Assembly: GCA_963849325.1 (NCBI GenBank)
Contig: CAWKHF010000005.1
Location: forward strand, 128,001 to 192,000
Origin: an uncultured Planctomycetota bacterium
Lineage (GTDB): Bacteria > Planctomycetota > Planctomycetia > Gemmatales > Gemmataceae
Direction: 5' to 3'
DNA: 64,000 bases
Shown here: positions 1 through 64,000 of the stretch, in pieces
How positions within the stretch are numbered: the stretch's first letter is position 1
How the letters are laid out: each line of letters begins with the position of its first letter
Program-made: the position numbers and the translations under genes
Notes under the pieces: model-generated
Told to the model about the DNA's origin: nothing
What the model saw: the letters and a program-made list of their open reading frames with translations, nothing else
Database searches by the model: none

Positions 1-244
1 GTTCCGGAGCCGCATAACCGATGCCGGGATGGCCGAGGTTGCCGAGGTAGGCGAGATCCTTGCGCACCTGGGCGTCGGTGACGCCGAGCGCTTCGCCCAG
101 CAAGCTGCTCGACACCTTGGTCGTGCCATCGCGGAGCAGACCCTCCAGGCGCCGCAGGTACAGGCTTAGACGTCCCACGCTCGCCCGAGAGGGTTTTGCG
201 CCACCCGCGCTCTCATTCGTGGCAGCCTCGCCTTTTTTACTCAT
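1..244 (-). CDS. rex: Redox-sensing transcriptional repressor Rex, 5' part (runs off the left edge)
   Basis: Manual translation, not in the ORF track: MSKKGEAATNESAGGAKPSRASVGRLSLYLRRLEGLLRDGTTKVSSSLLGEALGVTDAQVRKDLAYLGNLGHPGIGY. This matches the Rex winged-helix signature (RL..Y, SS..L, QVRKDL..G..G..G.GY). Confidence 0.9.
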   Translation of the reverse strand, partial: MSKKGEAATNESAGGAKPSRASVGRLSLYLRRLEGLLRDGTTKVSSSLLGEALGVTDAQVRKDLAYLGNLGHPGIGYAAPE

Positions 245-512
245 GCTCCGCGGCGATCTCGTCATCCCGACAGCGCGAGAAAATCCCCCTCAATGCTAGT
301 TGTCGAGCGGGGTAGGGTCAAGCGCGCCGCCATCGCCGTCCCAATGGGGCGGTTTGGCGAAGTTCTACGGGGAGCGCTCGAAGTCCCTCCCTAACGGATC
401 GCCACCGCTGCCGAAGGGGAGAAAAGCACCATTGTCGCGCGCGCACGCGGGCTGGTACAATCCGCCGCGAATCGCGGATCGTCCGGAATCGACCCGAGAG
501 GAGGGAACCTCA

Positions 513-1416
513 ATGGAGAAAAAGTCGCGGCTGGGCCGTGGTCTGGATGCGCTCCTGAGCGGCGGCGACGATGGCGGCGTGGCGACGGCCGGGACGCAGG
601 CGCGGGTGTCGGTCGAGGCGATCGAGCACAATCCGTATCAGCCGCGCAAGACCTTCGACGACGACGAGCTGGCGTCGCTGGGCGCCAGCATCCGCAGCCA
701 CGGCGTCTTGCAGCCGCTGGTCGTGCGCCAGGTCGGCGAACGCTATCAGCTAGTGGCCGGCGAACGGCGTCTGCGCGGCCCGCGACGTCGGACTGACCAG
801 CGTGCCCGTCACCGTCGTGGACTTCAACGATCAGCAGGTGCTCGAGGCCGCCCTCGTCGAGAACATTCAGCGCAGCGACCTCAACCCGATCGAGAAGGCG
901 CAGGGCTTCAAGGAGTACCTGACGCGCTATCACATGACGCACGAGCAGTTGGCCGCTCGACTCGGTCTCGGCCGCGCCACCATCACGAACCTGGTGGCGC
1001 TGCTGGAGCTGCCCGCCGAACTGCAGGATTCGGTTCGCGTCGGCCAGCTCAGCACCGGACACGCCAAGGTCCTCAAGGGTGTCAGCGACGCGGCGCGGCA
1101 GATCGCCCTGGGCAAAGAGATCATCGCTCGCGGTCTGTCCGTACATGCCACCGAGGCGTTCGTCAAGCAGATCGCCGCCGAGGAGAGAGCGCGAAACGAG
1201 GACGACGGCACGGCCGGACCCTCCCCGGAAACGGCAGGAGGCAAGGAGGGCGCCGCCGAGAAGACGACGCACGTCCAGAGCATCGAAAACGAGCTGCGGC
1301 AGAAATTGGGCCTGCGCGTCGAGATCCGCGTCCGGGGCAAGGACAAGGGGCAGATCGTGTTGGCCTTCGAGTCTAACGACGACTTCGAGCGATTGCTCGA
1401 AGTGCTGCGCCGGTGA
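513..1416 (+). CDS. parB: ParB/Spo0J chromosome partitioning protein (apparent frameshift near 777)
   Basis: [27 protein letters not shown] and LVAGERRLR in one frame; [20 protein letters not shown] and C-terminal dimer domain in the next frame (ORF 802-1416); GAGGAGG RBS upstream. Confidence 0.93.
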
Positions 1417-1467
1417 GCGCTGGCGGACGGGGTTGTGTTCCGCTATGCTGACAGGGACAAGACGACA

Positions 1468-1543
1468 CGGGGCGTAGCGCAGCCTGGCCTAGCGCGTCTG
1501 CTTTGGGAGCAGAAAGTCGTGGGTTCGAATCCCACCGCCCCGA
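1468..1543 (+). tRNA. tRNA-Pro(UGG), CCA not encoded
   Basis: Acceptor stem CGGGGCG/CGCCCCG, anticodon arm TCTGC-TTTGGGA-GCAGA, T arm GTGGG-TTCGAAT-CCCAC. Confidence 0.96.
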
Positions 1544-1589
1544 TTGACGAGACAGAAAGCCGCCTTGTCGTGAAAGACGGGAGGCTACG

Positions 1590-1836
1590 TTGGCACGAAA
1601 AAGCCTCTCACCGAACAGCCACGATCGGCTCGAAGAAGCGATGGCGATGCTCATTCAAAACCAGGCGGCGTTTCTTGGTCGCTTGGCGGAGATCGAGCGC
1701 ACGACTTCGGAGCGATTCGCGCGGATAGAAAGCGATATGACGGCGATACTCCGAGTCCTTTCCGAGCATAGCCGGTTGCTGGAACGTCTGCCCGAGGCTG
1801 TTCGCGACAAGAATTGGTTTCAAAGGACAACCATGA
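1590..1836 (+). CDS. Small coiled-coil hypothetical protein
   Basis: GGGAGG RBS and TTG start; helical heptad pattern. Removing one A near 1812 gives ...LPEAVRDKIGFKGQP* (stop 1834-1836); as sequenced, the ORF runs to 1919. Confidence 0.6.
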
Positions 1837-1919
1837 GCCGGAAGGTCAGCGCGCGTTCGGCTTGCAGTCGTCCAACTGCCGTCGCAACTGGGTGCCCCCG
1901 TTCAGGACGTCGGCGATAA

Positions 1920-2008
1920 GAGGCACGAACCGAATGTGGCGGCACGTTTGTAACGTGCCGTACAATCCAACACGTTGAAAACGTGTTGCCACATTTTGTT
2001 AGAGCCTC
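1920..2008. mobile_element. Putative 89-bp MITE (IS5-like ends) carrying a REP-like doublet
   Basis: Left end GAGGCACGAACCGAAT; reverse complement of right end GAGGCTCTAACAAAAT (12/16 match); TAA on both flanks (1917-19, 2009-11); internal GGCACGTTT.TAACGTGCC and AACACGTT..AAACGTGTT palindromes. Confidence 0.55.
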
Positions 2009-2056
2009 TAAAAAGTTCCCTAGCCGTTTTGTCGCCCCAATTCGCGGTTTTCCTCG

Positions 2057-2112
2057 GAGCCCGCAGCGTCAGCGAGGGGTATTTCTTCTTCCCTCGCTCA
2101 CGCTGCGCGCTC
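2057..2112. repeat. REP-like palindrome (GAGCCCGCAGCGTCAGCGAGGG family); may terminate the gene ending at 2131
   Basis: ~22-bp imperfect inverted repeat; related copies at 13081-13142 and 58708-58752. Confidence 0.7.
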
Positions 2113-2130
2113 GGAAGGATTTTTTCCTTC

Positions 2131-5100
2131 TTACGAGCTGGGCTGCTGCTGCAACAGCATGAAGAACGTTTCGACGCCGAAGATCTCCGCCTCCGGGGCC
2201 AACGATCCGGCGTACTGCGAGTTGAACGCGATGTCCGACTGTACCGCGCCGGTGGGCTGCCCGGTCACCAGGTCCAGCGCCAACATGAACCCGTCGAAGA
2301 AAATCGAGTACACGGCTTGGAGCTGGCTCGGCCCCGGACCCAGCGGTATCGGCGGCGGTGTGGGCGTCGGTGTTGGCGTCGGTGTCGGTGTCGGTGTCGG
2401 TGTGGGCGTTGGAGTGGGTGTCGGCGTGGGCGTCGGCGTCGGCGTGGGCGTCGGCGTACTGGTCGTGACGGTTAGCTGCCCGTTCGCGGTCTGGGCCAGG
2501 AAGTTGTTGCTGGGGCTGTCCGAGTACGTTTCCTGGATGGTATACGTGCCCGCGGCCACGTTCGCTTGCAGGATCAACGTCGCGGAAGCCAGGCCGCTGT
2601 TCACGTTGGCCGTCACCGGGCCGCCCAACACGTTGCTGTTTTGGTCGAGCACGGTGAACGTCACGGTGCCCTCGTTGACCGTTCCCTGGCTGGAGGAGAC
2701 CGTCGCACTGACCGACACGCTCTGGGATGTCGTGCTGGTGGGGACCGGAGTGACGGGGTTGGGCGTGAGGGTGACCGCGCTGGCGCTGATGCTCAGGGTC
2801 CCGACGGCGGTCTGGTCCTGCACGCTCTTGGTGGTGGTGTCGGTGAACTTCTCCAGAATGCTATACGTCCCCAGCGGCTGGCCGGCCGGGACGGTCAGGG
2901 TGCCGGTCGCCGTGCCGTTGGACACGTTGATCGGTCCGGTGCTGGCCAACGTGTTGTTGTTGCTATCGACCAGGGTGAAGGTCACGCCGCCCTCGTTGAC
3001 GGCCTGGCCGTTGGAGTTGGTGACCTTGGCCGTGACATTCACGGTCTGGGACGACAGGCTAAAGGGAACGGCGGCGTTGCCGGCCACGATGGTGTCGGTC
3101 CCCTGGTTGACGCTCAGTGTGCCGTAGGAACGTCACATTCTGGAAGTCGCCGCTGGCATCCTTGTAGGCTTCCTGGATGGTGTAGGCGCCGGGAGCCAGC
3201 CCGGCCGGCACCGTGTAGGTGGCGCTGGCTGCGCCGTTGGCGACCGTCGAACTGGTGACGGCCTGACCGATCGGGTTGCCACTGCTGTCCACCACGGTGA
3301 AGGTGACGTTGCCCTCGTTGATGGTGCCGGCGGGGCTGCTGAGGGTGATGTTGATCGGCACCGTCTGCGCGGACGTGCTATAGGGGACGGCGGCATTTTC
3401 GGGCGGCATGGTGACGAGGCCGCCGAGGACCGTCACCGGCGTCAGGGCCGTGGCGATGGTGACGTTGCTGGGAGGACCACCCACGCCGCCGAGTCCGCCG
3501 ATGTTGTAGATGGCCTCGACGTTATAGCTGCCCGGCGGCAGGTCGTTGATCGTGGTCGGCAGGGGAATCGAGCCGGTCGCCAAGCCGCCGGACGTGATGG
3601 GGACCGTCACCAACGTGTTGGCGATCGGATTGTGCAACGCGCTGTTATCGGTCAGCAGGAACGACACCGAACGAACCGTATTGGGATCGCCGGCGAGCTG
3701 GGAGGCGACCGTGGTGCTGTCGTCGGGGTTGGTAATGACCACCGAGACCGGCTCCGTCAGCGTCGTGCCGACGACAATGGTGGGCAGCGTCGCGGGCGCG
3801 AAGGCGAACGCATAGCCGCCGGCCACCGGCTGGAGCTGGTAGGCGCCGAGGTCGTCGTTGACGGCGGGGTTGCCGCTGCCCGTGGGCCGGGGCACGCCGC
3901 GCTGGTCCTGGCTGGTGGCGTTGCTGCCCTTGCCGATGATGTAGGTGGCGTCGGTGGTGTTGGTGTTCGTCGTGGGGATGGTGTAAGTGGGGCCGCCGTA
4001 GTTGCCCGGAGCCGTGAGGTCAAAGGGGTCGCCGTTGGTCACGCCCACGTAGTCGGTGGCGGCGCCGGTGGTGATGGTGCCGGCCAGGTCGGCCGAGGTG
4101 AAGGCGTTGTTTTGCGAAATGATGGAGTCGGTCACGGTGTTGCTGCCGCCGACCAGAAAGACGCCACCGCCGGTGGTGGTCCCGTTCGCGCCAGGGAGAC
4201 CGGATTGAGCTTTGCTGCCACCGCCGGGACGGCCGCCGATTCCGCCGATTCCGCCTACGGTGTTGTTGCCGGCGACCGTGAGGTTGAGGAAGGTGTTGGT
4301 GCCGCTGACGACGTTGATGCCTCCGGCCGTACCGTTGCCGCCGTTGCCGCCGTTGCCGCCGTTGCCGTTGCCCGCGCCGGTGGATTCCGGATTGGGAAAA
4401 GTCGGGGACCAGCCGCCACCGCCGGTGGCGGTGTTCTGGGCCACCGTGGTGCTGCTGACGGTCAGGGAGGCGTCGTTGGCGACGTAGAAGCCGCCGGCGG
4501 TGGCGTTGCCGCCGTTGCCGTTGCGGCCGCCGTCGGCGTTTTTGCCCCGGGCGTTGCTGCCCCAGCCACCCAGGCCGCCGCGCGCCTGATTGCCGAAGTT
4601 GAGGGGGTCGGGGCCGATCTCGCTGGCGCGCAAGGTCATGGTGCCCGAGCCGGTCAGGAAGACGCCGCCGCCCTGGCCGTCGCCGCCGTTGCCGCCGGCG
4701 CCGACAAGGCCCGTGGTGGCGCCCGGGCCCGCGTCGCCGCCGGCGCCGCCCTGAGCGACGTTGCCGGAGACGGACACGGCGACGAGGTTCACCGTGCCGC
4801 CGTTCAACCAAATGCCGCCGCCCTCGGCCTTGCCGCCGGGGGCGCCGTTGACGTTGACGGAGGTGAAGCCGTTGCCGCCCTCGCCGCCGGTGGCCGTATT
4901 GCCCGTGACCTCCAGCAGAGGGGTATTGAGCGTATCGACGTTAAAGTTGGGGGACAGGGCCGAGCCGGGTACGGCCGGCACGAGCGGCGATTTGGGAGCG
5001 ACATTGGTGTAGACGCTGGAGCCGAACGAGGCCAGTCCGCCGCCTTCGCCGATGCCGCCGCCCGTGGACGTGAGGCCCGGTTTTTTTTTGGCATTGAAGC

Positions 5101-5770
5101 CCAGCCCGCCCGTCGCGCTGTTGTTCTCCAGCGTTACATTGTCCAAGGTGAGCGTGCCGTTGAAAGTGAAAATCCCACCGCCGGCCGCGTTGCCGCCGTT
5201 CTGGAGGGCGCCTTTGGCCGTCGGCGTGCCATTGACGCCGGTGGCGTTGTTGTTCTCGAAAAGGTCGTTGCTGAGCGTCACGTTGCCATCGTCGTTGAGC
5301 AGGCCGCCGCCCAGGGCCGAAAAGCCGGCCAGCCCCAGCCCGCCTTCGTCGCCCGCCTTGCCGCCGCGGATGTTGAGGTTCTCCAGCACCACGTTGCTGC
5401 CGGGACCCACCTGAAAGATCCGCGACAGGCCCGTCTCGTTAATGGTCGTGCCCGGTCCGCCGCTGGCCGACAACTGACCCTGGATGATGATGGTATCCGT
5501 GGGGTTATCGATGACCAGCGGAGCTGAGGACGTTGTCAGCGTGATGACATTATTGGTTGCGAACGTGATCGTGAATGTGCCGCTGCTGTCGGCATTGGCC
5601 TGCTGGATCGCGGCGCACAGCGTGCCGGCACCCGAGTCGGCCGTACTGTTGACCGTGGCGCTGTTGCCCGAGGGCGTGATACGATCTTCCAGCACCTCCA
5701 GCAGAGGACGAAAGTAACGGGTTTTCCAGGGATTGTACGACTGAGGACGGCGCCGAGATAAGGGAAGCAT
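2131..5770 (-). CDS. Large exported Gly-rich protein: planctomycete leader, beta-helix-like GG repeats, DQRG...DLGAY domain, ~4 Ig-like repeats, short (PT)n and a diverged copy of the array C-terminal domain (frameshift near 3125)
   Basis: ORFs 3059-5770 and 2131-3087 join. Motifs: RPLLEVLEDRITPS, ADSGAGTL..AI..AN, repeated NEG.VTFT...G.YTI...Y units, ~17 PT units, then IFFDGF.L...QSDI.FN...AG...EIFG. Confidence 0.85.
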
Positions 5771-5954
5771 GACTAACCCTCAAGAGAGTTCAATCAGGAA
5801 GTGAACCTATTATTACCTGAGTTGCCCCATTAGTCGAGACCTCTTAACCGATTCTTTCCCTAGAATTGTGCTGTTCAGCTCGTGTTTCCCAGTCATCACA
5901 TCCGCTCCGAATGATAGTGAACGGATCGACACTTCTGCTACTCCGTTCCTCACT

Positions 5955-6110
5955 CCGCCATCGTCAGGACGCGAAGAACGCCCGGAAAAGACGCGAGAAT
6001 GGTTCCGAGAGACGGATTCAAAGTGTGATACGTGCGATCGCGCTGGTGTTTCCTTTTATTTACTCTTTTCTTCTCTTGCTCTTTTCTTGGCGTGTTGGCG
6101 GTTTGGACGG
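5955..6110. repeat. Degenerate long palindromic repeat (GACGCGAAGAACGCC...GGCGTGTTGGCGG type)
   Basis: Purine-rich left arm and pyrimidine-rich right arm with partial complementarity, in the intergenic space. Confidence 0.4.
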
Positions 6111-6117
6111 GCGAAGA

Positions 6118-6145
6118 GGCCCGCGGGCGAAATCGCCCGCGGGCC
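6118..6145 (-). promoter_or_regulatory. Array 3' hairpin element, copy A
   Basis: GGCCCGCGGGCGA-AA-TCGCCCGCGGGCC, 28 nt past the stop at 6174. Confidence 0.75.
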
Positions 6146-6173
6146 GAGAGTGACCGTAAAGGGTCGAGAGCAA

Positions 6174-9100
6174 TTAGTGGTTGTTGTTGCCCCCTCCACT
6201 GGAACTGCCGCCGTTGGAACTGCTGCTAGTGGAATGGTTGAGGATGTTGAGGGCCAGTTCGACGCCGAGCAGTTCGAAGAACTGCCCGAACGGTCCGGCG
6301 GCCTGCAGGTTGACGGCGATGTCGGCTTGCACCAGCGAGCCTGCCGCCGAGTTTCCGGTCAGGATGTCGAACACAACGTCAAAGCCGTCGAAGATCAGCT
6401 GCAACTCCGGATTGGCAGCTGGCATGGGCGTCGGCGTCGGCGTCGGCGTGGGAGTGGGAGTGGGCGTCGGGGTCGGAGTGGGCGTCGGCGTCGGAGTGGG
6501 TGTCGGGGTGGGCGTCGGCGTCGGAGTGGGTGTCGGGGTGGGCGTCGGCGTCGGAGTGGGCGTCGGCGTGGGAGTCGGAGTGGGCGTCGGCGTGGGCGTC
6601 GGGGTTGGGGTCGGCGTCGGAGTGGGCGTCGGCGTGGGAGTCGGAGTGGGCGTCGGCGTGGGCGTCGGGGTTGGGGTCGGCGTCGGAGTGGGCGTCGGCG
6701 TGGGAGTCGGAGTGGGCGTCGGCGTGGGCGTCGGGGTTGGGGTCGGCGTCGGAGTGGGCGTCGGCGTCGGCGTCGGTGTTGGGGTCGGAGTTGGGGTCGG
6801 CGTCGGCGTCGGAGTGGGCGTCGGCGTCGGCGTCGGTGTCGGAGTCGGTGTCGGTGTCGGAGTGGGCGTGGGACTGAATTCGGTGGCGCCGATGTCGATG
6901 ATGGCACCCTTGCCGCCGTTGATGACACGCGGGAAGCCCGTGCCACGCTGATCGAACGGACCCGTCAATGCCGTCGCCGCGTTGTCACCCGCATCGATGC
7001 CCGGACTGCCCGACTGCAACAGGATGGTCTGCGTCAGACCACCGTTGTTGCCCAGCGTGCCAATGCCCGCGGCCACGTTGGTGATGTCGCCGTGCGCCGA
7101 GCTGAAGCCGAAGCTGCCGGCGGAGTTGCCGATCAGGTTGTGGTCGCTGCTGTTGACCGAACCGAAGTAATCCGGCGACGAGGCGGCGTTGTTGAGCGCC
7201 ACCAGCGTGTTGGTGAGGATGACGTTGGCATTGGCGTTGTTGAAGACGCCGCCGCCCTGGCCGACGACGGCGCCGCCCGCCGTGCCCGGCGTGCCCGGCT
7301 TGCCGCCCACGCCCGGAGGCGCGCCGGCATCGCCGCCGTTGCCGCCGAAGCCCTGCAACGCCGAGTTGTAAGCGACGGTGACGTTGGTCAGCGTGACGCC
7401 GCCGGTGCCGGGTGTTACCAGCACGAAGACGCCGCCGCCCTTGACGGCACCGCTGTTGCCGCCGGCGCCGCCGCTGCCGGCCGTGCCTTCCGTGGCCGAG
7501 CCACCCGTGCCGCCATTGCCGCCGTTGCCCGCCGTGGCGGTGTTGTTGGACATGGTCGAGTTGGTCAGTTGCGTCTGACCCGAGCCGAACAGGTACGCAC
7601 CGGCACCCTCGGCGATGCCGCCGGCGCCGCCGGTACCGCCGGCGCCGCCGACACCACCGTTGCCGCCGTTGCCGCCGTTGCCACCGACGCCGCCGGTGAC
7701 GGAGTTACCCGACAACGTCGAGTCGAAGATCTTGCTGGGCTGGCCGGTGCCGCTGTTGGTGACGTAGACGCCGCCGCCGTAGGCCGAGCCGCCGATGCCG
7801 CCGCCGCCCGCGCCGCTGCCCAGACCGAACCCGATCGAGGCACCCGCGCCGCCGTTGCCGCCGGCGCCGGCGGTGCTGAGGTTGCCCGTGACGGACGTGT
7901 TGGTGATGCTCAACTGCAACGTGGTCCCGGCCGCCCCGAAGAAGTCCACGCCGCCGCCGAACGTGCTGCCGCCGAAGCCGCCCTTGCCGCCCAGAGCGCC
8001 GGCCGAGTTGCTGGCGCCGCCGGTGCCGCCGGCGCCGCCGACATCGATGTTACCCGTGACGGTAGACTGATCGACGGACACCTTGAGGGTGCTGGCGCCG
8101 ACACTAAAGCCGCCGATGCCGCCGCCGCCGCCCGAGGCGCCCGAGCCGCCGACGCCGCCGCCGCTGGTCGCACCGCCGCCGGTCCCACCAGCGCCACCGT
8201 TACCGCCGGCGCCGCCGGTGACCGTGTTGGTTTGCACGGTCGTGCCCGCATTGACCGCCACGTTGAGAGTGGCGCCGCCCGTGGCCAACGCTTCGATGCC
8301 GCCACCGAAGCCAAAGCCACCCGTGCCGCCGACGCCGCCGCCGGAGCCGGCGCCGCTGAGTCCATTGCCTCCCGCTCCACCAGCCCCGCCCGTCACCGTG
8401 TTGCTCGACACCGTGCTAGCATTGCCCGTCGAGGTGGACTTGCCCACCGTCACGCTGCCGCCGCCGCTGAGGAACACGCCGCCGCCCTGCGCCGTACCGC
8501 CCGTGCCGCCGCCGCCGCCCTTGGCGCCGGCCGCCGTGGCCGCGAAGCCCTGGCCGCCCAGGCCGCCCTGGGCCGAGTTGCCCGTCACCGTCACGCCGGT
8601 CAGGCTCAACTGCATGGTGGCGCCGCTGACGTACAAGCCGCCGCCCTGCGCCCACCGCCGATCTGGCCGGCGATGCTGGTCTTGTTGCCGTTGGCTCCGC
8701 TGCCGCCGATCGCCTTGTTACCCGTGATCGAGCTGGCGTCCAGCGTTATCGAGTTGGAGGCCGCGGTGATGAGGACGCCGCCGCCCTCGCCGAAGCCGGC
8801 CGCCGCCCCGCCCGCGACGCCGTTGCCGCCCAGCGCCTGGTTGTTGCTGATGACCGTGCCGTTGACAACGGTCAACTGACCGCCGGAGACGAAGACGCCG
8901 CCGCCCTCGCCGTCCTTGCCGGCGTTGCCGACCGCCTTGTTGTTCTGCACGACGGCGTTGCTCAGCGTCACGTTGCCGCCCAGGTCGAGGATGGCACCGC
9001 CCCGCGCCTCCGTGTTCGTGGTCACGCCGTTGTCGTGGGCCGTGCCGTGCTGGAGGGTCAACGACTGGAAGGTCACGTTGGTCGGGCCGGTCAGCAGGAA

Positions 9101-9442
9101 GGCGCGGTTGTTGGCGCCGGCGGCGTCGAGGACAACGTCGCCGGCCTTGCCGGTGGCGCCCTGGATGACCAGCGTGTGCGGCGTCGTCACCGTCAACTGG
9201 CTGGACAGGTTGTAGGTGCCCGCCGACAGGACGATGGTGTTGGTCGCGTCGGAGGCCGGAGCGTTGACGGCGTTGATGGCCTGCTGGAGTTGCGTGGCGT
9301 TGCTGACGTCGAAGACCGCTGGCGCCAGACGCTCTTCCAGCGATTCCAGTCGCGGCAAGACCGTGCGTCGTGCCGGGGACCGCTGCACGCGGCCCTTCTG
9401 GCCCGGACTCGTGAACTTGCGGAGCCATTTGTTGCGAAGCAT
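6174..9442 (-). CDS. Gly-rich exported array protein 8: leader, beta-helix/GGx repeats, choice-of-anchor-Q-like DQRG domain, ~74 PT units, conserved C-terminal domain (frameshift near 8650)
   Basis: ORFs 8606-9442 and 6174-8636 are collinear with the intact paralogs; [23 protein letters not shown] leader. Confidence 0.9.
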
Positions 9443-9480
9443 AAGACACCTCCAGGATCAGGGGAATATGGGACAACACG

Positions 9481-9537
9481 TTACTGCGTCGAGATGGCCC
9501 GCGGGCGGGTTCGCCCGCGGGCCGAGGGTTACAGTAA
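9481..9537 (-). promoter_or_regulatory. Array 3' hairpin element, copy B
   Basis: 12-bp stem at 9496-9523 (loop GGTT) inside an outer TTACTG/CAGTAA pair; 28 nt from the stop at 9552. Confidence 0.75.
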
Positions 9538-9551
9538 GGGGCCGAGAGCAT

Positions 9552-12500
9552 TTAGTGGCTGTGGCCGTTGCTGGTGCTGCTACTGCTGCTGGTGCTGCTG
9601 GTGCTGCCGGTGCTGCTGGTGTTGTGGCTGAAGAGGTTGAGGGCCAACTGGATACCGAACAGCTCGAAGAACGGTCCGAACGGTCCAGCCGCCGCCAGGT
9701 TGACAGCGATGTCGCCCTGAATGGCGATTACCGCAGCCTGGTTGCCGATCAGGAAGTTGAACGCCAAGCTGAAGCCGTCGATGACCAACTGCAACGCTGG
9801 ATTGGCCGCCGCTGTCGGAGTGGGCGTCGGCGTCGGTGTCGGAGTGGGCGTCGGCGTCGGTGTCGGAGTGGGTGTCGGCGTCGGAGTTGGAGTGGGCGTC
9901 GGCGTCGGCGTCGGCGTCGGAGTTGGAGTGGGCGTCGGTGTCGGAGTGGGCGTCGGCGTCGGAGTTGGAGTGGGCGTCGGAGTGGGAGTGGGCGTCGGCG
10001 TCGGCGTCGGAGTTGGAGTGGGCGTCGGTGTCGGAGTGGGTGTCGGTGTCGGTGTCGGAGTGGGCGTCGGAGTTGGGGTTGGAGTGGGCGTCGGCGTCGG
10101 CGTCGGCGTCGGAGTTGGAGTGGGCGTCGGTGTCGGAGTGGGCGTCGGCGTTGGAGTGGGCGTCGGTGTCGGAGTGGGCGTCGGCGTCGGAGTGGGCGTC
10201 GGAGTGGGCGTCGGAGTGGGCGTCGGTGTGGGCGTCGGCGTCGGCGTTGGAGTGGGCGTCGGCGTTGGAGTGGGCGTCGGTGTCGGAGTGGGCGTCGGAG
10301 TGGGCGTCGGAGTGGGCGTGGAGCTGAACTCGGTGGCGCCGATGTCGATGATGGCACCCTTGCCGCCATTGAGGACACGCGGGAAGCCGGTGCCACGCTG
10401 ATCGAACGGACCCGTCAATGCCGTCGCCGCATTGTCCCCGGCGTCGATGGCCGGACTGCCGGCCAGCAGCAGGATCGTCTGCGTCAGACCGCCGTTGGCC
10501 GCCAGCGTGCCGATCAGCGGAGCGACGTTGAGGATGTCGCCGTGGGCCGAGCTGAAGCCGAAGCTGCCGCTGGCGTTGCCGATCAGGTTGTGGTCGCTGC
10601 TGTTGACCGAACCGAAGTAATCGGGAGCCAAGGCGGCGTTGTTGAGCGCCACCAAGGTGTTGGTCAGGATGGTATTGGCGTTGGCGTGGTTGTAGACGCC
10701 GCCGCCCGAACCGGCCACGGCGCCGCCGGCGGTGCCCGGCGTGCCGGGGAAGCCACCGACGCCCGGAGGCGCACCGGCGCCGCCGCCGCTGCCGCCGAAA
10801 CCCTGCACCGCGGAGTTGTAGGCGACGGTGACGTTGGTCAGCGTGATGCCGCCGGTGGCGGGCGTGGCCGAGACGTAGACGCCGCCGCCGATGACGATGC
10901 CGCTGTTGCCGCCGTTGCCGCCGTTGCCGGCGGTGCCGGTGCTCGCCGCTCCGCCGGTGCCACCGCTGCCGCCGTTGCCGGCGGTGGAGGTGTTGTTGGC
11001 CACCGTCGAGTTGGTCAGCTGCGTCTGACCGGAGCCGAACGAGAAGACGCCGCCGCCATCGCCGGCGCCGCCGGTGCCGCCATTGCCGCCGTTGCCGCCG
11101 TTGCCGCCGTTGCCGCCGTTGCCCCCAGCGCCGCCGGCGCCGCCGGTGGCGGAGTTGCCCGACACCGTCGAGTCGAAGAGCTTGCTGGCGGCGCCGGTGC
11201 CACTGTTGCTGAGACCGAGGCCGCCTCCCACGGCCACGCCGCCGGTGCCGCCGGCGCCGGCATTGCCGCCGGTGACGACCCCGACCGAAGCGCCGCGCCG
11301 CCGTTGCCGCCGGCGCCGGCCGTGATGCTGTTGCCGCTGACGGTGGTGCTGGTGATGCTGAACTGCGAGGTGGTGCCGGCGATGCCGAAAAAGGCTATGC
11401 CGCCGGAGATGGCGGTGCCGCCGGTGCCGCCCAGACCACCGAGGGCGCCCACCGAGTTGCTGGCGCCGCCGGTGCCGCCGGCGCCGGCCGTGACGCTGTT
11501 GCCGCTGACGGTGGACTGATCGACGCTCAACTGGATGGTGCCGGTCGGGTTGACACTCTCGGCCCGGATGCCGCCCGATTCGGCCCCACCGCCCTTGCCG
11601 CCGACGCCGCCCACGGAGCTGGTAGTGCCGGCGCTGCCGCCGGCGCCGCCGGCGCCGCCGACGCCGCCGGTGACGGTGTTGCCCTGCACGGTCGTCCCCG
11701 CGCCGACCGCCAGTTTCAGGGTCCCTCCCGTCGCCAGACCCTCGATACCGCCGCCGAAGGCGACGCCGCCGACGCCGCCCTTGCCGCCGGCCGAGCCGGC
11801 GCCGCTCATTCCGTTGCCTCCCGCTCCGCCGGCCCCGCCGACGACGAAGTTGCCCGACACGGTGGTTCCGTTGCCGGTCGAGCCAGACTTGCCGACGGTC
11901 ACGTTTCCGGTCCCGCTGATGAAGACGCCACCGCCCTGGGCCGTGTTGCCGGTGCCGCCGCCGGCGCCGCCGGCCTTGCCGGCCGCCGTGGCCGCGAAGC
12001 CCTGTCCGGCCTGTCCGCCCTGGACCGTGTTGCCCGTCAGCGTCACGCCGGTCAGGCCCAACACGATGTTGGTGCCGCTGACCCACATACCGCCGCCGTC
12101 GGCGAAGCCGCCGGGCTGGCCGGCGATGCTCGTCTTGGTACCGTTGGCGCCGCTGCCGCCGACCGCCTTGTTGCCGGTGATCGAGCTGGCGTCCAGCGAC
12201 ACCGGATTGGTGGTGCCCGAGACGTACGCGCCGCCGCCCTCGGCGAAGCCGGCTTGCACGCTGCCCGTGATGCCGTTACCGCCCAGCGCCTGGTTGCCGC
12301 TGATGACCGCGCCGTTGAGCACGGTCAACTGTCCGCCGGAGACGAACACGCCGCCACCCTTGGCCGCCAGGCCGGCGTTGGCGACGGCTTTGTTGTTCTG
12401 CACGACGGCATTGCTCAGCGTCACGTTGCCGCCCATGTCCAGGATGGCGCCGCCCTCGGCCGTCGTGTTGATGGCCACGCCGTTGTCGTGGGCCGTGCCA

Positions 12501-12892
12501 TGCTGGATGGTCAAGGACTGGAACGTCACGTTGGTGCCCGGATCGAGCAGGAAGGCGCGGTTGTTGGCACCGGCGGCGTCGAGGACAACGTCGCCGGCCT
12601 TGCCGGTGGCGCCCTGGATGACCAGCGTGTGCGGCGTCGTCACCGTCAACTGGTTGGACAGGTTGTAGGTGCCCGCCGACAGGACGATGGTGTTGGTCGC
12701 GTCGGAGGCCGGAGCGTTGACGGCGTTGATGGCCTGCTGGAGTTGGGTGGCGTTGCTGACGTCGAAGACCGCTGGCGCCAGACGCTCTTCCAGCGATTCC
12801 AGTCGCGGCAAGACCGTGCGTCGTGCCGAGGACCGCTGGGGACGGCCCTTACTCCGTCCCGCGAACTTGCGAAGCCATTCGTTGTGAAACAT
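9552..12892 (-). CDS. Gly-rich exported array protein 7 (~84 PT units; frameshift near 11295)
   Basis: Start [10 protein letters not shown] after TGGAGGAG; ORFs 11015-13084 and 9552-12086 join into a full paralog. Confidence 0.9.
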
Positions 12893-12947
12893 GAGACTCC
12901 TCCACCACTGAGAGAATCGGGATGGAAACACAGTGCTGCACCGAGGT

Positions 12948-12975
12948 GGCCCGCGAGCGGGTTCGCCCGCGGACC
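12948..12975 (-). promoter_or_regulatory. Array 3' hairpin element, copy C
   Basis: GGCCCGCGAGCG-GGTT-CGCCCGCGGACC; both substitutions are G-U pairs on the mRNA strand. Confidence 0.7.
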
Positions 12976-13080
12976 GAGGGTTACAGTAGGAGGCCGGCGA
13001 TGTCACGCGCCGCCTTCCGCTTTCGATGATGTCCGGCCGGCGAAGGGTTCGGATAACCCGTCGCTTGTGCTCCGGACTTG

Positions 13081-13142
13081 TCACTAGCCCGGAGCGCCAG
13101 CGACGGGTCGAAGAATCCCATCGCTGGCGCTGGGGCTAGTGA
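13081..13142. repeat. REP-like palindrome just downstream of array gene 6
   Basis: TCACTAGCCCGGAGCGCCAGCGACGGG...CCCATCGCTGGCGCTGGGGCTAGTGA. Confidence 0.75.
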
Positions 13143-13157
13143 GTTGGGAAACCGATT

Positions 13158-15692
<2,535 letters not shown>

Positions 15693-15745
15693 GGAGACCT
15701 CCACACTGAGAGAAACGGGATAGAAACACGATGTTGCGTCAAGGT

Positions 15746-15773
15746 GGCCCGCGGGCGAACCCGTCCGCGGGCT
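15746..15773 (-). promoter_or_regulatory. Array 3' hairpin element, copy D
   Basis: GGCCCGCGGGCG-AACC-CGTCCGCGGGCT; 28 nt from the duplicated TTA at 15802. Confidence 0.7.
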
Positions 15774-15804
15774 GAGGATTACTGTTAAGGGGCCAAGAGC
15801 CTTA

Positions 15805-15950
15805 GAATCTGTCCCCTAAGCTCTCCTCTCCCCCGCTTCGAGGGAGAGGGGTTGGGGGTGAGGGAGACAGAATCCCACGAAAAACCTAACCCTGCACCCC
15901 AACCCCTCTCCCCCGGAGTACAGGGGGAGAGGGGCTTATGGGACAGTCTC
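15805..15950. mobile_element. 146-bp MITE (IS5-like TIRs, TTA target duplication) inserted at the stop codon of array gene 5
   Basis: Left end GAATCTGTCCCCTAAG; reverse complement of right end GAGACTGTCCCATAAG; TTA at 15802-04 and 15951-53; absent from sister spacers; interior is a CCCCTCTCCCCC...GGGGAGAGGGG doublet also found at 35392-35510. Confidence 0.8.
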
Positions 15951-19121
<3,171 letters not shown>

Positions 19122-19175
19122 GCGAGACCTCCAAATGAAGAGAATCGGAATGGGAACGTGATGTTGCGTTGAGGT

Positions 19176-19203
19176 GGCCCGCGGGCGAAGCCGCCCGCGG
19201 GCC
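19176..19203 (-). promoter_or_regulatory. Array 3' hairpin element, copy E
   Basis: Perfect 12-bp stem, loop AAGC; 28 nt from the stop at 19232. Confidence 0.75.
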
Positions 19204-19231
19204 GAGGGTTACAGTAAGAGGGCCGACAGCA

Positions 19232-22474
<3,243 letters not shown>

Positions 22475-22528
22475 GCGAGACCTCCAAACTGAGGAAAACA
22501 GGATAGAAACACGTTACTGCGTCGAGGT

Positions 22529-22556
22529 GGCCCGCGGGCGGGTTCGCCCGCGGACC
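22529..22556 (-). promoter_or_regulatory. Array 3' hairpin element, copy F
   Basis: 12-bp stem with one mRNA-strand U-G pair; 28 nt from the stop at 22585. Confidence 0.75.
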
Positions 22557-22584
22557 AAGGGTTACAGTTCGAGGGCCGACGGCA

Positions 22585-25650
<3,066 letters not shown>

Positions 25651-25694
25651 GAGGCTCCTTCACCACTGAGCGAAACAGGATGCTGCGTCGAGGT

Positions 25695-25722
25695 GGCCCG
25701 CGGGCGGGTTTGCCCGCGGGCC
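25695..25722 (-). promoter_or_regulatory. Array 3' hairpin element, copy G
   Basis: GGCCCGCGGGCG-GGTT-TGCCCGCGGGCC; 28 nt from the stop at 25751. Confidence 0.75.
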
Positions 25723-25750
25723 GAGGGTTACCGTTCGAGGGCCGACGACG

Positions 25751-28953
<3,203 letters not shown>

Positions 28954-29293
28954 GAGACTCCTCCACATCCGAGGGAAACGAAAGGAGACCAGGGGGTCCG
29001 TCCCGCGCGAACGGGGAGACACTCCCCGCGCCGCCGTCAGGGCCGCAACCAGCTCTGTCAGCCCCACTTCTCCACCTCCCCATAAAGGGGAGAAGGGAGA
29101 GCGGATACATCCGTGTGGAGGAGGACGGAATCGAGCCGCTCCGTCCGGAGAACATCCTGTTCACTTCTCGATGTCGAAATGCACGCCGTTCCGAGGAACT
29201 CACGGACGGCGCCCGTTTCCTTCCTTCCTTGCCAGGAACGGAGAATGAACCGGGTGCCTGCCCCGCATCCTGCTCGGGCGGCGCGGAGATCCG

Positions 29294-29321
29294 GGTCCGC
29301 GGGCGAAATCGCCCGCGGACC
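29294..29321 (-). promoter_or_regulatory. Array 3' hairpin element, copy H
   Basis: GGTCCGCGGGCGA-AA-TCGCCCGCGGACC, with a compensatory T-A pair where other copies have C-G; 28 nt from the stop at 29350. Confidence 0.75.
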
Positions 29322-29349
29322 GAGGATTACAGTAAAGGTGCCAAGAGCG

Positions 29350-32300
29350 TTAGTGGGTGCCGTTGCCAACACCGACGTTGCTTCCGCCCCCGCCGGAACT
29401 GGTGCTCCCGCCGCTCGTGCTGGTGTTGTGCGCGAAGGCGTTGATGGCCAGTTCGATGCCGAACAGCTCGAAGAACGGTCCGAACGGTCCGGCCGCCGGT
29501 AGGTTGACGGCGATGTCGGCCTGCACGCCGGCCGCCCCGGTCTGATTGCCGGTCAGCAGGTCGAGCACGAGGCTGAAACCGTCGAAGACCAACTGCAACG
29601 CCGGATTGGCCGCCACCGTCGGAGTGGGCGTCGGTGTCGGTGTCGGCGTTGGAGTGGGCGTTGGAGTGGGCGTCGGCGTCGGCGTTGGAGTCGGCGTGGG
29701 CGTTGGGGTTGGCGTCGGCGTCGGTGTTGGGGTCGGCGTCGGCGTCGGAGTGGGCGTCGGTGTTGGAGTTGGAGTTGGAGTCGGCGTCGGTGTCGGCGTC
29801 GGCGTCGGCGTTGGGGTCGGCGTCGGCGTCGGTGTTGGGGTCGGCGTCGGCGTTGGGGTCGGCGTCGGCGTTGGGGTCGGCGTCGGAGTGGGCGTCGGTG
29901 TTGGAGTTGGGGTCGGCGTCGGCGTCGGTGTTGGGGTCGGCGTCGGTGTTGGAGTCGGTGTCGGAGTGGGCGTGGGCGTGGGCGTGGGCGTGGGCGTTGG
30001 AGTGGGACTGAACTCGGTGGCGCCGATGTCGATGGTGGCACTCTTGCCGCCGTTGATGACTCGCGGGAAGCCGGTGCCACGCTGATCGAACGGACCCGTC
30101 AGGGCCGTCGCCGCGTTGTCACCCGCATCGATGCCAGGGCTGCCGGACAGGAGCAGGATGGTCTGTGTCAGACCACCGTTGTTGCCCAGCGTGCCAATGC
30201 CCGCGGCCACGTTGAGGATATCGCCGTGGGCCGTGCTGAAGCCGAAGCTGCCGGTGGCATTGCCGATCAGGTCGTGGTCGCTGCTGTTGACCGAACCGAA
30301 GTAATCGGCGGCAGAGGCCGCGTTGTTCAGCGCCACCAGCGTGTTGGTGAGGATGACGTTGGCGTTGGCATTGTTGAAGACGCCGCCGCCCTGGCCGGCC
30401 ACGGCCCCGCCGGCGGTGCCCGGCGTGCCCGGTGTGCCACCCACTCCCGGAGGCGCGCCGGCGTCGCCGCCGTTGCCGCCGAAGCCTTGGAGCGCCGCGT
30501 TGTAAGCGACGGTGACGTTGGTCAAGGTGACACCGCCGGTTCCGGGCGTGACCAGCACGAAGAGGCCGCCGCCCTTGACGGCGCCGCTGTTGCCGCCGTT
30601 GCCGCCGTTGCCGGCGGTGCTGGCGGTGGCCGAGCCACCCGTGCCGCCGTTGCCGCCGTTGCCGGCGGTGGCCGTGTTGGTGGACACGGTCGAGTTGGTC
30701 AGTTGCGTCTGACCCGAGCCGAACAGGAACGTGCCGGCACCCTCGGCGGAGCCGCCGATGCCGCCGCCGCCGCCCTTGCCACCGGCCTTGCCGTTGCCGC
30801 CGTTGCCGCCCGTGCCGCCGGCCCCGCCGGTGACGGAGTTGCCCGACAACGTCGAATCGAAGATCTTACTCGCCTGGCCGGTGCCGCTGTTGGTGACGAA
30901 GACGCCGCCGCCGTGGGCAAAGCCGCCCGCGCCGCCGACGCTACCGCCGCTGCCCAGGCCGGCCGCGGCCGTGGCCCCCGCACCGCCGTTGCCGCCGGCG
31001 CCGCCGGTGACGCTGTTGCCCGTGACGGACGTGTTCGTGATGGCGAACGACGAAGGCGTGCCGCCGACCGGGAAATAGTCGATGCCGCCGGCGAAGGTGT
31101 CGCCGCCGTCGCCGCCGGTGCCGCCCAGAGCGCCGGCCGTGTTGCTGGCGCCGCCGACGCCGCCGGCACCGCCGACGACCATGTTGCCCTGGACGGTAGA
31201 ACTGCCGAGCGTGAACTTTACCGTGCCGAAACCGTTGATGGCGATGCCGCCGGTGTCGCCCGTGCCGCCGGTGCCGCCGCCGCCGCCCGTGGTAATCAGC
31301 GTGCCGCCGGTGCCGCCAGCACCGCCGGCGCCGCCGGCGCCGCCCGTGGCCGAGTTCGTGTCCACCTGGGTGCCGGAGGTCACGTTGACGGTGAGCGTGT
31401 CTCCGCCTTTGGCCAAGGCATTGATGCCGGCGCCGAGCACGCCGCCGCCGTGGCCGCCGCTGCCGCCCGTCGAGCCGCCGCCACTCAGTCCGTTGCCTCC
31501 CGCTCCGCCGGCCCCGCCGATGACGAAGTTGCTCGACACCACGGTGGCGTTGCTGGTCGAGGTGGACGTGCCGACGGTCACGGTGCCGCCGCCGGTAATG
31601 AACACGCCACCGCCATGTGCCGAACCGCCGGTGCCGCCGCCGCCGCCGGACTTGCCGGCCGCCGTCGCCGCGAAGCCCTGTCCGGCCAGGCCGCCCTGGG
31701 CCGTGTTCCCTGTCAGCGTCACGCCGGTCAGGCTCAGCGACATGGTGGCGCTGCTGATCCACAGACCGCCGCCGTTGGCCGTCCCGCCGGCCTGACCCGT
31801 CGTACTGGTCTTGGTGCCGTTGGCGCCATTGCCGCCGATGGCCTTGTTGCCGGTAATCGAGCTGGCGTCCAGGGTCTGCGGATTGCTGGTGCCGACGATG
31901 AAGACGCCGCCGCCCTCGGCACTGCCGGCCAGCGCCCCGCCGGAGACACCGTTGCCGCCGACAGCCTGGTTGTTGCTAATGACCGTGCCGTTGACGACGG
32001 TCAACTGGCCGCCGGAGACGAACACGCCGCCGCCCTTGGCCGCCAAGCCGGCGTTGCCCAGAGCCTTGTTGTTCTGCACAACCACGTTGCTCAGCGTGAC
32101 GTTGCCGCCCAGATCGAGGATGGCGCCGCCCTCGGCCGTCGTGTTCACCAACACGCCGTTGTCATGGGCCGTGCCGTGCTGGATGGTCAACGCCTCGAAC
32201 GCCACGTTGGTCCCCGCGCCGAGGTTAAAAGCGCGGTTGTTGGCTCCCGCGGCATCAAGAATGACATCGGACGCCTTGCCGCTGGCGCCCTCGATAATCA

Positions 32301-32568
32301 AGGTGTGCGGCGTCGTCACCGACAACTGATTGGACAGGTTGTAGGTGCCCGTTGACAGGACGATGGTGTTGGTCGCATCCGAGGCCGGAGCGTTGACGGC
32401 GTTGATGGCCTGCTGGAGTTGGGTAGCGTTGCTAACGTCGAAGACCGCCGGCGCCAGACGCTCCTCCAGCGATTCCAGGAGCGGACGCACGCCGCGGCGC
32501 TTCTTAAGTCGCTGCGGCCGGCGCTTGCCCTGGCCCGCGAACTTGCGAAGCCATTCGTTGTGAAACAT
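29350..32568 (-). CDS. Gly-rich exported array protein 1 (~65 PT units)
   Basis: Intact ORF; start chosen at [10 protein letters not shown] after TGGAGG. Confidence 0.92.
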
Positions 32569-32702
32569 GCGATTCCTCCACATTGAAGGGAACGAAGGAA
32601 GACACAGAGTACGTTGCACGGCGCGGGAAGGCGATCCCGCGCATCGCTTTTGTCCACGCCGCTTGCTGCCCGCTAAGCCGCAAGCGGCCTGATAATCAAC
32701 TC

Positions 32703-34950
32703 TCAGACCGGCACGCCCACATCCGCCGGCATCTCGTCGCCGGAACTGCTGGGGGTCGGAACGGACGCCAACCCCGGCAGCCGAGCGAACAAGGGCTGCA
32801 AGGCCGCTTCATAGTTGCGCCAGCGGTCGAGAGAGCGGCGATAAATGGGTTGCCGCACCTGCAAAAGGCTGGCGGTGCGAACCGGCCTCTCGGTGCGGTG
32901 GAACTCCAGGCAGGCCGGCTCCCACTCCAGGCCGCAGAAGGCGACGACGCGGCGGGCCACGCCTTCCAGGTCGTTGACCATGTCTTCGTAATCGACGGCC
33001 AGCACCGGCTGAGGCAGGGCGCGGCGCCAGTGCTCCATGACGCGCTGATACTGGCTGAAGCGCGACAGGATTTCCTCGAAATCGTTGGCCCAGGGAATGC
33101 GGCGGAACTGCGTCATCCAGCACGACACGGCCACGTCGCGCAGATCGCGGCGGCAGTCGATGAAGCGCCGCGCGGGAACAGGGCCGCCATCATACCGACA
33201 TAGAGGTAGTTGTCGGGCATCTTGTCCGTGACGCGCACGGCCGAGCCGTTCATGGCTTGCAGCTGGTCCAGGTGGTTGTGGGCCAGGCGTCGCAAGGCGT
33301 CGGCGTCGATGGCGGTCAGGATGTCAAAGGAGCGATTTTCGCAAGAGACGTCTTCGCCGCCGCCCAGCGCCGTGAAGTCTTCGCGGGCCAGGCGCAGCTC
33401 GCCGGCGCCGAAGACCTGCGAATGGCTGGCGAGAATCTGTTCGAGCAGCGTCGTGCCGGAGCGCGGCAGGCCGACGATGAAGACCGGCCGCTCGCTGTCC
33501 ACGCCCCAACCGCGCACGCGCTCGAACCACTCCGGGGTGAAGGTGGTCAGCAAGCGATCGACGAAGCCGACGTGGACGGCGGCGTTGTACGCTTCGCCGC
33601 GGAAACGCCGGACCTCGCGCTCGAGGCTGTTGGCCACCTGCAGGCGACGGGCCGCCTCGCCGTACTCGCGGCGAGCGTCGTGGACCTGGGCCAGCCCGAA
33701 GAGCAGACAGGCGCGGTCGGAATCGGCCACGCTGGCGTCGTCGGCCAACTGGCGCAGGGCGTCGAATTCGTCCTCGGGCAGCTTGTCGCGCAGCATGGTG
33801 GCGAGCCGGCCCAGGGCGACGCTATGCCGTGGATCGCAGCGGCGAGCGGCCCGGAACGTGGCCACCGCTTCTTCCTGCCGGTTCAATTCCAACTCGACTT
33901 CGCCCAGCGCCGCATGGATGTTGGGGTCGTTCGGCCGCAGCTGCAGCGCAGCCAGGTAGGTCGCACGGGACTCGTCCAGCCGGTTCTGTTCGTAGCGCAG
34001 GTTGCCCAGGCCGACGTAGGCTTCGACATAGCGCGGGTCGAGCTGCAAGGCGTTTTGGAAGTGATTTTCCGCCGTGACGTGGTCGCGCAGCTCGACCAGC
34101 GTGCAGGCGAGGTTGGTGTGGAACTGCGCCGAGTTCGGCTCCAGCCGCAATGCCTGGCGAAACCAGTTGGCGGCTTCCTCGGCCTTGCCCTCGTCGAGCA
34201 GGACCTGGCCGATGTTGTTGGATACCATGGGCACGTTCGGCGCCAGCCGTAGCGCCTCGACGTAGTGGGCCTTGGCCTGGTCGCGCTGGCCGAGGCGGCG
34301 CAGGACGTTGCCGAGGTTGTTCAAGGCCGGCGCGCTGCCGGGCTGGAGTCGGACGGCCTCGCGGCAATGGTGCAGGGCTTGTTGCGGCCGATCGCAGTCC
34401 AGCAACATCTGGCCGAGGTTGCCGTGAGCGAAGCCCAGCTGCGGGTTCACTTCCACGGCGCGACGGAAGTGAGCGATGGCCTGGTCGGCGTTGCCCAGGA
34501 CGCGGTGGGCGTTGCCGAGGTTGTTGTGGGCCACGGCGAAGTCCGGCCGATACGCGATGGCCTGCTCGAAGGCCCGCACCGCCTCGGTGGGCCGGCTCGT
34601 CTGCATCAGCAGCGTTCCCAGGCTGTTGGCCGCCTCGGGGTAGGCCGGCTGCAAGCGCAGGGCCAACTGGCAGCAAGCGATGGCCCGGTCGATCTGGCCG
34701 CACGCGCGGTACGCTTCGGCGAGGTTGCCGTGGTAGGGCGCCTGGCTTGGCTCCCGAGCGATGGCGCGCTCGATGAATTCGACGGCCTGTTGCGGTTGGC
34801 CGCCCTGCAGGGCCAGCACGCCCAGCAAGTGCAGGGCGTCCGTTTGTTCGGGTTGGACAGCGAGAACGTCGCGGTACAAGCATCGGCCTGAGCCAGTTCA
34901 CCGCGTTGATGATGGGACAACGCCGTCGCCAGCAAAGTTGCAATGTCCAT
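32703..34950 (-). CDS. TPR-repeat sulfotransferase (Sulfotransfer_3 / TPST-like); frameshifts near 34880 and 33165
   Basis: About 10 TPRs, 5'-PSB motif [29 protein letters not shown], then VAVSCW...VDYEDMV...[13 protein letters not shown] in the next frame; collinear with the paralog at 35508. Confidence 0.9.
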
Positions 34951-35186
34951 GAGATGTCAAGGTGCCTTCTCTGTTGATCCGTCCAAGGACGCCGATGGGC
35001 CTCGCGGTACGGACGACGGACGCAAGACGCAATCCGCGGCGATGAGCGGACGGGCCTCTGATGCGAATCCCGTTGGTTGACGTGGAGATCACTCGGACCG
35101 GGACGTCTGATCGGACTGCGCCGTCCATCAGGGCAGGACCGGGCGAACGCGATCATCCCGAACCCGTCGAGGAAGTCCAGGGGCAG

Positions 35187-35215
35187 AGTTTAGCTTCCCT
35201 TGGTCCCCCTGTCAA
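35187..35215 (-). promoter_or_regulatory. Sigma70-type promoter TTGACA-N17-TAAACT
   Basis: -35 at 35215-35210, -10 at 35192-35187, exact 17-nt spacer, AT-rich upstream tract in high-GC surroundings. Confidence 0.75.
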
Positions 35216-35252
35216 CCTATTTTCCTCAATTTTCACGTTTCATTGCGATTAC

Positions 35253-35283
35253 AATCAACAATATCTTCATAATCAACAATATC
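35253..35283. promoter_or_regulatory. 13-bp direct repeat AATCAACAATATC x2 (18-bp period), candidate regulator site
   Basis: Copies at 35253-35265 and 35271-35283, upstream of the promoter. Confidence 0.45.
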
Positions 35284-35391
35284 GATATGTGAATGGGGTA
35301 ATGGAGGATTATCCCGTGAATTGTAGGGAAATCACCACTCGTTTCGCCGCCACGCGCAGCTGCCGCGCGTCGCGGCTAAGTGTCCGTCCGG

Positions 35392-35510
35392 TAAGCCCCT
35401 CTCCCCCGCTTCGGGGGAGAGGGGTTGGGGTGAGGGGGTAGGTTTGTCGCGGCTTTTCCTCCCCCTCACCCCCTACCCCTCTCCCCCGAAGCGGGGGAGA
35501 GGGGGGCTTA
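35392..35510. repeat. REP-like doublet (CCCCTCTCCCCCGCTTCGGGGGAGAGGGG family)
   Basis: Two inverted hairpin units; same family as the interior of the 15805 MITE. Confidence 0.75.
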
Positions 35511-37676
35511 ATTGCAGTTGACGGAAGAGGGCGCTAGGGCCGGTTCGTAGTGCCGCCAGCGCACGACGGAGCGCGTGTAGACGGGCTGTCGGACCTGGGT
35601 GACGCTGGCGGTGCGGACGGGGCGCTGCGTGCGATAAAACTGCAAGCAGGCCGGCTCCCATTCCAGGCCGCACCACGCCACCAGCCGCCGAGCCACGCCC
35701 TCCAAGTCGCGCACCGTGTCTTCGTAAGAGACCTCCAGCACCGGCGCCGGCAGCACCCGCGCCCAGTGCGCCATGATGCGGCGGTAGTCGCGGAAGCGGG
35801 CGGCGATGTGATCGATGTCGTTGGCCCAGGGGACCTGACGGAAGTGCGTCATCCAGCACGACACGGCCACATCGCGGAGGTCACGGCGGCAGTGAATGAA
35901 GCGCACGCGCGGAAACAAGACGTGTAAGAGACCCAAATACATGTAATTGTCCGGCATCTTGTCCGTCACCCGCGCGGCCGTGGCGTTCAACCGCCCCAGC
36001 CGGTCGAGGTGGCGCGCGGCCAACCGCCGCACGTCGTCGCGGTCGAGGCGCTGGAGGGCGGCGAAGCACGCGGGTTCGTCGCCGCCGGGTTGCAGCGCCT
36101 CGAAGTCCTCGCGGCCCAGGCGCAGCTCGCCGGCGCCGAAGACCTGCGAATGGCTGGCGAGAACCTGTTCGAGCAGAGTCGTGCCGGAGCGCGGCAGACC
36201 GACGAGGAAGACCGGCCGCTCGCTATCAAGGCCCCAGCCGTCCACGCGCCGAAAGAACTCCGGCGCGAACGCCGACAACAGTTGATCGACGAAGCGTGTG
36301 TGGACCGCCGGATCCCAGCCCTGGCCGCGCTGCGCCCGCCAGGCACGTTCCAGCGCATGGGCCTGGCGGAGACATTCGCCGGCCTGCTCGTAGGCGCCGC
36401 GGGCATCGTGGACGTGAGCCAGGCCGAACAACAGGGCGGCCCGCTTGCCGTCGGACAGTAAGGGTTCGGCGGCCAGCTGTTGCATCGCCTGCCATTGCGG
36501 CTCCGGCATCCGGTCGCGCAGCAGGGTCGCCAGCTGTTCGTAGGCCGCCGTGTTCCGCGGGTCGTGCTGGATGGCCTGGCGCAGATGAGACTCGGCGGCG
36601 GGCAGATCGTTCAGCTCTTGCATCAGCTGGCCGAGGTTGCCGTGAGCGAGGGCCAGGTCCGGCTTCAACCGCAGTGCCTCGCGGTAGTGGGCGCGGGCCT
36701 CGTCGAAGCGGCCGCGCTCGTGCTCGACCCAACCCAGGCCGGCGTGGGCCTCGGCGCAACCGGGATGCAGACGCAGCGCCGTGCCGTAGCAGGCGACGGC
36801 CTCGTCGATCGCACCCTTCTCGCGCAGCGCGCCGCCTCGGTTGACGTGAAAGCGCGCGGTATTCGGTTCCAGGTTGATGGCCTGTTGATACCAGCGCAGG
36901 GCGTCGTCGAGAGCGCCCTCTTCCTCCAGGACCTGGCCGATGTTGTTGTGGAGCATGGCCAGGTTGGGTTCCAGGCGCAGCGCCTCGGCGTAACGGGCCT
37001 TGGCCTCGCCGAGTCGGCCCAGCTCGCGCAGCACGTTGCCGAGGTTGTTGCGGGCCGGGGCGGAGTTCGGTTGCAAGCGGACGGCGGCCTGGCAGTGCTC
37101 CAGCGCCTCGGCGAAGCGCTTTCGCTCCAGCAACATCTGTCCCAGGTTGCTTCGTGCCATCGGCAGGTCCGGGTCCAGCTCGACGGCGCGGTGGAAGTGC
37201 GTCAGCGCTTGCGGGACGTCGCCCAGCAGACGGTACGCATTACCGAGGTTATTGTGGGCCAGCGCGAAATCGGGCCGCAGACGCAGGGCGGCCTGGAGCG
37301 GCTCGACGGCGTCGGCGGGCCGGCCCTGGTCCATCCTCACCAGGCCGAGACTGTTGTGCGCCGCCGCGTAATCCGGCCGCAGTTGCAGGGCCACGCGGCA
37401 GCAGTTGGCGGCCAACTCGAACTCGCGGACGGCCCGGTACGCCTCGGCCAGGTTGGCGTGGAAGGCCGCCACGCTCGGCGAAACGCGGACGGCCCGGTCG
37501 ATCCACTCGATGGCGCTGCGTGCGTCGCCGCGCTGGAGGAATACCAGGCCCAGCAGGTGAAGCGCGTCGGCATGATCGGGCTGGGCCGCGAGGATTTCGC
37601 GGTACAGGCGCTCCGCCTGGTCCAGATCGCCGCGCCGATGATGGGCCAAGGCCGTCGCCAGAGGGGCCGATTCCAT
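35508..37676 (-). CDS. TPR-repeat sulfotransferase (Sulfotransfer_3 / TPST-like)
   Basis: 722 aa: TPR array, [53 protein letters not shown]. The last codons may be shifted by one missing C. Confidence 0.93.
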   Translation of the reverse strand: MESAPLATALAHHRRGDLDQAERLYREILAAQPDHADALHLLGLVFLQRGDARSAIEWIDRAVRVSPSVAAFHANLAEAYRAVREFELAANCCRVALQLRPDYAAAHNSLGLVRMDQGRPADAVEPLQAALRLRPDFALAHNNLGNAYRLLGDVPQALTHFHRAVELDPDLPMARSNLGQMLLERKRFAEALEHCQAAVRLQPNSAPARNNLGNVLRELGRLGEAKARYAEALRLEPNLAMLHNNIGQVLEEEGALDDALRWYQQAINLEPNTARFHVNRGGALREKGAIDEAVACYGTALRLHPGCAEAHAGLGWVEHERGRFDEARAHYREALRLKPDLALAHGNLGQLMQELNDLPAAESHLRQAIQHDPRNTAAYEQLATLLRDRMPEPQWQAMQQLAAEPLLSDGKRAALLFGLAHVHDARGAYEQAGECLRQAHALERAWRAQRGQGWDPAVHTRFVDQLLSAFAPEFFRRVDGWGLDSERPVFLVGLPRSGTTLLEQVLASHSQVFGAGELRLGREDFEALQPGGDEPACFAALQRLDRDDVRRLAARHLDRLGRLNATAARVTDKMPDNYMYLGLLHVLFPRVRFIHCRRDLRDVAVSCWMTHFRQVPWANDIDHIAARFRDYRRIMAHWARVLPAPVLEVSYEDTVRDLEGVARRLVAWCGLEWEPACLQFYRTQRPVRTASVTQVRQPVYTRSVVRWRHYEPALAPSSVNCN

Positions 37677-37911
37677 GATGCGTGTTCCCGTCGATCGGGT
37701 GTCGATCGCTACCCGTCAATTATTCCAGCCGGGAGACATTTCACAAACATAGCGGATGAAAAATCCATTGAAGCCGTGCCCCCAAGTGCGTACACTCAGT
37801 CAATTATCCACGAACGCGATCGCGGGGAAGCTCCGTCGAAGGAGACGGAAGACCATCGCCGCCGCGAGACGGTTCGATCCGAACGGGGAACAGCCAGAAA
37901 GAGAGCCTCGT

Positions 37912-39039
37912 ATGTCCAACTGGAACCAGGGAGACTTCATCTTCGCCAACGTCGCCGGCCTCGGCACCGCTCCCAACAGCCGGCCGGTGACGCCCGATTG
38001 GCGGCGCTGGATCGCCGAGAACGTACTGCTCAACCGCGACCGTCAGATGCTCATCGACGCCATGATGCGCAACGGCTTCGACCGCGGCACGGTCCTGCAG
38101 GAGCTGGCGCCGCCGAGACGCATCCGTACATTGAGGCGGCGCTCGGCCGCGTCCATCCTGACGGCGGCGCCGGCCCCGGCCGCGCCTGCCGCGCCCGCCG
38201 CCGTCGAGAACAAGATCAAGAAGCGCGATTGGATCCTGGAGATCTATCGCCGTTCGGCCCGCCAGGCCAGCACCTTCGGCGCGGTGCCGCGCGTCCGCCG
38301 GCCGTCGCGCCAGGAGTTCCTCGATCAATTTTATTCGCGCAACCAACCGTGCATCATCGAAGGCGCCACCGACGATTGGCCGGCCCGCACGCGCTGGACG
38401 CCCGAATACTTCAAACAGCGTCTCGGCGACCGCCTCGTCGAGGTCCAGGCCAACCGCAACTCCGACCCCAATTACGAGATCAACTCGACCAAGTTCAAGA
38501 AAGAGATGCGCTTCGGCGACTTCGTGGACGTGGTCGAGTCCGCCGGCGAGACCAACGATTGGTACATCACGGCCAACAACGACGGCAAGAACAAGGAGAA
38601 CCTCAAGGAACTGTGGGAAGACGTCATCCAGGTGCCCGAGTACCTGCGCGACGACGATCCCAAGGGCAAGGGCTTCTTCTGGTACGGCCCGGCCGGCACG
38701 GTGACGCCGCTGCACCACGACCTGACCAACAACTTCATGGCCATGGTTCGCGGCCGCAAGCTCATTCGTCTAATCGCTCCTTATGAGATGGCCGATGTCT
38801 ACAATCATCGCCACTGCTTCTCGCAGGTGGACCTCGACCACATCGATTACGACAAGTTCCCGCAGTTCCGCAACGTCAAGGTGATCAACGTGGTCATCAA
38901 TCCCGGCGACCTGTTCTTCCTGCCGGTCGGTTGGTGGCACTACGTCCGCGGCCTGGACATCACCGTGACGATGACGTTCACCAACTTCGTCTTCGAGAAC
39001 GATTTTTACGCACAGTACACGACCTACGGCGAGATTTAA
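37912..39039 (+). CDS. JmjC / cupin_8 Fe(II)-2-oxoglutarate hydroxylase with a helical N-terminal extension
   Basis: NQPCII...DWPA...WT..YF, TPLHHD (HxD), GRKLIRL, FSQVD, PGDLFFLPVGWWHYV (third His). Possible compensating indels at ~38108-38155. Confidence 0.9.
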   Translation: MSNWNQGDFIFANVAGLGTAPNSRPVTPDWRRWIAENVLLNRDRQMLIDAMMRNGFDRGTVLQELAPPRRIRTLRRRSAASILTAAPAPAAPAAPAAVENKIKKRDWILEIYRRSARQASTFGAVPRVRRPSRQEFLDQFYSRNQPCIIEGATDDWPARTRWTPEYFKQRLGDRLVEVQANRNSDPNYEINSTKFKKEMRFGDFVDVVESAGETNDWYITANNDGKNKENLKELWEDVIQVPEYLRDDDPKGKGFFWYGPAGTVTPLHHDLTNNFMAMVRGRKLIRLIAPYEMADVYNHRHCFSQVDLDHIDYDKFPQFRNVKVINVVINPGDLFFLPVGWWHYVRGLDITVTMTFTNFVFENDFYAQYTTYGEI

Positions 39040-39046
39040 CGGAACG

Positions 39047-39108
39047 AACCGAGCCGCGACCGTCAGGGAGCGGGGCTTTCTCCGCTCCCTGATGGTCGCG
39101 GCTCGGTT
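39047..39108. repeat. REP-like palindrome / possible terminator after the JmjC gene
   Basis: AACCGAGCCGCGACCGTCAGGGAGCGG...CCGCTCCCTGATGGTCGCGGCTCGGTT. Confidence 0.75.
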
Positions 39109-39155
39109 TGACCCGCTAGCTTGTGTCTGCCGTCGACGGCGGGTAGGATAACATC

Positions 39156-39364
39156 ATGAATGCCGAAGCCGTCCGCGAATTGCTGCGCCGTCAGCCGTTC
39201 GAGCCGTTCAACGTCCACATGACGAATGGCGAGGTCTATTCCGTGCGCCATCCGGAGCAAGTGTTTCTGGCCGGAACAAGACTGCTGATCTACTACCCCG
39301 AAGCCGATCGTCTCGCCTGGTGTTCGCTGTTGCACGTGGCCAATATTCTCATGTCGCAACCGGC

Positions 39365-39368
<4 letters not shown>
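39156..39368 (+). CDS. Small hypothetical protein (QPFEPF...G....V.HP family)
   Basis: 70 aa; clear homolog at 48048-48305; TAGGAT -10-like box just upstream. Confidence 0.75.
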
Positions 39369-40759
<1,391 letters not shown>

Positions 40760-40921
40760 GACGTCCTTCTCCTGGCATCCCGCGCCGCTGCCAAGCCGCG
40801 CGCGGCGCATCCGTGAAGTTATCCGCGCTGCCAGGAGAATTGAATCAAATTCTCTTGAGATGCTCCATCCTCGTCTTGGAAATGCTCTCTCCAGGGAGAG
40901 ACGCGGCGATGGCTGCCCCCC

Positions 40922-41846
40922 CTACCGGGGCGATGAGGATTTGAACTTGAGGTGTTCGGCCAGGCGGATCGACTCGCCGGCCAGCTGCGGCGTGAGTTCC
41001 TTCAAATAGGAATAGCTCAGATAAGCGTAGAAGCGAGCGATGCCGAGCAGCGGCAGAAATTCGCCCAGCGTTTCTTCCGCGAACACCGCCGGTTTGCCCA
41101 GTACGCCGAGGACGCTTTCCTCGGTGACACTATCTTGGAGCAGCGGTTTCAGATGATCAACGTGTGCGCGGAGATCGGCCGAGGCGGCCGTCGGCTCGGC
41201 GCGGGCAGTGGACAGGCCGCCCAGCAAGTCGCGGAGTTGGTCCCGCAGGTTCGGCGTTTCCGCGCATCCACTGGTTGAATTCTTGCATCTGTTCCGGCGT
41301 AATTTGTCCGGTCTGCATCCACTTCCACTGGGCCTCGCGGAGTTCGGGCGGCATGCGCTGCTGCAACTGTTGCTGCATTTGTCGGGCGCGGTCGAGGAGG
41401 ACGCGCTGCACCTCGGCGGCGTTGGCCCCCGCGAACGCGCCGGTCAGGCCCGCCAGTGCCTCGTGGTCCTCCTCGTCCTCGCCGTCCTCCCCTCCGGCGG
41501 AATCGAACTCATCCAGCGCCTGGCCGGCGTGGTAGAGCTGGTAATGCCAGGAGTCGCTGTCGTTGACCATGACCTGGAGGGCGTGCGTGCCGAGCCGGCC
41601 GGACAGCGCCTCGGCCAGCGACAGCGAACAACCCATCAAGTCGCTGTCCAGCACGGACACCCAGCTGTCGCGGGCCTCGGAGACGTGCAGGGCGCGCCGT
41701 TGCGAAGGCAAGCCCGGTTTGTCGCTCCTCGCCGGCCCCTCGTCGGTGGCCTCGTAGCCCTCAGTTCGCAGCAGCTCGCGGATGGCGTCGGCCACCGATG
41801 CGGCGTTATTGGACCTCACGTGAACGCTATTGGCAAAGCTGCCCAT
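40922..41846 (-). CDS. Hypothetical protein (frameshift near 41258)
   Basis: GAGGAG RBS, start MGSFANSVHVR; globular N-terminal half (DSDSWHYQLY..G...DEF) joined to the 40922 frame. Confidence 0.6.
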
Positions 41847-41960
41847 GTTGTACTCCTCGGCTGGACCGCACCCGGCAACGATGCCGGCGCACCTTTCGAT
41901 ACTATAGCTCCGAAACATCGGGAGTGCTTCACTCTCCCGAAGCTCCCGGAGGCCATCCCC

Positions 41961-42491
41961 ATGCCGGACAATGTCCCCGCGCCGCATCGAAACCTGGAAC
42001 GCAAGGCACGCTGTAACGACCTGGCCGCGGCCGCCGCCGCCATCGAGCGGCTCGGGGCGCGGCGCGTGGACGTGCTGGAGCAGACAGACGTGTATTTCCA
42101 TGTGCCGCACGGCCGGCTCAAGCTGCGCACGATCGAGGGGCAGCCGGCCATGCTCATCTGGTACGAACGGCCCGATGCGCCGGCCGCGCGCTGGAGCCGC
42201 TATCACCTCGTTCCCGTGAGTGAACCGGCATCGCTGCGCGCGGCCCTGGCGGCGGCGCTGGGCGAACGCGGCGAGGTACGCAAACGCCGCACGCTCTGGC
42301 AGTGGCAGAACGTCCGCATCCATCTCGATGAGGTCGCCGGCCCGGGGACGTTCGTCGAGTTCGAGGCGGTGATGTCCGCGAGTGACAACGAAGTGACAGC
42401 ACACGAACGCTTGACGGCGTTGGCAGCGGCGCTCGGTCTGACCTCGGCGGATGACGTGGCGGGATCGTATGCGGATTTGCTGTTCGTTTAG
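41961..42491 (+). CDS. CYTH-domain protein (class IV adenylate cyclase / CyaB-like)
   Basis: NLERKAR, QTDVYF, RLKLR, RKRR.LW, RIHLDEV...G.FVEFE, SYADL; GGAGG RBS. Confidence 0.9.
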   Translation: MPDNVPAPHRNLERKARCNDLAAAAAAIERLGARRVDVLEQTDVYFHVPHGRLKLRTIEGQPAMLIWYERPDAPAARWSRYHLVPVSEPASLRAALAAALGERGEVRKRRTLWQWQNVRIHLDEVAGPGTFVEFEAVMSASDNEVTAHERLTALAAALGLTSADDVAGSYADLLFV

Positions 42492-42550
42492 CCGCGACGC
42501 GCAGCGGAGCGCGAGATGCTCCCGCGCTCCGCTGCGCGTCGCGGCTAAAC
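42486..42550. repeat. REP-like palindrome (GTTTAGCCGCGACGCGCAGCGGAGCGCG family) between convergent genes
   Basis: Long inverted repeat; sister copies at 43215-43284 and (degenerate) 35341-35379. Confidence 0.8.
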
Positions 42551-42559
42551 AATTGGAGA

Positions 42560-43189
42560 TCAGCCGTGCAGCTCGGGGAAGACGTCGGCGGACAGGCCGG
42601 CGTCGCGGATGTGCTCGCTCAGCTTCTTGACGGCGGCGAAGCGATAGTTCGCCACCTGCTGCTCGCTGATTTTCAGGAAGGCGGCCACGTCGCGGTTGGC
42701 CCAGCCCTTGACCCACAACAGCTCCAGCACCTTCAGACGCACCCAATCGCCTTTCTCCTGCAAGCCGCGCAGGATCTGGCCCAGGCAGCGCACGATGGCG
42801 GCGCACTCTAACTCCTGCCGCTCGTCGCTGCGCGCCGCGCTCGACGCGGTCGGCTGGTCGTCGTACTGCTGGTTGAGCAGGTCGGAGGAGCTGTCGCTGA
42901 GCGAGCGCAGCGGGTGCCGGCCGCTGCGGCGCAGGTGATCGGTCAGCTTGTGCGCGGCGATGGTGAACAGGTAGGTTTGCAGCTCGCGACGGTCGTCGAA
43001 GTTGGGCAGGCTGTTGAGGAAGCCGACGAACGTCTCTTGCACCACGTCCTCGCTCGCCCCCCGGTCGCGCAGGCGACGCTGGATGAAAGCCAGCAGCCGC
43101 CCCTCGTAGCGCGCGATCAGTGTCTCCCAGGCGCGCGGGTCGCCTTGGCGGATTTGCTGAATCAACAGGCGGTCGCTGTCGGAGGGCAT
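42560..43189 (-). CDS. ECF-type sigma-70 factor
   Basis: Region 2 (AWETLIARYEGRL, EDVVQETF, YLFTIAAHKLTDHLR) and region 4 HTH (GWANRDVAAFLKISEQQVANYR). Confidence 0.9.
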   Translation of the reverse strand: MPSDSDRLLIQQIRQGDPRAWETLIARYEGRLLAFIQRRLRDRGASEDVVQETFVGFLNSLPNFDDRRELQTYLFTIAAHKLTDHLRRSGRHPLRSLSDSSSDLLNQQYDDQPTASSAARSDERQELECAAIVRCLGQILRGLQEKGDWVRLKVLELLWVKGWANRDVAAFLKISEQQVANYRFAAVKKLSEHIRDAGLSADVFPELHG

Positions 43190-43214
43190 AACGACGAACT
43201 TGTCCCCAGTACCT

Positions 43215-43284
43215 TTCGTTTAGCCGCGACTGCGCAGCGGAGCGCGGGAATCCCGCGCTCCGCTGCGCGTCGCGGCTAAACGAA
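43215..43284. repeat. REP-like palindrome, same family as 42486-42550
   Basis: TTCGTTTAGCCGCGAC...GTCGCGGCTAAACGAA. Confidence 0.8.
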
Positions 43285-43287
43285 TTA

Positions 43288-43863
43288 TCAAGCGATCACG
43301 CACAGACCCAGGGCGATGGCGATGAGGATACCGATCGCCGCCAGACGCAGCAGGCGCGTGTAATAACCCTTGGTCGCCTCCTCCAGCCGAAGGTAGCCAC
43401 CCACCACGACGAGCAGAGAGACGAGGCCAACCAGGACGTAAAGCGATAGCTTTTGGCGTCCTTCCATGCGCTGCTGCCGGGCCTGTTTCTGGATGTCGCG
43501 GGCCTGGGCGGCGGTGATCTCCAGCTGCATCTTGACGACCTTCATCTTGCCGCCGTCGGCGAAGTCCTTGGCGACCTGGAATGGCTCCTCGGTCGGCTCG
43601 CCGAACTGGACCATGCCCTTGTCGCGCAGGAACTCCGGCGTCGGCGTCCAGCCGAGATTGGCGGAGTGCTCGGCCAGCCAATCGCAGGCGTGCTCCAGGG
43701 CGTTGGACTCGGCGTCCTTGGGCGTCAGGCCGTAGCCGATGAATTCCTCCTTGATGAGGACTTTTTTCGGGCCGGACGCGGCCGCGGCTGGAGAGCTGGA
43801 CGCCGGCACACTGCCCGCGATCAGGCACACGGCGATCAGGCGGAGCCATCCCGCAGTTCGCAT
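43288..43863 (-). CDS. Hypothetical protein with signal peptide and two C-terminal TM helices
   Basis: GAGGAGG RBS; MRTAGWLRLIAVCLIAG; hydrophobic helices flanking GGYLRLEEATKGYYT. Confidence 0.75.
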   Translation of the reverse strand: MRTAGWLRLIAVCLIAGSVPASSSPAAAASGPKKVLIKEEFIGYGLTPKDAESNALEHACDWLAEHSANLGWTPTPEFLRDKGMVQFGEPTEEPFQVAKDFADGGKMKVVKMQLEITAAQARDIQKQARQQRMEGRQKLSLYVLVGLVSLLVVVGGYLRLEEATKGYYTRLLRLAAIGILIAIALGLCVIA

Positions 43864-43886
43864 TGCAGTTCCTCCTCTTCGGGGCA

Positions 43887-45397
<1,511 letters not shown>

Positions 45398-45477
45398 ACA
45401 TCGTCCCCCTGTTCGCCGCGGTCGTTCCATCGCCTTATTCGCCGCGCGGCCCGCGCATTCATTGCCGCAAAAGATCA

Positions 45478-46843
45478 TTACCCCAAACGACTGCCCACCG
45501 GTTCAAGAGCGAACGAAATATTTTCGCCGCTGACGGTGGCGTGCGGATCGCCGAGCAACAGGCGCTCGCCGCTGGTCTGGCCGTTGATGCACAGTTTGCC
45601 GGCGTAGCGGATGCCGAGCGCGTCCTTCTGACGGAACAGCACCAACGGCTGTTTCAGGTCCGGCAACGGTCACGTGCGCCTGCGGGCCGTCGGCCGAGGA
45701 CCAGCGTGTCGGCCATCAGCAGAATGGCGTCCACCGACAGCGGCAAACGGTGGCCGCTCACCAGGTCCAGCCGGGCCGTGGTGCTGATCGGCACCGGCAG
45801 ACGGAACTGGAACTGGCACGAGGCGCCCAGCGTCACGCGGTCGCCGGTTTGCAGCAGCGTCCGCGTCAGGTTCTGCCCGTTCACCTGGATCGGCCGAACC
45901 GCCTCCAGGACGTACCCTTCGGCGTCGCGCGTCAGGCTGGCGTGCAGGCGCGACACGTCGGCCACCAGCGGCACATCGACGTGGGCGTCGAGGATGGCCT
46001 GGCCGAAGGTCAGGCGCGATCCCAGGCAAACCAGGTAACCTCCGACGCCGTCGATCCACAACAAAAATCGCGTCGGCAGACCGTCGCCAGCGGCGGCCTC
46101 GCTCTTCGGTCGGGACGGCGGGGCTGGGCATGGCGACCGTCACCGGCTCGATGGCCTTCCAGGCTCGCGACCGCGCCTTGCGCGCCTCGGCGTGGTGCGG
46201 AGCGAGCGGCCAGCACCTGCTCGGCCAGTTCGACCACTTCGCGCCAGCGGCCAGCATCGGCGGCTTCGTGCAGACGGACGAGCAGGCCAGCGAAGCGATC
46301 GCGGTGCTTCTCCAGATCGACGGCGAACTGCTCCAGCACGGCCGGCCGATTGTGCAGCCGACGACGGACGCGCTCGATGGCGTCCAGGGCCAGGGCGAAC
46401 TCGCCGCGCTCGGCCAACTCGCAGGCCTGCAACCAATCGCGCGTCGCCTCCTCCAGCACCTGCAGCTCCGCCGAACGCACCCGGCGCTCGCGCAGACGGG
46501 CGACGGCCTCGTCGGCCCGCCGTGTCTCGCCGGCGTGCAGCAGCGCCCGCACCTCGGCGAGTCCCAGCCGCGTCAAGGTTTGGCGCAGGCGCTCGACGCC
46601 CTTTTCCGCCGTTTGCAGCTGCTCGGCCAGGATCAAGTCGCGCCAGGCGCCCTCGGCGTCATCGAGTTGGAGCTGGCGTTCGCCGTGCTCGACGTACTGG
46701 CGGGCGAGCTGGGCGAGAAGTCCACCGACGGCGCGATGATCGCGGAGGACGGGCTGGGTCAGCAGACGATGGGCCTCTTCTCGGCGCCCTTGCTTGAGGG
46801 CTTCGCGCGCCTGCCGGATTGCCAGCCATGCCAAGCCGAACAT
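45478..46843 (-). CDS. Helical-repeat plus FHA-like domain protein (several frameshifts)
   Basis: All-helical N-terminus; C-terminal [10 protein letters not shown]..., [19 protein letters not shown] typical of FHA; ORFs 46010, 45670, 45654 and 45478 tile one gene. Confidence 0.75.
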
Positions 46844-46951
46844 TTTTCGCTGTTGATCTCGATCCCAAGAGCGGAGGGCGCCCGCCTCCGGACAGACGGA
46901 CTGCCGCAGGGCGGACGCCCTCCGCTCGGGGTTCAGGTTTCAAAACTTCCT

Positions 46952-47009
46952 GAGCGGGAGGCGTCAGCCCCCTGAGTGCTACATCTCAGGGGGCTGACGC
47001 CCCCCGCTC
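46952..47009. repeat. REP-like palindrome (GAGCGGGxGGCGTCAGCCCCCTG family); a second hairpin lies at 46869-46927
   Basis: Inverted repeat immediately downstream of the 47015 stop. Confidence 0.75.
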
Positions 47010-47014
47010 CGTTC

Positions 47015-47860
47015 TTACCTGTTGTTCGTATTCTGGTCGATGGCGTCGTTCTTGTCGAGCGTCACCTTGTCGGCCCCGTCGTCTTCCTGCAGGGCGGCGC
47101 GGGCGGCCTTGAGCACTTCCTCGCGGCTCTTGCCCGGCTCGACGACCGGAGCCGCATCCGTGTAGCCGTTCTCCTGGAGCATCCGAGCTTCCGTGTCCGC
47201 CGTCTTCAGGCGCGTCTCAATGTCGCGGGCCAGCTCGCGGCAGCGCTTGACGGCGCTCTCATCGAAATCGACGGCCACCTGGCTCTGCATCTGGTTGAGC
47301 TTCACCATCTCCAGATGGTTCGCCAGCTTGGCGGCGACGAGATGGAGTTTTTCCTTCTCGTTCCTCATCTTGGTGTTGCGGTCCTGGGCCGTCTCGAAGG
47401 TCCGCTTCTTGGCCACCAGGAACTGTTCCTGCGACTTGATGTTTTCCTTGAGCGTGGTGAATTCGGTGACGGCCATGTCGAGGCGGCGCGTCAACTCCGA
47501 GGGCCGATAGCTTTGCCCGCGGAAGACGACCTTCTCGGTACGTCCTTCCAGGCCTTTCTGCAGATCGTTGATCTCGGCCCGCAGCTTGGCCTGGTGCGTC
47601 CGCTTGGCGTTCAGCTCGAACGTCCAGGTCATTGATCTCGACTTCCATCCGGGCCAGGCGGCTGATGTTCTTCTTGATGTCCCGGTCGATGTTGTCGATC
47701 TCGGCGTTGAGCTGCTTGAGCTGGACTTCCGGCGGGACCATGTCTGCGCCGAATGGCAGCAGTCTCCGAACCAGACCATCGGCGAGATCTTGGTGACCTT
47801 GCCGAGGACCACCAGACCGGCGACGACGGCGACCGTCGCAATGAGGATCTTCTTGAGCAT
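47015..47860 (-). CDS. Membrane-anchored or exported coiled-coil hypothetical protein (two compensating indels)
   Basis: MLKKILIATVAVVAGLVVLG N-terminus and long heptad-rich body; the segment VPPEVQLKQLNAEI... lies in the alternate frame. Confidence 0.7.
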   Translation of the reverse strand: MLKKILIATVAVVAGLVVLGKVTKISPMVWFGDCCHSAQTWSRRKSSSSSSTPRSTTSTGTSRRTSAAWPGWKSRSMTWTFELNAKRTHQAKLRAEINDLQKGLEGRTEKVVFRGQSYRPSELTRRLDMAVTEFTTLKENIKSQEQFLVAKKRTFETAQDRNTKMRNEKEKLHLVAAKLANHLEMVKLNQMQSQVAVDFDESAVKRCRELARDIETRLKTADTEARMLQENGYTDAAPVVEPGKSREEVLKAARAALQEDDGADKVTLDKNDAIDQNTNNR

Positions 47861-48047
47861 GACGTTGAACCCCTTTCCACGTAGAACGGTGTACACGTGC
47901 GGAGGGAACCAACAAAGTGTACGGTCGGCTCCGCCTACCATTGTATTCGCCGCGTCAACGAATTCATTTAGAAGAAATGGAAAAATTGCTCGGACAGGCA
48001 TCCGCCCTTTTTGCCTGCCGTAGCTGCGGCCAGGGAGGCGGTAGCCT

Positions 48048-48305
48048 CTAGCTGGCGGGGCCATTCGACGAAGACGGCAGCGCGGGGAGTTCTTCGATGC
48101 CGACAATGTGCAGAAGATCGACCTTAATCGTGTAATCGTAGACCGTCTTATTCGGCTTATGGGTCAGGCCGAGCGTGGCCGAGCGTTGACCAACCATGAT
48201 CAGGTCCGGATGGCGAATGTCATAAGTCGCTCCCGTGGTCAAGAGGATGCGGAACGGCTCAAAAGGTTGGTGACGCGCGGTGCGCTGAAGTTCTTCTTGC
48301 GTCAT
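48048..48305 (-). CDS. Small hypothetical protein (QPFEPF...G....I.HP family)
   Basis: GAGGAAGG RBS; 85 aa; homologous to 39156-39368. Confidence 0.75.
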   Translation of the reverse strand: MTQEELQRTARHQPFEPFRILLTTGATYDIRHPDLIMVGQRSATLGLTHKPNKTVYDYTIKVDLLHIVGIEELPALPSSSNGPAS

Positions 48306-48473
48306 CGGACCTTCCTCCTTATGACGTTCAGTGTACCCCCAAGCTCCCCGCGGAACAAGGGATGGCCTTCGTGCTCGGCGCGGCGAGCTGCACAGGAGAT
48401 TGCCTCGATGTCCAGCATTCTCATCGGTGGGATTTTTTACGAAACCGAAGGCGGGCGCACCGTCCTGCATGCC

Positions 48474-50595
48474 ATGCCGTTGCTGCTGGGCGCCCTGTGC
48501 TGCATCGCCATCGCCTACCGCTATTACAGTGCCTTCCTGGCGGCGAAGGTGGCGGTCCTCGACGACTCCCGGCTGACGCCGGCCCATCGGTTCCAGGACG
48601 GCCAGAACTACCATCCGACCAGCAAATGGGTGCTATTCGGCCATCACTTCGCCGCCATCTCGGGAGCGGGACCGCTTATCGGGCCGGTGCTGGCGATCCA
48701 GTACGGCTACATGCCGGGTCTCTTATGGCTGGTCATCGGTGTCTGTCTCGCCGGAGCGGTGCAGGACATGCTCGTCTTGGCGGCGTCGGTGCGGCGCGGC
48801 GGCAAGTCGCTGGCCGAGATCGCTCGCAGCGAGCTAGGACCGTGGGCCAACCTCGTCGTGTCGGCGGCGATCCTGTTCATCGTCGTCATTGCCCTGGCGG
48901 GACTCGGTGTCGTCGTCGTCAAGGCGCTGGGCGGCGAGGAGGCGGCGCTGCCGGCCGGCATGCGCATTACCTTGCCGGATGGAGGCGTCCTCCAGGAAGA
49001 GACGGAGAATGTCTACAAGTTCCCCGGCGGTTGCACGATTCGCTACGGTCCGGCCGAGCCGCCGCAAATGCGCCGGAAGGCTTCGCGGTTCGAGTCCCGA
49101 TGAGTACGACGCTGGACGCGGACGCCAGCGGCACGGTCGAACTACCGGCCAAGTCCGTGCAGATGGTGCCTGGCTCCTCGTGGGGCGTCTTCACCATCGC
49201 CTGCACCATCCCCATCGCCCTGCTCGTCGGCTGGTACATGTATCGACTGCGGCCAGGCAAGACCGTCGAGGCGTCGCTGATCGGCGCCGCCTTGACCCTG
49301 ACCGCCGTCGTCGTCGGCAACTGGATACCCGGTTCGCCGTGGGAGGGATATTTCTCGCTGGGCAAGGGGCAGACGGTGTTCGCCCTGTGTGCCTACGGTT
49401 TTGTCGCCTCGGTGCTGCCGGTGTGGCTGCTGTTGGCCCCGCGCGATTATCTCTCCAGCTTCCTCAAGCTCGGCACCATCGCCCTGCTCGTCGTCGGCGT
49501 CTTCTGGGCCAACCCGAAATTGCCCAGTCCCGCCTACAACCCCATTTTCGTCAACGGCGGCCCGACCTTCCAGGGCCATTTGTTCCCGTTCGTTTTCATC
49601 TGCATCATGTGCGGGTCCATCTCCGGCTTTCACGCCCTCGTCTCGTCCGGCACGACGCCGAAGATGATCGACAAGGAGAGCCACGTCCGGCCGATCGGTT
49701 ACGGTGCGATGCTGATGGAGGGATTGGTCGGCATCATGGCCCTGATCGCGGCGGCGTCGCTCGATCCGAAGCTCTATTACGACATCAACGTGCCACTGGA
49801 TAAGGCGCAGCAGTGGCAGCAGCCGCTCGACAAGCTGTACGCCGAACTGGGCAACGTCAGCGGCCCGGAGCATCTGAACCTGGCGCAGGTCGAGCAGAAC
49901 GTCGGCGGCGAATCGCTGCGCGGCCGCACCGGCGGCGCCGTCACGCTGGCCGTGGGCATGTCGCACATCTTGACGAAACCGCTCTCGCAACTCGGTCTGC
50001 CGTTCGAGACGCTCATGAAATACTGGTATCACTTCGCCATCATGTTCGAGGCGCTGTTCATCCTGACGACCATCGACGCCGGCACGCGCATCGGCCGCTT
50101 TCTCGTGCAGGAAGCGCTGGGCGCGTCCATCCCAAGTTCGCGCAGACGGACTGGTGGCCGAGCGCCCTGCTGTCCACGTTCCTGGTGACGGCGGGCTGGG
50201 GCGTACTGGTGGCGACCGGCTCGGTGGCGACGATCTGGCCGATGTTCGGCATCGCCAATCAGCTGTTGGCGGTGATCGCGCTGACGCTGGTGACGACGCT
50301 GCTGGTCAACACCGGCCGCGGCCGTTACGCGCCGGTGACGGTGCTGCCGATGCTGTTCGTCATCGCCACGACCATGACGGCCGGCGTGCAGATGTGCAGC
50401 GGCAAGTTCCTCGACCTGATGCGGCAGGGGCAGGTGCTGACGGGGGCGCTGAGCCTGGCCATGACCATCTTCGTGATAACGTGCGTGGCGACGCTGTTGA
50501 TCCTGGCCGTCAGTCGCTGGGTACTGGTGGCGAAGGGACTGGTTGCCGTCAAGGAAGAACAAACCGCCAAGGCGTTATCCGCGCCTGAAGCGTAA
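48474..50595 (+). CDS. cstA: Carbon starvation protein A family transporter (frameshifts near 49065 and 50125)
   Basis: TPAH...[89 protein letters not shown]. Confidence 0.95.
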
Positions 50596-50627
50596 GCGAA
50601 GAGTATCCCTTCGCTTACGCTTCAGGC
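50583..50627. terminator. Palindrome between convergent genes (REP-like; possible bidirectional terminator)
   Basis: GCCTGAAGCGTAAGCGAAG...CTTCGCTTACGCTTCAGGC, overlapping the cstA stop. Confidence 0.6.
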
Positions 50628-50633
50628 TCGGAC

Positions 50634-51107
50634 TTACTTCGCCTGGCGGAACAGGACGAGGTCGTGACGGCGGATCATGACGCCGGGCTGGGCGTCGTTG
50701 CGCATGCCCATCGTGTAGACGCCGAACTTGCCGGACGTCGTCTCGGCGATGTACAGCGCCGCCTGACCGGCGGCGATCTGGCCGGTGGTCATGAGGAAAT
50801 GCACGTTTTGCCGCGGCGGCAGACCGAACTCCGTCACCAGATCGACCTCGGCCCAACCGACGATCTTGCCGGCGGTGCGGTCGATGACCGTGCCCAGCAG
50901 CTTGCCGGCGCGATAGTCCAGGAGCCAAACGCCGTCGGTCGGCGCCTTGAGGTTGGTGGCCACGGCGCCGGTGCAGAGGATGTAATCCTCAAAGCGGTCG
51001 TTGTTGCCGGCCGCGGCCCGCGGTTGCAGGCCGATACACCAAATCGCTCCGGCCGCTCCCAGCAGCAGACCCAGACCCAATCCCAGCCAGCCGCGCACGT
51101 CTTTCAT
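50634..51107 (-). CDS. Exported or membrane-anchored hypothetical protein
   Basis: AGGAGG RBS, N-terminal hydrophobic helix, beta-rich body (GVWLLDYRAGKL, LYIAETTSGK). Confidence 0.75.
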   Translation of the reverse strand: MKDVRGWLGLGLGLLLGAAGAIWCIGLQPRAAAGNNDRFEDYILCTGAVATNLKAPTDGVWLLDYRAGKLLGTVIDRTAGKIVGWAEVDLVTEFGLPPRQNVHFLMTTGQIAAGQAALYIAETTSGKFGVYTMGMRNDAQPGVMIRRHDLVLFRQAK

Positions 51108-51217
51108 GGCCTCGCCTCCTCTCGCTCTCCGCCCTCGACGGGCAACCGCACTATAACAACCTCCGGCTTCCCGGCAACAACAGTATTCTCGTCGAAACGA
51201 GGTTTCCCATGTTCTCG

Positions 51218-52285
51218 ATGTCGCGCATCCTCCGGCATTCGGCCCTCCTGCTGGTGCCGCTCGTCGTCGCGGTTGGCTGCCAGCAACAGGCTCGGCCGCC
51301 GGACTCCGGCGATTACCTGTTCTGCTTCTGGAACGTCGAGAACTTCTTCGACAACAAGGTCAACGGCTGGAACAACGAGCCGGATCGGACGTTCGACCGC
51401 TGGTTCGGCGAGGATCGGGCCGCCTTCGAGCAGAAGGTGAAGAACCTGACGGAAGTGCTGGCCGCCCTCAACGACGGCAAAGGCCCGGACATCCTGGCGC
51501 TGGCCGAGGTCGAGTCCGAATCGGAGGCGGCCCAGGCACTGCTGGAGTCGCTCAACAAGGCCATCAAGCCGGATGCGCCGCCCTATCGACACATCTTGAA
51601 GAAAGACCTGCGCGCTGGCCGCAACATCATTACGGCGATCCTGACGCGCTTGCCGGTCGTCGCGGATCGCACCCAACTACTGGGCAAGAAGCACCGCATC
51701 CTGGAAGGCCACGTCGAGGTGGACAGGCAGGATCTGGCCATCGTGGCGTCGCATTGGACCTCGCGCGTCAGCGACGAGCACGGCGAGGGCCGCGAGAAGT
51801 ATGCCGACCAGATTTACGGCCGCTATCGCGCCCTGTACAAGGCCAACCCCGCCGTATCGCTGCTGATCTGCGGCGACTTCAACGACAACCCCGACGATCC
51901 CAGCGTCCGCGACCACTTGCACGCCACGGGCGCTCTCGATCCGGTCAAGGCGGGCGGCGATCCGCCTCTGCTGTACGACGTGTTCGCCAACCTGTGGGCG
52001 GAGAACAAGGGCGGCAAGTCGGTCGGCACGCACTTCTATCGCGGTCGGGCATTCGTCTTCGATCACCTTGTCGTGTCGCCGGGCATGGTCAACGGCAAGG
52101 GCGGCTGGCAGTGCCAGGTCGAGACGGCGAAGATCGTTACGCACCCGGATCGCTTTGTCGTGCCGCGCGGCCGCAACAAGGGACATCCCCTCGCCTTCGG
52201 CACGGAAAAGGAGAAGGTGCCGCTGAGCGAGCGCGGCGCCAGCGACCACCTGCCGGTGACGGTACGCCTGAAAGTCGCACGGTGA
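51218..52285 (+). CDS. Endonuclease/exonuclease/phosphatase family lipoprotein
   Basis: Lipobox AVGC, WNVENFFD, PDILALAEVE, SHWTS, GDFND, FDHLVVS, SDHLPV. Start could be 51209. Confidence 0.9.
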   Translation: MSRILRHSALLLVPLVVAVGCQQQARPPDSGDYLFCFWNVENFFDNKVNGWNNEPDRTFDRWFGEDRAAFEQKVKNLTEVLAALNDGKGPDILALAEVESESEAAQALLESLNKAIKPDAPPYRHILKKDLRAGRNIITAILTRLPVVADRTQLLGKKHRILEGHVEVDRQDLAIVASHWTSRVSDEHGEGREKYADQIYGRYRALYKANPAVSLLICGDFNDNPDDPSVRDHLHATGALDPVKAGGDPPLLYDVFANLWAENKGGKSVGTHFYRGRAFVFDHLVVSPGMVNGKGGWQCQVETAKIVTHPDRFVVPRGRNKGHPLAFGTEKEKVPLSERGASDHLPVTVRLKVAR

Positions 52286-52290
52286 AAATC

Positions 52291-52438
52291 ATTCACCACG
52301 AAAAACACGGAAAACACGCAAAAAAGACAAAAAGAATCTTAAATAGAATACCAAAGCCGCGGGTGTCCCCATGCAAGGGCCATTCTTGTATTTTGTCTTT
52401 GTCTTTTTTCCGTGTTTTCCGTGTTTTCCGTGGTGAAT
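52291..52438. repeat. AT-rich long palindromic repeat between convergent genes
   Basis: ATTCACCACGAAAAACACGGAAAACACGCAAAAAAGACAAA...TTTGTCTTTTTTCCGTGTTTTCCGTGTTTTCCGTGGTGAAT. Confidence 0.75.
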
Positions 52439-52445
52439 GGTGTTT

Positions 52446-53093
52446 TCACTTCCCGGCGTCGAACTTTTCCAGTTCGATCTCGACGGTAACGTTGCCTTCC
52501 TGGATCACCTGCTTGACCATGCCGACGCCCTCGGCGTAGTAGGTCGTGATGGTCGGCTTGAGTCCGTTGACTTCGAGGTCTTGACTGCTGACGCGGACGG
52601 CCTTGTAGGCGCCGGCCGGCACCTTGACTTCCTGCTCGTCGATCCGGAAGGCGCCGCGGAAGGTCTTGCCGTCGGACTTGGAGTCCACCTTCCAGCCGTC
52701 GCCCTTCTTCGGCGGCAGCTTCAGCACGAGGATCGGTGGTTTCGGTTTGTCCTCGACGGTCTGCTCGACCGCCTGGCCGCCCTTGGGATCGGGCTGGGGG
52801 AGCCGATAGCCCAGGTCATAGCGATACACGCCGTCGGCGGTGGCGGCGAGGTGCTGCCAGGCGATGACCTTGCCGTCGCGCGTCACTTCCAGGCGCGCGC
52901 AGAGTACATCGCCGACCTTCTCGTGCTTGCTGACGCGGATGGTGAACTTGCTCTCGCCAGACCTGTAGTGCCAGGTCGCACCAACCGGGAGCGGATAGTA
53001 AGGCGTCGGGACGATCTTGTCCTGGGCCGGCAGGATGCCGCCGGTGAGGAGCAGTAGAGGACAAAGGAGCAACATCGAGATCAGCCGTTTCAT
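52446..53093 (-). CDS. Exported beta-rich hypothetical protein (YYPL..G..W.Y / VPAG.Y / YA.GVG.VK family)
   Basis: GGAGAG RBS, Sec signal peptide and recognisable family motifs. Confidence 0.8.
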   Translation of the reverse strand: MKRLISMLLLCPLLLLTGGILPAQDKIVPTPYYPLPVGATWHYRSGESKFTIRVSKHEKVGDVLCARLEVTRDGKVIAWQHLAATADGVYRYDLGYRLPQPDPKGGQAVEQTVEDKPKPPILVLKLPPKKGDGWKVDSKSDGKTFRGAFRIDEQEVKVPAGAYKAVRVSSQDLEVNGLKPTITTYYAEGVGMVKQVIQEGNVTVEIELEKFDAGK

Positions 53094-53350
53094 GGTCGTA
53101 CTCTCCGTGGATCGAGCGCCTTCGTGAAGGATCATCCTACGCTGCGACGGTGCGACCGAAAAGTTTTGCCATTTCGTGCTTGTCTTGTGGCGATGACCGT
53201 GGTTAAATGCGTATATCCAGCCATTGGATACCCCGCAGGGTGTCGTTGCTCCGACCCCTCCTTCCAGTCCGTCGTTCCAGCCACCCGATGTCATCGCGCG
53301 GGCGGCGGACTCTGCGTCTCACCAACCCCCTTCCGACGGGAGTAACGCGC

Positions 53351-53515
53351 ATGTTCGGTCTTGGCATGGCGGAAATTCTGGTTATCTGCGTCATCGGCTT
53401 GCTGCTGTTCGGCAATCGGCTGCCGGGCCTGGCCCGTTCGCTGGGCAAAACCTTCATGGAGCTGCGCAAGGAAGTGCGCGGCCTCGAAGACGACATCCGC
53501 GGTCCAGCCCATTGA
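53351..53515 (+). CDS. tatA: Twin-arginine translocase TatA/E subunit
   Basis: MFGLGMAEILVI...LLLFG.RLP.LARSLGK.F.E.RK. Confidence 0.88.
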   Translation: MFGLGMAEILVICVIGLLLFGNRLPGLARSLGKTFMELRKEVRGLEDDIRGPAH

Positions 53516-53679
53516 GCCGGGCGCGTTGGGCGTCCGGGCGAGAGAATCCAGGGCCATGCCGGGATTTCCGCTTGTCCGGGCCGCCGCTGCGTTGCTATAG
53601 TTGGGAGGTGCGGCCCGCTGAGGGGACCAGACCGCGCCTGAAACGACCACGACATCCATCCGCAAAGAGGTTTCCTTCC

Positions 53680-53991
53680 ATGACTGCGTTGTTCGGTCTG
53701 TTCAATCTCGGCGCCCAGGAGATGCTGATCCTACTCATCATCGGCGTTCTGCTGTTCGGGCGGAAGCTGCCGGAGGTGGGCCGTTATCTGGGCAAGGGCA
53801 TCGTCGAATTCAAGAAGGGCATCAAAGGTTTGGAAGACGAATTCGACGCCTCGGCCACGGCGGCGCCGCGTTCGGAGCCGGCGCCCCTGGAGCAGCCGCG
53901 TCCGCCGCAGCGCATCACGACGACGGCGCCGAAGTTCGAGGACAACATCACCACGCCCGCCAACAACCTCACCACGCCGCCGAAGGCGTGA
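53680..53991 (+). CDS. tatA: Twin-arginine translocase TatA/E subunit, second copy
   Basis: LGAQEMLILLIIGVLLFGRKLPEVGRYLGKGIVEFKKG. Confidence 0.9.
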   Translation: MTALFGLFNLGAQEMLILLIIGVLLFGRKLPEVGRYLGKGIVEFKKGIKGLEDEFDASATAAPRSEPAPLEQPRPPQRITTTAPKFEDNITTPANNLTTPPKA

Positions 53992-54066
53992 GAACGACGA
54001 AATCGAAAGATCGAAAGGAAACAAGTGGCGGAGAACGGTGCTCACGAAAATGCACACTTCGCCCTT

Positions 54067-54140
54067 GGGCGCTTAGCTCAGTTGGTTAGAGCGCATGGAT
54101 CACACCCATGAGGCCGGGGGTTCGAGTCCCTCAGCGCCCA
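54067..54140 (+). tRNA. tRNA-Val(CAC), CCA not encoded
   Basis: Acceptor stem GGGCGCT/AGCGCCC, D arm GCTC/GAGC, anticodon arm CATGG-ATCACAC-CCATG, TTCGAGT T loop. Confidence 0.93.
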
Positions 54141-54180
54141 TTGCCATCCTTTCGAGGCGAATCGCCTTGCCTCTACACGA

Positions 54181-55361
54181 TCAGTTTTTGTCCTTGTCCC
54201 GCGCCTCGTGTGCGGCCGCCTTCTCGGCAACGTAGGCGAGGATCCATCCCGTCGCCGCGTTGCGCGCGAAGTACAGCTTTTTCTCCCGGTCGAAGTGAAA
54301 CTCCGAAGACAACGCCTGGAGGATCTCGGCGCCGGCCAGCAGTTGACGCGGGTCTTGGTACACCTTTTTGACGCGCTCGATCTCTCCATGAGCCGTCTCG
54401 CGGAGCTTGGCATCTTCAATCGTCGAGAGATCGATCTTCGGAAAAACGTTCGGCGTCCGGAGAAGTAGTTGGCGGTAGGCGGCGATGTCGTCGGCGGTCA
54501 AGGCCACGTAGCTGCGGCGATCGCTCGGCCGAACGAGAGAGGCCATCGCCCAGACGGCGCCGCCGCTGAGATAAACGTGCTTCCGCTGGAGCAACTCCGG
54601 CTTGGCCTCGATGTCCTTCCGCAGAGCGGGGACAAGGATCTCCACGCGAAGAGCAGCGCTGGTCTCCGCGTATTTCCCTTTCTCCGCGCGTTTCTCGACC
54701 AGGTCGGCGAAAGTCACCGAGCCGTAAGGTATGCTCACCGTCGCGTACTCCTTGCCGGACTCGCGGTAGCCGCCCTTGGTGTTGCCGCCGCCGATGTCCA
54801 GCAGCAGGGAGTCGGCCGCGCGCTTGGCGGGGACAATGCCGGCGATGGACAGCTCGATCTCGCGTCGCACGTCAATGAAGCGAATCGGCAAACCACAGGC
54901 TTCTTGCACGGCGGCGGCGAGGGTTCTCTTGTTCGCCTCAATGGCTTCCTTCTTCGCTCCCAGGGCGCTGAAGAGACCGCTACTGCCGACGACGTAGATA
55001 CGGTTGTCGGGAATTTTATGCTCTGTTCGCATCTGCTCGGCGAATTTCGCCACCGCCGCGCTCGTCTCCCGGAGATGCCGGCTTCAAACCGATCGGCGGA
55101 GGCCAGACCCGCCGTCAGGGCGGTGTTCTTGGTGCAGCTCAGGAGGATCTTGGCCTCGTAGCCGTCGGTGCCGTCGGTGACATCGAGAACGGTTGCCTTG
55201 ATGCCTTTGGCGCCAATCTCGATGCCGCCGTGAACTTCGGCGCGGCCTTGCGCGGGCAACCCCAGACCCAGGATCGCCACCAGCAAGATCACGGCGATTC
55301 GTCGCGGCTTAACAATCCGGAAACGACGACAAAAACCAAGCGAAGGAGCCGTCATGGCCAT
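54181..55361 (-). CDS. Exported Ppx/GppA-like (ASKHA fold) protein (frameshift near 55070)
   Basis: GGAGAGG RBS, signal peptide, phosphate-1 motif GGIEIGAKGIK, VGSSG, phosphate-2 motif LLDIGGGNTKGG, YLSGG. Confidence 0.75.
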
Positions 55362-55460
55362 AACCTCTCCCTTGATGAAGCCACCGGAATCGACGCTTAC
55401 GGCCCTTGGACGCAGACGACACGAAATCCGGTGTAATGGTCTGTCCTGGCCGGCTCAAGC

Positions 55461-58400
55461 TTATCGCGGTGCGTGCAACGGCAATGACAGGGCTTTGCAG
55501 AAGGCGTCGGCGTCCGTCCAACTCACGCTCTCGACGGGAAATTTCGTGGTGTCCCCGGAGCGAACCGCGGATTGCTGTTGCCCTCCTTCGCTGTACGCGC
55601 TGGGGTTGCTCCCCATGACCGTTTGATACTGCTCCTGCGTCACCTCGTGAGCACCCATGAAGAAGTCGGCTGGGATCACGACTTCGTGCTGCTTCTCGTC
55701 CTTACCGCGTATGGCATTGGTAGGCGATCCCATCAAGAATGTCCCTTTGGGAATGGGCATTAACCGCATCCCGATCGAATTTTGGATGCCCCTCCTCTCG
55801 GTTTGGCCTCCGGGCTGCGGTCGATGCACCTCGCCCTTGTCCAACGGTCCAACAAGCTTCGCCAACGGCGATCCCTCCAGCCGGACCAGCAAGGGGCTGG
55901 CTCCTACCACGTTGCCGAACTTGTGAGGAGTCTGGAGCCTTGCTCCGGTGTAAGCCTTGCTCTCCGATTGCATGGCCTCCTCCACATAGACAGCGAGCCT
56001 TCCCCAGGTTACTTTCCCGGAGACGGCATCCTTCGCTTCGCCGCGGAGCCCCTTCAAGACAAAGTAGAAGAAGACGCCGTGTTGCAAACGCGGACTCTCG
56101 TAGGCCAGCTGTCCGCTCTTGCAGCTGAACATGGCTGCTAACCCGGCAGGAATGAGAACTTTGTTGTAATCCACGCTCAGCGAGCGCGAAGCGGGCAACT
56201 TCTTATGCTCTCGGCAGGCATCCATCAACAGCAGTTTCGCGCCCGCCCCGCACTTGCCCAGCGTCTCGAGCATCAAGTCCTTGATATTGATTAAGTGCTC
56301 ATTGTAGCCCGTGGCGTAGTCGGTGCCGTCAACGTCAAACTGGGCATCGCTGGGGCAGAAGAAGGGGTAGATGCAATCGTCCGGCGATGCTTCTCCCTCC
56401 GGACGAGTCGAGCGACGTGCCCCGGCGCCGGGCGGAGGCACCATCAATTCGACGCCGTGACTGGCCAGCGCCACTAGGACCGTCTCCTCGCGCGTTCGCC
56501 GGCCGGTCAATTCCTGGAGTGCCTTGCGGATGTTCGCCGCCGTCGGCTTGTCTGCAGCCGTCTTGCTGCCGCGCGAGCTGGTCAACACGCGAACGCGGCC
56601 GTGAAAGGGCGACCCTGGCCTGTCAAGCAGCCGGCCCAGTTCCTCGACATCGTTTTCCGTATATTTCAGCTCGTCCAAGCCCGAACGATCGAAGGTTTTG
56701 ACGCCGATGAGGAGAGCGTAGGCTTTGCTCGGCGGCTTCTTGCCATCCTTTTCGCCTTGCAGCAGCTCGCGGACTTCGGGCAAATCGACCTCATCGGGGA
56801 GGCCTCCCGCTTTGAGGGTGTTGTAGGCGGCCAGGCGGACTCCCGGCTCCAGGTCGCGCAAACACTCCACCAGCCCCGCATAGGCGGCATCCTGGCCGGC
56901 CTTGCCGTAGCTGGCCAGGGACAGGGCCGCGTTCTGCCGCACCTGGGCATCGTCGTCCTTCAGCGCGTTCTTGAGCAACTCGATGATCTCTTTGCGTTTG
57001 TCCTCCGGGAAAGAATCCAGCGATAGCGCCGCATAGCGGCGAGCCTCTTTGCAATAGGCATCGTCTCTCTTGTCCTGCAGGGCAGCTTTCAGCGCCTTGA
57101 ACTGCTTATGCTCCGGCGGGCCGATTTCCCTCAGCGCCTTTTTGGCGGCCCGGCGAACCGCATCGACCTCGGTGGGTTCGCGGAGGATCTTCAACAGAGC
57201 GACGGCCGCCCTCTGGGCCTCTGGGCCGAGCTTTCCCAGGTCGTCGGCTGCTTCTTTGCGCGTCTCCGATTCGGCAGCCTTCAGCTTTTGCAGCGACTTA
57301 TTGACTCCATCCACCACCCGCGTTTTGGCGTCCTCATCCGAGTCTTCGGGGAATTCCTTGTCCAGCTTCTGCCGGTACGCCGTCCGAAGAAACCTTCGCA
57401 CTTCATGGACGTGAATGTGTCCAGCATTCAGGACACCATCCGCGTGCATGGTGTGGACGCCGACGAGGTAGCCGCGGCTGTCCACCACAGCACCTCCGCT
57501 ATCACCGGGGTTGGTGGCAACGGAGCTGGCGATGACCTCGGCCTGCCGCTCAACGGTCTGTCCTTTGTAAACCCAGGTGTTGAAGGAAACCTGCCGAACC
57601 GCTCCGGAACTGTAGATCCACACGCCCAGGTTGCCCTTGGGTTTGCCGCCGACGGTGTGCAGCGGCTGTCCCGGCCGGATGGTTCGCCTGCTGAGCCGGA
57701 GAGCCTTCACGCCCACCGGCAGCCGATCCAGGTGGATCAGCGCAAGATCACAGGTCGCTTGATCGTAGACAAAATCCGCAGGGATGGCGTGTTTGGGCTT
57801 TTCCTTTTTCAAATCGTTCAAGTAGACTTCACTCTCCGTCACGAGCTTGCCATCTCGGATGATCGGGAAGAAGACCACAATTTCTTTCTTGCTGCGGTTA
57901 GCAACGTGTTGGGCGGTGAGCACCATCTGCTTCTCTCGATCAATCAGCGATCCGGTTCCGTACCCTACGTTGCCGTTCGCGTCCTGCGTACGAATCCACA
58001 CGCACGACTTGAGCATTTCGTTGTACAACTCGTCGCTGGTCATCCCGCTGGCGTCCGCCTTGACGCTGGCGTCCGTCTCCAGGGTGCGCTCCGTCTCCGG
58101 GCTGGCGTCCGTCTTTCGCTCGGCGTCTTTCTTCCGGTCGGCGTCCTTCTTCCGTTCGGCGTCCGCCTTCGGGGCGGCTGGATTATCCTTCCGCGCGACC
58201 GTCTCCTGGGACAGAGTGCTCGAAGGGAGCTTCCCTTCGAGAAGAGAAGGGAGCAGAAGGATGGCACCGCCGAGGAGGAGGCCCGTCAGGGCGCTTACGC
58301 CCAGAAGGAGCGGGCCGCAGCCCCGACCGCGTGGCTGCGCGATGGCGGTGCTCGCATTCGCCGACTTCTCGGCGCGGACGACGACGCGCATTCGCTGACC

Positions 58401-58487
58401 GCAATTGCCGCACGGCCACACAACTCCACTCGGAATGTTCTCCGAACTGAGCTCTGTTCGACACTCCGGGCAGGTGTACGTGAACAT
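55461..58487 (-). CDS. Multidomain protease: Zn ribbon, TM, trypsin-like serine protease, HEAT repeats, caspase-like (C14) domain, truncated FGE-sulfatase domain
   Basis: CPEC..CGNC; TM helix; TAQHV/DLAL/GDSGG triad; VRQNAALSL HEAT units; ALLIGV, ASHG, LMDACR; GTFLMGSP, HEVTQEQY, PVESVSW, then a stop. Confidence 0.85.
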   Translation of the reverse strand: MFTYTCPECRTELSSENIPSGVVWPCGNCGQRMRVVVRAEKSANASTAIAQPRGRGCGPLLLGVSALTGLLLGGAILLLPSLLEGKLPSSTLSQETVARKDNPAAPKADAERKKDADRKKDAERKTDASPETERTLETDASVKADASGMTSDELYNEMLKSCVWIRTQDANGNVGYGTGSLIDREKQMVLTAQHVANRSKKEIVVFFPIIRDGKLVTESEVYLNDLKKEKPKHAIPADFVYDQATCDLALIHLDRLPVGVKALRLSRRTIRPGQPLHTVGGKPKGNLGVWIYSSGAVRQVSFNTWVYKGQTVERQAEVIASSVATNPGDSGGAVVDSRGYLVGVHTMHADGVLNAGHIHVHEVRRFLRTAYRQKLDKEFPEDSDEDAKTRVVDGVNKSLQKLKAAESETRKEAADDLGKLGPEAQRAAVALLKILREPTEVDAVRRAAKKALREIGPPEHKQFKALKAALQDKRDDAYCKEARRYAALSLDSFPEDKRKEIIELLKNALKDDDAQVRQNAALSLASYGKAGQDAAYAGLVECLRDLEPGVRLAAYNTLKAGGLPDEVDLPEVRELLQGEKDGKKPPSKAYALLIGVKTFDRSGLDELKYTENDVEELGRLLDRPGSPFHGRVRVLTSSRGSKTAADKPTAANIRKALQELTGRRTREETVLVALASHGVELMVPPPGAGARRSTRPEGEASPDDCIYPFFCPSDAQFDVDGTDYATGYNEHLINIKDLMLETLGKCGAGAKLLLMDACREHKKLPASRSLSVDYNKVLIPAGLAAMFSCKSGQLAYESPRLQHGVFFYFVLKGLRGEAKDAVSGKVTWGRLAVYVEEAMQSESKAYTGARLQTPHKFGNVVGASPLLVRLEGSPLAKLVGPLDKGEVHRPQPGGQTERRGIQNSIGMRLMPIPKGTFLMGSPTNAIRGKDEKQHEVVIPADFFMGAHEVTQEQYQTVMGSNPSAYSEGGQQQSAVRSGDTTKFPVESVSWTDADAFCKALSLPLHAPR

Positions 58488-58543
58488 GGTCGTGTCTCCG
58501 TTCGGCCTTCGCTGCGTCGAGCGTGTTGGGCCTCGTGATGCAG

Positions 58544-58654
58544 GCTTTTCGGAGTTGACGGATGGTGCGAGTATTATCGGCTCAAGAACCAAGGGATGGA
58601 TCGGGCCGGTAAAGGACGCTTTTCGGAGTTGACGGATGGTGCGAGTATTATCGG
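58544..58654. repeat. Exact 37-bp direct repeat x2 separated by 37 bp
   Basis: GCTTTTCGGAGTTGACGGATGGTGCGAGTATTATCGG at 58544-58580 and 58618-58654. Confidence 0.85.
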
Positions 58655-58768
58655 GGCAGCCTGTCGATTCCGCAAGGGTCATTTCTTCGATTTTCATTTT
58701 CGTCGAGACCCGCAACGTCAGCGAGGGAGCGTCCTTCGCTGACGCGGCGGGCCCCGACGAAAATGCGC

Positions 58769-61030
58769 CTATTTCGGCTCCGTCCTCCACTTCAAAACCC
58801 GCATGCCGTGCTGCTCGGCGAACGACGGAATGAGCACGCTGCGAGCACCGGATCGATACATCGCGTGCTCCAGCAGCTGGCCCAGCGGCGACCGCAGACC
58901 CTGACTGCGATCCACGGTTCGCGCTCGCCGCAGTCCGTCTTGGGCCAGGGCCGTGAAGTTCATCGGCGGGTTCGTCGCCGGCGTGGCGATCACCACCAGG
59001 TGCTCCGGGCCGAACGGCGGCTCGTCTCCGACCTCTCCGTGCGGCGGCGGCGTGTCCAGCGTACGGCCGGGTGGCACGGTTTTGCCCGCCTCGTTGGACT
59101 TGGGGTAGAACGCCTCGATCTGAAAGTCCGCGCCGATGGTCAGCAGCGTCACGTCCAGCGGCGATCGGCTCTTGTTGTGGATGCGGAACGAGATCCGATC
59201 GCCCGGCCGGAACACCCACCCTTCGGCCGGCTGCCGCAGCACCTCGCCGCGATCAGACGGGTTCTTGTGCCCCAATACCTCCACGTCCAAACCGACAAGA
59301 GAGCTGCCGCGGTACCGCTGTCCCTCGAAGCGGCCCGCCAGCGCGAGCAGGTTACGCGCCCGATAGACTTTCTCCAGATTGTGACGCAGGGCGTCGATCC
59401 ATCCGACGTTGTCCAGGTCCGGCAGGGCGAACGGCTCCCGGTTGCCCGAGGCCTCCACCAGCTGGAGCTTCCCCTTTTCCGGACGTACCAACCACTGTGC
59501 CTGCCGTGGATCTTCCACGTACTCCACCAGTCCCTCCTTCGCTTCGGCGAGAGACTGGACGGCCTTCCGTAACCGCTGCCGCAGCGCCGCCTGTCCGTCC
59601 GGGACCTGGACGGCCACCTTGAAGCGCCGTAGGCTGTAATCGACGAGCACCGGCCGGCACGTCGAGAGCAGCGGCAGCTTCTCCACCCGCAGCGATTCCT
59701 CATCGGCGCACGGCTCGACGGTCGCGTCGAACGGTCGGATGTCCTGCACGCGGACGTGGCCCAGCAGCTTTGGCTTCTCTCGCCCGCCGGCAGGCGACTC
59801 CACCGCCAGAATGCTCCCGGAGGTGAGCCCGTGCAGCGCTCCCGCATTGACCTTGTAGCCGTCCTCGTCTCGGCTTAACAGCAAGGGCGACCGCAGTGGT
59901 TGCTCCGTACCCAGGACGACGCGATCCTGTCCTCTGCCCTCGACCAGCGGCGTCGGCGAGCCTTGCGGCCGACCGGCGTACTGGATCTGGAGGCGTTGGA
60001 CCAGTTCTCGGTAGGTCAGCGGCGAGGGCGACTCCGCCGACTTGGTGAGGATGTCCACCAGGTTATAGGTGAGCAGCCCATAACACTTGGCGTCCCGCGA
60101 ATCGGCCGGCTGGGGACATTCCGGCGTCGTTTCCTGCGGCCGGCAGGCGTACACCGCCACCAGGTAGTCGGAAGGCTCCTGCGGTACGAACGGAGCGGAC
60201 TTGGCCGACGATCCGCCGCGTGTCTTCCCCTGCCGCCGAGCCGCCCGCTGCCGGGCCTTTTCCAGCTCCTCTCGGGGCATCAGGGTATCCGGCGGCAGTT
60301 CGCGGACGACCTCGACGCCGCGGGTCATGGTTCCGGAGTGGCAGCAATCGAAGATGATCCAGACGTAGGCCTTCTTCGCCGTGATGGCCCGCAGCCAGTC
60401 GCCGATCTCATTATCGATGATGGCGTTGTGTACCCTCTTGGGGCTTCCCTCGCTCTCTTTCACGTCGGCCGGAAGGAAGATCTCGTCAATGCCGTCCGGC
60501 TCGGGGTAGCGTGGATCGGGAGGATCGCTCTCGGGCTGACGATCGCCGTGGCCGGACAGCAAGATGAGGATCTGATCGCCTTCGCCGGCCTGGTCCGCCA
60601 GGCGGCGGAACTCGCGCGCGATGTTCGCCCGCGTCGGCCGACGATCCCGGCGGCCTTCGTCCTCCGTCAAGGCGACGATGCCCTCGGCCGGAAATCGAAA
60701 GCGTTTCGTCAACAACGTCCGCATCAGCCGCACGTCGTTGGCCGGGCCGGTGAGGTGGACTCTCTCGGGCAAGTGGTCGTATTTCGTTATGCCCACTAGG
60801 AGCGCGAGCCTGTGGACGTCATGGGCAGCAGGAGCGGGATCCGCTTCCGAGGTCCGAACCTGCGCGGCAGTCGCCTGTACGAGTTTGAGCATCTCCGATG
60901 GCGCATTCCCTTGGATCGGCCGGCCGGCATCCGCTCCCCGCCGGCGGCTTCCTCCGCAACCGAGGGAAAGCCCAGTGACGATGAGGACGACGCTCCCTGC
61001 CGCAAGGAGGGGTAAATTCAGGCGACTCAT
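58769..61030 (-). CDS. Caspase/metacaspase (C14) protein, probable lipoprotein, with a DUF4384-like C-terminal domain
   Basis: Hydrophobic leader plus LSLGC; LALLVGI..Y, L.GPANDV, LSGHG, DEIFLPAD, FDCCHSG; C-terminal F.PGDRISF.I.N...D..I..FYP. Confidence 0.88.
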   Translation of the reverse strand: MSRLNLPLLAAGSVVLIVTGLSLGCGGSRRRGADAGRPIQGNAPSEMLKLVQATAAQVRTSEADPAPAAHDVHRLALLVGITKYDHLPERVHLTGPANDVRLMRTLLTKRFRFPAEGIVALTEDEGRRDRRPTRANIAREFRRLADQAGEGDQILILLSGHGDRQPESDPPDPRYPEPDGIDEIFLPADVKESEGSPKRVHNAIIDNEIGDWLRAITAKKAYVWIIFDCCHSGTMTRGVEVVRELPPDTLMPREELEKARQRAARRQGKTRGGSSAKSAPFVPQEPSDYLVAVYACRPQETTPECPQPADSRDAKCYGLLTYNLVDILTKSAESPSPLTYRELVQRLQIQYAGRPQGSPTPLVEGRGQDRVVLGTEQPLRSPLLLSRDEDGYKVNAGALHGLTSGSILAVESPAGGREKPKLLGHVRVQDIRPFDATVEPCADEESLRVEKLPLLSTCRPVLVDYSLRRFKVAVQVPDGQAALRQRLRKAVQSLAEAKEGLVEYVEDPRQAQWLVRPEKGKLQLVEASGNREPFALPDLDNVGWIDALRHNLEKVYRARNLLALAGRFEGQRYRGSSLVGLDVEVLGHKNPSDRGEVLRQPAEGWVFRPGDRISFRIHNKSRSPLDVTLLTIGADFQIEAFYPKSNEAGKTVPPGRTLDTPPPHGEVGDEPPFGPEHLVVIATPATNPPMNFTALAQDGLRRARTVDRSQGLRSPLGQLLEHAMYRSGARSVLIPSFAEQHGMRVLKWRTEPK

Positions 61031-61100
61031 GGATTCCACCTCTTACCGAAGGCAAATGCCGGCGACACGTCGGCGAAGCGTCGCCAACCGAAGGCAAGTA

Positions 61101-64000
61101 TCAGCGCCAGTCGCCGGAGAGGACGAAGGCGGCCCAGACGTAGGGCGGCGGCGATCCCTCCCGCGTCAGGCGCTTCAGCCCGCCACGGGGCTTCCAGTTG
61201 TCCAGCATCCATAATTGCGCCTGCCGCATCGCCTCCGCCTTGGCCATCGGCTTGTCCGACCACACGAGACGATAGAACTCCCGCATGAGCTGATGGGTCT
61301 CCTCATCGGGCACGCTCCACAGGCTGGCCGCCACGCTGCGCGCTCCTGCCAGCTGGAAGGCACGCTGCAAGCCCAGCACGCCCTCGCCGCCGGCCACCTG
61401 TCCCCGGCCAGTCTCGCAGGCGCTGAGCACCACCAGCTCCACCTTGCCCAGGTCCAGCTCGCCGGCCTCCAGCGCCGTCAGGATCGTCTCTTCGGGCCGT
61501 CGATCCGTGCGGTTGACACCGGCGAACACCACGCCCGACAGCAAGCCGGGATGCCGCCCCGTGGCCTCGACGCGCAGCCGCAGGCCGTCACGCAGCAGCG
61601 CGGCCCTCTGAGCTACATCCAGGGCGGACTTCTCGGATTCCGCCGCGAAGAAGCCGTGCGTGGCCAGATGCACGAAGCGATGCGACGGGACCGCGGCCAG
61701 AATGGCTTGCTTGGTGGCCCTGTCCTTGCGCAGCACCTTGGGCGCGGGGGCATCGGGGAAGGTGTCCTCAAACTGGGCGCGCAGGTCGTTGACCTCGCTT
61801 TCCGAGCCGGGCAACCTCTTGAACAGAGGCAGCGGTGGCAGCTTGCCGGGGCGGATTTCGCTGTCGGCGGCTTTTCGCTCGCCGAAGTCGATGCCGCCCG
61901 CCAGCAGCAGAGACGGCTGTTCTCCGGGCGGCCGCGGCTGGCGGCGCAGCAACTGGGGGAGCAGTTGAGGAACGGGGATGGTGGCAAAGGTGTACTCGTG
62001 GACCAGGAACTTACCTGGCTCGGCGCCGGGCAGGGCGGCCAGCGGCAGGCCGTGCAGCGGGCCGTCCGGCGACACCAGCACGACTTTCACGCCCTTGAGG
62101 TGTTTCGCCAGCGGTTCCCACAGGTGCTGGCGCAACTCCGCCGCGGGATCGCCCGTGCCTTCGAGGGGCATCTTGCCGGCACCGTAGCTGGCGCGCCAGC
62201 GGTCGATCCGCTGGGCCATGAGCCGCGACACCCCCAGCGGCACGATGGTGACAGCCTTCTGCCCCGGCCGCACTACGAAGGCGAGCAGTCGTCGTTCGCT
62301 GGACGGTTCGCCATCCCTCGTGGCCGGGGCCGTCCAGTGGAGATAATCAACGAAGTCCAGCAGGGCCACATCGCCGGCCTTGCCGAGGGCGGCGCGGATG
62401 TCATCGGCTTGCAAGTGCGTCTGTTCCTGTAAGGCGCTGTAAACGGCGCTGCGGTCGCTCAACTGCCGCTCGATTTGGGCGCGTTCCTCCGAGAGGCTCC
62501 GGATTCGGGCGGCCGCGGCCTGCGGCTGGTTGCCTGACGCTCCTGGCTGGTCGGATACGGACAGTCCGGTCAGTTGCCGGTTGATGTCGCGCAGTCGGGC
62601 GATCAGGCGAGCGGTGTCGGGATCCTTGGTATCGCGGAGTAGCCGGGCCAAGCGTTGCTGGGTGGTGACGGAGCCTTTGACGTGGACGACGCGCGTGTAG
62701 AGTTGGTCGGGTTCGGCGTCCCTAGTTAGTGATGCCGGGAGCAGAAGATCGAGGCAGCCGGAGGTGAGTGCAGCCGTCGTGAACTGTTCCTGTTCGGCCT
62801 GGGCCACTGCGAGGCGAAGTTGCTCGGCGTGGTAGAGATCCGTGGCCTCAGCCAGAGCCAGCGTAGCTTGCTGGAGATCTCTTCCCGAAATCAAAGTCAC
62901 AATTCCCAGATTGTAGAGGCTTAGTGCGATGTCGGGATGGTCGGGAGGCAGGGTCTTGCGACGGATGGCCAGTGCTTCCTCAAGGCTCTTCTTGGCCGCC
63001 GCGTACTCCCGCAGCACATCCTGTAGGCATCCTAGGTTGTTGAGGCTTAGTGCGATGTCGGGGTGGTCGGGAGGGAGCGCCTTGCGGTAGATGGCCAGCG
63101 CTTCCTCATAGCTCTTCTTGGCCGCCGCGTACTCCCGCAGCTCCTGCTGCACATTCCCGAGGTTATTGAGACTCTTGGCGATGTCGGGGTGGTCGGGAGG
63201 GAGCGCCTTGCGGTAGATGGCCAGCGCCTCCCCATGACTCTTCCGGGCCGCCGCGTACTCCCGCAGATCCCGCTGCACAACCCCCAGGTTGTTGAGGCTT
63301 TCGGCGATGTCGGGATGGTCGGGAGGCAGGGCCTTGCGGTAGATGGCCAACGCCTCTTCGTGGCTCTTCCGGGCCGCCGCGTACTCCCGCAACTCTTGTT
63401 GCACGAATCCCAGGTTGTTGAGGCTTTCGGCGATGTCGGGATGGTCGGGAGGGAGCGTCTTACGGTAGATGACCAGTGCCTCCCCATAGCTCTTTCGGGC
63501 CGCCACGTATTCCCGCAGCTCCTGCTGCACAAGCCCTAGATTGTTGAGGCATATGGCAGTATTGAGATGGTCGGGGGGCAGGGCCTTGCGGCAGATGGCC
63601 AGCGCTTCCTGATAGCTCTTCCTGGCCGCCATGTACTCCCGCTGTTCCTTCTGCACAAGTCCTAGGTTGTGGAGACTGTTGGCGATATTGGGATGGTCCG
63701 GGGGCAGCGCCTTGCGGCGGATGGCCAGTGCTTCCTCGTAGCTCTTTCGGGCCGCCGCGTTCTCTCGTAGATACCACTGCACAAGCCCCAGGTGGTTGAG
63801 ACATATGGCGGTGTGGGGGTGGTCGGGCGGCAGTGCCTTACGGTAGATAGCCAGCGCCTCCTCATAACTCTTCCTGGCAGCCGCGTACTCCCGCAGATCC
63901 CGCTGCCCATTCCCGAGGTTGTGAAGGCTGTCGGCGATGCGGGGGTGGTCCGGGGGCAAAACCTTGCGCCGCATAACCACCGCCTGCTCGTTGGACTCCT
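61101..64000 (-). CDS. TPR (42-aa kinesin-light-chain type) plus CHAT protease protein, 5' end outside the window
   Basis: At least 8 repeats of ALPPDHPDIA.SLNNLG...EYAAA.KS.EEALAI; CHAT motifs SPDGPL..LP.AAL, VHLATHG, LSACETG, ASLWSV.D, WAAFVLSGD. Confidence 0.93.
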   Translation of the reverse strand, partial: ESNEQAVVMRRKVLPPDHPRIADSLHNLGNGQRDLREYAAARKSYEEALAIYRKALPPDHPHTAICLNHLGLVQWYLRENAAARKSYEEALAIRRKALPPDHPNIANSLHNLGLVQKEQREYMAARKSYQEALAICRKALPPDHLNTAICLNNLGLVQQELREYVAARKSYGEALVIYRKTLPPDHPDIAESLNNLGFVQQELREYAAARKSHEEALAIYRKALPPDHPDIAESLNNLGVVQRDLREYAAARKSHGEALAIYRKALPPDHPDIAKSLNNLGNVQQELREYAAAKKSYEEALAIYRKALPPDHPDIALSLNNLGCLQDVLREYAAAKKSLEEALAIRRKTLPPDHPDIALSLYNLGIVTLISGRDLQQATLALAEATDLYHAEQLRLAVAQAEQEQFTTAALTSGCLDLLLPASLTRDAEPDQLYTRVVHVKGSVTTQQRLARLLRDTKDPDTARLIARLRDINRQLTGLSVSDQPGASGNQPQAAAARIRSLSEERAQIERQLSDRSAVYSALQEQTHLQADDIRAALGKAGDVALLDFVDYLHWTAPATRDGEPSSERRLLAFVVRPGQKAVTIVPLGVSRLMAQRIDRWRASYGAGKMPLEGTGDPAAELRQHLWEPLAKHLKGVKVVLVSPDGPLHGLPLAALPGAEPGKFLVHEYTFATIPVPQLLPQLLRRQPRPPGEQPSLLLAGGIDFGERKAADSEIRPGKLPPLPLFKRLPGSESEVNDLRAQFEDTFPDAPAPKVLRKDRATKQAILAAVPSHRFVHLATHGFFAAESEKSALDVAQRAALLRDGLRLRVEATGRHPGLLSGVVFAGVNRTDRRPEETILTALEAGELDLGKVELVVLSACETGRGQVAGGEGVLGLQRAFQLAGARSVAASLWSVPDEETHQLMREFYRLVWSDKPMAKAEAMRQAQLWMLDNWKPRGGLKRLTREGSPPPYVWAAFVLSGDWR

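Follow-up and report, generated by a model that had tools for sequence, protein, structure and literature searches.

To our knowledge, only a handful of substrates of protein sulfation have been established in bacteria, most of them small peptides like RaxX, and we know of no substrate for the common annotation 'Tetratricopeptide repeat-containing sulfotransferase family protein'. Sugars are added to adhesins by dedicated glycosyltransferases, e.g. the heptosyltransferases Aah and TibC, and HMW1C, which are encoded beside the adhesin that is modified before export. For sulfate the precedents are raxX-raxSTAB of Xanthomonas, a set of hydroxylase-sulfotransferase operons (PMC2938197) and an unpublished remark in PMC9372746. 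The first of these combines the tyrosylprotein sulfotransferase RaxST with the peptide RaxX and type I secretion (10.1101/149930, PMC9372746); sulfation in the cytoplasm, ahead of secretion, has its precedent in RaxST (PMC9372746). The second is a computational prediction of operons in which a beta-hydroxylase and a sulfotransferase are encoded with secreted glycine-rich collagen-like peptides or tail-collar proteins (PMC2938197). A first-pass annotation of the DNA studied here called its system undescribed, which is too strong, since the hydroxylation and then sulfation of secreted glycine-rich proteins had already been predicted for other bacteria in that work. Our literature search, which covered few subscription papers, returned no description of a TPR-sulfotransferase paired with proteins such as those below; the supplementary neighbourhoods of PMC2938197 may include some.

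The window, i.e. the whole stretch of 64,000 nucleotides that was analysed, carries nine co-oriented genes on the minus strand between 2131 and 32568. Eight are paralogs, 72-90% identical in the DNA of their head regions, and one is a relative at 50-53%. They lie behind two TPR-sulfotransferase genes of the same strand, with a divergent JmjC gene next to these, and the layout given by the first-pass annotation is thus confirmed. Sulfotransferase 1 (35508..37676, minus strand) is intact and encodes 722 residues, about 11 TPRs and then a TPST-like Sulfotransfer_3 domain. Sulfotransferase 2 (32703..34950, minus strand), also of TPR and Sulfotransfer_3 parts, has two frameshifts, near 34885 and 33170, and ends 134 nt from the first array gene; upstream of it is a sigma-70-like promoter match (TTGACA-17-TAAACT, 35187..35215, minus strand) that is a consensus match only. 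We rejected a local duplication as the origin of the two, as the tree places the intact enzyme as sister to a paralog on contig C4. The broken one groups with relatives' enzymes at a parB-linked site.

Like raxX-raxSTAB, this locus sets a TPST-like enzyme that lacks a signal peptide beside a protein that is, or here probably is, exported, and by analogy cytoplasmic sulfation before secretion would be common to both. However, the present enzyme has about 11 N-terminal TPRs, its partners are beta-helix proteins of 800-2400 residues with a planctomycete leader rather than a 60-residue peptide, and no transporter or peptide gene lies between parB and asnS. As in the operons of PMC2938197, the sulfotransferase is encoded together with a glycine-rich, here presumably secreted, protein, the proposed substrate there too, although the array proteins follow a GGx and not a collagen Gxx pattern, and in place of a beta-hydroxylase or phytanoyl-CoA-hydroxylase there is only the JmjC gene, which is not conserved at other loci. 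The plan of a cytoplasmic transferase gene beside a beta-helical adhesin is that of Aah/TibC and HMW1C, with PAPS as the presumed donor instead of a nucleotide sugar, and OGT likewise has a long TPR array ahead of its transferase domain; no sequence relation between any of these and the present catalytic domain is expected.

All nine array proteins open with a LExLExRxxP leader. The fuller form, LxLExLExRxxP after a basic stretch, is also found in all nine and is the same as the motif described in PMC8567305 as a probable export signal; in that study 20 of 52 leader proteins were detected, 8 of them only in the SDS fraction. A Pfam scan of the array proteins returned no leader family. Judging by the motif, the array proteins are likely to be exported via this leader and located at the surface. 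Copy 1 (29350..32568; all array genes are on the minus strand) is intact, with 1072 residues that comprise the leader, a predicted beta-helix with glycine hairpins, a choice-of-anchor Q match, 65 Pro-Thr units and a C-terminal hydrophobic domain. Copies 3 (22585..25650), 4 (19232..22474) and 5 (15951..19121) are intact too, with 47, 72 and 61 Pro-Thr units, while copies 2 (25751..28953; 69 units), 7 (9552..12892; 84 units) and 8 (6174..9442; 74 units) are interrupted by one frameshift each, near 27349, 11294 (one net shift) and 8652. Seven of the eight paralogs thus have a stalk of 47-84 units. Copy 6 (13158..15692), intact at 844 residues, has neither the stalk nor the C-terminal domain and ends in a His-Asp repeat. 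In the divergent relative (2131..5770, one frameshift near 3100) the leader is followed by a shorter glycine-rich beta-helix, Ig-like (MG2-like) repeats, 16 Pro-Thr units and the C-terminal domain.

The heads consist of 25-28% Gly and about 20% Ser+Thr, with 3-12 Tyr. The GGNGGNGG runs had been called many, but in the five intact copies each head has only 0-3 of them; GGNGG occurs 5-7 times per head (four counted), and the middle residue of GGxGG is Ala in 28%, Asn in 22-24% and Thr in 21%. The heads are predicted to form a right-handed beta-helix with some twelve turns, most of which bear an ordered GGx hairpin of 25-30 residues, and by inference these hairpins would be polyglycine II. The family NF041518 (choice-of-anchor Q) matches copy 1 at 52.7 bits and copy 6 at 51.7 bits (cut-off 25) and gives no match in the divergent relative, and atlas neighbours of the array protein carry PF13229 and PF02415. 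These features are shared with choice-of-anchor Q and Chlamydia-Pmp-like right-handed beta-helix proteins. PE_PGRS glycine-rich domains are also comparable, and the GGx triplets resemble those of polyglycine II bundles (PMC13243192). Compared with either group the array proteins appear to be hybrids, with a GGx hairpin on each beta-helix turn. No solved structure covers the glycine hairpins (at most 427 of 814 residues are aligned), which is not evidence of a new fold. This predicted surface-protein fold, a beta-helix with stacked glycine hairpins, is uncharacterised and has been expanded into arrays in Gemmataceae.

From their motifs and models, the TPR-sulfotransferases look like active, cytoplasmic, TPST-like enzymes. 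In a sequence comparison with solved structures, the catalytic domain matches a TPST best (E 1.5e-6). By fold, a model with pLDDT 93 ranks TPST1 first (Z 21.5, rmsd 2.9, 233 aligned), then tick TPST and TPST2 (both 21.4) and an olefin synthase domain (18.1). In these best matches (TPST1/TPST2 and tick TPST; PDB 5wri, 3ap3, 8w5z) the PAPS motifs and the Glu base are aligned, and R496, E517, K573, R598, S606 and S691, invariant across 48 sequences, align to tick TPST. The TPST/RaxST type is characterized by PAPS motifs in which Arg/Lys and Ser are invariant and which flank a His/Glu base (10.1101/149930); the enzyme has both motifs and base, and among sulfotransferases its fold is nearest the TPSTs. 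It differs from the animal TPSTs in its low identity (about 20-23%), in a soluble TPR fusion in place of the Golgi anchor and in its likely acceptor-binding segment, CWMTxFRxIxWAND, which has no counterpart in the alignment. The nearest natural TPR match of the enzyme is OGT, and a Foldseek search with the whole enzyme model was filled by TPR matches. This likeness to OGT is not specific, because consensus TPRs in general have an Asn-Leu-Gly pattern. An APS kinase is present in the genome.

The enzyme and the glycine-rich proteins are paired well beyond this locus, which bears out the earlier claim that the sulfotransferases are tied to array-type proteins. All five TPR-sulfotransferase loci of the genome (six genes) adjoin a co-oriented glycine-rich leader protein. 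With a stricter repeat motif four of the five do; for random genes of 2.2 kb, with 3 kb as the limit, the figure is 0.44%. As controls, none of four non-TPR Sulfotransfer_3 genes lies near a glycine-hairpin gene, nor does any TPR-GT9 gene on contig C6 (more than 420 kb away). Within the genus, where the enzyme is present in 10/10 genomes, 15 close orthologs have a glycine-rich neighbour, one has none and four are cut by contig ends. In a wider set such a neighbour stands at 39 of 100 scorable homologs (36 co-oriented, 38 within 1.3 kb), and among held-out homologs at 6 of 20, with 14 of 20 lacking one. The remaining 61 of the 100 have no glycine-rich neighbour in the fetched flank, and another leader protein is adjacent in only 5 of these. 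The pairs come from records labelled Gemmataceae, Thermoguttaceae, Pirellulales, Planctomycetaceae and Tepidisphaeraceae, and the partner may be upstream, downstream or divergent. In a presence profile, the protein family occurs in 20 of 22 genomes with the enzyme versus 11 of 39 with no enzyme match. On the tree the pairing label changes only 12 times (shuffled mean 31), which leaves the 39 pairs with little independence. One clade, of 32 enzymes, has no scored partner, and GT41 genes occur at two of its loci. Large arrays of the same family also exist with no enzyme nearby, e.g. four genes on contig C1 of the same genome and about nine in another (G002:C2). Linked and unlinked members in the genome (13 versus 8 proteins, several of them frameshift-cut) gave no clear difference in composition. 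Among Proteobacterial homologs of 32-43% identity, five of eight inspected loci adjoin an autotransporter or a cadherin adhesin encoded together with type I secretion genes of its own. These partners have no GGxGG hairpins, and two of the loci also carry cysC, i.e. an APS kinase of their own.

We propose, with roughly even confidence, that the TPR-sulfotransferases sulfate native hydroxyls of unfolded glycine-rich chains in the cytoplasm before export. Sulfate would pass from PAPS directly to hydroxyl side chains of the array proteins, with no hydroxylase step needed, while an OGT-like TPR superhelix would hold the unfolded chain. After sulfation the proteins would be exported by the planctomycete leader and fold into the predicted beta-helical surface proteins. 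One enzyme may also serve family members elsewhere in the genome, and the product would be a variable group of adhesin-like proteins that carry sulfate and, in this array, stand on Pro-Thr stalks. The modelled fold points to Tyr as the acceptor. With only 3-12 Tyr in a head, Tyr sulfation would mean few marks per chain; given the Ser+Thr content, only Ser/Thr sulfation would give a polyanionic coat. Asp-Tyr is the preferred site of animal TPSTs. All eight paralogs have it, but so do unlinked members, and most linked partners lack it; we rejected it as a conserved acceptor, and no conserved acceptor motif was found among the partners. That the pairing with large surface proteins is conserved provides the TPR-sulfotransferase family with a testable substrate class, and if the proposal is true, dedicated adhesin modification extends from sugars to sulfate. 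A far broader version seems unlikely to us as a whole: that bacterial TPR-sulfotransferases are widespread dedicated adhesin sulfotransferases, threading the unfolded chain through a TPR superhelix like that of OGT and sulfating Ser/Thr at many sites, with autotransporters, type I-secreted adhesins and planctomycete leader proteins as clients, and that the Planctomycetota products are beta-helix/polyglycine-II hybrids in a glycan-free, sulfated, mucin-like coat.

The pairing could also arise with no enzyme-substrate relation, which we regard as a real but somewhat unlikely alternative. The TPR part might chaperone glycine-rich chains for export, the enzyme might sulfate another component of the same surface structure, be it a polysaccharide, a lipid or a small molecule, or the genes might travel as a cassette. 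The 61 unpartnered homologs, the arrays that exist apart from the enzyme and the want of a conserved acceptor motif all fit this, as does the action of TPST-like folds on polyketide and cyclic-peptide substrates (CurM, olefin synthase domains; PMC11143521). Set against it, the pair survives changes of gene order and recurs in Proteobacteria, where neither the exported proteins nor the export routes are related to those here, and the paired loci inspected showed no genes for polysaccharides or secondary metabolites. Quite unlikely, in our view, is a route in which a cytoplasmic glycosyltransferase first adds a sugar to the array proteins, on Ser/Thr or the Pro-Thr stalk, and the enzymes sulfate that sugar. 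Some homologs do lie beside glycosyltransferases (GT8 in an Enterobacter cassette; GT41 at loci L096 and L117), and the Ser+Thr-rich heads and the long stalks of seven paralogs would offer sites. Yet there is no glycosyltransferase at the array locus, GT41 was not found in the genome (84.7% complete; the search control was positive in 2 of 14 genomes), the TPR-GT9 genes are more than 420 kb from any glycine-hairpin cluster, and of the 135 sulfotransferase loci fetched, 5 contain a GT41 or GT9 match, a single one of these having a glycine-rich partner. The fold, moreover, is nearer to the TPSTs than to any listed glycan sulfotransferase, and none of 44 partner reading frames in relatives has a stalk.

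A third scheme, that of the first-pass annotation, has the JmjC enzyme hydroxylate Asn of the GGN repeats and the sulfotransferases then sulfate the new hydroxyls; we consider it very improbable. The JmjC (Cupin_8) oxygenase gene (37912..39039, plus strand) is a divergent neighbour with an intact HxD...H triad, Asn is a frequent GGxGG middle residue, and a two-step scheme has been predicted for other bacterial operons (PMC2938197). In one genome (G006) the JmjC ortholog sits among TPR-GT9 genes, DUF6065 and a leader protein, and because of these neighbours the JmjC protein may be a protein-modifying enzyme. It had been likened to the FIH-type Asn hydroxylases, but it is nearer JMJD5 (E 1.5e-41) than FIH (E 6e-19). 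2OG-FeII_Oxy_5 was not found in the genome, and a genome-wide search for Asp_Arg_Hydrox gave no match, but nor did its control. The neighbourhood check that had been suggested found no JmjC homolog at the other sulfotransferase loci fetched, in sets of 38 and 77 (overlapping) and 20. Close orthologs are rare, being found in one of 60 relatives, in two of the family's 251 genomes and in three of the phylum's 400, whereas the TPR-sulfotransferase is present in all ten same-genus genomes; a metagenome scan gave only 16 distant matches of 23-34% identity, and none of five orthologs, two on short contigs, is beside a TPR-sulfotransferase or glycine-hairpin gene. The JmjC gene is probably not part of the system. 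Of the earlier interpretation, the tie between enzymes and array is supported, and the JmjC step and the Pro-Thr stalk as target are not.

Two smaller features of the locus deserve mention. An intergenic element of 75 nt that contains a GC hairpin of 11-12 bp (e.g. 9477..9551, minus strand) follows each of the eight paralogs and has no copy elsewhere in the genome; at the gathering score, Rfam returned only a tRNA from positions 1-42000, and the hairpin has no family there. Frameshifts interrupt four of the nine array genes, once each, and sulfotransferase 2 twice. Across the genome, 26 frameshifts in 62 kb affect 19 of 45 ordinary conserved genes (0.42 per kb). The six in about 36 kb at this locus are below that rate, and we rejected pseudogenes and programmed shifts as explanations; those of sulfotransferase 2 are likely assembly errors. 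The breaks in three paralogous sulfotransferases sit near the same GC-rich codons, which we tentatively read as systematic sequencing error.

The window covers positions 128001-192000 of contig C5 in an assembly of 8.16 Mb and 14 contigs that is 84.7% complete. Records with close relatives of its sulfotransferase and JmjC genes are labelled Gemmataceae or Planctomycetota. Nine glycine-rich genes occupy the minus strand from 32568 down to 2131: eight paralogs, whose N-terminal heads share 72-90% DNA identity, and one relative (2131..5770; 50-53%). Upstream are two TPR + Sulfotransfer_3 genes (sulfotransferase 1, 35508..37676; sulfotransferase 2, 32703..34950; both minus strand) and a divergent Cupin_8/JmjC gene (37912..39039, plus strand). 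There is one net frameshift in each of four array genes and two in sulfotransferase 2. Since 45 ordinary conserved genes of the same assembly show 26 frameshifts in 62 kb (19 of the 45 are hit), these breaks are best read as assembly errors. The array, which encodes Asn-rich and Pro-rich proteins, sits between asnS (39365-40756) and tRNA-Pro(TGG) (1468-1543), with parB on the tRNA-Pro side. The asnS flank is probably incidental, because asnS is absent from the other fetched loci.

The array and the sulfotransferases are neighbours more often than chance allows. TPR-sulfotransferase genes, six in all, occupy five loci of the genome, and every one of the five adjoins a co-oriented gene for a glycine-rich leader protein. 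A stricter repeat motif recovers four of these and misses the partner on contig C4, which has different loops. Of random genes 2.2 kb long, 0.44% fall within 3 kb of a strict-motif cluster. As controls, none of the four non-TPR Sulfotransfer_3 genes of the genome is near a glycine-hairpin gene, and its TPR-GT9 genes likewise have no glycine-hairpin cluster nearby. One non-TPR Sulfotransfer_3 gene (contig C4, 449000-455100) directly precedes the gene for a 3200-residue leader protein with 19% Gly and no GGxGG.

Among close orthologs in the same genus, 15 have a glycine-rich neighbour, one does not and four are cut off by contig edges. The parB-linked site is a cassette with lineage-specific tandem expansion: the enzyme is accompanied by two family genes in one relative (G006), about eleven in another (G007) and nine here. 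The G007 array (contig C4, L161-L162) has the sulfotransferase embedded in it and adjoins parB. A third genome of the genus (G002, contig C2, L163-L164) has about nine family members and no sulfotransferase in the fetched 40 kb. An array with no enzyme nearby is also found on contig C1 of the genome under study, which counts against the pairing.

We then pooled 125 distinct TPR-sulfotransferase genes, 25 of which had flanks too short to score. Of the 100 scorable genes, 39 adjoin a glycine-rich gene (six from this genome; gene ends approximated), sulfotransferase 1 being scored as paired by hand since sulfotransferase 2 intervenes before the array. By the same criterion the other 61 have no glycine-rich gene in the fetched flank, and most homologs outside the genus lack a partner. 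In 20 further genes taken afterwards, six have a partner within 760 nt and another has one at 4.9 kb. Paired genes are scattered over the tree, in both gene orders and a divergent layout, across several families and a second class. The paired/unpaired label switches only 12 times on the tree, against a shuffled mean of 31, so there are at most about a dozen independent pairing events. Counted by genome, the protein family occurs in 20 of the 22 that have the enzyme and in 11 of the 39 that lack it; related genomes in these counts are not independent, and glycine-poor members also score with the profile. Where the enzyme had no neighbour, 21 of 25 genomes carry the family elsewhere. We conclude that the pairing is real and conserved, and the first-pass annotation, which set the array beside the TPR-sulfotransferases as one system, is supported on this link. 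In the literature searched we found no description of a TPR-fused sulfotransferase family with these partners. One clade (L096, L101, L109, L110, L115, L117, L120, L126, L130 and L132) carries TPR-sulfotransferases in tandem pairs or triplets with no glycine-rich partners, and two of its loci have GT41 genes.

Beyond the Planctomycetota, 25 plasmid records match the enzyme. Eight were inspected, picked to cover every distinct group, and five of these adjoin a gene for an exported protein; those of Methylovirgula, Komagataeibacter and Cereibacter do not. The gene orders are enzyme, GT8 and autotransporter in Enterobacter; autotransporter-like gene, enzyme and cysC in Ralstonia; and cadherin adhesin, enzyme, TolC/ABC/HlyD and cysC in Comamonas, while in Thalassospira and Pacificitalea an autotransporter adjoins the enzyme. 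Thus cysC is present at two of the five. These five neighbourhoods, in which the partner of the TPR-sulfotransferase is either an autotransporter or, accompanied by type I secretion genes, a giant cadherin adhesin, are L152 (the Comamonas plasmid, 1-15562), L150 (7939-14152), L153 (5939-9933), L154 (2629-9801) and L165 (4811-12597). The operon in Comamonas has the look of a raxSTAB counterpart for a large adhesin. GGxGG is absent from the four proteobacterial partners counted, so what the partners have in common is that they are exported surface proteins rather than that they carry glycine hairpins.

The catalytic domain of the enzyme has tick TPST as its best solved sequence match (E 1.5e-6). 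Ranked by fold, TPST1, tick TPST and TPST2 are tied at Z 21.4-21.5 (model pLDDT 93.3), and an olefin synthase domain trails at Z 18.1. Among 48 homologs, no variation occurs at the Arg and Ser residues that bind PAPS in TPSTs, at the Glu that acts as base or at the Lys. A definition in 10.1101/149930 agrees with these roles, and according to PMC11143521 TPST-like folds act on cyclic peptides as well. The nearest natural protein to the TPR array is OGT, and Asn precedes Leu-Gly in most TPRs of the enzyme. OGT carries an asparagine ladder, and consensus TPRs have the same Asn-Leu-Gly pattern. The TPR begins right at the N-terminus, so the enzyme is presumably cytoplasmic. An APS kinase is encoded in the genome.

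At the N-terminus of all nine array proteins, a basic stretch precedes LExLExRxxP. This is the planctomycete leader, treated in PMC8567305 as a probable export signal. Intact heads are 775-818 residues long and close with a choice-of-anchor Q domain (NF041518); Gly makes up 25-28% of them, Ser+Thr about 20% and Asn 8%, and Tyr occurs 3-12 times. The family is broad, 8000 scored candidates yielding 148 homologs at E 1e-10. Seven paralogs have, beyond the head, a stalk of 47-84 Pro-Thr units and then a hydrophobic domain of 60 residues. This domain (QLxxDGFxLxxDxLxGN...GPFGxFFELFG) occurs in 11 leader-protein genes of the genome, in the last 60-80 residues of the seven paralogs and the relative, and at C1:495300-504664 and C2:109123-110961. 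It has no Pfam or NCBIfam match in copy 1 (29350..32568) and is a candidate anchor or sorting signal. Copy 6 (13158..15692) has His-Asp repeats (13158-13254) in place of the stalk and C-terminal domain, possibly a metal-binding end.

The copy 1 head (814 residues) was modelled by AlphaFold2 from an alignment of 69 sequences, with mean pLDDT 95.7 and pTM 0.94. The model predicts a capping helix followed by repeated short strands, each predicted turn being broken once by 25-30 residues that are placed confidently but form no helix or strand. Its best solved structural matches are right-handed beta-helices, e.g. tailspike (Z 20.7, rmsd 3.0, 427 aligned) and the Vag8 autotransporter (Z 19.1), and its atlas neighbours carry the Beta_helix and Chlam_PMP families. 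The inserts follow the pattern NxAxGGxGGxGG-turn-GGxGGxGGxAxGGG. Because GGX triplets are given in PMC13243192 as the pattern of polyglycine II bundles, we infer that the inserts would form polyglycine II.

What does the pairing mean? We propose that the TPR-sulfotransferases would O-sulfate the array proteins directly, in the cytoplasm and ahead of export, a reading that we consider an even call. If the acceptor is Tyr, which fits the fold, there would be few marks per protein; if Ser/Thr, the result would be the dense coat imagined in the first-pass annotation. It counts against this reading that no acceptor motif tracking with linkage was found in the family members compared. That the genes are linked with no substrate relation is somewhat unlikely. 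Sulfation of a glycan attached to the array proteins seems less probable still. The Pro-Thr stalk, proposed earlier as a sulfation target, is not shared, being absent from all 44 partner frames in relatives.

Least likely, and by our reckoning improbable, is a scheme in which the proteins are hydroxylated and then sulfated. PMC2938197 predicts just this for secreted glycine-rich or tail-collar proteins with co-encoded enzymes, and the JmjC oxygenase was at first proposed as the hydroxylase of the system, with FIH as the known example. The gene most resembles JMJD5, not FIH, and is not a conserved component of the sulfotransferase-array system. Close orthologs occur in one of 60 relatives, two of 251 family genomes and three of 400 phylum genomes; none of five orthologs adjoins a TPR-sulfotransferase or glycine-hairpin gene, and there is no JmjC match at 38, 77 and 20 fetched sulfotransferase loci. 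The JmjC enzyme may modify proteins. In G006 its copy is flanked by a TPR-GT9 and a DUF6065 gene, in a region (contig C141, L010:1-16371) that encodes two giant TPR-GT9 proteins, DUF6065, DUF6165 and, close by, a Calx-beta leader protein. This may be a cassette parallel to the one here, which would glycosylate and hydroxylate a different surface protein.

Elsewhere in the window, at 55461-63998, co-oriented TPR-CHAT, caspase-DUF4384 and trypsin-HEAT-caspase-FGE genes form a protease signalling-type module. Within the array, all eight paralogs are followed directly, on the minus strand, by a 75-nt element that contains a GC hairpin of 11-12 bp (examples are 9477-9551, 22510-22585 and 25676-25750), and these are its only copies in the genome. 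It has no U tail and no Rfam match, and shows one compensatory change between copies. In relatives, two loci with a linked sulfotransferase have weaker matches behind their glycine-rich gene (L029:14055-14113 and L019:17423-17477). The hairpin may serve to stabilise or process mRNA.
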